From: Carcharhinus longimanus
Lineage: Eukaryota
DNA: 64,000 nucleotides
Reading direction: 5' to 3'
Assembly (NCBI GenBank): GCA_030264375.1
Contig: JASCQW010000119.1
Coordinates: forward strand, 8,482,137 to 8,546,136
Shown: piece by piece, positions 1 to 64,000 of the stretch
Layout: each line of letters begins with the position of its first letter
How positions within the stretch are numbered: position 1 is the first letter of the stretch
Translations under genes and position numbers: made by a program
The notes under the pieces: model-generated
The model's database searches: none
Seen by the model: the letters and a program-made list of their open reading frames with translations, nothing else
What the model was told of the DNA's origin: nothing

Positions 1-940
1 CCCCCCCCCCCCCCCCGGAGGCGGTGGCGAGGAGAGAAATGAATGTACGTGTTTTCCAGGAGCAAAAATGTTGTATTCAGTTTAAACTGACCAGTTCAGG
101 TTGTTTCAGTGGTCTTCATGTTTGAAGACATTGATTATTTTGTTGCGAAAGTGCAGCATTGTTCGGCATGGAAATGTTGAACCGTCATTAAACTTTTATT
201 ACTCTGCAGCAAGTGATCTGTATTTATTCGTTGTTATACTCTTAAATAGTGATGAAATTAATGTACTGCATATGGGGCATTGATTTTCTAAATGTTCAAA
301 AGCAGCACTATACGAATGCACATATGNNNNNNNNNNCATATGAAGCAAAAAACACAAATAAAATGTTCCTCCCTCATCTTGATAAAACTGTGATACATGG
401 GAATTTTTGCAACTAATTAAAATTATTCTTAACGCTGTGGCAGTGAAGCGATATTCATTGAATCATCTTGTGGCATACGAAATATTCGAGGATATTGTAA
501 TTATATAATATTCATACAGTGCAGCAGGGAAGTGAACCAAAAATTACATTTCCAAAGATTGTTCAGAGTGTTGATTGGTCCACCTTAGGGAATGCTTTAC
601 ACGGGTAACGTTGATGCGTGTAATAACAAGCTCTTGGAACACAGTCGAAGGTAACTAACAGAAACTTAGAAAGTTAGATTTGGATGTTGAGATGCATGAA
701 AAGTCTGACGTTTTCTCCAAGCACTTCTCTGGCGTAGGTGTGCATGTGTTCATGTATGGATGACAACATATCCTTTGGAATTCTTTGCACCATGTAAAAG
801 CGACTCAAGTGCAACAATGATAAGCAAACTATATGTTTGCCGAAGTATGGCGATTGGACATCTGCAGCATTGCTTTGTGGGATTGAAATCGGGTAGAGCA
901 TATCGGCCGAGAACAGTTACCTTGAGTTGCCCGTCCAATG

Positions 941-980
941 TGCGTGTGTGTGTGTGTGTGGTGTGTGTGTGTGTGTGTGT
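941..980. repeat. (GT)n microsatellite
   Basis: Direct reading of GT dinucleotide run. Confidence 0.95.
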
Positions 981-1122
981 GAATTTCTCAATACATATCA
1001 ATTATCTATTGCAATACTTCAATGTTAGCAACGTGCTGAAGACAACATTTCATATTTGTAACATAACAATATATCAACCGATACCAAAGTAATGCATACA
1101 ATCACTCAAAGCCAGATATAAA

Positions 1123-1168
1123 CTTTCTCTTTCTTTCTCTATCTCTCCCTCTGCCCCCTCCACCTCCT

Positions 1169-1211
<43 letters not shown>

Positions 1212-1225
1212 ACACGCACGCGCGC
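1123..1225. repeat. Compound (CT)n/(CA)n microsatellite
   Basis: Direct reading. Confidence 0.9.
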
Positions 1226-2382
1226 ATCTTCGGGCACAAACACACGCACTGAAACAAGAATAGAGAGATAACGAAGCACCTGCACATAATGTCAGGGAAA
1301 CAAACACACACACAGTCAAATGCACAATACAAAAGCAAGCATTTTTTTTTCATTTAACAACTCTCCTTGAGGTGCGCTGATACGGAACATGTCAGGCAGA
1401 CTTTCGAGGGACTGCCGCACAAGCCAGCGTTCTTTATGCACATGCTAGGCTGCAGCTTTTGATGTTGTGCTAATTTTAATCGCATTTTAACTTGCCTTTG
1501 TGTCGATTGAAGTATTGTTCCTGCTTTCATTCAAATAACTCATGTCATCATGCGAAAACGACACAACACTGATGTAATTTTAGACACAAATGATATCGTC
1601 GTTCAGAGGAGGCATAACTTTGTGTAATTATTTTCCATGTTCCAATACATAAATCTGAACTAATTTCCAGGCAAATGTGTGCATATGCCTGTGGAAATTT
1701 TTCAACCAGGCAAGTAATATTCTTTGATGCCCAACCATCCCTTACAAACGTAGTTCGCTAATGTTCCCTCGCCGCCACAACGTTCGAAATCATTTGTCAA
1801 TTGCGAACAGTAAATCCTTAATCATATCATAACTGAATCTCGTGATCTAATATTGCTCACAGTCTACTTCACAACTAACTTACGCGATTGTTGGCAATGA
1901 CAAGACTGATTTGTCATTTAACCCGGTAAAGGCAGCAATGTATACAATGGAAATGCGTCAATTAATGAATAGAAAATAAAAGGATATTTTTGCTGCAATT
2001 TCATTTGGTGCACTTCCAATTTTGTTGCCCACTAAAACAGCCATTTTATGGCATTAACTGATATCCAGAATCGTAAGCAAGATATATTTAAACGTATAAT
2101 AAACAATATACAGTCCACACATCAGCTGTTATGTGTTCACTGAAAATGAGAATAGTTGATATTTACAATGGGCTTCCCCTACCAGTAGTGCCCAGAACAA
2201 AATACACCTAAGTTTTTTTTTTCTTTTAATTTCATCCAGCGGTTTTCACATTTTCGTTCCAAAATGTTCTGCGGCAAACGGTTAGACGGCAAAAATGATC
2301 TTTGCAGTGATAAGCATTGTACTAAACATCAACACATTTAGTATAGCAATATCTAATGTTGATTAATCGTTTTAATCTCCAG

Positions 2383-2418
2383 AATGTCATGCATTAAAGG
2401 ACATTATCGAGGAAAAAG
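2383..2418 (+). CDS. 36-nt phase-1 micro-exon, (E)CHALKDIIEEK, of B30.2 gene
   Basis: ttttaatctccag|AATGTC...GAAAAAG|gtatga; length divisible by 3, open in phase 1, helical charged peptide. Confidence 0.75.
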
Positions 2419-2967
2419 GTATGATTATGCATTATTCACATTTATTGTCAACGTGTTTAAAATACCGATTTTCGATTCTTTTTGCGAATCGGAGGATATG
2501 TCAAATGCCAAAAGAGCAGGGCAATCACTTTCGATGTGCGAATTTAAGAGACAGCGAGATTTTTTGAACTTACCTCAAAGTGCCGTAGCCAAAACAAAAG
2601 CCAACGTGAACCACAGAATTTGGCTCTTGTTTGTCCTGCACTTCAAATGAGTCCAGGAGTTGGAGACATACCACGAAAAAAAAACTATTCCTCATTCACC
2701 TTCCACAAATTTCAGTGTTGAAGCAATTCCTGTAAGAAACTCCGAAATTCAGGTCTGTTCAACTATTCGAAATGACATCCCTGCGAATTAATATGAGAAG
2801 TAAAATTAGTTTTTTTTTGACGTTACAAGTTCCAGTACCATTTACGCTCCACAGGAGTACGTGACGTTACAAAGAATACACTCCCAATCTTTGTCAAATG
2901 ATCCTGAAAGCATATCCACAGTACATAAATAGGTTAACAGATAACACTGGACTATAGTTATTCCCAA

Positions 2968-3058
2968 AAGCAGCTCACCACCACCTTCTCAAGCTCAACT
3001 GATGATGGACAATAAATATTGGCCAACAGTGATCCTATGCCCCACGAATAAATAAAAT
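2968..3058 (+). mobile_element. Degenerate LINE (L2-like) 3' tail
   Basis: cagctcaccaccaccttctcaag...aataaatattggcc...aataaataaaa; related copies near 8725-8810 and 33950-34090. Family is recalled, not searched. Confidence 0.5.
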
Positions 3059-4459
3059 ACGCGTCAAAAAATGACCGAATCTATGTGGCATCTGCAAAGG
3101 GATTTTCCCTGGACAGCCATCATGATCGCCATTGTTGACTTCCCTCTTGATAATACACACATGGTCATAATTGGCAATGATTTATATCTTTACCAGTATA
3201 CCTACTGTGATTTCAATGAAAGGTACATTCTGTATTATCTTGATAATATAAGAGCAAAAAACAAAAATTCCGGTCAACTTTTCATCCTAAGTAATTTGCT
3301 TCAGCACTTTATTTTATGGTGAGGTTTTAACCGATCTACCTGCTCCTCTCAACATGTTTTTCCATTCCCAAATACTCTGTGCATCCCAGTACTGAATCAA
3401 ACATAATGAAGCACTATACTTAACGGAATTTTCCATCGATTCCAACATATTCAAGGGCCAAAGCTTTAAGATAAATGCAATTCGAATGTGGATGACTCCT
3501 TATTTATTTCTCAGTTCCAATCCGCCATCTGCGTGGCACATCGTGAGTTTTTGATGTATGATGGGAAATTTGGAGTCTAGATCCATGAACAATCAATAAA
3601 ATGCAGACTACAAATGATGGAGAAAAATAAGTTTCTGGAGGAGCTCGGTGTGTCTTGCTAGCATCTGAGGACAGACGGGAACAAATATAATATTCCTCGA
3701 AACTAAATGCACTCACATTCTGATCTCTTTTTTTTTATTTCGTATCCGCAGCATCTGCTTCATTTTTGTTTTCATTAACACCCACGTTATTTAACACGCT
3801 TATTGATATGCTGCCGTAAATTCACTCACTCTTCCATCATTGTGAAATAACAGTGATGTCCAGCATACACAAAATGCTCGGGAGTATCCCCTCGACTCAT
3901 TTAACAGACAATCGCAAATCCCATTGCTGCATTATTTTTTAAAAAACACTCGGAACAGTTTGATGCTACCTGCATAAACGTGATTCTTACATTACAGTCG
4001 CGCGCAACCATGATTATAATTTAGTTACCATGCTCCCATTCCCACTTTCACAAAATTGTAGAATTAATAGACCAACAGCAATTAGTTTGTATCACCATGA
4101 AATGATTTCCAGTACTTCAATAGTACACTTCAGCGGCACATGATCAAGGGCAATTCTCGAGGTATGCTAACTCCCAGTTCGAAAAAAAATATTTTAAACA
4201 GACTGCATTTGCAGTGCACCACTGTCATCTGTCTGTGCCTTGCAAGTTGAAACATGGTTCAACTTTCTCAACATCATGTTGAAAAATTGAAATCCAGCTT
4301 CACACAACAAATTCATTCTGTGAGGGACAGAAATTGAAAGACGAGGGAGCTGTTTCAATGAAAAGTAAAACGTAGAACACAGTGGGAACACATTACCACA
4401 TGTGAAATAATGAAAAGCAAAGGTTTGGGAAAGATGGGGAAAACATCATTTGTTTTCAG

Positions 4460-4760
4460 TGTAAGAAGGTGTGACCAACACAGCACCAATGGTTCAGATC
4501 GGTATTCGGAACAGACATTGGGTAAGAAAAAACGTCCAGTGGCATTGATTTGGGTAGTACAGGAATTCCAGCGATTGGTCGAGGAGCTGAAGAAGCGTGC
4601 ATCGCCTCAACATGGGCTGAAAAGTAAGATTGTGCAGACTGTTTTTGAAGGATTTGCCAGTGTGAGTAGAACTTACTCAGGTAGAACGCGGGAGTAGGTA
4701 AATACGTTAAATATTGAGAGGTACGACAGCTAGTCTGTCTCTAAGTGTAGGATATTAAAA
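4460..4760 (+). mobile_element. Very degenerate CR1 ORF1 (esterase-like) fragment
   Basis: QEFQRLVEELKKRAS resembles CR1 ORF1 E(F/Y)RELGRKLKSRTS; frameshifted. Confidence 0.35.
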
Positions 4761-5249
4761 TATTAGCACTCCTCCTGACGTATTACCCAAGGTAGAGGAA
4801 ATGTGCGAAATACATCGAGATAGAAAGGTGTCCCCATGTGTAAAGTAAGGCAAGGAAGCCCAAGCATGAATGGGAAAGTGATAGTGGGAATGAGGAAATA
4901 AATGGCTATTCCATGAATACAGTTATTTGTTGCAAAACAAAATAGTGGATCATAGGTGGGTGTGATATCTGTTGAAGTTTTCTTTTGTTAAAATGAGGAA
5001 AGCAGGGCACTGAGGAGTTAAAAAAATGCCCTGGATTTTATTTTTATTTTTCCACACTGTGTGGCGCTTTGATCCTGCAGCTATCGTTTAAATTGGAAGC
5101 AAGAATAAATGTCAAAGAAGAAGGAGTTGCGGTCCAATTACTTGACATTCTGTTTTGTGTGATGGAAAAGGAAAATGAAAAACAAAAGTAGAACATCAGG
5201 CAAAGGTATTTAATACTCAAGGATTAATAGATGGAAAAGAAAAATCGTC

Positions 5250-6240
5250 AGTCATAAGTGTTTACACCACGGACACAGTCAACTCGACTTACCTACTCCA
5301 TGCCACTGTTTTTCCCAAAAGAGCTAGTCACGATTGCCGGATTTATCCCACTGTACCCATCTTACCCATTTGCATGTCCACACAAGTAAAAGACTAAATT
5401 GGACGCGCCTCAATTACTTCATCTGGCACCTTGTTGCAGGCACTCAACAACTTCTGTGTGAAATAAAAGGGCCATGTGCATCCTTTTGTACCTCTAAAAT
5501 CTGACCTTGAACCGATGACATCTTGTATTAAACGCCACTAACTTTGGGAAACGATGTTGACTAATTCGCTGATTAATGCTTCTCGTTATTTTGTAGACCT
5601 TGGGAAGAACTCTGCGAAGCGTCCTATGCTCTGAAGGAAAAGTTGTCCGATTCCAAAACTTTCCATCCTCTCCTTATTTCTCGAATCATTAAGTTCTGGC
5701 AGCTTCCCAGTCAATCCGTTCTGCAGTTTTCTTTTCTGTTAATATTATTTCTGTAACAAAATTGAACGAACAAATATACAGTACTCAAAAGTGTTGTCTT
5801 TCTCATGGCTTACAACTTCAACAGATATCCCAAATACTTCATTCGACGTTCTGAACAATGAAACGAAGTATTTCGAATGGCTTCTTCAGCAGTGGATCCA
5901 CCTGTGGCTCTACGTCCAAAGAGCTATGAAACTGTATCATTCGTTCTTTTTTTTCCTTAACGTTCTCAAATGCCTTACCATTGACATTGCATGTCCTGCA
6001 TTTTTTGATCAACCAAAATGCATCACTTTGTTTTCTAAAATAAATTCCTTCTGCTATTTAGCAGTCCACTGACCCAACTGACCCTGATCCCGTTGCAACG
6101 CTAGACAACGTTCTTCACTACCCACTATACTATCAATCTTGGTGTAATCTTCAAAGTTATTAATCGTGTATCGCAAATTCTCATCCGAACTAGAAATATA
6201 AAACACTAATAACACTGAACTCAGCACTGATCCCTATGGA
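5250..6240 (-). mobile_element. 5'-truncated CR1 LINE (RT C-terminus and 3' UTR)
   Basis: Reverse strand gives a PxGSVL remnant (cagcactgatccctatgga near 6222-6240) and a FxDxTKI remnant near 6135-6155; many stops. Confidence 0.7.
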
Positions 6241-7499
6241 TCTAATTTCATTCATCTTTGAGAACGAAATACCTCTGTTTGATTCTCTACCGGCTTCACT
6301 TTTCACATTTTACGCTAATTAGACTGTGAATCGCTAGATTAATACATTATTGATTAATCATTAATGTAAATAAGCGAAGGCTTAAAAAAAGAAACCATAT
6401 TTTTCATGGGGCTGGAATACTTTTTATTTCGTAATGGAGGAGGTGCTGCAAATTCAGCTGCAGTAATTCCAGTTTTTTTTTTGGGGGGGGAGGGTAAAAA
6501 TGAACAATGTTAGGGACAAAGCATGGAATCATCCCTTTTAAAGTTTGTGTTTTGTCAATGTTTGTAGGTCCAAAAGCATGGAAATGCATAGAGAATTCCA
6601 AATTGAAAGAAAAGATGTACTGCAAAGCGAAGCATCAGTACTTCAGCAAGTCAAATAGATTTTGAGATTAGCCAATTTATTTGAATCAGACACACAGATA
6701 CCAAGAATCGAGTAAATTTGCATCTGCTAATTGCTTCCAACACGGGACCAAGACTGTTGTGCGAAACATTTAAATAACATTTCAGGTTAAAACAAAAAGG
6801 CGGGGGGCGGGGGGAGGGGGGGGGGGCACTGGGGCAAAAAGAGACAGCAACGTCCACCTACCAAAGGTAACGGCTTACATAGCTTTAACTATGTATCAGG
6901 ATAAGTTCATTCCATACAAGTAACGCACCAAAGAGTAGAAAAGTTCCATACCGAAGAATCAATATAAAATGCACAAAATGTCCTGGAAGACACAAAATCC
7001 GCTTGCAATTAGAATAGCCACTATATTCTAGTTAGTTCCTGAGTGGAAATTGTATTTATTAGAACAACACACGATTATGTTCTTGATTTATTCGTCAATG
7101 AATAACAATTAGAAAGGTTAATTTTGATTTGTTGATAGCGTATTTAATATATTCACGTTAGTTACACACGCACGTTGTTACATGCTGATTTTAGAGCGTG
7201 TGCAGGGATTATTTTGTACTCATCGACTAGAAGCTCCTGAAGTCCACAAACACAGACTTCCGATTATGATGCGAGGTTCCCATATTTAGATATTTTGGTA
7301 ATAGTTTTTAGAGGGGGAAACCAACCGTTGTTTTATAACAACGGTGTCCATGTATGGAAGTAACGTCTGCTGAAGCCATAAAAAGTGGNNNNNNNNNNNN
7401 NNNNNNNNNNNNNNNNNNNNNNNNNNNNNNNNNNNNNNNNNNNNNNNNNNNNNNNNNNNNNNNNNNNNNNNNNNNNNNNNNNNNNNNNNNNNNNNNNNN

Positions 7500-7576
7500 T
7501 TGTTTTTTTCTTAATTGGTCGGCGCAACATCGTGGGCCGAAGGGCCTGTTCTGCGCTGTAATGTTCTATGTTCTAT
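7500..7576 (+). mobile_element. CR1/SINE 3' tail ending in (GTTCTAT)n
   Basis: ggtcggcgcaacatcgtgggccgaagggcctgttctgcgctgtaatgttctatgttctat; the same tail occurs reversed from about 15194. Confidence 0.8.
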
Positions 7577-7590
7577 TTAATTTGGTCCAG

Positions 7591-7617
7591 ATCAAGCATT
7601 GGCAAAGAAAGACAAAG
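7591..7617 (+). CDS. 27-nt phase-1 micro-exon, DQALAKKDK
   Basis: tttggtccag|ATCAAG...GACAAAG|gtacat; moderate donor; joins its neighbours into a continuous coil. Confidence 0.7.
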
Positions 7618-9400
7618 GTACATTGTTTTACTTCATTCGGTGTTGTCGCTTAAATATTTTATGTTTGAACCTTTTTGTTCATTTTTGGGGTTACTCACGA
7701 TGACGGAATGGCACACGATCCGTTCTCAACCCAAATGGCAACTGATATCCGAAGAACCATTTTGACTTGTCTTTATTAAATTTTGGAGATGGACAGTTAT
7801 GTTCACAAGTCGAATGTCATTTCTTAGACAAATCTTGTAGCAACAGTGAATCAGTTTGCACCAACGAGAACTAGCTTCAGACTGCGGAAGTATACATAAA
7901 CTTTATGTCCGGAAATTCTACGTCTCACCGGCCATGGGAATCAGAGCGGCCAAGGGGTGGACAATGGACATGTTCGTTGACTCGTGGTGGGATTTTACAC
8001 TGTCGGAATGTGCGTGGCCGTAATCTCTTGCCCAATGCTGCAGCAGCTCGTTCAGTTTGATTTGAATCCAGTATCGCCAGAGCATTAACGACCCAGTTAA
8101 CTTTCCTCCAGGCCAACAGTTTCCCGATTTTCCCAACTTGTCCAATTTTCCGCCATTTGATAGTATTTTGATACAGCCTGCCGTTTGTGATTATTTCTAG
8201 GTGAATAAGTTTATCATTGTGATTCAATTACCCCTCCAAACGTTCCCAAAGATAAGCAATGCCACTTAACATGTAACAAATAAGTGTGCTTACCACTTGC
8301 TTTTCTTGAAATGACCGATGCCAGTTTTGTTGATTGCATGGAATATGAAAGATGGATATTTACATCAAGGGTGGTGGGTTATGAAAGGGAGAAAGATAAT
8401 GTCACAGCTGGAATCAAGTGTAAATTACAAAAACAGTCTTCCCGCTGTGCATATATTAAAGGAAAATGCTTAACTTGTTGCATTGCAGTATCACAACGGA
8501 ACGTGTTGGACAGCATGTTCCAAATCAGCAACATCTTCAAGCTCGAAAGACAATGATAGATGATGTATACAAGCATCACAATATGCATTCCAGCCGCACA
8601 ACATTCAGATTTTTGACATGTTTCCGTTCCTATACTATCGCTTCTTCAAAATCTGGAACAGCTTCCTATAGGAGCCCGAATGTGTTTCTTTACCAAATAG
8701 TCAGCAATCGTCCCAGGAGATAACAAGGAACGCCTTCTCAAGGACAATTTTGTATGGGAAACAAATGCTGGCCAAGCCGGAGATGTCTACGTACCACGAA
8801 ACGATAAAACAAATTGGCTCTTATAACTACATCAAACACGAGTTAGTTAATCGGAGTTAAGGATTTCTTTGCCAGTAAATTATTCCATATCGGTTCTCCA
8901 AAACAAAAGCCAATCTTACGTCAGGCATGAAATGCCTCTCACACATCACCAATTCATGATATACCTTGTGACATATTTTTGGCCCATTATATCCAAGAAT
9001 ATATTTTATACATGGACGTCGTGAATGTACACACTTTTTTTTGTCGCACAAAGTAATATATTGCTCAAAATAGTACGCAAAATTCCAAGGAGTGTAATTT
9101 CAAGAACACGTATCATTGCTGATATTAGGGGATTATTTTCAAGAATTATGTCAATGTTACACGCCGTGTATCGTTCTCGTTGTCTCAACAGAATTAGAGA
9201 AACAACGGATAAACAATCAAGAGTGTGGTGAGAGCAAAAAACGCAAAACATTTTTTCTTGAAATGTGAAGAATCAGCTCATTCATTCTCACGACCTGACA
9301 NNNNNNNNNNNNNNNNNNNNNNNNNNNNNNNNNNNNNNNNNNNNNNNNNNNNNNNNNNNNNNNNNNNNNNNNNNNNNNNNNNNNNNNNNNNNNNNNNNNN

Positions 9401-9510
9401 CCAGAATTGCACCCATTGATACCAACTCTTTGCTTCCTATTAGACAGCCAATCCTCTATCCACGCTAACACCTTACCCAAAATTCCGTGCACCCGAACCT
9501 TCTGCAGCAT
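9401..9510 (-). mobile_element. CR1 RT fragment
   Basis: ORF MLQKVRVHGILGKVLAWIEDWLSNRKQRVGING is a typical CR1 RT segment. Confidence 0.9.
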
Positions 9511-9767
9511 AACCCGACATGTATACGGAATGAAGTCTTACATCTTAGTTTGTAAGCATTTTACGGTATAAGAAGTCGTATTGTGTTAACCCCAGTTCAA
9601 CACCGGCATCTCCAAATCACGTATACGTTATTGCATCGAGAGATAACATAACCTTACTCGGGATATAAATTAATGCAAATTATATTGATAATTCTTTTGA
9701 ACCTTTGTTCTTGAATTCTTGTGTTCAATATCCATGTCAAACGTATGGAATTTCGGCTCTTCTGTAG

Positions 9768-9803
9768 AAATCCAGAAACTGGAAGACAAACTCACTGACC
9801 AAG
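9768..9803 (+). CDS. 36-nt phase-1 micro-exon, EIQKLEDKLTDQ
   Basis: ctcttctgtag|AAATCC...GACCAAG|gtgagt; consensus donor; coil peptide. Confidence 0.88.
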
Positions 9804-11764
9804 GTGAGTGTTAAATTTATCATTTTTATACAAAAAAAAAACTGGTGATTAGGCGTATTTCACTCTTTTTTCCACAAGTGAACTGTTCATTGAATCATCT
9901 GAGGCATTGCGGCAGAACATCTTTGCAGGATGTTCCAGAGTATAACCTCCTTCTGGAAGCCAACATTTTCAATGGGCAAACTGGGACTTGGGAAGGATTT
10001 GAGTTATCCACAGTGGCGTTTAGTCACTGAACGGGATTACGCCCCGACTACTTAGCATCCAGCTCGTTAAAATTGAAAAGAAACTACTCTGATATGTAAC
10101 TTAAAATGAATTGACTGAATGTTTGTTTTTCTTTGCACTGCTACGAATTGCAGCAGATTTGGGAGATTGTTTGGTTGTTCTTTACTATTTGGGCTGTCTT
10201 GCATCGTTCGTTTTTTTTTAATGTCAAACAGCCATAATTGTATTCCATATGTCTCGTTTAATTTGAGGTGAAAATTGATACCACACAATTGTGGGTTACC
10301 ACCCAGAAACTGGGCATTCCAGCAAATTAATAAGAACGACCTCAACACACAACATTGGCCTAATTCCATCTTGACCTGTCTCAGTTTATCACACGTCATG
10401 ATGTCACTTTTTCTCCTTCATGCGTTGTCAACCACAGCTGAATGATTATTCACCTGAAATATTCTTCATTTAGCCAGCTCCTCATTTTGACTAACCTCTT
10501 GGGGAGATTAAAACATAAAATATGTCCTACATTTCTTCTGGCATCTATTGACAGGCGTGCTCTGTCTATGCCGGAAAAAAAAATCAAGTCTGAATTTCTT
10601 CAAAATACTAGATCGTTGCATTTCCTTTGCACTCAATCAAGAAGTTCTCCATAAATTTACCAGAACATGTCTGCTCGTTGCTAATGAATGCAATATTCCA
10701 GATTTGTAATCAAGTTTACGACATTGTTTTAATCTCTTCCGATATTTCAAAATTATTTGGTCTTCCTTTATTTGAAGTAAACAATCATTATCTATCCAAA
10801 ATATTTGGAGCGAGTGAGCGATGACAAGTGATAGCCAGACATCTAGGCTCTGCTCCAGATATTGTCTAAACATGCTACTGCCAGGTAAAATTATTAATAT
10901 TATTATTACTATCATTATTACTGTTATTATTTTCATTCAATGCCCGAGTCCCTCACTCTGTCTCTTTTATGTGCGTGTGTCTGCCCTAGTTTGTATCTCT
11001 CTATCCCCTTTTTTTTACCCACTCATACCCTAACTTCCTTTCTGCCTTCCCCATTATACAGAATTTTAACCGTTGTCTGCATGCTGACTGTTTTTAAATG
11101 TGGATTATCAAGATATTAAAATAGGCGAAAACGCATTAGACGAGTTTTGTGTTTTAACCACTCCATTGCATGATTATAGAGGTGATATCATTGACAGAGA
11201 CTTTAAATGGTGGATTATGAAAACGTGTTTCCACTTGTGTAAGAGAATGTTGGTGTAGTACATTTCTTGGAAACACGTACACCCCTTTAAGAAACAAATT
11301 ATGACATATCCACAATTCGTTCTAAAACGTTGTTATTTATTTTTACTCTCATTGTCGGATCGTAGTGGAAATTGCCAAAAGTATGAAGGTTTTTTCGGCA
11401 AAGATAAATTAATTCTCTCGGGCCTCGAGGGGTTGGCAGAGACGGTGTGTGATTGGGGCGGCGAGTGTACGATGGTAATTGACAGAGTAGTGAGGGGAGG
11501 GGAGCGGGGGGTGGGGGTGGGTGGAGGGGTAGAGAATGAAGCCACATTCAGCTCAATATTCTTAATGATTGCACAATAAGAGTACTTCATATTGCTATCT
11601 GTATGTATGAANNNNNNNNNNNNNNNNNNNNNNNNNNNNNNNNNNNNNNNNNNNNNNNNNNNNNNNNNNNNNNNNNNNNNNNNNNNNNNNNNNNNNNNNN
11701 NNNNNNNNNNNNNNNNNNNNNNNNNNNNNNNNNNNNNNNNNNNNNNNNNNNNNNNNNNNNNNNN

Positions 11765-11835
11765 CTAACACCCTACCCCCAACTCCATGCCCCCTGACCT
11801 TCTGCAATAACCTCTTGTGAGGTACCTTGTCAAAA
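11765..11835 (-). mobile_element. CR1 RT fragment
   Basis: FDKVPHKRLLQKVRGHGVGGRVL. Confidence 0.9.
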
Positions 11836-12678
11836 ATTTCGTGACAAATCAATGCAAAACACGTTCCAATTCTTTGAACTTCGCAAAGGATAAGTTTGGC
11901 CTCTGAAATGAAATTACAAAATGAATGCATAAAATTGAAAAAAAAAGTTGTCATAAGTTTTCATGAATCAACACTTGTGTTACAGATAGACAATCTTGCC
12001 CTTTCAGAGTGCCATCCGGTTAGAAACATTCAAATAGATTTTGCAGATGATGAGGTTTGATACCAATGGACCAGGTTATCACGGATGTGAAATATTCAGA
12101 GATCGTAGCAATTGGGAATAACTTGTTTTTACTTTATTGTAGAAGATTTCAAATTTAGCACTGCTACAGAAGAATTGCATTAAAGAAGCATTGAATGATG
12201 CGATAATTGGATCACTTTTGGAAATATTATTGCATGAGCAAGAATGGGGACAGAATCGTGTCCTCACTCTGACATTTATTGGAACTTCAGATTACAGAGA
12301 TTTACATCAATGACTTACAAAGCAACATATGACTTGGCAGTTCCGTTGGAAGGAATAATTTTACGCCTGACAGAAATTAAAGTCACACCTTTTCCACAGA
12401 GCCAGCTCAGTGAGAATTCTGGGGTTGAAACTGCCATGTTCAGCTTGCTACCTTTATTGCTCTGGGATGAATGCATCATTTCAAAGAAGTCAAAATCGGT
12501 AGATGTTTCTCTGACTCGAACGTTTTATTTTAAATGAGGAACCTTAACAATTTGCGGCCATATGATATGAACGTCTCATATTTGTTCCCTCCCCTCCATC
12601 CCCATTCATCCGGCCCCATATCAATCCTTCCCTCTCACCACACCCATGCCCCTTTCCACATTTCCTTCCCCTACAAAG

Positions 12679-12714
12679 AACTGGAGAAATTGCGTAAAAA
12701 GCTTCAAGACTGTG
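12679..12714 (+). CDS. 36-nt phase-1 micro-exon, ELEKLRKKLQDC
   Basis: tttccttcccctacaaag|AACTGG...GACTGTG|gtgagt; long pyrimidine tract. Confidence 0.88.
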
Positions 12715-14878
12715 GTGAGTCCTGGCGAAATAAAACGCTGATTCTTGTTGTATTTGTTCAATATCGTTGCCATTATTTAACACACTGATGCACTCATTAA
12801 TCGTTCAAAATTGACACTGTCAATATGATTACTACTATACAGATTATCTGGAAAGGATCCCTTTCATTTTGAAAATCAACAACTTAAATTTGGGTTCCAC
12901 AGTTGATTCCACGTATTAAGTATTTAAATTAATCCAATTCAACCATCCTTCAAACTAACGGCGACCTTACGCAATTAATTGTTAGCAGTATGAAAAACAA
13001 TTTGGACACCGAGCTCTACCAGTTAAACCAAGAAGACAAATTTATAAAGAAACAGATTCATCGGCCTTGTAGTTGCTTGGCATTCAACATTAAGATTCCT
13101 GTCAGCCAGCCCTGATTACAAAAAACGAACTGAAGTTCACAAATGAGAAAGTAAAACACGAGTTTAAATGTAAATAATTCAATTGGAGTATTGTGCTCTG
13201 GTTTACTGTCCAGAACAAACAGATGTTTCAAATTTTTATGTTGACCCATCATGGATAATTTCAAGGTATGCATCTTCCCCCTGAACTGTCGTGGAAATCA
13301 ATCGCCCCCAAATTGTTGTGGGGTCTTTCAATTCCGAATTTGAAGAGTCAGCGATCACAGCGAAAATCATTACGTGTTCCTTTCCACGAAGTCGTACACA
13401 TCATGTAACATCCACCATGCTTTATTTGTATAGTTAAGTATTGAATCAGCTGCGAAGAGGCTTCATGGATTAGTACAGTTCCAAAGTAAACTGGCTATTC
13501 GAATATTGCCAATATTCGCCCTGGCGTCCGGTTAATTGATTCAGACTTGTTGTTTCTGAATGTTTTGTTTCTAAACAGAAAGTTGATTAATTCCATCATC
13601 TGTCTCTCCTCCCACAATAATGTGCGCTTATCTAAACATGTTACCAGGGATCCAACTTGCAAACGATCTGCCACATATATCTGCTGTCGACGAGGTGCCA
13701 AGTCAATATCAAAATGGACACTTATTTTCTCGATCCCATGTTATCGCTCTCATCTGTATAGATCGCAACAATACCCATAATAATCATCGATATTTGCTGT
13801 CCTGTTGCGAGCAGTGTGTTAAATAATATGAGTCTAATGTTCTTCTATTATGTGTGAAATGCATGATGACACACTTCTCTCTTCCAAATCATTGCATGCC
13901 GCTTTACAGCGCACACAAAACATTAGAAGAAAAAAATAGTCTTATTAATAAGTAGAAATAAGCAATATTCAAATAATTTGAGGTTGTCCTATCATTCAGT
14001 ACAAACATTATTGTTGTCATTGCCGTCTCATCTGCAAGTTATTGCCTGCTCCCCAGAATCCGTTCACTCATTACTAAGTAAAGATATACCTATCTGCTCA
14101 ATCTGTTTCAAACCTTCTGTCTATTCATCTGCTGCACTCTGACATAAAATTTCATAGATTCAGGATCATTTGAGCGAAGTAATTTCTGGTCAATTTGGTA
14201 TTAAATCTGCTATTTCCGCCACCTGCCCCCCACCCCCCCGCAATCCTGAAAGTCCTGGCATTCTCTTCGAGAATCTTCACTCATAAGAAACATATGTTCG
14301 AGCTTTGTTTTCAATTTGATTGCTGTTATATTGCCAGTTGAATTGTGTAGAGTAGAACATATCCCCCTTATTCGTTATTCAGTAAATGCATACTATTCAT
14401 AAATCGCATAGAGGACAAGAAAAGAAAATGGTGCAGAACATATGTTACAGTCATAGCAAGGGTGTAACGAAAGGTGAAATTAAAACAAAGTAGGCTCAAT
14501 GAAAATTCTGATGGCGGCAGGCAAGAAACTGTTCTTGAGGCTGTCGGATTGTGAACTGATACTTCATGTTTTTTTTTCGATGGAGGAAGGTGACCAATGA
14601 AAAAAACAGTGCATACTTGAGTGAGCTCGCTGTTTCGGAGAAACATCAAATATGGAAGGTGACACTGAATGGAATGCCCGGAGAGGTGGGCTACATTCAC
14701 AATGATTTGTGCTTCATTGCGAACTTTTTTCAGAAAAGTATCCATAGAAAGATTTGATACATCCGGAAATAATGATTTCGATGAGAATTCAGTTAAAGTA
14801 TTTGACGCTTGTTTCGGGCATGCCAAATTTACTTAGTGCGCTGCGAAATTCCAGGTGTCTGTGGGTTTGCTTATAGCG

Positions 14879-15030
14879 TCAGATTAAAGACACCAGAAAT
14901 GTTTGCTGGTGAATTGGATACCAAAAAAACCGGAAGCTCTCTATCGTTTTCACTTCAATCCCTCTGATGTAAGCAGAGGCCTGACATCCACTGCGCTTCA
15001 TCAAGACGATGACCAAATCTTTCATATCGT
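14879..15030 (-). mobile_element. Rex1/Babar-like LINE RT fragment
   Basis: MKDLVIVLMKRSGCQASAYIRGIEVKTIESFRFF resembles TKELVIDFRK...YINGAEVExVESFKFLG. Confidence 0.65.
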
Positions 15031-15193
15031 TAACTGTGAGAAAGTGTTTATTTATGTGACACCATTTCAGCAAATTGCCTATATCATTCGTTTACTCCAT
15101 TTCAATCCATTTCAGTGTACTATTACCTCTTGCGTACGTATTTTAAACATAAAAAATATGGTTCCAAACTGTTAGTGCTTCGTTACAGAAGCA

Positions 15194-15400
15194 ATAGAAC
15201 ATAGAACATTACAGCGCAGTTCAGGCCATTCGGCCCTCGATGTTGCGCCGACCAATGGAACAAATCGAATGACCCTCTAACCTAAACTATTCCAATGTTA
15301 TCCATATGCCTATGCACTGATCATTTGAACGACCTTGAAATTGGCGAGTCCACAACTGATGCAGGCAGGGCGTTCCACGTCCTTACTGCCCTCTGAGCAA
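15194..15400 (-). mobile_element. CR1 3' end
   Basis: atagaacatagaacattacagcgcag...ggccctcgatgttgcgccgacc is the reverse complement of the tail at 7500-7576. Confidence 0.8.
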
Positions 15401-15949
15401 AGACTTCGTTTCTGTTATGAATCGTGTGAAGATTACCTGAACGTCCTCCCTTAATCGGGTCAGAACTCTGCTCAGTACCTCAGATATGGTCACAGTAATA
15501 TCTTGGACAGTTACAACAACATGTCATTATTATTTTTTCTATTCCGGCGGCAAATAATTACATTCTTTGGGGTCCAACTGGGGGAGGTGGGAAGTGTGTG
15601 TGTGTGCGTGTGTGNNNNNNNNNNNNNNNNNNNNNNNNNNNNNNNNNNNNNNNNNNNNNNNNNNNNNNNNNNNNNNNNNNNNNNNNNNNNNNNNNNNNNN
15701 NNNNNNNNNNNNNNATTCGAGCACAACATCGGATACGGATGGATGGCCCGATGAATCGTAAAAAAAAACGAAGGGTATAGAAGAATTTCCAAGAGCATAA
15801 TGTAAAATGTAGCACAATTTTGTGCATGACCCTCGGAAAAAGTATGTGACGTGTTATTTTTAACTAATGCGGCGTTGATTTAAATTTGTGTTTACAAAGG
15901 CAGAAACGTATTTTGCTTTCTCTGACAAATGCACTTGTCAGTAACCACA

Positions 15950-17150
15950 AAGTAAGTCTAACGTGTTGATGTAAATTGCTTCCCCGACTTTTTCCGCATA
16001 ATTTTCCAGCCTTGGATTCGATACGAATCTGATCGTGTTGACCTTCCGATAATCTATTCAGAATTGTTGAGTACCATCTGCTTTTGGGACAAACACGAAT
16101 GAGGAATAACACTCGCTTTGACAGCTCTATGTCTGTGGCGTTGAGCTTCGCTTCCACTTCGTAGTAAACTTGCGCTGCTTTGAGTGGATTCAGTAGGTAG
16201 GGGTCTCGTTTTATCGGAAGAACATGCTCCACGTACACCTCATGCACGATAACGGCTGTGGGAGCGCGTCACCGCATATTCCAGAAGAATTTAATTTTAG
16301 CTCGTCAGTTTTGTTTTTAAATTCTGACTTTTACACTAGAATGGACAATACCCCCGCCTGTGCCCCAGCTATGTTGCATACCGAGAAAAAAAATTCTTGG
16401 AGTAACTCAGTTGTCCATTATTCCAACTATCAATTTCATGGGCTTGACTGGACTTTGTAGCCGCATTATAGAGAGGGAAATAATACCCCTATTAACATTT
16501 ATTGCACACATTACCACTCTCTGCGGCAAAATTTCAGAAGGAGTGCAAATATTTCCATATCTTACAACGAGAGGCAGACTAGCTCCCGTATCTCCCAATA
16601 TTTTAACTTTTTTTAATTGCCCCATCTGCACTACCTGAGTAAACTTACCCGCACTGTTGAAGTCTTCAAAAAGATCGGGCGATATCTCATTATCCAGCCC
16701 ATGATCAGGCAATGTACGTGAATTCGGCTTCTCGATCTCTCGCGAAATTTCGTTCACTGTTTTTATAAATCCAAACTGTCGACCATATGTTAGCTCATCA
16801 TTTTTGTAAGTGTTTTTCTTCAGCCCCAAGGTCGCGCCTTTGTGTGTCACACGTTATCACAGTTGAGGCAACTGATGTTCCTCATTCCTTTTCCACCGTC
16901 TTTTCCACCCTTTCACAGGTGGAAAACTGTTCCTCGAGTGAACTTCTTATTTCATTGATTTTCGTTGAAGTATCTGGCTGTTTCCCAATGTTACCTCATC
17001 TGGAATGAAATTGCTTTCGGAAGTTAGATTTGAATTTACGCACTCATGCATATTAACCTGTGATCTCTGCAGTCTTCTCGTTGTTTCCAAATTTTATTAC
17101 TAAACGTGGGTTCTTGTCACTTCTGGAAGTGAGTTTTTAAACTCCTGCAG
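15950..17150 (-). mobile_element. Degenerate Gypsy (probably Gmr1-type) LTR retrotransposon fragment: gag end, protease, RT start
   Basis: VKILGDTGASL aspartic-protease motif (ORF 16407-16850); HEVYVEHVLPIKRDPYLLNPLK resembles the RT N-terminal HDVDVG..PIKQHPYRLNP. Confidence 0.8.
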
Positions 17151-17877
17151 CAGAATATTGTGTGGGATTGTGTTCGGTGCAGACTCGATGGGCCGAAGGC
17201 CCTCTTTCTTCACTGTACGGTTCCATGATTCTAATATCATTTTCAACAACTTATATGTCGCTTACATCATTTTGCCCTGACACAGATTTCAACATTGTTC
17301 TGCATAATTATATTAAATTCGATATAAATCCGAACAGATTTTTTTTTTCATTTCTGAAGCGTTGTCAACATGCTTCTGTTTGCAATACGTAGGCTCACAA
17401 AATAACCTTTTTTTTCCGGTTTCATATTTTCTATACTACTCATCTGACGGCACTACAAGCGACTGCGTCAATTTAATCAGATTAAAAGTTATCCCACCTC
17501 GTCTGGCCATTTCTTCTGTGCTCCAAAGTTACCGAAGGAAAGGAAAAGAAAGATGCATCTGTGTCTTTTTCATCAAGGTTTGATAATGTTTCAAAATAAA
17601 TGTGTATATCACTAACGATATAGAGCCATCACTTCCATATTGTGCGTTTACTTCTGTCATTTGATGTATTTTCGCTTCAAGTTAGCACGTCATATTTTTC
17701 AACTCATGCAATCGTTCAATACACTTTTCTTTCCTCCCTCTTTCCCTATTTCGCTCTCCCTCTATCTTTCCTTATCTCCCCCACCCCTCTCCTTGTCCTC
17801 CTTATCGCTTTCTTCTCTCGGTGTATATTTCTAACTTCCTTCACGATCGTTTTCTTTATTTCTTGCGGTTTTTTTTG

Positions 17878-18140
17878 CTTGTGTAGAGTTTGCACATATC
17901 GCCAGTGGCTGCGTGGGATTCCTCCGGGAGTCCTGGTTTCCTCGCACAGTCCGAATATGTGAGGGTGAGAAGGATAGGCTATGCTAAATTGTCAGTAATT
18001 GCCACGGGGATTAGGTAGCTTCAATACATAGCGTATCGGGTTGCGAGGTTTTGGAATGGGTGGGGATGTGACAGGTGCATAAGTGATGAGCAGAATGACA
18101 TCCAAGTGTAATGCAGGATTCCATAGTTCTATGTTCTGTT
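17878..18140 (+). mobile_element. SINE with V-domain-like core (HE1-like), 5'-truncated
   Basis: gtagagtttgcacat...tgcgtgggattcctccgggagtcctggtttcctcgcacagtcc with a CR1-like tail. Confidence 0.75.
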
Positions 18141-18614
18141 CACCTAAGCCTGAAATTGGCATCTCTGCTGATAACTAGTTTCAGACTGATTAGTGAACCT
18201 TCTGATAGTGAAGCAATAAGAGCAAAAAAAAACAGGCACAGATTGAAAAGTGTCAAGCGAAATTGTATCCTTCAGTTCCGGATGATGAGTTTCTTAAACA
18301 AGACAATATCTTCCCTTCACACTGTTTAGTCTTTTCATCAATGAGCCACATTTGTTACTCACCTGGAAGAAAACATGATCGATTGTATAAATAAAATATG
18401 TACAAAAACATTTTGGCTGAACTCTGTGTGAATAACTTATGTAATAATGCAACAAACCTTCCTATCACCCTGGAAACACACATTTTTTTTTGGAAACACA
18501 CTGTCCATGTCGTGCATATTAAACAATGTTCAATAATTGCAGCACGGAATTATCTGCTTGCTTGGCCAACCATTCACCACCATAGTCTAACCAAGACTCT
18601 TCTGCAGCTTATTC

Positions 18615-19020
18615 CATAGAGTGTTGCAACATTTGTTCATCAGACTAATTCCTGGGATGGCACGATTGTCGTTCATGGACACAATGAGGATGGTATTCCG
18701 ATATTCTGCAGAGTTTTCATGAATGAAATGTGATGTGATTGCAACTCACGAATGCATTCGAAGTCTAGAAATGGTAAATGCATCTTGAATGCAGCCCCCA
18801 GGCTCCCTCCCCTTCTCCCAACACACCCCTGCCCCCATCCATGCCCCGTCCCCTCCTCCTCCCCTGAGAGAAAGTCGTAACCTGGAAGATATTAGCTCAG
18901 GATAAAAAAAATTCTGTTTAATACTGCGATATGTTCGGATTTTTTTTCACTTGGTCATTTTTAAGTATTTGGAATATACAATCACAAAAGTTGTAGAATT
19001 TCAATTATTGAGTTTTTTTT
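18615..19020 (+). mobile_element. Degenerate CR1 3' fragment
   Basis: Remnant of the F(T/I)RLIPGM segment (ttcatcagactaattcctgggatgg). Confidence 0.55.
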
Positions 19021-19994
19021 TCAAAACACTGTCGACGAACTTTGACTTCCAAATGAAGTCAACACATCTTGCATAACTTCGAAATTCTGAGCTGACTTCC
19101 ATGATACAATGGAATGTTGCAATAGTCTATCGAACAAACACGCCTTGTCGTGATCCCGTATATTAATGTACATAATATATAGCGTGAACTTGCACGATAG
19201 TAATGTTTTGTTATTGAAAACATTTTTGCAAATTTCATTACATGAATAGAACATGTTTATTTGCATTTTGAAACTATTTTCTCATTTCTGTTTTCGCTAT
19301 GGAAAATGCAACAAGTTGATGGCCTAAAGGCCCTGCCGTTATCATATATATTGGTGTTCTTCCACGTTGGTTGCATATTTTCTTCCTGATTTATTTCATC
19401 AACTTTTTTTTTTCCATTTTCCCACAAGAAGTGGCAGAATTTCTCCCAATACACGAGCTTCTGATTATTCTTTACAACATAATGAATTTCGTACTATAAT
19501 ACGAAAATACCTGCTACTTCCTGAGTAAGACATGCACTTGCGTTACCTTAATAATTAAGTATTGTCTCGAATTTCAGTCAGGTTTGTTGAACAATTCAAT
19601 ATTTATTTACGTATTTCGCACTGATTATTTGCTGACTGACATTTCAATGCTATTTTCCAAGCCTGCCCTCACAATTCACCACACAATTTCATGGAATCTA
19701 ACGGCATGACATCAAAAGAGGATATCGTCAAATGAGTTTTCGCACTACGCTGGTGCCTTGCAGAACCTGGTCGATTAAATCAAAATGTATTATTCAACAT
19801 GACGCAGTTTGGAACACTGTGTTCTAAGGGATTCATATTGAAACTGTATACGGTGTTAGCACCGAAATTGACTGGTGCAAATGTATTTCAGAGGCGGATA
19901 ACTCTGGGAAAAGAAAGCTTGCTACAAAACAGAAGCATACACTAATCTTCACACTATCAGATGGCATAGCAATAACTTTTCTTACTGCATTTAG

Positions 19995-20021
19995 AACTAA
20001 AGATCAGCAGTGCAACCAGAG
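19995..20021 (+). CDS. 27-nt phase-1 micro-exon, ELKISSATR
   Basis: ttttcttactgcatttag|AACTAA...ACCAGAG|gtaaga. Confidence 0.75.
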
Positions 20022-20770
20022 GTAAGATTGTGTATGAAATTCCGAAATGCACAATTTCAACCAGCTAGAAACATGATTTTTAAAGGGCTACATATATTAG
20101 TTGAAGTTCGTTGTGAGCCAATTCACTTTTCAGACTGAAAGCCGTCACCACGTTAATACTGCGTGAATCTGTGTCCCATGTGTGTATTTGTGCTCCGCAG
20201 AAGACAGCAGGTTGTAGAGTTGGAGTAACTGAAGGCTGTACTTGTGTGTCACATGTTTATTTCACTTTTGAAGCAGACCAAACATGATTTTCATCATTTC
20301 AATCAAAATCTTAAACAAAGTAGGGCATGGATTAATTATTAAATTGCTGATCTGTATATTATGCTGTCACTTAAAGGTCATTCGTAATTCTCATGGTGCG
20401 ACATTCACAAAACATATCGATATCTATATTGACTGCAAGTTGTTCTGTAAACCCCGAGCTACTTAAGCGTGCAACCCCACCAGCATTAAAGATGTTAGAG
20501 GCCATAAATCGGGACTAAATTAATATTGGCTTTTGCAAAGATGCATTACCAACAGAAGTAATTAGTTGAATTGTCTCGCCGCTCTCTGATTGAAGGGACA
20601 GCACCACATTACAGTTTAATTAGGCAATATCCGGATGCTGATTTTACATCTGCGATGTCGTACTCAACATTTGGGAAACATCTTATTGTCATGTCTCCCG
20701 TGAGAATTTGAAACGTTCCCATCCTCTCNNNNNNNNNNNNNNNNNNNNNNNNNNNNNNNNNNNNNNNNNN

Positions 20771-20822
20771 CACACACACACACACACACAAACACACATA
20801 CACACACACACACACACACACA
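20771..20822. repeat. (CA)n microsatellite next to gap
   Basis: Direct reading. Confidence 0.95.
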
Positions 20823-21644
20823 GCGTTCATTTAACTTTGAAGCGCTGGTGTTCAATTTATCATCTGTTGTCCAATTGAAATATCATCAAATAAACATGTC
20901 CGTTATCTACAACTGATCACGGCATATATTAAATTGCATCGTTAAGAAAGGATAAACAGGGACGCAATTATTCTATCCTGCCCATGTGCCTTTTGCAAGA
21001 GCATCCTCCAAAACAGATTTTTTCCTATCTTTTTATTTCAAAGAGAAGTTTTCTGTTCTCTATCCATTGCTTGACTCAAATCACAACGTCAAGATCGCAC
21101 AGTTGATTTGCCAAACGTTTCTTCAAAAGGTCGAACTGCAACGCACATTATAATACCTTGTTATTTGCTTCTTCGTGAAAATCCTATCTGTGAACATGGC
21201 TCTGACAAATATTCGTTTAACTTCAAATTCGAGATATCAAAACAAAAAATCAGTCTCGCCAATCCATCAACATTATTGAAGATTTTGACTTCAGTACCAT
21301 TTCGGAAAATGTTATTATTTAGCCTCACAAATTTCACTTCTTCTAACAAATGTCGGCTGCTCAAAATTCGACATAATTCTCCACTAGGCGACGAACCACA
21401 ACCGTACAATGTTCTAAAAAGGGCGTTGAAATTATTTTGAGAAGTAACGCCAAGCAGACCAAAGAGGAATACTTCAGCTTCTAAATTGTTAAATGCATGT
21501 GGGAAGGCGAACTATCCTGACTACATTTTGGTTCTTCAGCAATGAAAGTACATGACACTCACTTTAAAAGAGCAATTACCAAGAAATTAATTGAACTAAG
21601 AGGAAGATTTAACGGATAAATAAGTTAGCAACTGCAATTAGCTG

Positions 21645-22476
21645 TAGTACTGTGTGCAGTTTTGGGCGCCGTACTTACGCAAGGATATTTTGGCCTTGGA
21701 GGGAGTGCAGAGGAGGTTTACNNNNNNNNNNNNNNNNNNNNNNNNNNNNNNNNNNNNNNNNNNNNNNNNNNNNNNNNNNNNNNNNNNNNNNNNNNNNNNN
21801 NNNNNNNNNNNNNNNNNNNNNNNNNNNNNNNNNNNNNNNNNNNNNNNNNNNNNNNNNNNNNNNNNNNNNNNNNNNNNNNNNNNNNNNCCCCCCCCCCCCC
21901 TCCACCGCTACATAAAGGGGAACGTATAATAGCAGACAAAAAAATGGCTGTGCAAAAGAATGCATACTATGATTCAGCCTTCACACAAGAGGACACAAAT
22001 CAGATTGGAGGAATGTTCAAAAATGTAAGAACTAGTGAGAGGGAAGAACTCAGAGAGATCAATATTAATGGATAAATGGTGCTCACAAAAGTGATGGAAC
22101 TGAACACCGATGAATTCCAAAGGCCTGGCAATTTGCTTTAAATAGTACTTAACGAAGAGCATGAGAAGTAATGGATACATTGGTGAAAATCCTCCAGGAT
22201 TCTATAGAGGAGGAAACAGTTCCTGAAAACTAAAGAGTAGTTTATCTCACTCTTGTATTCAAAAAAGGAGAAAAGAAATTAGGGAATTATAGACCAATAC
22301 CTCAATTTCGGTGATGGGGAATATCTCGAATCCATTTTGCAGTATTTGATGGTGGAGCATTTAGAAAAGAGTTGTAGGATCAAATAGAGTCAGCATGGAT
22401 TTATGAAAGGGAAATCATGCTTGACGAATCTGGCTGGAATTCTTTGAAGCCTTAACTAATAGAGTTTTAAAGGAGG
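21645..22476 (+). mobile_element. CR1 ORF2 fragments on either side of a gap
   Basis: YCVQFWAPYLRKDILALEGVQRRF before the gap; GNYRP and SQHGFMKGKSCLTNL remnants after it. Confidence 0.85.
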
Positions 22477-23290
22477 AGCCTGTCGAGGTCGTTAAGACCG
22501 CCCTCATTTGTGCGGAATTTGGCTCTCAATTTCTGCTCGGTGATTTTGCATTCTCGTGTGTGTTGAAGGCAGAATGGGAGAACGCTTACGCGAAGGTCGG
22601 AGACTGAATATTCTTGACTGATTAAGTGGTTGGTGACTGGAAGGGAACACGAACTTCTCTTGATTGGTGCATAGGATCCGTCATCCGGTTTTGTAAGCGT
22701 TCGCATTGTCTCGCCGATGGCTCACGTCTCAGGGAATAGTTTCCTGCACTGTCTGAAGCAGATAATGTTAGCCGCTATGAGTATGTGCCGTGCACCTGCT
22801 GGGTAGTGTTCTCTCGTGTGAGGATAGCATCCTTTTCGATGACCTGGCCTGGCTTGCTGACGTTGCTGTGACAGTGTCGTGTGGTATGCTGGTCGCTGTT
22901 CTAACAAAGGGCAATGATATCATGCAATTCTACGATGGCAACCTTGGCAAGACGTGCCAGATCTTCGACATGGATACCGACATCACAAGCGAGAAGACTG
23001 TCCACCAGGTACATGGCATATACTCATGCGACTTGGCGAATCTTGCCGACCGCGTACGCTGTAGGAAAGGATGTGTTGAGGTGGTATATCAGCGATAACA
23101 TGCAGAGGCTACCGCAACAGGTGAACGGACACCGAGCGACAATCTCCAGGCGAGAATGTTCCCTTCCAGTTGGGGAACTCTTCAGAAGTCAAGAGCAATC
23201 AATCTTCGATCTTGCTTTCCGTCTTATGATAAAGGGGGCATAGGTAACGATCCCACCCCCTACCTTTCGTGCCAAAATGACGAGATAATT
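22477..23290. mobile_element. Two head-to-head Penelope-like GIY-YIG fragments
   Basis: Minus arm RECKITEQKLRAKFRTNEGGLN; plus arm KTVHQVHGIYSCDLAN...VNGHRATISRRECSLPVGE; same family as 62185-63965. Confidence 0.8.
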
Positions 23291-24119
23291 TGCTGCCTGT
23301 GTTTCCGAGATGAACTATCGCAATGCAACGGAAATCAGCCTGAGGACTGCCCAAACATAGCTAGTGTCGACAGTGAACCTTTTAGGACATTGGATGGAAA
23401 CCAAAGCCGCCTTTGAAAACCCATGGAGACACAGGGATAATGTGCCAGACAAACACCAACGGCTAAAGGTTAAACACAGTTTTCTGGCATTGTGTTGGAG
23501 CAGTGCTGGCCAATGTCCCTCACTGCCGCCTCCAGTTATATGCTGATCTCTATTATTTTTTGGTCATTACTTGCACCCTTCTTCAGCCATGATCGTAATT
23601 CTCAATTATGTTATGTAACACTAGCAACAGCTGCAACTTATGTTTGTTCTTACTTATTCCAATCCTAAATGTTATCAAGCTGCTTCAATGTTCCAGACTG
23701 CAATCGACACCATGCCCTACACACTTCTGAAAAAAAGAGGTTCTCACATATCTCCGTTATCTGACCGCATCCTCCATCTCATTTATTGCAGCATTAAATA
23801 ATGAACTATCAGCTCCCTAATCATGATGTAATGGAAAACCCCCCCTGCGCTTGTATGCCTCATTCATTCTTGTTTTATGGTCCTCAAAAACTTAAATCCA
23901 TCAAAGAATATTCAATCATTGGTCTTTTTTTTGTATTGAATGCACCTTGAATTGCAGCACACGTGCATGTTACAGTGGGATGTTAATTCTAAATACGACA
24001 TTTAAATATCATCAATCATTATGCAAAATATTGATTGTACGTTTACACATTCCGATTAATTCAACACAGATTTTACATTCCATTTTTTGATCATCACAAC
24101 TGCTTAATGTTTATAACAG

Positions 24120-24146
24120 AAAATCAGCAGAGCAATAACGACACAG
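24120..24146 (+). CDS. 27-nt phase-1 micro-exon, ENQQSNNDT
   Basis: gtttataacag|AAAATC...GACACAG|gtaaat. Confidence 0.65.
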
Positions 24147-24367
24147 GTAAATTGTTTCTTTGCATTGCATCAAATTAATCACCTGATGTTCACATTAACT
24201 CCTCTGCAATTTTAATTATAGCCTACCTGTGATACTAATAAATAAAATTCAAAACTTAAAATCCACCATTTCAGTTAATTCAGCCACGCTGTATATTTTT
24301 TTTTGTCCCGACTGTCCCATTAATTTCACCGTTAATTAATGGTTTCCTTTATTTTTTTCCTATTTAG

Positions 24368-24394
24368 AGCTAAGCCCGGACAGCAAACTAAGTG
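24368..24394 (+). CDS. 27-nt phase-1 micro-exon, ELSPDSKLS
   Basis: tttatttttttcctatttag|AGCTAA...CTAAGTG|gtaagt; both sites near consensus. Confidence 0.82.
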
Positions 24395-24837
24395 GTAAGT
24401 AAACATATTGCATTACACATTTGCCAAACTATGTTTTTTTTTTCACATTTAACATGCAATTCTGTTCAAGGCACGATGCAGTGGCGTTGGAACAAGTGCA
24501 AACAGGAAACGTCTATATGAAAAACGAAGCGAATTGTACTGGAGGCGTGGAGCTAGATCACCACATTTTGAACACTTGTTTGTGTTTTTTTGAGCGAAGA
24601 TTCGATTTAACATTCGGAGAAATATTATTTTTTTCAGTGTCAGAATCCAACGTCTGGAGGCAATTTGCATTGATGAGTGAAATATTCCTCACGACAAATG
24701 GTGTTGAATTTGCTACTTATCCCTTTGAGAATGAAGCATGACGACGGAGGCTGAATTGCACATGGACTTGTCGGCTTGGCAAGGAATTCGAACTTGCTGA
24801 TCAGCCTTCAGGTTTGACAATCACAATGATGCTGGAA

Positions 24838-25005
24838 AAGGGGGCAACCTGCGCAGTGACAGAGTGGTTACACCTGCAGTCTCACAACGCCAAAAACCCC
24901 GGCTCGATTCCTGGCTTGGGTCACAGTCAATGCGGATGTTTCACGTTTTCCCTTTGTCTGTGTGGGTTACGTCCGGGTGTTGTGCATTCCTCCCATCATG
25001 CAAAA
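24838..25005 (+). mobile_element. tRNA-headed SINE, 5' half
   Basis: A/B-box-like gtgacagagtggtta and ggctcgattcc, followed by a V-like core. Confidence 0.7.
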
Positions 25006-25007
25006 TA

Positions 25008-26560
25008 CTTAGAACATAGAACATTTTAGCACAGTAAGGCCCTTCGACCCTCAATGTTGTGCCAAGCTATGTCCAATCCCAAGATCAATTTACTCCACTC
25101 CTTGCTATTCTGGTGTGCTCCATGTGGCTATCCAATGACTGTTTGAAAACGCCGAAAGTGTCCGACTCCAATATCACAGCAGTCTATTCCACACCCCAAC
25201 CATTCTGTGAATGCAGAATCTACCTCGGACAGTCCTCCTATATCTCCCACCATGAACCTTATAGTTATGACCCCAGTAACAGCTACATCCACCCGAGGAA
25301 AGTGTCTGTGCACTTTCGCTCTATCTATCCCCCTCATCGTCTTATAAAACACTATTAAGTCACCTCTCATCCTCCGCAGCTCTAAAGAGAAAAGCAACAG
25401 CTCCTTCAACCTTTCCTCATAAGACCATCCCTCCATCCTGGTAAATTTCCTCAACACTCTCTCATTTGCTTCCACATCCTTCTTATTGTGCGGTGACCAG
25501 AACTGAATTCAATACTCCAAATGTGGTCTCACCATCGTCCGGTGTAGTTGCAGCGCAACTCCACAGCTCTTAAGCTCAAACTCTCTGTTAATAAACGCTA
25601 ACACACTATATGCCTTCTTCATGGCTCTGTCCACTCGAGTGGAAATCTTCAGAGATCTGTGGATGTTAACCCCAAGATTTTTCTGTTCTTCTACGTTCCA
25701 CGAAACACTGTCTTTGACACTGTAATCTGCATTCAAGTTTGTGCTATCAAAATGAATCGCCTCCCACCTATCAGGGTTAAACTTCATCTGCCACTTTCCG
25801 GCCCAGCCCTGCATCCTATCAATGCCTCTTTGCAACCTGCAACAGTGCCCCACCTCGTCCGCTACTCCATCGATATTGGTGTCAGCAGCAAATTTTCTCA
25901 CCCACCCTTCAGCCCCCTCTTCCATGTCAAAGATAAAAATCGCAAATATCAGAGGACCCAGCACTGAACCCTATGGTACACCGCTGGTAACTGGCCTGCA
26001 GTCTGAAAATTTTCCTTCCACCACCACGCTCTGTCTTCTATGAGAAGGCCAGTTTCTTATCCAATCGGCCAAATTTCTTTCTATCCCACACTTCGTTATC
26101 TTGTTCATGAGCCTCCCATGGAGAACCTTATCAAACACCTTATTAAAATCCATGTATACGACAGCAACCGGTCAACCTTCGTTCACACACATAGTTTCCT
26201 CCACAAAAAAAATCACATTTTTGTCAGGACTTATTCCCCATGAAACCATGTTAACTAACCCAGTTTAAACTGAATCTTTCCAAATGATCATAAATCCGAT
26301 CTCTAGGACTCTTTCCATTAACGTACCGACCACCGAAATAAGTCTAACAGGCCTATAATTACCTGGGTCATTCCTATTTCCTTTCTTGAACGGAGGAACA
26401 ACATTCACCACTTTCCAGTCCTCTGGCACAATTCACGAGGACAGTGAGGAAGCAAAGATCAAAGTTGAATGCTCCGCAATCTCATCCCTTGCGTCCCAAA
26501 GTATGCTCGGATGGAGCTCAGGGGATTTGTCCACCTTCAGGTTTTTCACAATCGCTAATA
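25008..26560 (-). mobile_element. 5'-truncated CR1 LINE (RT)
   Basis: DFNKVFDKVLHGRL, VTSGVP, LGPLIFAIFI..KFAADTNI, VRPHLEY; (agaacat)n tail at 25010. Confidence 0.92.
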
Positions 26561-28254
26561 CAATACAAAAGGCCGTACTGGTTATGTGCACTGGCTGAGC
26601 AAAATACTCCATCAGTGTACCCAAATAGACATTGGTGTGCGACAACGAGGTTTTCACGCAGAAAATGCATTGCATTATTAATGCAAGCCTACTTGTAACA
26701 TTAATAAAACATTTTTCTAAATAGAGAAACAAGTGTGCATCGAAGAATGTTCATCCTCTGATAATGATATTGTTTATTCAACTAATACTTACACATCTTC
26801 CCGGGTAAACTTATCGCCAATGAATAATATTTGGTCACATTTCATAGGCCAAAACAACATTGAATGAAGTCATTAGGCCAACTGCATCTATGCCAACACA
26901 GTAAGGGAACTGTTCGATATGACTATTCCCAACTCGACGTGAAATTGTTATCATCAAGACGACAGCATTTTTTAAAGTTATTTTGGGCCGCATATTCCCA
27001 AAGGGAAGAAAATTATGCGGATTAGTCTTTTAACGTTTTGCATCTTATAGTTACAACCTAATCCTCGACATGTGGGGACATTTTTATACATGCGCTCAAA
27101 CCGTTGTACTCCTCCCCCCCCCCCCAAAAAAAAAGACACCTGAGAAACGAGGAGGCAATTGAATTAATACAATTGCAAATAATGCATAAACGTAATGAAA
27201 TCATGCAGGACCCCGGACTCTCACAATCAAATTAAAGTTGGATGGTGTTCTTCTCCAATTCGTAGAAACAAAAAAAAACACTGACGGATTACTTTCTTAC
27301 TGTTACGGTACGAAAGTTATAATTTTGCAGGAGACTCAAGAGAGTGAGAGAATGATTCGGTATATAACAAGATTAGGTTCACACTTCGTACCTTTATTTA
27401 TCCTTACTTATCTATCCTTATTTATCTATGGTATACAATTACNNNNNNNNNNNNNNNNNNNNNNNNNNNNNNNNNNNNNNNNNNNNNNNNNNNNNNNNNN
27501 NNNNNNNNNNNNNNNNNNNNNNNNNNNNNNNNNNNNNNNNNNAAGTTTTAGTGTTGAAGAATCTTTAATGTGTTTTGGATTGTATTGAGTGCCCTGTTAA
27601 CATTCTGTGATCTAGGAGGTATTGTTTCGCGGACCAGACATTGATTACTTCTACTACACTTACAGAGGAAAAAATGCGACAAAATCGATAGTTAAGATGC
27701 CATGTGTGTATCATTTTTGTTCCAGTTTCCATGTCACACATGGCCATTAATTATTTTTCTTAAGGAAACATTTATTTGGGAGACTGGGACATGGCAGAAT
27801 AAACCGTGAAACCACATTAAAAAAATAAAATAATTGAAATAGTTCACTTATCACAAACAACTACAGAGTGGTGAATACTCTTCGCTCAGTACAGCTCGTA
27901 ACGAAAAACACTTCCCATGACGGGCACTCTCCCTATCCCCTTCAAAGAGTATTACAGATTCTGAGGATAAAATGCAGAGAACAATTTGAGACCGGATATC
28001 TGATTAGTTCCCATCGGCACAATTATATGCATTCCACCAAACAAGGTACTAATGTGGTCCAACATCCTATCGAATTACATAATCAAGGTGGAACGGTTCA
28101 TAAGCAGAAATTAGACAAAACACTTTCAATGCAAAAGTTGTTGCCTGGACACAGGACAAACAGGGCATACAAACAACTCAGCAAGTTTTAGGTTGCCGAC
28201 AGGAAGATTCCTGTGGCTCAATTAATCGAAATCGCACCCTGACTCCCACACGCA

Positions 28255-28365
28255 ACGTGCACACACTCACGCACGCGTGCGCGCGCGTGCATACAGACAC
28301 ACACACAGTCACGGACACAGACACACACACACACACACACAAACACACACAAACACACACACACT
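28255..28365. repeat. Imperfect (CA)n/(GC)n microsatellite
   Basis: Direct reading. Confidence 0.9.
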
Positions 28366-28557
28366 GATATTGTCGGAACGTGGGTACGTAATGTGCAATT
28401 ATTTAAAGAGATCAAGGTATATGTTTCACATATTACACTCTGAAATGTATTCTTGCTATCCTTACCAAATGATAAATCCCACATTTCCACCCTGTTGTAT
28501 ACTTAACGAGTAGAAAACTTGACAACAATAATTTGATCAATTGCACTTTATCCTCAG

Positions 28558-28584
28558 AACTTGAAAACTTCAAAGCCAAGTGCA
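28558..28584 (+). CDS. 27-nt phase-1 micro-exon, ELENFKAKC
   Basis: cactttatcctcag|AACTTG...AAGTGCA|gtaagt. Confidence 0.82.
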
Positions 28585-28799
28585 GTAAGTAACAGCTGAG
28601 ACGGTGAAAATGCACGCTCCTTAAGTCATGAAGAATATGCTGAGTGCAGCGTCAGAGAACGTCCAGTGTCAGGACAACCTTCTGACGAATACAATTTAAA
28701 TCTAATTTCTAAATTGGACACTAAATAATTTCCACATTAATACTAAAAGTCGAACAAACATTGTGTATTTGTTTCCATTTCACGACCATTTGCTTCATT

Positions 28800-31625
28800 G
28801 CAGTTCCTCAGGGATGGACATCTGCTGCTAAACTGATCTGGCCAATCAAAACTAGTTAATACGGCAGATGAATTTCGAGCTTGGATTCGTACTTGGAACT
28901 GTGACGCTGTTGCCTTAACAGAGATTTGGAAATAAAGTAAGTACGTACGTAAGGGCAGGACTGTCAGCTGAACATTACATTATGCAGATGTATCAAGCTG
29001 CATTATTTGAGATGTAAATATGGTGGGGAGTTGCACTACTGATTACGGAAAATATCAAACCTATACTTCTGGAAGACACATGGGAGGGCACATAGAGGGA
29101 AGCGATATGAGTCGGACTAGGATGGGCGTAATCGTAATGTTCGGGGTTCACTGTAGGTCTCCAAACAACTGGCGTGCGATAGAAGAATATCTAACTAAGT
29201 AGACTTTGGCAAGCTGTAAAAGTAACAGGGTTTTTGTGGTGGGTAATTTTAACTTCTATTCTATAGACTGAGACTCACTTAGTGCTTGAGACGTTGACAG
29301 GCAGAGCTTTATTTTGCAAAAGCATCCAGAGGGCTTTCTGAAGTAGTAAGTAGATGGCCCAACGAGGGTACGGACCGTCACAGACATGCTGTTGGCAATG
29401 AGCTTGTCCAGGTGATAGCAGTTCGGGATCAGTGACCACAATTCAGTAAGGTTTAAAGTGTTCATGGTTGATTATATGTTTAGTACTATGGTGAAGGTGC
29501 TAATTTGGAGAATTCTATTACAACAATATGATCCAGGAACTGCAGAATATAGATTGGGGGGCAGATCTTTGAGGGCAAATCATCTTCTGGCATGTATGAG
29601 ACATTCAAGTGAAAGCTGATTGGAATGCGGGAACGGCAAATCACTGCAGAGATGAAATATAAGTCTTGCACGTTTCAGGAATGCTTGTTAACTAGCGATA
29701 TTGTGAGTCTAGTCAAAAAGGACAAGGAACCATTCGTCAAAGCCATGAGATTTGGGAACACATAAACCAAGTGTGAAATACAAGGATAGCCGAGACAAAC
29801 TTAAACAAGATGTCAGGAGGGCTGCAAGCGTCAAGAACGTCAGTAGCCAGCTGGCTTCATGTAAATTGCGATTTTTTATATGCATATATACAAAGAAGCG
29901 TGTAGCCAGCGACAGGATTTGCCCACTCAAGGACAAGGGAGGGAATATATTCGTGGAACAGTTGGAAAGTGTGATGTACTAAATTAATACCTGCATTATT
30001 ATTGACCAAAGGGAAAGAATTGGCGGATGGTGAACGTGGGGAAGGCTGTGCAGATAGTTTGTGTAATGTTGAGATCAAAAAAGGACGATGCACTGGGGGT
30101 CTTGAAAAGCATTAAGTTAAACAAGCCACCATGGCCTTATAGTATATATCACACAATACAGAGAGCGGCAAGGGAGAACATGGCAGGGGCATTGAGAGAA
30201 ATCAATGTTTAGTCGCTGGCCAAGGGGTGTTCCAGAGGATTGGAGATGAATATAAATCCTGTTGGTCCTTTGCTTATGAGGATAGCAAGGATAACTCAGG
30301 TAATTGCAGGCCCGTGAGCCTTTTTTCAGTGGTAAGGAAAATATTGAAGAAGATTATTGGAGCCAGGATTTACTTCCACTTGGGAATAAGCGGATATATT
30401 AGCGGCAAGCAACATGGTTTTGTGAAGAGGTGGTCATTCTAACTAACCTGATCGATTATTTTGAGGAAGGGGCAAAGGTGTTTGCTGAGTGTGGGAGAGT
30501 GGAAATTGGCTGCATGGACTTCAGCAAGCCCTTTGAGAAGGTCCCTCGTGGAAGACTAGTGCAGAAGGTGAAAACGCATGGGATCAGAGGTGATCTGGCA
30601 AGGTGGATACAGAGCTAGCTTTGTTACAGAAGACACATTGTATCTGTGGAATGGTGCATTTTTGTTTGAAGGGTTGTGACTAGTGAAAAACCTTACAGAT
30701 CAGTGCTGGAACTTATTGGTATATCATTTTTTTAAAAAAAAGATGATTTGGAGGAAAGTGCAACTGATTGATTAATAAGTTTGCAGATTGAACAAGGGTT
30801 GTAGGGATTGCGAACAGTTATGAGGACAGTCAGAGTACAAATTAGGATATAGACTGGTGGGGACTTGGGCGGAGAGATACCAGATGGTGTTTTATTCCGA
30901 GAAATGTGAGGTAATGCGTTCTGAAATGTCTAATACAAATGGGAACAATAGAAATGATTGATGGGCAAGATGATTTGGGTGCACAGGTACAAAGTCACTG
31001 TCAGTGGCAACACAGAGCGGACAAGGTAATCAAGGTGTCGTATGAAGTGCTGCCTTCATCGGCTGGGCCATTAAATCTCAACCTTGGTAAGTCATGTCGC
31101 AGCTTAAGAGGACCTTAGCCTGGCTGTATTTTCAATAAAGTGTACAATTCTGGTCGCCACGCTACCAGATAGAAGTGAAAGATTTGGAGATGGTGCAGGT
31201 AAGATTTGTAATGATGTTGCCTGGTATTCGGGGCATTGCCTATTAGGAGAGATTGGAGAAAATTGATTTGTTCACACTGGAAGGAGAGAGTTTGTAAGAT
31301 TATGACGGACATGGACAGAATGGATAGTCAGAAGACTTTTCCTAAGCCAATTGCTAGGATCATCGATTTCACGTGCGAGAGGCAAGATTGAAAGAATGTG
31401 TCCAAGGCATTTTTTTTTTACACACATGACGTTGTGTGCCTGGAGCTTGCTTCCGTCAGAAGTATTGAAATCAGATTCGATGGTAACTTTTAAGGGTCAT
31501 CTAGACAAATAGAGCATGAACATAAGGAAATGTTCCCCTGAAAACTAGAGTTTAATTCTGACGGGCAGCATATTAGGTGAATGGTCAGAGGGCGGTAGGG
31601 CGAACTGCTGCGTTGTATACTTCTG
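28800..31625 (+). mobile_element. Degenerate CR1 ORF2 (APE plus RT) and 3' UTR
   Basis: VVGNFNF endonuclease remnant near 29235, GNCRPVSL, KQHGFVK, DFSKPFEKVPRGRLVQKVKTHGIRG; many stops. Confidence 0.9.
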
Positions 31626-32696
31626 TTGCTCTTTGTTCTTTCTTTGATCATTGGTGTGGTCTGATCCGACAAAGAATTATCAAGATTTGATGTTTTAGCT
31701 TTGTTCACTCTCCGCCAATGCTATCAGATTGCTGAGGATTCGCATTTTGTTTTCTTCCAACCACACTTCTAATCTCCCTATAGATTAGAATCAGTTCCTC
31801 TAAGAATGCCAAACCTTGTCCCGTCATCGTTTCTGGATCACTAACTGTTCATCCACACCTATTAAGTGAATCTATCACACTGACATATCCCAACAGGTCG
31901 CGAATCTGAACAGTCTTCTGCAAATTTCAAATGACACTGGTTGCAATTAATTGTGATGCCTGTACACCACTTTAACACATTTCCTGGTGTTACTCGACAC
32001 TTATATTTTGAGAGACAGCTACAATTGTGCGCCCGGACCATAATGGTCCAAGGAATGTATCACCAATTGCTTTGTCCAATGCAGTGAATGTGCAACCGAA
32101 CAAGCCATTTTTAAACTCGAAATCTTCACAGTCTTCCAAGAGTAAAGTAAACCAGATGATTATTTGCCAAATCTCTTGCATTCCCTCTTGCATAAAGAGA
32201 CATAATGATTCAAATAATTCTAAATGCCCAAATTGATTATACCACTGGAGGTAAAGCTATGCCACTCTGGAAAATTTCAGCTACGTATTGAAACACACAG
32301 TGTGTAGAAAAAAAAATCCATCCAATGCTTGCAATGTGAAAAAAATGCAGAGATTTTGTAGTGTATTTACTCACTCTGAATAAAGTATTAGCAAAATTTT
32401 GTCTGTGAACTAATAGATATCTGAAATGCAATCGGTACTGGCTACTCAGTCTTTCTCAGCAATGCACATGCGATTAAATTCTCCACGTAAGTTTAAAGAG
32501 TTCAATTTAAGACATTGAAAAGGCGTCATACAAATTTTGGCGATGTCTAACCCATAGTCAATGCAACGTTTATCCAAAAGCAAATCCTGTCTGAATTTCT
32601 CCGTCTTGCTAAAATTTTAATGGCTTAAATACACAGTGGAGGCATGCTTATTAATGACCACGCGACTAAACTGAGCCATTGACTTACTTTTTTTAG

Positions 32697-32723
32697 AAAA
32701 AGAGTTGGAAGTAAAAGACATTG
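32697..32723 (+). CDS. 27-nt phase-1 micro-exon, (K)KELEVKDI
   Basis: cttacttttttttag|AAAAAG...GACATTG|gtaaat. Confidence 0.78.
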
Positions 32724-32861
32724 GTAAATGAATGAAATATATTATGTATTTTATTTAAGACATCAATTGATGCCATTTTAATACTGTGACAGGATGCGTA
32801 TGAATAGTTAACGCTAGGTAACAGACAACATCTAACACATTGGAGGTATCTCCTTCCTTAG

Positions 32862-32891
32862 AACTCCAGAGGTTGAAAGAAACTCACAAAG
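32862..32891 (+). CDS. 30-nt phase-1 micro-exon, ELQRLKETHK
   Basis: tctccttccttag|AACTCC...CACAAAG|gtaaag. Confidence 0.82.
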
Positions 32892-33354
32892 GTAAAGGAA
32901 AAAAAATCTGAAATATGTTGTGTTAGTATGAGGGGCGTTAATACAGTTATGAAGCAAATATACATCATGAACACGCTCGCTTATTAAAGTCGCTAACAAC
33001 TAGTCAACAAACTTCATAACACCTATCAAAATGCTGAGTTACAATTGACATGAAACTTATCTCCAAAGACCAAGTTAACATTTCGTCTAAAAAAGTGACA
33101 AGGCGTGCTGGTGCTGCACAACAAACAAACGAACAAACCAAAAAAAAACAGCTCAATCAATTCCCTCAACGGCTACTCACAGTCTACAGTGCGATGCCTT
33201 GGGCGAGCTGAGTGCAGATCCAGCATCAATTAACAATTTTCACTCCATTCAGAAATCGGTAGATCGGAAAATCTTCCACAGCCATTCACTCCATGATTAA
33301 CCAGAATGTAATCTCAATGATCCATTCCATCTACAAGATGGGCTGCCAGATTTA

Positions 33355-33790
33355 AGTAGTCATCGTTCGAGGACATATTTTTTTTCCTCTGGGGCACAGG
33401 AGACGTATGGGTGATCTTAAAGAGCTCTGTGAAATACTGAAGGGGATACCGTAAATAGACAGTAAACAGATTTTCGCCAAAGGTAGACGATTCTCAATCT
33501 AGGGGGCATAGTTTTAGATGAGAAGGTTTGGATTCAAAAGAGTCCAGAAAGGCATTTTTTTTTTACCACACAGAGGATGGTTAGCATCTGGAACATGCTG
33601 AAAGGTGTAATAGTAGAGACGGGTACAATTTTGCCTTAAAAAAAAAGTTTCGGCAATTATTTGTATAAGCTAGCTATCGAGGTATACGCGCCAAGCGCGG
33701 GCATTTCGGGCATCTTGGTTGTTAGAAAAAAAAGGTGGTATGGACAAGTTGAGTGTTTCAATGCTGCAAGCTTCCATGGATCTATAACTG
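33355..33790 (+). mobile_element. CR1 3' fragment
   Basis: Remnant RRRMGDL...SRGHSF segment and 3' UTR. Confidence 0.7.
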
Positions 33791-34895
33791 TACGAAGGCA
33801 GGTTTAAAACCCACGACCTCTACCATATTGAATGAAAAAATGTTTCACTTAAATGATGAAACCACGTTGCCCTCGAAGTAATTCGCTGTCCTGATTTATA
33901 TAAGTATAACCATTCCTTTATTTTTACTGGATCAAAAAAAAATCGAGAGTACCTCGTCAATAGTACTTTGCATGTGCGAGTCACATGGACAACTATCGTT
34001 AAAGAGGGGAGCCTAACCACTTTTTTTTTGAAAAAACAACGAGTGATAGATAATAAATGTTGATTGTCTCAGCAACGCCACATTCGCCGAAGCTATGACA
34101 ATAACAACTTCAACTTCTCCGAAACGCACAGTTAAATGTAAATGCTGGCGGCAAGATCCGCATTCATTGCATTTCCCTCATGATAATCGAAAGGGTGGCG
34201 ATATATTTGCCCCATGTTTCCGGAAAACCCATTTCAGGATTTTGATCGAGTGATAATTGCGAAACTGATAAGAATCCAAATGAGGAGTGAATGTGATTGA
34301 TGAGGAAATCGCTGGCTGGCAGTCTACTTCATCTACTACCACCGCTGTTTGGTTGCTGGGTAATACCCCAACTTCCGAACATTTTCAACGAATTGACGAT
34401 TGTCTCCGTTTGTTCGAAAGGGCCAGACGTGCTAACCTGGATTGGAGACTTAATGAATGTTTGTGGTTATATTTCACTTTCATATTGTTCAGTATGACTT
34501 CCAATGTCAGAATGAGGCTGTAAACTTTCCCGTTCCACGCATATCAGTCAGTATTTAAAGTGGAAACACAAATATTGAGTAAATCAACCATCCATCTCCT
34601 GATATTAAATAAAAAAATGTCATGCGCAGAACAACTCCTCATCAATTAAATACCATCATTCATTGTCAACATTTTCAATTCACCAACTTTGATTGCTGGG
34701 AAAAAAAAATATTCACAATCCTTCAAACAGACTGTTAAAAAAAACGTAATTTGAGCATAACCCGTGCTGTCATGTGCTTGTTGATTTGAACATGTCCTCT
34801 GACGCATTCTGATAAGGCAGACATTCAATGAGGTTTATCGGAAATAATTTAGATATTCAGATATTTGATTTAATTTGTTTTTTTTTTAATTTAAG

Positions 34896-34925
34896 ATGCG
34901 GACGATGAGAGCGACATTATCTCTG
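34896..34925 (+). CDS. 30-nt phase-1 micro-exon, DADDESDIIS
   Basis: Long T tract, ttaag|ATGCGG...ATCTCTG|gtatta; weaker donor; purine/GC-richer island in AT-rich flanks. Confidence 0.55.
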
Positions 34926-35616
34926 GTATTATTTTATGAAAAATATTTGATTGTAAACGGTTGGTTCCATTTTCAAATCTGTTCTGTTTTAGTTTGTCAA
35001 TTTTACAGCTGATAAATTGACCAAAGATTCAGGCTACATCTCAGCAAAGCACTTCTCACAGGGTCTGCTAAATAAACTTGTCGAGGACAGAGTAAATGAA
35101 TTACAAACACAATTGTCACCACCACACATTCTTATAAACGAGAATGCTGCTTATTTCATTGTTTTGAACAATGCCACTTTTTTTAGAACGTGCAACTCGG
35201 GTGAATCATGCAATTATGACTTCCCCGGAAGGAGCAATGTTAAAATGGCTATAATGCTCCCGTATCAAACCAAAATAGTTCGCTGGCAAGAAGTGAACAG
35301 GGCACCAGCGGAGACTCCATGAACTTACTAAGGGAACTCCCGGGTATTTGTACAACATTTGCTCTTCCATTAGACCAGCCCTCCTGCGCAGCAGCACGAA
35401 TTCAGTGTGCTGCACTGGGACTCGACATACTTCAGCTTAAATAGACTGCTAATCTTCACGTTGTTTATCATTCATGGTTGAACCATGCTCCAGTTAGTGC
35501 CCATTAAGTTGTAACCTGATGGTTGGCTGACAGAAAATGTCCTTGTGCTTAAACTAGACGTGTAGCCAATTGCAAATGCTTTTTGTAGCAGAAATTTTGT
35601 TTCCCTTTTCTTCCAG

Positions 35617-35643
35617 AACTTGCCAAACTCCGTCAAAAATACA
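35617..35643 (+). CDS. 27-nt phase-1 micro-exon, ELAKLRQKY
   Basis: tttcccttttcttccag|AACTTG...AAATACA|gtaagc. Confidence 0.85.
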
Positions 35644-36789
35644 GTAAGCATCGACTTTGCAGTGCTGCTATTGATCTGTAATGTGATAACTTTTCCCCAC
35701 TGTTGAAAAAAAAAGAGGCTGCAATTATACTGCCGTGCTCGCAACAGAATTGGAACGAGCGCGGGGTGGACAATGGAAATTTCTTAATATCCAGTTTCTC
35801 ACGAGCAAGGCAGCAAAATCCCGCCCATGGCAAAGAAACCAGGGCTGGACGTAGTTAGATGGTGGACAGAACAACACAATCATTTGGAATATTGCCTTAA
35901 TGAAACATTCACGAGTGGGCATCCGAAATTGTGAAATGGGGGGAATTAATGTTTATGAGAATTAAACAGAAAGATAGAGAGAGGTAGAAAAATGATAGAC
36001 ATGTATGTGTGTGCGTAGGAGAGAGCTGCGTGAGTTTAATGTACGTTATTGTGTGTGAAAATAATCAGCATGCGTGGTTGAGTCATTATGTGTATGAACC
36101 AGAGTGTGAGCAAGTCTCTGTATGAGTTTTCTGTAAGAGAGTGAATGGGTAAATATAGGAGTGTTTGAATGAGTGTACGGTGTGTGAATGAGAAAGCGTT
36201 CATTGTTCCAATGGGAAGTTACTAAAATTACCCGGATTCATGGGTATGCAACATGGAGTGGACTCCGTCTGGCTGTCTGAATCTTAGGTGGACAAATGCG
36301 TTCATGTTTTTTTTTACTGCCCGCTATGCGAAAAGCCAGTATTATGTTGCACTGAATACAATCAGACTGACTAACCAGGAAGAAGTAATGGAGTAAACTG
36401 ATGTGCCCTAATCTCCAATCATTGCACTGTCCTACTTACTCAGATATGCCTCTAGCATGAAGTTAAATGGAAAAAAAATATTCCACATGGACTTCTGTCA
36501 CAATCATATGTATCTCAAACAATCTCATTTGGAATTGGACTCGTGTTATGTTCATCAGATTGCCTACCGTGTGTTCAACCAGCTTCATTGCTTCATGCGG
36601 TAAAAAAAAATCCACATTTGCACTGATTTTACGTGAAGGGTTCAATTGTTTTTCTTTTCCTAATCCCTCTCGCGTCATCACAACTTACCTAAAAAGAAGA
36701 GCGTCAGCGCTCTGTCTAGAATGCAGAAATATCGTTTTTCCACGTCATTCTCCCAAAATATACTTTAACAATTGTGTTTGTCTTAGCAT

Positions 36790-36985
36790 ATGATATGTTG
36801 TCATATTCAGCGCAAACTCCATATTCATGTTTTCTGATGACACCACCGTGGTTGTTAAGGATCTCAAAAAAAAAATCGTCGTGACAGGGTGTAGGAAAGA
36901 AACAGAGAATCCGGTGAAATGTTGCGACAGCGGGAAGCTCCCCTCAATTTCAGCACATCGATAGTCATCGACCTCAGGAAGGACA
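36790..36985 (+). mobile_element. Rex1/Babar-like RT fragment
   Basis: FSDDTTVV and IVIDLRK remnants. Confidence 0.75.
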
Positions 36986-37339
36986 ATGTTTATCCTTTTC
37001 ATAGGTGTTGGTGGAATACAATGAAGAACATGCTTGTGTGTGCGCTGCGACAACAACACATGCCATTCATGGTGTGCAAACTGAAGAAGGAAAGGGGAGG
37101 ACGCAGAAAATAAGTTACAGTAAAAACTATGCTTACAAGAAAAATATCGATTTAATACGTGGTATGCCCATTCAAATGCCTGATCGCAGCATGAAATCCA
37201 CTGTTCTGCAAACATTCGATACTTCATTTAAGATTACTGCACCTTTTTTTTTCTTCCCGATAGAATACGGTGACACGTATTATGTATGCGGTGTGTGAGT
37301 TAATTGATTATATTATCTTACTGTCCGAAGCAGCAAGGA

Positions 37340-38900
37340 TAGTAGATGAAGTCAATGGGTGAATGTTTGCTTGCGTGATACACTGGGCTATGTTCAAATG
37401 CCTTTGACATTTCTTTAGCTCTTGGTTAGAGTTTAAGTCAGTAGCAGTTTTTGATACATCGGGATAAATTGCCCTCGATGTTACATCTAAAAAAAACGGT
37501 TTGAAGAGCTCCAGCGGACATGTTGAATTTCCTGCATCCCCTGAGAAACTTTGTGGACTTTCATATCTACAGCCTCAACATGGATGGATCGAGGCAGGTT
37601 GTTTCTGGAATGGAAGAAACAAGTAGAACCCTGCAGCGATTGATCATTTCCCCGTCCGTCTACGTTGATGTAGGTAGGACGTGGTCACCACTTGCTTCCT
37701 GAAGTCGATGAATATTGTATTGAATTTGAGGGAGAACTTCCTGCTGCCGGAGCCTTCCACCAGATTCTCTACCTCTTTCCTGTATCCTGTCGCGACGTTT
37801 ATTTTTCTGACACACAACCAACCACGGTGGTGTCATCAGGAAACATAAATATGGAGTTGTGCTGAATTTGATCACACAGCCGTATTTGCATAACGTGTAC
37901 AATGATGGACTGAGGACACACATTCGCCGGACACTGGCGCTGGGGATGGTCGTGCAAAAGGTTTTGTTAATTATGCTTACTAAAGGTAGTCGGTGGATTT
38001 GAAAGTTAAGGAACCAGTCTCCAAGACGTGAAACGAGAGCTGGGCACTATGATTGGACATGAGGGATACTGATGCTGAAAGCTGAGCTGCAGTTCACAAA
38101 CGAAAGTCTGAGCTAAGTGTCCTTGTTATCCTGGTGATCCACGGTTTTAGTAGGGCCAAAGTGATGGCGTCTGCTGTGGATTTGCTGCAGCAAAAGCCAA
38201 CTGTACTGAGACCAGACAATCTGGAGACTGGAGTTGATGTAAAGCTTTTTCTAAGCATTTCATAATGATTGTAGAGAGCATGGTAGCACAGTGGTTAGCG
38301 ATGCTGCTTCATAGCGCCAGGGAGCTGGGTTCAATTCCAACTCATGTCACAATCTGTGTGCAATTAAACATTCTGCTGTGTCTGCGTGGGTTTCCTCCAG
38401 GTGTTCCTCTTTACTCCCACTGTCCAGCAAAATGTGACTTCGCCTGGTTGGTCATGTTACATTGATTTTAATGTCGCAGGTGGGTCAAAGGAACAGAGTC
38501 TGGGAGGTATTGTGGTAATACAGATTTGATGGGCCGAATAGCCTCCTTCTGTGCTGTAGCGAATCTCTCATATCAAATCCACCACGTGGTAGGCCTTAAG
38601 GATAGATAGTGTTTAATTGATGGATGGAGACGGTCAGAGACCTCAGTTCTGAGTATGTTGAGTGGAAAGATGTTTGTGAATATCTCCATCAGTTGGTCCA
38701 CGCAGGATCTGGGTGCCCTCCTGCTGCTGTATCCGATCCCATGAGTTGCCATGAGCTAACGTTCAAGAAAGCTAATCTGCCAGTTGTAATGCAATCTGTT
38801 CAGCCGAAAGCCTTACCGGGTGAATGTTGTCCTCTCGCTGACCACGTGAAACGGGCACAGAATGTGTTGAGTACACTGACAAGGGATGTTTTGTTGTTGG
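37340..38900 (-). mobile_element. Rex1/Babar-like LINE fragment interrupted by a SINE
   Basis: Reverse strand gives FPDDTTVV, VLSPSLYTL and SCVDQLMEIFTNIF remnants. Confidence 0.7.
38275..38570 (+). mobile_element. tRNA-headed SINE (HE1-like)
   Basis: tggtagcacagtggttagc...gggttcaattcc, V-like core tctgcgtgggtttcctccaggtg, CR1-like tail gatgggccgaatagcctccttctgtgctgtag. Confidence 0.85.
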
Positions 38901-40146
38901 ACATTCTACTCACATTCCCTTTGTTACCTGATATTTTCTATACACCTCTCCATAATCGATGTGTGTTCATATGGCTAGCCTGTGACTCTGGCATGCATCA
39001 GGACTGTTTTTTGGTATATTTGATTCGATTCCAAGCCTAAGTTCTGGATTTGTTGGGTAGGTCATGATGTTCGACTTGAATACTTCGCACTGAGAATTCC
39101 GTAAGCAGTAGATGTCCCTATTCTTCCGTGTTTTCCGTGTTGGAAACACATGTTTGCTTCCTTGTCATACAGTCTCTGAAACACTTTTGAATAAAGTCAA
39201 TTACTTTACTGATATGCTCATTAAAGTTGCGCGTTGTGTTGTGTTCAACATTAATCAGTCTACTGCCTCGAAGCAGTCACACAAAAGATCATCCACTTCC
39301 TCAGGCCAAAAATGGACAACTATCTTTATTGGATTCTCCGGTATCTGGAACACTTCCTTTTCCTGATGTGATTTACCAAAGTGTACACGGTCGATAAATG
39401 ATGCAGGCACGTTTGATGTTTTCACAACAATGTTTGTGACTGGTTGGGATACTGAACAAATAGGTAAACTTCTAGTAAATGATGTAGATATATACACAAT
39501 CATTCAACGTGAAATGCACAAGAAGTGAGGTAGAGTTTTTAATATTACCATGAAGGATGTTCTACTAACTTCTGTCTGCGATCGCGGAAATGACAATCAT
39601 TCGAACAAAATACCTTTTACATGAGGCAAATAAAAATGATATTTAACAGTAAATAAATTGCAGTAGAATTCAGCTTTCCTCTAAATATTATGCTACCGCC
39701 ATCAGTTGATTGTTGCATTTACAAAACATAGCAATACACCTAAAAATATATCAATTTTAGGCATGCACCAACAGGAGTTTTCTCTCTCAGCAGCCTATCC
39801 ATGCACCGTGCTTGAAAAGGCTTAGCCATCATTATTTTCCTTCCATTTGTCTCTGTGTTGCTGTTGGAATATCACGAGACCTGAACTATTGACGCCCAAG
39901 TCTGCAGCGCACGACAAATAGAAGTTATTCACCATGGAGAACAAAGAAGTTCTATAATGCCCAATAAAGTGCGTCAACTAGTTGATGTCCATGTATCCAG
40001 TCATTTTTTTTTGCAATTTTACATTCATCACTATCAGCATTCAATATCTGCAGTCTCAAACGAAAGCATGTTTTTTTTTAAATGAGAAATGGTTCTCTTT
40101 ACTGAATTAATAACTTTATTTATTCTGTTTAAATTAATATCGACAG

Positions 40147-40170
40147 TTGATGCCAGTGAAAAGATTTTGG
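40147..40170 (+). CDS. 24-nt phase-1 micro-exon, (I)DASEKIL
   Basis: atcgacag|TTGATG...ATTTTGG|gtaagt; yields the continuous coil ELAKLRQKYIDASEKILDLQDKLQD. Confidence 0.75.
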
Positions 40171-41305
40171 GTAAGTCTGGTCCGAATCATATGTATGTTA
40201 AATCCAACTTTCAGTCTCTGCTCGCGGTCATTTAACATTTCAATGTTTGAAAAATTGCACTGTGAAATGTATGCTCTCCTCCCCGCACAATATTGTATTG
40301 TTTGTTTTCGCTGCCTGAAAGGCACATGTGCGTTTCAATGTTGAAAAAAAAAAATGTTTTTCAAATCACGAAACATGACAGTTGCCAAGAATGCACCCAG
40401 TTTCATCGTGTCATCCCGTGTTGGTTTGCTTGAATATCCAGGCTGCGATGGATAAGATCCTATGAAATGGAAAACAAAATGCATTGTGCTTTGTCGACTA
40501 AAAAAAATCATGCTCCCTGACAGTTTCTCGGAAGTCCATAAGACTATTATTAGCCGATTCGAATATTACTGGAAGAACACTTCTGACCCACTGACCTTAT
40601 TCAAGGTTAATGCTGCAAAATGAAGAAGAAACTTGAGTAAGCAACACAGTCCCATAATTAAAATAGATCACATAATGTAATTATTGTATTCATTTTTTTA
40701 AGTAAAGGCAGCTCGAAAACAAAAAGAAGACAATCGTCATACAATGTGATCCTGAATTTGAATTTAAATAAATAAATAAACAGACAAACAAACAAAAAAA
40801 GAACTAACAAACAGTGCACAAATGAGATTTGCATCCTCTATCATAGACTTGAGCATCCCCGCTCCACTCAAAGAATGTGGCTTCAATTCCAGCTCAAATA
40901 CAAGAGCAATAGATTGCAAATGCCTGAAATCGAAAGGCAAACAATCACCTACAGATTGCAAGCTTCTCAAGCATATGTGAAGTTTACTTTGAGTGTTCAA
41001 TGCTGAGATAAGTTACTTGACCAATAACGTTAACGTCACTCTTCAATCATTGTCAAAGTGTTGTATATTTGCAATATTCTCAGTTGTCTTTGATTTAAAT
41101 AAATGAATTCGATAATGTTTTGATAAACTAATCGACAATTGGCGATAACTGCCTCGCACACACTATTGAAAATCGCACTGAATTCTATTCTGCAAATTTG
41201 TCATTACAAACATGGAGAAAATCATGGAAATGAACAATTGGCTTTTAAATCTCAATTTTTGTTCATAATCAAGGCAGAACGATCATGAATGTTCTTTCCC
41301 TTCAG

Positions 41306-41341
41306 ACCTTCAGGACAAGCTTCAGGATGCACGCACGACAG
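41306..41341 (+). CDS. 36-nt phase-1 micro-exon, DLQDKLQDARTT
   Basis: gttctttcccttcag|ACCTTC...ACGACAG|gtatgt. Confidence 0.85.
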
Positions 41342-42353
41342 GTATGTAAAAAAGACTGGTCAACTTCATTCAGGCACATATTGCCAATGCCAAACTACTG
41401 GAAAGGCACAAAAAAAAAGAACATTGAACTAATCGAATAAATTCCAACAGTGAATTAGAAAACTCCAGTATCCTTTTTTTTGTTGCAGTTTGGACAGGAA
41501 GAATCAAAACTTTCAGAGGCCTCGAATTTCATGTTCCAGCCTCAGATCGAGAGTAGCCCTAAATCGCCGCTCTACATAACAATTTTGTACATCTGTATAT
41601 TAACTGCATGGAAATAATTTCGTGTCCATGGCAAGCAGACCACTGTGAGTGATGGAAATGATGATATCGCATTCAACCAAGTATACAAGTTTGTTAGAGT
41701 GAAAAAAAACAAGATACGCAGATGGTGATCGCCTGGTTCCTTTGTTCAATACTAATTTTTACACGTGTGAATTTCACCAAATGTGCTGTGCCCACCTTTA
41801 TTTTGGATTTTTCAATCCTTTGTCAGATGGAAATTGAATCATAACATCTGATAGCTTTTAATTTATTGCTCACATATAATAAACATGCTCATTAACATGA
41901 TATCCAAAAACAAGGAAGCTGATAATTTATGCCTCCTTTACATCTTTTGAATCATCATTTAAATTAAATGAATTTGATGTTGCTTTATTGTCCGCGTCAC
42001 CAAGAGTACTTGATTGGCATAAAGTGCGAGAAGATGAAGGAAGTATTTTCATTGTCATTGCAACATAGAAGACCTGGAGATGTTTTGAAGGATTAAACGA
42101 AAGAATGTGGGCAAAATCCAAGTCTCCAGCGTAAATGAGCCTTTGGGAACCGATCTCTGCTGATCACAAAACTTTGGAAGACAACTCCCAATTTCACTAA
42201 AATAGTCTCCACTGTACCTAAACCGAAAGATTGAACCAAAATATGCATCCAACCACAGAAAGAGGCCCATTGGGCCTATTAGGGGTTTGGCGGATCTCTG
42301 CAATGTGTGCTAAGTTGCCTGTTTCCATTATCTGTTGTTTCTTTTCCAAACAG

Positions 42354-42374
42354 CTTGCAAGTACTCGGGCAAAG
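42354..42374 (+). CDS. 21-nt phase-1 micro-exon, ACKYSGK
   Basis: tgtttcttttccaaacag|CTTGCA...GGCAAAG|gtgagc; 21 nt is the classic butyrophilin heptad-exon size. Confidence 0.8.
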
Positions 42375-42949
42375 GTGAGCGCAGTTTTCACACTGCAGCA
42401 CCGAGTAGATTCTGTAGCCTATGGACATTGCGCAGAAGAATGATAGAACTGTTACATGAGTCCGTTTTGGATATATTTAGGTAGCTGAACAGGCTGTGAT
42501 CAAAATATGTTGCCCACAAAATACTACACCGTCATCTGGCTTCACTGAAATATATTAATCTTCTATAGAAACACTGAAAGAGCAGGCACTTATATTGTGC
42601 AAACGCACAGAATATAACGTGTAACTGTATCCATATCCGATCATTAAATCACCAATGCCGAAATGTTTTCGTTTATTAGGATCAGTCCTATGTCAGCACT
42701 GACACAAACTTATACAAATCAGGTTAAGGCTTAGATATTGCATATAGTAATGTATTCATCACACAAATGGCTTGAATTATAAAAATATTGGGAGTTATAA
42801 AAACACATTTCAATTAATACTAACTTGTCTTCAGAAGAAACACTTTCAAGGATTAAATTTGTGTGCAACATAAATTTGGTTACTGCCTGATGATATTTTT
42901 TGTTGTGTGTGCAAAATCTCACACATTCCATTCGTACTGGAAAATCCTT

Positions 42950-44930
42950 CAAATGCATCGGATCAAAACAATCAAAAAAGAAAGAACACTCCCATGCCCA
43001 ACAGCATCAAACCATCTCTCATATATTTGAATATGAAATATCACACATATCAAAGAGCATAACACATCGTTCTGTTTGCATTAGAATTATAATATCCCTC
43101 GATGAGTTATAAAATAATTTCCATTTTTTTTTTGCTATGAACATTTGTCCATCCCCAAACTTATAAATAGCATGATGTCATTGATCTGTAGAAAACCATC
43201 TCCAATGTCGTTCTCTACATCACAATGAAATAATCTCAAATATTCGCTGGAATGGAAAAGTGATATTGTGGAAATAATGGTATTATGTATGATATCAGAC
43301 CACAACCATGTGACAAAAAATAACATGTTCAGCATTCATAATTATGATAAAATCTTTCTTATGTATTCAGAAACCATTATCCCATTGATCTACGTGGAAA
43401 ATAGAAAAAAAAACACATCTCCCTGATCTATCAATAGGAAATAACCTTCAGTCATCTTAAATCACATATATCAATACGAAAATCACCAGACATTTATTAA
43501 AAAAAATCAAATCACACAGACAGTATAACCATCAATAAAATTAAACACCTTTTTTTACTGAAGATGAAAATTTTGCAAAATTGGAGCGATTATGACATTA
43601 TCTCTAATTTCTACAACTATAAACGTTATCCCTCCATGGCATTCATACCAGAATCATAGATGCTTGTCTTGTCTGTATTGGAACTGTCTGGAAACAAAGA
43701 AGAAACTCAGTACGAAATACTTCTCCCACCTCCACGAAAATGGACACATATTCCATGTCAATAAACTGAAATATCACTCGTATTGATCAGAACGAAAATA
43801 AAATATTATTTTGCATCATTCAATAGTAACACATTGTCCATACCGCTCAATACGGAAAACATTGTCATCTAATTTCAACAGAAATTATGTCATATGACCA
43901 TCAGAAAATCCAAAAAGGACACATTCTAAACAATTAAAAACAAAAAGAAGACCATTAATATTGAAAGTTGCTCCAAAATGTATTGGGATTAACAATGGTC
44001 AATATCTATCCGCACTAAAGTCTGTTCCACATCTATCAATTAGTATTAGCGTAAATTGATTTGACAATTGTGTTCTATGTATTGGCAGGAAAACAAATCG
44101 CTCTACTGGGGGAGAAAAGAATCTTCCAGTAATTCCAAAGGGAACAAAACTCATTCCAAACAAAATTAAAATCAAATACGTTCATCAATCGAGGGTGGTG
44201 GGGCGGGGTGTAGCGAGGTGGGGGGAGGGAGCGGGGGGCTGGTGGTGAACTCCAAAATTCAAGGTAATGATACGATATCACACGAATCTCCCAGTGAGTA
44301 GTAACATTTCTCATTTACAACAACATTACAAACAATATATCTTAATAGAAAATAAGATTGCAAACTTGACGTTTCCATAAACAACAGTGCATTCTCATCT
44401 CGATAAATGTGAAATTTATATATCAGCACGAAAGTATCCTCCGATTACTGTCAACATCAAGAAATCTCACAGCAACATAAACATGGAAAGCCATCTCCCA
44501 GATCAATTTGCAAAAAAAAACACTCCGACTGCGATCCATTGACATTGGAATCTCTCTACCATATCCTTCAGGCCGACAGCATTGCCTTTATCCATCACCC
44601 GAATAACGCATTCAAAATGCAATTATATCCCATGCCATTGACAAGAATGGATTAAGCATATTCATCGATTGAAAAAAAACAATATTTCATGTTAGTGCAA
44701 AGTCGAAGAGCGATTTTGCGAAATGCATCAATATAAAAACGTCCCCTATATCCATCAAGACTGGAACATATCATGTTTCCATCAATTTGATAATACACTT
44801 TAAACACCCATCACAATTAAAATATGTCTCACATACTATTATGCAATTTCCTTCCATATGTTCTAACATAAAATCACGCCAAGTATCAATCCAGTATGGA
44901 AACATTCACCAATCCCTTTATATAAAATTT
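42950..44930 (+). repeat. Degenerate ~27-bp tandem array (approx. CCATCAATATGGAAACATCTCCCATAT)
   Basis: CATCAA at 44726, 44753 and 44780 (27-bp steps); recurrent aaacatctccca and atccatcaat motifs; A/C strand skew. Confidence 0.6.
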
Positions 44931-45683
44931 GCAGAAAAGACTTAAAATTTTCACTGAGATCCCGAAAATAAAGGGAACATCGATTCATTCCGCCGCAAAC
45001 CCTTTTGGGAATGGCTGGTCGTTTCTTTACAGTACATCTGAGAAACCCTTAATGGTACATCGGTAAAAAAAAGTTTTTCCCCAACTCATGTTGCTAAATT
45101 CACATAGCAGTTGGCAATTGTAGGCGTTAATCAGCTGGAAATCCAAAATCAGCATAACACATGTTGCAAATCTGTTAAATGAGTATTTGGCATGGGCCAG
45201 CGTTTAATTGAACAGAGGTACATGACGTTGCGTCAATCGGATGTTTTTTTTTCCGACCCCCCCAATCATGTTTCGGCCCACTTATTACATCACATTGCAC
45301 TATTTGGGAAACGTGTATCTGAATGTAAATAGTGTATTATTCCCACTACAATTATAAGCAATGACACATGGTTCTATTCCAAACTCGTCGTCATGTTCAT
45401 TAGGAAATGAGATAAAATATTCTCGGTTTATTCCAAGTTCTGAAAATTTCAACATCTCCTCTGTATTGGCAGTGGTGTTACTGGACGTTGCCTGGTGGTA
45501 CTCAGCTTGGAATCTAACTGTTCTGCACTTTGTTGAGACGAAGACGTAGATCATTGAAAATAACCGAGTGTTCCACTCTGGCCGTAATTTAAAGTTCATG
45601 CAAATGAGTGTTGAACTTGAAAGAAAATTAAGTTGTCAATATCTGACTGCATTTTCTCCCATGGCCTCAAAAAAAATGTTTAG

Positions 45684-45710
45684 ATTTTAAAGAGGTATCC
45701 CGTCATAAAG
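45684..45710 (+). CDS. 27-nt penultimate exon, DFKEVSRHK
   Basis: atgtttag|ATTTTA...CATAAAG|gtaaga; a 27-nt phase-1 exon before the B30.2 exon is typical of BTN and many TRIM genes. Confidence 0.8.
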
Positions 45711-46526
45711 GTAAGACATAAACTCTCGATATTTTCTTCTGTCCTCAAAAATGTTAAGTTCATTTGACTTTTTTTTTGTTAACAACCCCAACATATCCTC
45801 CTCCCCCCCAACACCCCCCGCTCACACCCGCAAGCCCGCCCATTAAGTTCATCATTTCTGCTCTTCGATATAATTTCTCAGGAAGCATGTCATCGACAAT
45901 GGATGTAGAGGCGTCTCAAATATTTGCAAAACATGTTTGAATGCCAGCTGCCATTGGTAAGACGAATCAATGTTGCAGCTTAGCAGACAATTTAGTTTTT
46001 AACGTGTTTTGCATACAGGATTATAAAAACACAAACATACACAAGGTAAACCTCTACACCAACAAACGTGATTTTCTTCACACTTATAAAATAACAGGAG
46101 TGGTCTGAGACAGTGCTGATCCAACAACTGAAGTTTGAAGTTTTTCTTTCCACAGACAGTGGGGCTATGTGAATAATAAGAACCTTATTACATATTATTA
46201 CAAATTATTTTGAATTCATGATTTTTTTTTTGTTTTTCTACAGTCCAACAAGTTGCATGATGCATCATGACATTGTACATGATAGCTATTGGGATACTTT
46301 TCGTTATTTGCTTCTTCAAATGATTTACTGATTAATTATATGTATTTTGTAATGTAGTAGTTTGTCGGGAAAAGCAACACGAACATCATAGACATGAACA
46401 GATATGGTGTGTTTTTTAGATGGAAAAAGGTCAACGATCAACAGAGATTGTCATGCCACGACTTGTGTTTTGAGTTCTATTTTACTTCATGCGTGTCAGT
46501 GATTTTTTTTTTCGTTTGTTTTCCAG

Positions 46527-47047
46527 TTCCATTAGTGCTGAATACCCGAAGTGCTGATCCAAGATTCGTCTTAGGAAAGGAAAAAAACAGCATCACCTGG
46601 AATGGTCCTATTATAGCGAGCCCAGATGTCACCCCAAAGAAGGAGGAGAGTTGGACACGATGGCTCGACGAAGGAATTCCACCTGGAAAGAACTACTGGG
46701 AAGTTGAGGTCAGCCCAGGGACAGTCTGGACCGTTGGAGTCTCACAGCGCATCCGGCCCATGGGTCGATTCACTAGACCCTTTGCCAAGGACGGTTACTG
46801 GACCATGATGATGTGGAATGGCAAAGGCAGCCATGATAAATTAAGGTCATTTGGTGTGTCCATCATGTTGATCAAACTAGATAAGCTGGGGGTTTATGTG
46901 GACAGCGATGAAGGTCAGGTGTCGTTCTACAACCCTCACAACGGTGCCCATGTGCACACTTTCAAAGCTGAGATGACAGGTAAAGTTTACCCTGTCTTCA
47001 AGCTTTGGGCGCTCACCCGCCCTTCTGGCACAATGACCATAGTTTAG
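46527..47047 (+). CDS. Terminal exon encoding a B30.2/PRY-SPRY domain (butyrophilin-like or TRIM-like protein)
   Basis: Strong acceptor tttgttttccag|TTCCA; motifs GKNYWEVEV, WTVGV, GYWT, KLGVYVDSDEGQVSFYN, HVHTF, KVYPVF; intact to TAG. Confidence 0.95.
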
Positions 47048-47235
47048 ATGATAAAAAGTGCATATATGAAGCAGACAATCCTCCAGTGACCCGAGGAAAT
47101 ATTTGTTCCTCGACTGCATTATCGTTGAAGTGGTAATAGATAACCACTTTACTAGATCAGCGCTCTGCGCAAATTGGTTCAAATTTGATCCCCGATATCG
47201 TGCAATTTTAAATGTGTCAATCGGTCATTGTAATC

Positions 47236-47272
47236 AATAAAGTCTGGTTTATCGTTGCCCATCCTAATTAAA
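47236..47272 (+). promoter_or_regulatory. Polyadenylation signals AATAAA (47236-47241) and ATTAAA (47267-47272)
   Basis: About 190 nt after the stop; followed by GT/T-rich sequence near 47285-47310. Confidence 0.7.
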
Positions 47273-49297
47273 GTCTCACAGCTCTCTTATTGTGGTTATG
47301 AATGTCTTGTAACTTTACAATGTCTCTATGTGTTGCTTTAAGTACGGAGAGCGCGGGTATCTCCGTTGATCAGCATTACTCTCAGTATTCTAAAACAGTA
47401 TAATAATGCTCATTCATCACATTTCTTGCAGCCGTTCCAGTACAGACTAACTATGTTAACAAAAAACATCTACACAGCAGTGCTCTGCTGCTGAAGTCTA
47501 AAATTGCAGAAATAAACCACAGATTTTCTTCCAGTGTATAAATGTTAGCAATAAATGTCGGTTTTACACTGTGTCACTTCGAAGGAAATCATCTTAAAGG
47601 CGTCCGATAGCAATGTTTTTTTCACGTTAACCAGTTTTTGATCGTACAAATCATGTTAGTAATCAGCGTCCTCGAGTTAATTGTCGTTTTAACATTAACC
47701 AAATGGAAATAAATGTTTCAAACTGTTTATTAAACGAAGCGTTTGTTTTCAAATCCCCTCTGGTAAAGAGTCGGCTCAAAAGTTGTCCTGTGGCAAAGTG
47801 AAAATTTCAGTCATATCCAAATTAAATTGTCATTAACGCGATATAGAAAAGGATGTCCTCTAACTATAGTACAATCACTTGCTACAGTACTCCACAGGAA
47901 ACATTCACTTAATCGTGACCCAAGTGCAAAGACTTTTGTTTAATCCATGCCCCAGACTGAAATGTGTCTGTTTAGAATACTGTCCATTGAACAAACATCG
48001 AGAAAAAAAACATAACATAACATGCAATGTCCTAAAGTAAACAGAACACGTTTAGGAAGTCCACCACAATGCAGGAGAGTAAATGCATTAATTAAAATAC
48101 GTTCCACAGAAAACATGCCAAACGACAGTGCCCCAACAGAAGAAAAATGCCATGTAGAGAGGCGCAATGTAAAGTGAGAATTTTCCAACGTACCAGATAA
48201 AAACAGAGAGACATTCTACAGCAAAGAACAAGCGTTCACTTGTGCCGTCCTGACAGCAAAAAAAAAGTAAATAATAAGTTACAGTAAATGTTCGATCGAA
48301 ATTTTCCTTAATGCAGGTTTGTTGGTCAGCATTTTAGAATAAGAAACCTCGTCGGTAAACAGTTTTTTTAAGAAAATTACTTGTGGTGAAGATTTACTTA
48401 AATAACGCCCTATTGGAGAAAGTTTTTAACAAGTATCCTACAATGTGAGTTGTCTAGCGAAAACGTGTGCTGCAGTAAACAGCAGATTTAAACGTTGCCC
48501 TAAGATAAACAAGCATTTTAAATTTTGCTCCAGAGTAAAAATGTTATTGTAATGTTGGTGTCTGCTACTACACAACGGCAATTTCCTGTGTGCAGTCACC
48601 TGAAGTTGTCGCACAGGATTACACGTTTTCTTAAACTTCTCCGCACAGGAAACAGCTTGTGTGGACGGAATACTAAAACAAATCACTGTGAAACGGTGTG
48701 CAAACAAAATGGTAAGGTTAAATGGTGTCCTAAAGTAAACAACCCTTTCAAAATAAAAGCGTCCATATGCAAAAACAAACAATTTGCCGTGCTCCATAAA
48801 AGAAAGATTGCCGTTGTTCCCGCGAGCAGGCTTAGCGTCAACGGAAAAAAAAACGCCTTTTTAATGTATATTAATATAGATAATTTGCACGTAATCTGAC
48901 AGTAAAGATACTGTTAAAACAATGTCCTTGTACAACACCAATTTAAGCAATGCCATTCATTTATTCGGGTCCTGCAGCAAACGGTCAATTATACAGTGCT
49001 CAACAGCAATCAGGCGTTTAATCAGCGCCTCGTGTGTCCATTCATTTAAGGAGGGCGGCACTGCCTTCAGTGGACTGCAATTCCAAACATCGTGATCGAA
49101 AGGTGGGGCGGGGGGGGGGGAGATATGAAACAGCCAATCCCTAAAGTAAAGTGTTATTTACTAGCTCACGAAATGAAAATATATACATATAATTATATGG
49201 TAATAGTGACCCAAGGAAACAATCGATTAAACACTGTTCAACAACATTGTATTGACGATTTATGTACATTCAGCAAAGAGCAAAGGAAATAAATAAC

Positions 49298-51175
49298 AGT
49301 ACATCACAAGAACAGGCACTTCAGTCCTCTGAATTCGTGCCGATCAGTTTGTCCTATCTAGACAAACGCCGATGTCCCTCTATTAGCCATGTCATCATGT
49401 GTCCAGATAAGGCTTAAATGTGGCTAATGTGTCTGCCTCAACCATCTCACTTGGCAGTGCTTTCCGGACTCCCACCCATCGTCGGTGTCACAAAACGTAC
49501 CCCGCAAATATGCACTGAGCTTTTCCCTCTTTTTAGGTGGTGCAATCATAGAGGTTTACAGCATGCAAACAGTTCCTTCGGCCCACCCAGCCCATGCCAC
49601 ATTTAGACAAATTTGAGGTGATGCATTTTGGCAGGTTGAATAAAAGCAGGATTTATTCAGTTAATGGTGGGGTATGGGGAGAGTAACAGAACAGAGATCT
49701 CGGTGTACTTTGTCATAGCTCCTTGAAAGTGGAGTCACAGGCGAATGGAATGGTGAAAAAGGCATTCTGTTTTAGGTTTCATGGGTCAGAACTTTTTTTA
49801 AGCCCTAAACTAATTCCCATTGCCAACATTTGGCCCATATCACTCGCTAAAGTCATCGTCCCCATCTGACTATGAAAATCTATTTCAAAAGACAAATTTG
49901 TACCCGCCTCTATTACGACGTCTGGTCGCTTGTTCCTGCCAATCATCACCTTCTGTGCAAAAAAAAAACAGCCTCTCTGGACACTTTTGTATCTCTCCCT
50001 TCTCACCTTAAACCTACGACCTCTACTTTTAGAATCCCCTACCTTTGGAAAAATGTTCTTACTATCTAGCTGATCTGTGGCCCACATTATTTTATAAACC
50101 TCTATAAGGTCACCCCTCAGCCTCTTACGCCCCAGTGAAAAATCCCCAGTTGGGCTTGCCTCTCTTTATAATTCAGTCATCAAGTCCCGGTCGCACCCGA
50201 GTAAATCTTTCCTGCACCCTTTCTATGCTAATAATATAATTTCTATAATAGGTAGACCAGAATTGCAGACAATTTTCCAAGTTCGACCTTACCAAATTCT
50301 TGTGCAACTTCAACAAGATATTACAAGTCCTGCATTCAATGTTCTGACCGATGAAAACAATCAAAGAATGTTTTCTTCCCCACTCTATCCATATGTGACT
50401 CCANNNNNNNNNNNNNNNNNNNNNNNNNNNNNNNNNNNNNNNNNNNNNNNNNNNNNNNNNNNNNNNNNNNNNNNNNNNNNNNNNNNNNNNNNNNNNNNNN
50501 NNNTTCAACAAGATATTACAAGTCCTGCATTCAATGTTCTGACCGATGAAACCAATCAAAGAATGTTTTCTTCCCCACTCTATCCATCTGTGACTCCACT
50601 TTCAAGAAGCTATGAACATGTGCCGCTAGATCCCTTCTGTAACTCTCCCCAAAGCCCTGCCATTAACTGAGTAAATACTGCCTTTGTTCAATTTACCAAA
50701 ATGCATCACCTCGCCTGTCTAAGTGTAATTTCATCTGTTACTCGTCAGCCCGCTTGTCCAATTGCTCAACATCCCGTTGCAACTGCAGATAATTTTCTTC
50801 ACTATCCGCTTTGCCACCAATCTTAGTGTAATCTGCAAACTTGCGAAAGATGCCTCCTATATTTTCATCCATGTTCTTAATATAAATGGCAAATGTGATA
50901 TAAATGACAAACAGTGCGCCCAACACTGATCCCTGAGGCACACCGCTTGCCGTAGGCCTCCAGTTTGAAAATAAAATCTCAACAAACACTCTCTGGCTTC
51001 TGGCAAAAAGCCGATTTTGTATCCATTTAGATATCTCACCATGGATCCTATGAGATGTAACCTTATGCTGCCACCTACCATGTGGTACTTTGTCAAAGGC
51101 GTAAGTCCATACAGACCACATCAAGTTCACTGCCCTCATCTAACTTCCTGGTTACCCTTTCAAAAAACTCAATCA
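49298..51175 (-). mobile_element. CR1 cluster: two minus-strand tails, a short plus fragment (about 49603-49770) and a minus-strand RT region
   Basis: AFDKVPHGR, SGVPQGSVLG, KFADYTKIGG, LVRSNLENCLQFWS. Confidence 0.9.
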
Positions 51176-51460
51176 AACAGAGGCTGTGTATAATCCCACG
51201 TAAAAACGAGGCGACACTTCAACAGCGTGCTAACGCCCGAAGTCATATCATCAGTGTCCTTCTCCAAACTGTGATTGAAGCATTTCCCTTCTGCGAAAAG
51301 TTAAACTGTGCAGATGACAAACATTAATTTCAATGATGCCTTAAGGTTAACTTCCAGATAAACCTGCACGGAACAACAAATTAAACAGTGTCAGATGGCA
51401 GAGCTCACTTAAAACCATAACTTTCACTACGCAGTCATTTTAACGGTGCGCTGCATGGAA

Positions 51461-51483
51461 ATAATAATAGTAATAATAATAAT

Positions 51484-51531
<48 letters not shown>

Positions 51532-51535
51532 AATA
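51461..51535. repeat. (AAT)n(CAT)n microsatellite
   Basis: Direct reading. Confidence 0.95.
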
Positions 51536-52166
51536 TTGATAAATAATTTAGAAGTGCCCTACCGTAGACAATATGCATGTATTAAAAAATTCATGCATCT
51601 CACTGTGCAATAGAATCATCAGTGCATTAAATTGTATGCTACAGTGAACAGTCATTTAACCCATTGCGTACTGTCAACAATCATTGAATGAGATCGTCTT
51701 TAAAACATGACGTGTGATGTTCATTTGATTTATTGTTGTCACAAATATTAGCACACAGTGAAAAGTAATGTTTCTTGCTTGATATTCAGTCTAAGCATCC
51801 TGTTCATAGAGAAGAAACGAAAGTCCAGAGTGCAGTATTACAGACATATGCATCCTCCGGTGTTAAAATCGTAATGTAAACAGGACCAACCATGAGCACT
51901 GATTTAAGCATTTTTCTGAATTGGAATGGAAATGCAATGAGTGTTCGACAGTACACATTCATTTACACGCTGGCCGACAATAAGCAGCAGCCACTGAAAC
52001 AGTGTTGTATATTTTTGCAAATCTCAAAGTAACAGAGTAAATAGTCATTTAAAAGTACACTACAGAGAAGACCCACCTTTCATAAACAAATCAAATAAGC
52101 AAACACCAAAATGAACTATCATCAAAGATCAAACAAACTGTCATTTTATCAATGACCTTAAATGAA

Positions 52167-52399
52167 GGGCTGCAGGGTGGCACAGTAGTTAGTTCTGCTT
52201 CTTCGTAGCATCAGAATCTCCGGCTCAATTCCGGCCTTGGGTGACCGTCTGGTGGAGTTCGCAATGTTCCTCGTGTCTGCATGGGCTTTGTCCGGGTGCT
52301 CCAGAGGGCAAAGTGCTGGTTGTATTAGCCATGCTGAATAGGAGTTCTGTGCCAGAGGTGATAGCAAAATAAATGCGTTCGGTTACAGGAATAGAAAGG

Positions 52400-52451
<52 letters not shown>

Positions 52452-52525
52452 TATTATTATTAGCATTATTGTTACTTGATGGACCGACTTATCTCTCCCA
52501 GCACGGTAGCATTTTTATGATTCGA
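52167..52525 (+). mobile_element. tRNA-headed SINE containing an (ATT)n expansion at about 52400-52462
   Basis: gggtggcacagtagttag...ggctcaattccggccttgggtgaccgtctggtggagtt. Confidence 0.8.
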
Positions 52526-54786
52526 TGAATCCATGGACATTCATTTAAAAAATGACGCTACTGCAAAGCAACTGAAATAATGTCCGAAAAAAAAACAGCT
52601 ATCTGAAGAACGTCCTTCTGGGTGCATTAATTTACACTATACGCTACAGCAAGCTGTCATGAATCAGGACATTTATTGAAAATCAACATTCCTGTGGAAT
52701 TTCAATGGAATAAACAGTCACTTGGAAAAGGGCACTGCCATAAACAGTCAGATAAACATTACCATTCTGTTAGCTGGCATTTAAATATTTTTTTTCCCAA
52801 ATGGTCGCTTACTCAATGCCCATTGGAGAAATATCAATTCAATAATGCCAGTATATGAACAGGCAATTGGATAGCGGCCTACAGAATGCAGTCCTATAAA
52901 TGGTGCCCTACAGAAAACAACCTTTGAAACAGTGCCCATTTGCAACAATCATTGAAACAATGTCTGAAAATAATTTAAACGGTGCCTTCTAGAAAACATT
53001 ATTTTAATAAATGCGTACAGTAAGAAGAATATAAAATGAGACTAAACTAAAAGATAATATTTAAACAATAAGCGAGAAAAAAAAGATGTTAAGAATGCTT
53101 TTTAAACATCGTTTAAAACGAGCCCTTCTCTAAAACTCACTGACTCAATGCCCAAGGAGAAAGTTATTGACGCAGTGCCCTCCAATAAACGGGTAGTTCA
53201 GCATTACCCAGGAGTAAAATGTTATTCTAAATCTGCCATGGACAGTAATTAAAAGAAAATGCCTTGGAATAAACAATCATTCTGACTGATACTCGGCAGA
53301 GTACAAATTTTTCTTCAGTACCCTGCATTTAATAATTCATTAAGAAGTGCACATCTGTGAAAAAATATGTAAACACATTACTGCCGTAATCTGCATTGAA
53401 AACAATTACCGAGAATGAAAAGAAGGCCTCCTACAGGATAGAAAGAATAAAAAAAAACAAAGACCACTTCAGGACACAACCAATGAACAATAATTTTGAA
53501 AGTGCCAGTCAGTAAACAATTGCTAAAGGTGAAAAAAAAAAGACATTGAAATATGTCAGCAGTGTCGTACGGCAAATCATCATTCGTGCAGTCTGAAACA
53601 GTCATTAATTTTTTAGTAAACCATCATGTAACTAGCTATGGGCACTAAACAGTAATTTGACCATGCCTGAAGTAACACTGGTCTCTGAAACCATTCATTT
53701 AAGCAGAGCAATTCAGAAACATAGTAGTTAAATAATTTCAGAACTTAAACTGCCTGCTGCATATTGTCGTCGATTGCGCCATCATCTTAATGGTGCACCA
53801 TTTTATATTGTCATTCCAAATCTTTCCTAAAGCGGCCTCTGCTGCGCATAGCTTCGAGAGCTAAACCATCATTCAAAGAGTTCCTAATATGGAATATTAA
53901 AAAGTAAGTCAACTGTGCCCTATAGTAAACCATCATTTGTACAGTGCCACTTATTCAACAGTCACTGAGAAGTGTCATGCAGTTAGCACAAACATATTTT
54001 AGACATGCCTTTTCAATTTATGTCGTGCAAAAAACTGTAAACAAAATAATGGCCGCCAATGGTCAGTTATTTACATCGTGCCGGTCGGTGAAAACAAAAA
54101 ACTTTTGAACCGTGTCCTACTATGAATATTTATTTAAACAGAGGTGGATGTTTGATGAACCATATAAACAGTCCCACACTGCAAATAGTTAGCTCAATAG
54201 TGCCCCACAGTTAGCGGTCAATTGAATAGTGACCATGAATGAACAGTCGCGTTAAATTGAACGTTCAGTGAAACACAAACATTCTCGAAAACGTCTTTAA
54301 GTAATGCCTGCCGTATTCATCACGGAAACACTGCCTTGTCAAGAGAAATAAACTAGGTCAAATAATGTCATGCTGTAGGCACTCAGTTCAAGAGGTTCTA
54401 ACAGCAAATAAGCATTTCAATCGTCCCATTCTGCTTGCAAACTTGTAAAGAATGTCTGACATTAAAACTAAATCCCTACCCTACGGTACACAATCGTTTC
54501 GACAGTCGTCTTTACACAAATATACCATTTTCACAGTGCAATTTTCCCTTTCAGAGTGTTCCATAATTAACTATAATTTAAACAGTGACCTAAATAAACA
54601 ATCGTCTTAATCAGACGCTCCAGAAAATATTCATTGAACTCGAGTCCTTCTTGAAGCAGTCATTTAAAGCGTGCCTTACAATAACCAGACATTGGAGCCG
54701 TGTCCTCAATTAAAAATAAATAATTAAGAAAAAACTCCCATCCAGAATGTCAATCAAGAAGAGTTTTTTTTTCAGAAAAATGTCTG

Positions 54787-54987
54787 ACATAAGAACACAA
54801 GAAATAGGAGCAGGAGTCGGCCACTCGCCATTCGAGCCTGCCCCGCAATTCAGTAAGATCATGGCTGATCTGAAGTGGATCAGTTCCACTTTCCCGCTTT
54901 CTCCCCTTAACCCTTAATTTCCCTGTCTATTAGAAACATATCTAGCCGTGACTTAAATATATTCAGCGAGGTAGGCTACGCCACTTC
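54787..54987 (-). mobile_element. CR1 3' end running into gap
   Basis: acataagaacacaagaaataggagcaggag...atggctgatct; reverse counterpart of the tail at 60725-60810. Confidence 0.85.
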
Positions 54988-57900
54988 NNNNNNNNNNNNN
55001 NNNNNNNNNNNNNNNNNNNNNNNNNNNNNNNNNNNNNNNNNNNNNNNNNNNNNNNNNNNNNNNNNNNNNNNNNNNNNNNNNNNNNNNNNNNNNNNNNNNN
55101 NNNNNNNNNNNNNNNNNNNNNNNNNNNNNNNNNNNNNNNNNNNNNNNNNNNNNNNNNNNNNNNNNNNNNNNNNNNNNNNNNNNNNNNNNNNNNNNNNNNN
55201 NNNNNNNNNNNNNNNNNNNNNNNNNNNNNNNNNNNNNNNNNNNNNNNNNNNNNNNNNNNNNNNNNNNNNNNNNNNNNNNNNNNNNNNNNNNNNNNNNNNN
55301 NNNNNNNNNNNNNNNNNNNNNNNNNNNNNNNNNNNNNNNNNNNNNNNNNNNNNNNNNNNNNNNNNNNNNNNNNNNNNNNNNNNNNNNNNNNNNNNNNNNN
55401 NNNNNNNNNNNNNNNNNNNNNNNNNNNNNNNNNNNNNNNNNNNNNNNNNNNNNNNNNNNNNNNNNNNNNNNNNNNNNNNNNNNNNNNNNNNNNNNNNNNN
55501 NNNNNNNNNNNNNNNNNNNNNNNNNNNNNNNNNNNNNNNNNNNNNNNNNNNNNNNNNNNNNNNNNNNNNNNNNNNNNNNNNNNNNNNNNNNNNNNNNNNN
55601 NNNNNNNNNNNNNNNNNNNNNNNNNNNNNNNNNNNNNNNNNNNNNNNNNNNNNNNNNNNNNNNNNNNNNNNNNNNNNNNNNNNNNNNNNNNNNNNNNNNN
55701 NNNNNNNNNNNNAAATGAAAGCGAGTTTACAGTAGTAAAAAAAACAAACTTAGTTTGCATCTAATAGTAAAAACTCATTTAAACAATTTTCATGAGTAAT
55801 CACGTGAAGAGCGCGTGACGTTCAAACAACCCTTTCGATGAAAAAGTCTTATTATTTTTTAAGTATTCATTTATCAAAGCCTCAATAAGCAGTCATTTCA
55901 GTCGTGTAAGTTTGTCACTACTCATTTAAACAGAGTCATATGGTAAACAAGTGGGTTGCGGCAAAGGTGTCACGTCAGCATCGTCCTAAAACAAACAGTA
56001 ATTCACATCTAACAAAAACTCATGCTTACAATACAAAAATAAATAAAGAAATTCAGGCATTAAACGTGTGGGCTGCAGAAAACGACCAGTTAATGATTTT
56101 TAAACATTACAAAAGCAGCATTTCTTTACGGCGGGGCTGGGGGGTGGCGGGGCGGGGGGGCGCTGTGGAGGGGGTATACTTTCAGCAGAACACACTTCTG
56201 GTGGAAATTGCAGTTAAACATTCATCAAAAGTAAACAATCATTTAAGCATGGGCCCACTATAAACAGTCACAACTAAAATGATCTGCATTATTTAACCTT
56301 TTAAATAATACCATATAGGGATCAAACATTTCGCCAGCGGTCTCCATTGAATATATCATTTATGCAGTACCCTAATACAAATAATCAATTAAAATATTTC
56401 AGGAAGTAAACAATCAATTAAACATAATAATGGAGCACGGGATCAAGGAGATATTGCCCTTTGGAGAACCTTTATTTAACTACATCTCTTGCAGCAACCA
56501 CGTAAATGGTGTCCAAAAATCAAGCATCATTTCCACACAGCTAATGAATAAGTCGTTATTTCAAACAACTGACGATTGTATAATGTGCCGTGCAGCAAAT
56601 AGAACGTCAAGCAGTGCCTTGCAGTTTGAAGATATTTAACAGCGTCATGCAATCAAACATAACTTGAACAGTTTTATTTAGTTTTGTTGAAGAATCATTT
56701 TTCCCAACCCTACATAAAACAGAAGTTTAAACAGGGTCATGCAGTGAGGTTAACAGATTGTTGTCTGAAACATTCCTGCAGAGAATGTTCAGCAAAAAAA
56801 AAACAACAAATAATGTCAAAAAAATCCCACAGCAAAATACATGTGTAAACAATATCCGAGTGAAAATAACTCGTTTAAAGAGGATCCGGAACACGCAATC
56901 ATTTAGCAGTGTCTTACATGGAAATAATACGAATAATTTAACGCTAACTTACAGCAACTATTCAATTAAAGTGTGCCTTTCTGTGAACGATCAAGTGCAC
57001 AGCAAAAAAAAAACACAGAAAGTGCTGGAAGCGAGAGAATGCAGCGGAGATTTCGAGCGTGGATGGTCCTCAGTTTAGATCCCAGCTTCTGCAATGTTTT
57101 ACATTTAGTCACGGATACACTCCTGTGTGGGACATTATATATTGCCTGCTATCAGCAATAATTTAACAGTTTCCAGAGTGAAAATTAATTGAAACGTGCG
57201 CCGACATTAACCCAAAAATCAAATAATATCAAAAATATTGTCCTGCAGCAGACAATCATTCAAGTAGTGTCTACATTCATTTAAAACTTGCCATACATTA
57301 AGCCGTCATTTCTTCACTTCCTTGTATTAAAAATGCATAATTGAAAATAAACGATATCTTAACACTGTCCTACTGCTAACTATTGTAAATTGTCCTGCAA
57401 TACACCATAATTTCAGCAACAACTTTCTATTAACGAAAATGTAAGCAACATTCTGAATTTTTTTAAAAAACGGTTCTTGTTAGTAACCAACGATCTAACA
57501 AGTGCCGTGCAATGAATAGTGAATCCTGTGGAAAAATATCACCAATGTTGCCCCTGCAAAATCCTGGAATATCTTGCAACATTGCCATGAACACGTGGAA
57601 ATTAGTCGTTTTAGAACACACTTACTGGAAAAAGAATTAAATGCGATGGTGCCAATCATGCCGGGCATCGCAGGATATAGCATATAGATACCAAGCATAA
57701 ACCGTGGATGGTGTGCAAATTATCCAGTTTGTTCCACCCGCCCACCTCATCAAACATCTACTGTCAACCCTGTGCAGGGTTCTGAGGTTTCTGGATTGGA
57801 CTATTTAGCCACAACAGAACCCAGTTCCTGAAATTCAAAGGTAGTCATCCTTGACCCTGCATGGCTGGCAAAACGGCAACAGAGATAGAGAGAACAGCTA

Positions 57901-58195
57901 TTTGAACGATGCCCTTCTGTAAACCATCATTCAAACTTTTCCCTTGAGCATTCTCGTATAAAAAGAGCTTTAAAGAAAAATATATTTCAGTGATGTCACC
58001 CTGCATAACACATCGATTTAAACAATGCCATTCTGCAAGCGACCATTTAAACAGTGCCATAGAAGTGGGGTTGAGAGGGGTGGGGAGTGTAGTATTCTGT
58101 CGCCGATATGCTCCATCCTTTAAAAAAACGAACCCCACAACTTGTATTCATTTAACTATTTCCCGACATCAAACAAATAATATTTATCCTGTGTC

Positions 58196-58464
58196 CTACT
58201 CTGAGCACAGTAAAAAGTCTGACAACACCAGGTTTTAGTCCAACCTATTTATTTGATAATATTCTCACAAGCTTTCGNNNNNNNNNNNNNNNNNNNNNNN
58301 NNNNNNNNNNNNNNNNNNNNNNNNNNNNNNNNNNNNNNNNNNNNNNNNNNNNNNNNNNNNNNNNNNNNNNNNNNNNNTTGGACTAAAACCTGGTGTTGTC
58401 AGACTTTTTACTGTGTTTACGCCAGTCCAACGCCAGCATACCCACATCATGACTACTCTGAGCA
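58196..58464. mobile_element. Short hairpin Penelope-derived element with flanking direct repeat
   Basis: Perfect 38-bp inverted repeat at 58206-58243 and 58378-58415; CTACTCTGAGCA at 58196 and 58453. Confidence 0.8.
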
Positions 58465-58699
58465 GTCAGTTATGCCTGAAATTAAGCACTGGTTAATATA
58501 TTGTGGTAAATTAGCAGCCCAATAACATCGTCAATCCTGAAATAGTCATTTAAACATTCCTGCAATAATAAGTCATTCAAAAAACATAACTTCAGTAGAA
58601 ACAAACATTTTAATAGTGTCCTTCTATTAACATTCATAATGGTGCCCTGCAGTTAACAATGGATGCCCAGAGAGAAATATAAAAGCTTGACTACCATAA

Positions 58700-60810
58700 T
58701 GTTTTGCAATTCCACTCTCGGTATCTGCATACCAATGTCGGCGGATTGTTCAGTGCCGATATCCTTCGTATCCAGTCGCTGATCACGATCGACCATCTCT
58801 CAATGCAGGGCTACTTAATCCACATGCCCAGCTTAAGACTCCGTGACAGGTGTTTCAATGTGATCACCAAAATCCAAGTAATTATTTGAAATTCCGAAAT
58901 AAAACCAACACCCCCATGTAAGACGTGAATTTTAGAAGGGACAGACTCAAGAATAAAAATCTAGGGACAGGCCAGGTCTCCAGAGTTACAAATGGAGGTG
59001 TTCGAGAGTGACCGGCGTCTTGATGTTGGGGAAATGGGCTCTGCATAGTATGTCGACGTTGGTACGCCTATACTGAGGGTAGTGATTAAGCTTGAAAAGC
59101 AGAAATGTAGCACAGAATCAATTTTTTCCCACAGACCCACCTCAACAAATCTCACTTGCCAAATACTTTGCCTCAGTATAGGACGACTCAGCTATCGCAG
59201 AAGCGCATCGTTGTGCATGAGGGACTGTCAAAGAGAGAGCGTGGTATTCTTTTCTCCAGTAGCGTTGCACACCCCAGGGTACTAAAACGATGGTGGGGAA
59301 AATAGCAAATGCACGAGAGGTGATTTGCCAAAATTCACTGGATTCTGGGGTGTTTCCGCAGATTGCAAAACAGCAAATGTAATGTCATTGTTTGAAAAGA
59401 AGGGGAGGTAGACAAAAGTCAGTTAACTATAGGCCGTTTAGTTTAACTCATGTAATAGCGAAAATGCTTGAATGTATCATCAAGGAAGAAATAGCCAGAT
59501 ATCTTAATATAAAGTGTCCCGTTGGAAGAAACTGCATGGTTCATGAAAGGCAGGGCATGTTGGCCTAATATGGTGGAATTCGTTGACAACATTACATGCG
59601 CAGTAGACAATGGGGACCCTGTAGATGTGGTATATCTGTATTCCCAGAAGGCATTTGAAATATTTCCACACCAAAGATTGCTGCATAAGACAAAGGAACA
59701 TGGTGTTAGGTTAATGTATTAGCATGGATAGACGATTGGTGAACTAAAAGAAAACAAAGAGTGGGTTAAAAGGGCATTTCTTTGTGTTTGGCGATCAGTG
59801 TCTAGTGGTGTAACTCAGGGATCCGTGTTGGGATCGCATTGTTTTCGACTCACATCAATGATTTGGAATTGGGGGGCAAATGTAAGTTGTCAAATTTCGC
59901 GGAGGAAACTAAGATGAGTGGCAGAGCAAAGTGTGCAGAGGACGTTGAAATTCTACAAAGGAGCATAAATAGTCTAATTGAATGGACGAGGTTCTGGCAG
60001 ATGTAATAAATGTCAGGTCATCCATTTTGATAGGAATAGGAACAAAATGGACTATTATATAAATAGTAAGAAAATGCAGCATGCTACTGCGCAGAAAGAC
60101 CTGTGTGTCTTTGTGCAAGAACCACAAGGAGTCGGTTTGCATGTTCAGCAGGTAATTAAGAAGGTAACAAAGAATTGTCTCCTTCATTGCCAGAGGGATG
60201 GTCTTTAAGACAGCGAGAGTATGTTGCAGCAGCATAAGGTGATGGTGAGGCGACACCTCGAGTACTGCATGCAATTTTGGCCACCTCACATGAGAAACGA
60301 GACTGGCGCTGAAGAGGACGCAAAGGAGATTCCCTTGGTTGATTCCGAAGTTGAGAAGTTTGGCTAAAGAGGAGAGACTGGGTAGGCTGGGGCTATACTC
60401 AATGAAGCTCAGGAGAATGAAGGGCGATCTTATAGAAACATGCAAGATTATGAAGAGAACAGATAAGATGCAAAGAGGGAAGTTGTTTCCGCTGGCCGGT
60501 GAAACTAAAGCTAGTGGGGCATAGCTTCAAAATGAGGGGGAGCACATTTAGGACAGAGTGGGGGTGGAACTTCTTCACACAAAGGGTTGTGAATCTGTGG
60601 AATACCCTGCCCAGTGAAACGGTTGAGGCTACCTGATTGATAGGCAAGCATAAATAGATTTTTGAACAGTAAAGTAATTAATGGTTATGATGAGCGGACA
60701 AGTAAGTGGAGCTGAGTTCATGAAAAGATCAGCCATGTTCTTACTGAATGATGGAGCACGCCCGATGGGCCTGATGACTTCGTCCTGCTCCTAGGCCATA
60801 TGTTCTTATG
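58700..60810 (+). mobile_element. Internally deleted, degenerate CR1 ORF2 and 3' UTR
   Basis: YLHTNV start, NYRPFSL, VDVVYLYSQKAF, GVTQGSVLG, VRRHLEYCMQFW, RRMKGDLIE; tail tatgttcttatg. Confidence 0.9.
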
Positions 60811-62279
60811 ACTATAATCATTCAATCTGTGCCCTTGAGCAATGCCTTTGAAATAGAGAACAAAAAGAATAATCACGTTACTACCGCCCTTCAGCGAATA
60901 CTCAATTAAAAGAAGTGTCCTTCTACAAACATTCCTTCAAACAGCGTCAAACGGGAAAACAATACAATATTAAAACCATGGGCCTGAAGTAAGCAGCCAT
61001 AAGAAGATAACTTAATACAAAACAGTCTTGCAATAGTGTTATGTATTAAAAAAAGGTTAAATTGTTCCCAACTCTAGACTGCCATTTCACTTGTGAGCTG
61101 CAGTAAATATTAATTCAGATAGTGCTAACAGTAAACATACACTTAGTATTGTCCTACAACCAGCAGATATGCAAATAGCGCCCTTTTGCAACACATCTTT
61201 CCAACAGTGCACGATTGTACATCGACATTTGACCAGCCTTAGAGTAAGCAACCATTTATATGTAGTGCAACCGTAAAAATAAGTGGTATCGATGATACAA
61301 TGCCCTACATTGAACATAAATGAAAACGTGTGTCTGCATTACATAGTTTGTAAATAGCCAAGGTGTCCCGAAGATATTTTTTTAAATGAAAATTCAGTTA
61401 AAATTGTTCGAAACTAGGTTCTCCAACAACCACTGTCTCAATGAAACAGATAATTAGCAGGGTACGTTGACAATAATAATTTAAACAGAGACTTACAGTA
61501 AACAGTTATTTAAAAATATGTCCCACTGCGAAGAGAAAAAAAAAATCTTCAGTTAGTATTTCTTTAATTTGTGTGGTAAAGTAAGAAAGCATGTTAATGA
61601 TGTACTACAGAATGCAAAGATCTCAGCAGATCCTGCACGTAACAGTAACTCACAGATAAAATCACTTCAGAAAGTAAGCCTACTAGTTAAATACACTCAT
61701 TTCAAATGTCCCCGACAACTAAATGTAATTTACAATTGCGTTCTTCATTAAATGACCGTTTTTTCCAGACAAGCAAATAACAATTATATAAACAATGACC
61801 GAGAATAATTGGTCAGTTAAAAATGCGTGAAAAACAATACGCCATTTTAACGGCACCATGTAGAAAATCTAAGCCATGCCATTCTGTAAACAATCATTTC
61901 AATAGTATCCCATATTGAAACATCATTTAGACAGCTCCAGACAGTATACAGTCCTATAAAAGATGCCTCACAGTAAAAAAAAGTTTTATTTTAAGCTGTG
62001 CTTATCTGCAATAATCATTGAACAAGTGCCCCTCTGCAACCAAAGCAAATGAACAATTATCTTAAATTCGTGTTATCTTCTTGTAAATAACGAGTGAATT
62101 TAATTCGAATTCTATAATATGCAACGCGTATTTCCAAACTATTTAGTGTAAGCTGTCATATCAGCAATGTCCTTGTTACAATATGATGTGCAGATGCCGG
62201 CGCTGGACTAGGGTATACATAGCATGAATTCTTAGAACACCATGATAAATTCCAATGGGCTTGTTTGGTAACTAAAACG

Positions 62280-62314
62280 ACTAGCTTTCGGACCCCTGCT
62301 CCGTCGTCAGGTAA
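62280..62314 (-). ncRNA. Minimal hammerhead ribozyme-like motif (degenerate)
   Basis: Reverse strand reads CTGACGA-CGGAGCAGGGGTCC-GAAA-GCTAG. Confidence 0.5.
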
Positions 62315-63876
62315 GTGGGAGTTATGCTCACAAACAGGGCATCTAAAGACGCAAACTCAATTTCCAAATAATGGTTGGAATGTTTGTCTTTACAGGTAAT
62401 CAAGTTTTAAAGTTGCAGAAAATGTGAGTGGAGAGAGAATTAAGCACAGGTTAAAGAGATGTGCATTGCCTCCCGACAGGACAGTTAATGAGATTTGAAA
62501 ATCCAGGCAAGCCTTGCGTGGTTACTGATACTGTGTCATTAACCCATGATCTCGGTTGAGGCCGCCCTTATATGTACGGAACTTGGTTATCATACAATGC
62601 GTTGTCGTGTGTCGCAAAGGCCGCCTTGAAGAATACTGACCCGAAGACCAGAGGCCAAATGCCCGTGGCCGCTGAAGTGTTCTGCAACAGGAAGAGAACA
62701 ATCTCGCCTGGTGATTGTCCAGACGTCTTCCTTCATCTGCTGTTGTAGATTCTGCATGGACTCCCCAATGTACCATGCCTCGTGAAATTCTATCCTGCAA
62801 CCTCTCGTTTAGGCAATGTTGTCCGAGTTGCAAGAGTATGTATGGTGTACCGGATGGATGGTGTTATCATGTGAGATGATGGTATCAGTTTCAACGATCC
62901 GGCATGTCTTGTAGAGGTTGTTCTGGCAGGGTTGTATGGTGTCATTCTCACTGTTCTCCTGAAGTCTGCATAGTTTGTTGCGGATAATGGTCTGTTTGAG
63001 GTTGTGCGTTGAAGGTCAGAGTGCCCTTCACAGTCCAGTGCTCCCACGTCCCCCCCCCCCCGCCCCCAACACACACACACACAGAAACGACGAGATGTTC
63101 TCTGGAGCATTCAACATGTCATTGATGAGAACGAACATCTCGCCAAGGCCATCCCCACAAACTCACTAATTGCCGTCTAACAACCACACAACCTTAAGCA
63201 GACCATTGTCCACAACAAACTCCCAAGACTTCAGGAGAACAGTGACCACAACACCATATTGCCACAACAACCTCTGTAAGCCATGCTGGTTCATCGACAT
63301 GGGTGGCATCATCTTACGTGAGAAAACCGTCCACCAGGTACACGGTACATCGTCTGGCAACTAGGTCAATGTTGTCTGCCTGATACGCTGCAGGAAAGGA
63401 TGGCTCGAAGCATGGTACCCTGGGGCGACCATGCAGATCCTATAATAACGGATGAATGGACACCAGTCGACAATAACGAGGCAAGAGTGCTCTCTCCCTG
63501 TTGGAGAACACTTCAGCGGTCAGGGGCATTCGGCCTCTGATTATCGGGTTAGCGTTCTCCAAGGCGGTCTTGATGACACACGACAATGCAGAGTCGCTGA
63601 GCAGAGAGTGATAGCCAAGTTCCGCACACATGAGGACGGCCTCAACCGGAAACGTAGGTCCATGTCACAATGTCTGTCACCCCCACGGCTTGCCTGGGGT
63701 TGCAAAATCTCACTAAACATCATGTCTGGAGACAATAAACATGTTTTTAACCTGTGCTTAATGCTCTCTCCACTCACATTTGCTGAATCTTTGAGTACCT
63801 GTGAAGACTCGCATTTCAACCTTAATTTTGTATATTGCTTTTGAGTCTTTATACGTCCTGCTTGAGAACAGAACTC

Positions 63877-63910
63877 TCACTGACGAAGAGCAGCGCTCCG
63901 AAAGCTTGTG
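63877..63910 (+). ncRNA. Minimal hammerhead ribozyme-like motif
   Basis: CTGACGA (63880-63886), stem GAGC-agc-GCTC, GAAA (63900-63903), GCTT, GTG; located in a Penelope terminal repeat, where such motifs are known. Confidence 0.6.
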
Positions 63911-64000
63911 GCTTTTGCTTGCAAATAAACATGATGGACTTTAACCTGGTGTTGCAAGACTTCTTGTTTTTAAAACACCGACATATTGAGTCTTTCAGTG

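What the first reader, a model, noticed from the sequence alone, without database searches (positions are those of the whole stretch)
2383..47047. Hidden 43-kb array of ~16 in-frame micro-exons builds a long coiled-coil stalk on a B30.2 domain
Seen: 16 AG..GT-bounded units of 36,27,36,36,27,27,27,27,27,30,30,27,24,36,21,27 nt (465 nt in total). All are phase 1-1 and stop-free, and they join the phase-1 B30.2 exon in frame to give E/K/L/D-rich helical sequence such as ELAKLRQKYIDASEKILDLQDKLQD. The ORF track does not resolve any of them as an exon. Established: mammalian butyrophilins have a few 21/27-nt phase-1 exons before B30.2; chicken BG genes have many 21-nt exons but no B30.2; TRIM coiled coils use larger exons. 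Inference: this is a butyrophilin-like gene, probably of a shark, combining a BG-like long tail with a retained B30.2. Because every exon is frame-neutral, splicing could tune stalk length combinatorially.
Basis: partly seen in the sequence, partly recalled or inferred. Interest (0 to 1): 0.88.

Follow-up and report, generated by a model that had tools for sequence, protein, structure and literature searches.

The report
Megabase micro-exon coiled-coil B30.2 gene
The tiny segments are the last 17 of more than 200 predicted 21-, 27- and 36-base exons spread over 1.1-1.25 million bases of cartilaginous-fish DNA, which likely splice into one very long helical rod tipped by a B30.2 binding domain, a design only partly captured by public gene models.

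Summary
All 16 units exist with the stated sizes, are stop-free in phase 1 and join the B30.2 exon in frame; a 17th (12679-12714) was missed. The array does not end at 43 kb. Same-strand 21/27/36-nt units continue 1.1-1.25 Mb upstream: 226 calls, about 21 expected false. With no composition filter, lengths 21/27/36 peak on + only (91 vs 18), and 2 of 91 have a phase-1 stop against 45 and 45 in the other frames. Six paralogs in this genome share the design. The B30.2 domains form their own clade with cartilaginous-fish models only. No Ig or RING/B-box exon, and no convincing TM exon, was found upstream, including a 26-kb bounded interval of one paralog. So it is not a classical butyrophilin or TRIM; it is likely a butyrophilin tail module without ectodomain, like enterophilin (recalled). 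No RNA was available. RefSeq isoforms of three species differ by single 6- or 9-residue blocks, which barely changes rod length. Six earlier scan notes report this gene type on other genomes; my literature searches found no description.

The parts
1..2382 (+). Intron; the gene continues upstream of the window (previous called exon about 5.1 kb before the window start; array traced to G000:C119:7,277,150, 1.2 Mb upstream)
2383..2418 (+). 36-nt phase-1 micro-exon
   Evidence: model score 12.2
7591..7617 (+). 27-nt phase-1 micro-exon
   Evidence: score 10.5
9192..9227 (+). 36-nt phase-1 micro-exon
   Evidence: score 18.3
9768..9803 (+). 36-nt phase-1 micro-exon
   Evidence: score 15.6
12679..12714 (+).
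   Evidence: score 17.5
19995..20021 (+). 27-nt phase-1 micro-exon
   Evidence: score 12.6
24120..24146 (+). 27-nt phase-1 micro-exon
   Evidence: score 13.6
24368..24394 (+). 27-nt phase-1 micro-exon
   Evidence: score 19.1
28558..28584 (+). 27-nt phase-1 micro-exon
   Evidence: score 13.7
32697..32723 (+). 27-nt phase-1 micro-exon
   Evidence: score 13.9
32862..32891 (+). 30-nt phase-1 micro-exon
   Evidence: score 8.3
34896..34925 (+). 30-nt candidate micro-exon, least secure (weak donor)
   Evidence: score 5.2
35617..35643 (+). 27-nt phase-1 micro-exon (LAKLRQKY); counterparts in two paralogs and in catshark XP_038668997
   Evidence: score 22.4
40147..40170 (+). 24-nt phase-1 micro-exon (weak acceptor, strong donor)
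   Evidence: score 2.7; positional counterpart in catshark model by eye
41306..41341 (+). 36-nt phase-1 micro-exon; counterpart in the minus-strand paralog
   Evidence: score 17.3
42354..42374 (+). 21-nt phase-1 micro-exon; Cys-led counterparts in paralogs
   Evidence: score 8.8
45684..45710 (+). Last 27-nt micro-exon before B30.2 (A-rich acceptor, strong donor); counterpart block is present or absent in chimaera RefSeq isoforms
46527..47047 (+). Terminal phase-1 exon encoding a divergent B30.2 (PRY-SPRY) domain, stop at 47045-47047
   Evidence: Pfam SPRY; AlphaFold beta-sandwich pLDDT 79; Foldseek TRIM7/BTN3A1 B30.2, TM about 0.7; dN/dS 0.31-0.39 vs paralogs
47236..47241 (+). First AATAAA after the stop, candidate polyadenylation signal (untested)

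Best explanation
The window holds the 3' end of an array of over 200 predicted phase-1 micro-exons and a B30.2 exon, which likely form one giant gene whose product would be a soluble, probably cytosolic coiled-coil dimer some 300-430 nm long carrying two B30.2 heads at one end. Shown: the units, their lengths, phase, heptad-placed hydrophobic residues, the intact B30.2, six paralogs of the same build, and no detectable Ig or RING exon. Inferred: splicing into one transcript; dimerisation through the rod as in BG tails; avid binding of a partner by the paired heads as in TRIM and butyrophilin B30.2 domains; a role as a long tether or cytoskeletal scaffold like BG-derived zipper protein or enterophilin. 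Likely origin (inferred): the butyrophilin cytoplasmic module (short heptad exons plus B30.2 exon) uncoupled from Ig and TM exons and expanded by repeated exon duplication, which symmetric phase 1 makes frame-safe. Single-exon skipping would shift register or add kinks locally rather than set length.
For: Length and frame statistics; 228 + vs 19 - cross-validated hits, 206 non-overlapping; 20 vs 2 in a held-out upstream stretch. The same model picks same-strand units upstream of all six paralogous B30.2 exons. Catshark model XP_038672306 maps on one paralog's units at residues 230/238/247/256, in exact register with 24/27/27/48-nt exons. Hydrophobic residues at positions 5 and 9 of 36-nt exons in 77% and 87% of 60; Pro 0.6%; periodicity peak 3.40-3.45. 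B30.2 dN/dS 0.31-0.39; a relative's contig over the B30.2 exon differs 4.0% vs 6.1-7.6% for five intron contigs. No Ig/RING hit in C119:7,045,001-8,546,136, in 81 kb around the next paralog's 5' end (1,660 N), or in the 26.4 kb (851 N) between a ZIP gene's last exon and the C81 paralog's first unit. Pfam finds no Ig or RING in 6 of 6 family models scanned.
Against: No transcript of this locus was seen. No first exon or start codon was identified; about 12 kb of the 94-kb head-to-head gap and 123,216 of 1,252,033 bases of the span are N. Exon order improves periodicity only weakly: p 0.02-0.03 against any exon, p 0.09-0.14 against same-length exons. Among 18 close exon pairs only the 36-nt class shows third-position excess (12/10/20; 21-nt 15/7/7; 27-nt 9/10/7). 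Cys is 3.9% of residues and three public models begin with a hydrophobic stretch, which fits secretion or anchoring. The tree does not place the family inside butyrophilins, so the origin rests on exon architecture alone. No ligand or tissue is known.
Confidence: 0.5

Rival explanations
1. Secreted or signal-anchored fibrous protein: a short hydrophobic first exon sends the rod outside the cell, Cys at core positions cross-link the chains, and B30.2 acts as a terminal head (collectin- or angiopoietin-like layout).
For: 58 of 180 high-scoring exons carry Cys; Cys fills position 5 in 31% of 21-nt and 20% of 36-nt exons. Hydrophobic N-termini in 3 models: XP_042192744, XP_055510696, XP_060706632. 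A short leader exon would escape the HMM searches.
Against: Other models read intron into similar hydrophobic starts (P0123, P0389). The multi-isoform catshark, electric-ray and chimaera models start hydrophilic. No convincing leader or TM exon in the bounded intervals. The chimaera model's N-terminal 393 aa found nothing in this genome. Cytosolic BG tails can also hold Cys clusters (PMC5938342, passages).
Confidence: 0.2
2. Membrane butyrophilin/BG-type receptor with an extreme cytoplasmic tail; Ig and TM exons lie in assembly gaps or are too divergent.
For: Heptad exons before a phase-1 B30.2 exon is the butyrophilin layout (PMC6790196, PMC8813856, passages). 21-nt exons sit at or near the 5' end in both head-to-head genes. 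About 12 kb of N in the gap; nominal 100-N gaps have unknown size.
Against: No Ig hit with a positive-control-tested HMM at three 5' regions, one bounded to 26 kb; 0 of 46 Cys-spaced ORFs match Ig in Pfam; no family model has Ig; separate clade.
Confidence: 0.12
3. Not one giant transcript: several tandem genes or internal promoters share the array, and only the 3'-most carries B30.2. The 27/36 block at C119:7.277-7.398 Mb may be a separate unit.
For: The minus-strand paralog begins with 21-nt exons, whereas here a 27/36 block precedes the 21-nt block; exon density is low at 7.36-7.40 Mb; most public models are only 200-460 aa.
Against: No other B30.2 between 6.33 and 8.53 Mb and no terminal-type exon noticed; a chimaera model reaches 1,697 aa; short models are expected if aligners lose micro-exons (inference).
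Confidence: 0.15
4. Chance splice-like strings or a decayed pseudogene.
For: No RNA evidence; some LINE and other repeat fragments mimic such units.
Against: Strand, length and frame statistics; seven intact B30.2 frames; dN/dS below 0.4; in-register mapping of a RefSeq model. A very recent pseudogene cannot be excluded.
Confidence: 0.03

Closest known systems
Chicken BG genes and BG-derived zipper protein (PMC5938342, PMC4046983, PMC8813856; passages read)
   Same: Tail built of many phase-split 21-nt heptad exons forming a presumed coiled-coil dimer; length varies by exon number; tail linked to actin-myosin regulation.
   Different: BG has IgV and TM, about 29-38 repeats and no B30.2. Here: no Ig/TM found, B30.2 kept, over 200 exons of three size classes, median spacing 2.9 kb over more than 1 Mb.
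Butyrophilins BTN1-3 (PMC6790196, PMC8813856, PMC12841164; passages read)
   Same: Short heptad exons followed by a terminal B30.2 exon; skipping of a heptad exon is reported in macaque BTN3A.
   Different: IgV-IgC-TM not found; BTN has only a few heptads; B30.2 is 23-27% identical to BTN structures and lies in a separate clade.
Enterophilins (guinea pig; architecture recalled, paper not held; only the enterophilin-1/sorting nexin 1 link was seen, PMC13749957 passages) and bovine 'enterocytin-like' DAA16448
   Same: Long heptad rod plus B30.2 with no Ig or RING (recalled); best model for what it works like.
   Different: The bovine protein's B30.2 groups with mammalian BTN2, so an independent origin is likely; the rod here would be roughly eight times longer (recalled about 45 heptads).
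TRIM-B30.2 proteins (TRIM39/69, A33/NF7-like)
   Same: Coiled coil plus C-terminal B30.2; public models of this family are auto-named TRIM39/58/69-like.
   Different: No RING or B-box found; the coiled coil is written in micro-exons.
Unstudied chondrichthyan RefSeq/GenBank models: XP_042192744, XP_042191566-8 (Callorhinchus), XP_038668997, XP_038672306/8/9 (Scyliorhinus), XP_055510696 (Leucoraja), XP_069775384-90 (Narcine), GCC29430 (Chiloscyllium), XP_078422387 (Cetorhinus), XP_060706632 (Hemiscyllium)
   Same: Same B30.2 subfamily; coiled-coil N-termini where modelled.
   Different: 175-1,697 aa, automatic names only; none matches the predicted full length here.
Schistosome micro-exon genes (bioRxiv 10.1101/2023.06.21.545858; search listing only)
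   Same: Genes made of very short exons between long introns.
   Different: Small secreted parasite proteins; unrelated; no rod or B30.2 known to me (recalled).

Membership tests
Butyrophilin (BTN/BTNL) | Extracellular IgV (+IgC) exons | tested here: not met
   No hit with BTN HMM in 1.5 Mb contiguous and two paralog 5' regions; positive controls found. Caveat: N gaps.
Butyrophilin (BTN/BTNL) | Transmembrane exon | tested here: inconclusive
   Hydropathy scans gave only unconvincing candidates; first exon not identified.
Butyrophilin (BTN/BTNL) | Short phase-1 heptad exons before B30.2 | tested here: met
Butyrophilin (BTN/BTNL) | C-terminal B30.2 in one terminal exon | tested here: met
Butyrophilin (BTN/BTNL) | B30.2 groups with BTN domains | tested here: not met
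   16 family rows form one side of a 100/99 branch vs 15 BTN and 23 TRIM rows; unrooted, family rows chosen by similarity
Chicken BG | IgV + TM, long 21-nt-exon tail, no B30.2 | tested here: not met
   21-nt block present (44 calls) but B30.2 present and Ig not found
TRIM | RING and B-box at N-terminus | tested here: not met
   TRIM HMM hits only the B30.2 exon; Pfam on models and ORFs
Enterophilin-type (rod + B30.2, no Ig/RING) | Architecture | tested here: met
   By analogy; the enterophilin architecture is recalled, not read
Enterophilin-type (rod + B30.2, no Ig/RING) | Common descent with mammalian members | tested here: not met
   Bovine enterocytin-like B30.2 groups with BTN2, not with this clade; guinea-pig enterophilin itself not compared
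Enterophilin-type (rod + B30.2, no Ig/RING) | Cytosolic, binds trafficking machinery | not testable with these tools
   needs cells or tissue

The most novel reading that the evidence does not exclude
A single transcription unit of about 1.25 Mb with roughly 280 micro-exons, among the most exon-rich vertebrate genes, encodes a ~2,800-residue, ~400-nm rod with a B30.2 head. It belongs to an undescribed cartilaginous-fish family of at least seven genes, six of them spread over 5 Mb of one chromosome, built almost wholly from 21-, 27- and 36-nt symmetric exons.
Probability: 0.45. Interest if true: 0.86.

Novelty: new variant of a known kind. Interest (0 to 1): 0.72.

Why it matters
If spliced as predicted, it is an extreme test of micro-exon definition: hundreds of 21-36-nt exons must be recognised in kilobase introns in one transcript. 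It would show that the butyrophilin heptad-exon module can detach and grow into a giant rod, bridging BG tails (long, no B30.2) and butyrophilins (short, B30.2), in the oldest jawed-vertebrate lineage. It also marks megabases of shark and ray genomes as coding where public models hold fragments under TRIM or butyrophilin names, which affects gene counts for those immune families.

Tried and rejected
First exon: tblastn, BTN/TRIM HMMs, hydropathy and ATG-donor scans, and inverted-similarity search between the head-to-head genes gave nothing convincing; the best inverted match looked like a LINE fragment by eye. A 165-168-nt hydrophobic candidate at C119:7,893,690 lies inside the array and was set aside. 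Two 21-nt 'exons' at 7.213 and 7.439 Mb are a genome-wide repeat. In the window, 31169-31198 lies in a high-copy repeat and was dropped; 37264-37290 scores 12.4 but is not helical and has no counterpart in the catshark model; 14057 and 27266 are weak. Atlas search of the chimaera N-terminus gave no usable hit. Word-indexed protein searches found few family members and cannot see proteins over 2,000 aa. Literature: searches listed no paper on this family (listings only; subscription journals and supplements not seen). No complex prediction was run.
Full report
Observation. All 16 have the listed sizes (465 nt), and in a script they join the terminal exon at 46527-47047 into a 327-aa open frame. 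A 17th strong unit at 12679-12714 was missed. Three have weak sites (34896, 40147, 45684). The terminal exon is a B30.2/SPRY domain (Pfam; AlphaFold pLDDT 79; Foldseek to TRIM7 and BTN3A1 domains at 21-27% identity).

Extent. The window is G000:C119:8,482,137-8,546,136. I fetched contiguous DNA back to 7,045,001. Units of the same kind continue on the + strand throughout: 27/36-nt exons from about 7.76 Mb to the B30.2 exon, mostly 21-nt exons at 7.406-7.745 Mb, and a 27/36 block at 7.277-7.398 Mb. The span is 1,252,033 bases, 123,216 of them N. After the B30.2 exon, window 47,100-64,000 shows no such array.

Chance. Using splice scores alone on 1,046,527 bases, 230 + and 210 - pairs pass, but lengths 21, 27 and 36 give 23, 35 and 33 on + against 7, 6 and 5 on -. 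Of those 91 + units 2 have a stop in the phase-1 frame, against 45 and 45 in the other frames; the 18 - units give 5, 7 and 7. A self-trained model, cross-validated by alternating 50-kb blocks, gave 228 + vs 19 - hits (136 vs 0 at a strict cut) and 206 non-overlapping calls: 82 of 27 nt, 63 of 36, 44 of 21, 17 other. Its positives were chosen on the whole span, so that control is not fully independent; a held-out stretch gave 20 vs 2. It recovers 14 of the 17 window units. Correcting 226 calls for false hits, misses and N gives roughly 280 exons and 2,100-2,900 residues, or 310-430 nm if continuously helical (estimate; lengths).

Protein character. In 36-nt exons (n 60) positions 2, 5, 9 and 12 are hydrophobic in 80, 77, 87 and 38%; in 21-nt exons (n 35) positions 2 and 5 in 80 and 43%. 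Position 2 and overall composition are model features, so only the other positions are independent. 21 nt is one heptad and 27+36 nt is three. Nineteen runs of close exons peak at period 3.40-3.45; real exon order beats random partners at p 0.02-0.03, but not same-length partners (p 0.09-0.14). Cys is 3.9%, in 58 of 180 exons. Close exon pairs show no consistent third-position excess.

Family. Six more B30.2 exons of this type lie in the genome, five on C119 (6.33, 9.02, 9.09, 10.68, 11.29 Mb) and one on C81. All six have same-strand units upstream (four were only sampled). The 6.33-Mb gene runs head to head with this one for at least 855 kb and has 21-nt exons at its far end. Named database members are all chondrichthyan, from chimaera, sharks, skate and ray. 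Of 390 proteins held, 18 score better on the family HMM than on BTN or TRIM HMMs, with a gap of over 100 bits to the rest. Sixteen family rows form one side of a 100/99 branch against 38 BTN and TRIM rows; BTN and TRIM rows intermix, the tree has no true root, and it names no parent family. B30.2 dN/dS among three close paralogs is 0.31-0.39.

Indirect evidence for splicing. No RNA run was offered and the four runs laid were DNA. Catshark model XP_038672306 maps on the C81 paralog's units in order, with four consecutive matches at residues 230, 238, 247 and 256 as 24-, 27-, 27- and 48-nt exons predict. Four isoform pairs from three species differ by one block of 9, 6, 9 and 9 residues with the split-codon pattern. 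Such RefSeq isoforms usually rest on RNA-seq introns (my knowledge; not checked per model). All four skips break heptad register.

What is at the 5' end. BTN and TRIM HMMs hit only B30.2 exons in all DNA held, while the BTN HMM finds IgV windows of three butyrophilins outside its training set at E 1e-14 to 1e-34. Of 364 ORFs of 80 aa or more in four 5' regions, the 46 with Ig- or RING-like Cys spacing gave 0 Ig or RING hits in Pfam. That scan found a ZIP transporter's last exon 26.4 kb upstream of the C81 paralog's first unit, on the same strand; the interval has 851 N and no Ig, RING or TM exon. The first exon of the window's gene was not found, and about 12 kb of the 94-kb head-to-head gap is N. 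Three public models begin hydrophobic, which may be real leaders or intron read-in.

Mechanism. Most likely a soluble parallel coiled-coil dimer holding two B30.2 heads at the end of a very long rod, acting as a tether or scaffold (inferred from BG tails and zipper protein, PMC8813856 and PMC4046983 passages, and from enterophilin, recalled). Symmetric phase 1 with A-rich exon starts makes nearly every duplication or skip safe (243 stops in 18,721 possible junctions), which explains growth by exon duplication. It does not make splicing an effective length control. Secretion, a hidden ectodomain and several tandem genes remain open.

Known and new. It shares butyrophilin/BG exon architecture (PMC5938342, PMC4046983, PMC6790196, PMC8813856, PMC12841164; passages only, supplements not read) but fails the Ig and RING tests, so it is a new variant rather than a member. 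Nine literature searches listed no description (listings only). Six earlier scan notes describe this gene type in other genomes at 300-500 kb; I had reached the reading before seeing them, and they are not independent evidence. This locus is larger, and adds the 21-nt block, the head-to-head pair and the bounded Ig-less paralog.

Noticed in passing
L198:8869-9591 (-), G000:C81:94,367,418-94,368,140: Terminal exon of a ZIP zinc-transporter gene (Pfam Zip E 1e-45; SLC39A1/3-like by recall) directly upstream of the C81 paralog; it bounds that gene's 5' end.
   Followed up: partly
G000:C81:85.9-102.0 Mb: Large cluster of B30.2 exons with several butyrophilin-like IgV exons; the short family member lies inside it. 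Catshark, basking-shark and bamboo-shark family models sit on contigs of the same length as TRIM models of those species, hinting at origin in this cluster.
   Followed up: partly
G000:C119:6,328,410-7,182,615 (-): Head-to-head paralog of at least 855 kb with the same 27/36 then 21-nt design; possible shared promoter region at 7.183-7.277 Mb. The 9.09 (-) and 10.68 (+) genes may be a second such pair.
   Followed up: partly
G000:C119:8,598,741-9,018,716 (+): Next paralog starts within about 70 kb of this gene's end and spans about 420 kb; no first exon found.
   Followed up: partly
L073-L074 region, G000:C119:7,808,400-7,835,081: Recent local duplication: near-identical 18- and 27-nt acidic/basic exons with matching flanks.
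   Followed up: no
L176-L174, G000:C81:94,291,189-94,307,445: Five near-identical 36-nt units in the C81 paralog, candidates for tandem duplicated or mutually exclusive exons.
   Followed up: no
window 37264-37290: Well-scoring 27-nt phase-1 unit with a Tyr-rich, non-helical peptide; possible alternative exon or chance.
   Followed up: partly
window 25128-25970, 49779-51139, 63449-63844: Minus-strand retroelement fragments (CR1/LINE-like and Penelope-like by recall); such repeats supply false micro-exon calls.
   Followed up: no
P0173 (XP_042192744) residues 905-1025: The chimaera model holds a low-complexity 8-residue tandem repeat inside the rod and an N-terminal 390 aa with no match in this genome.
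   Followed up: partly
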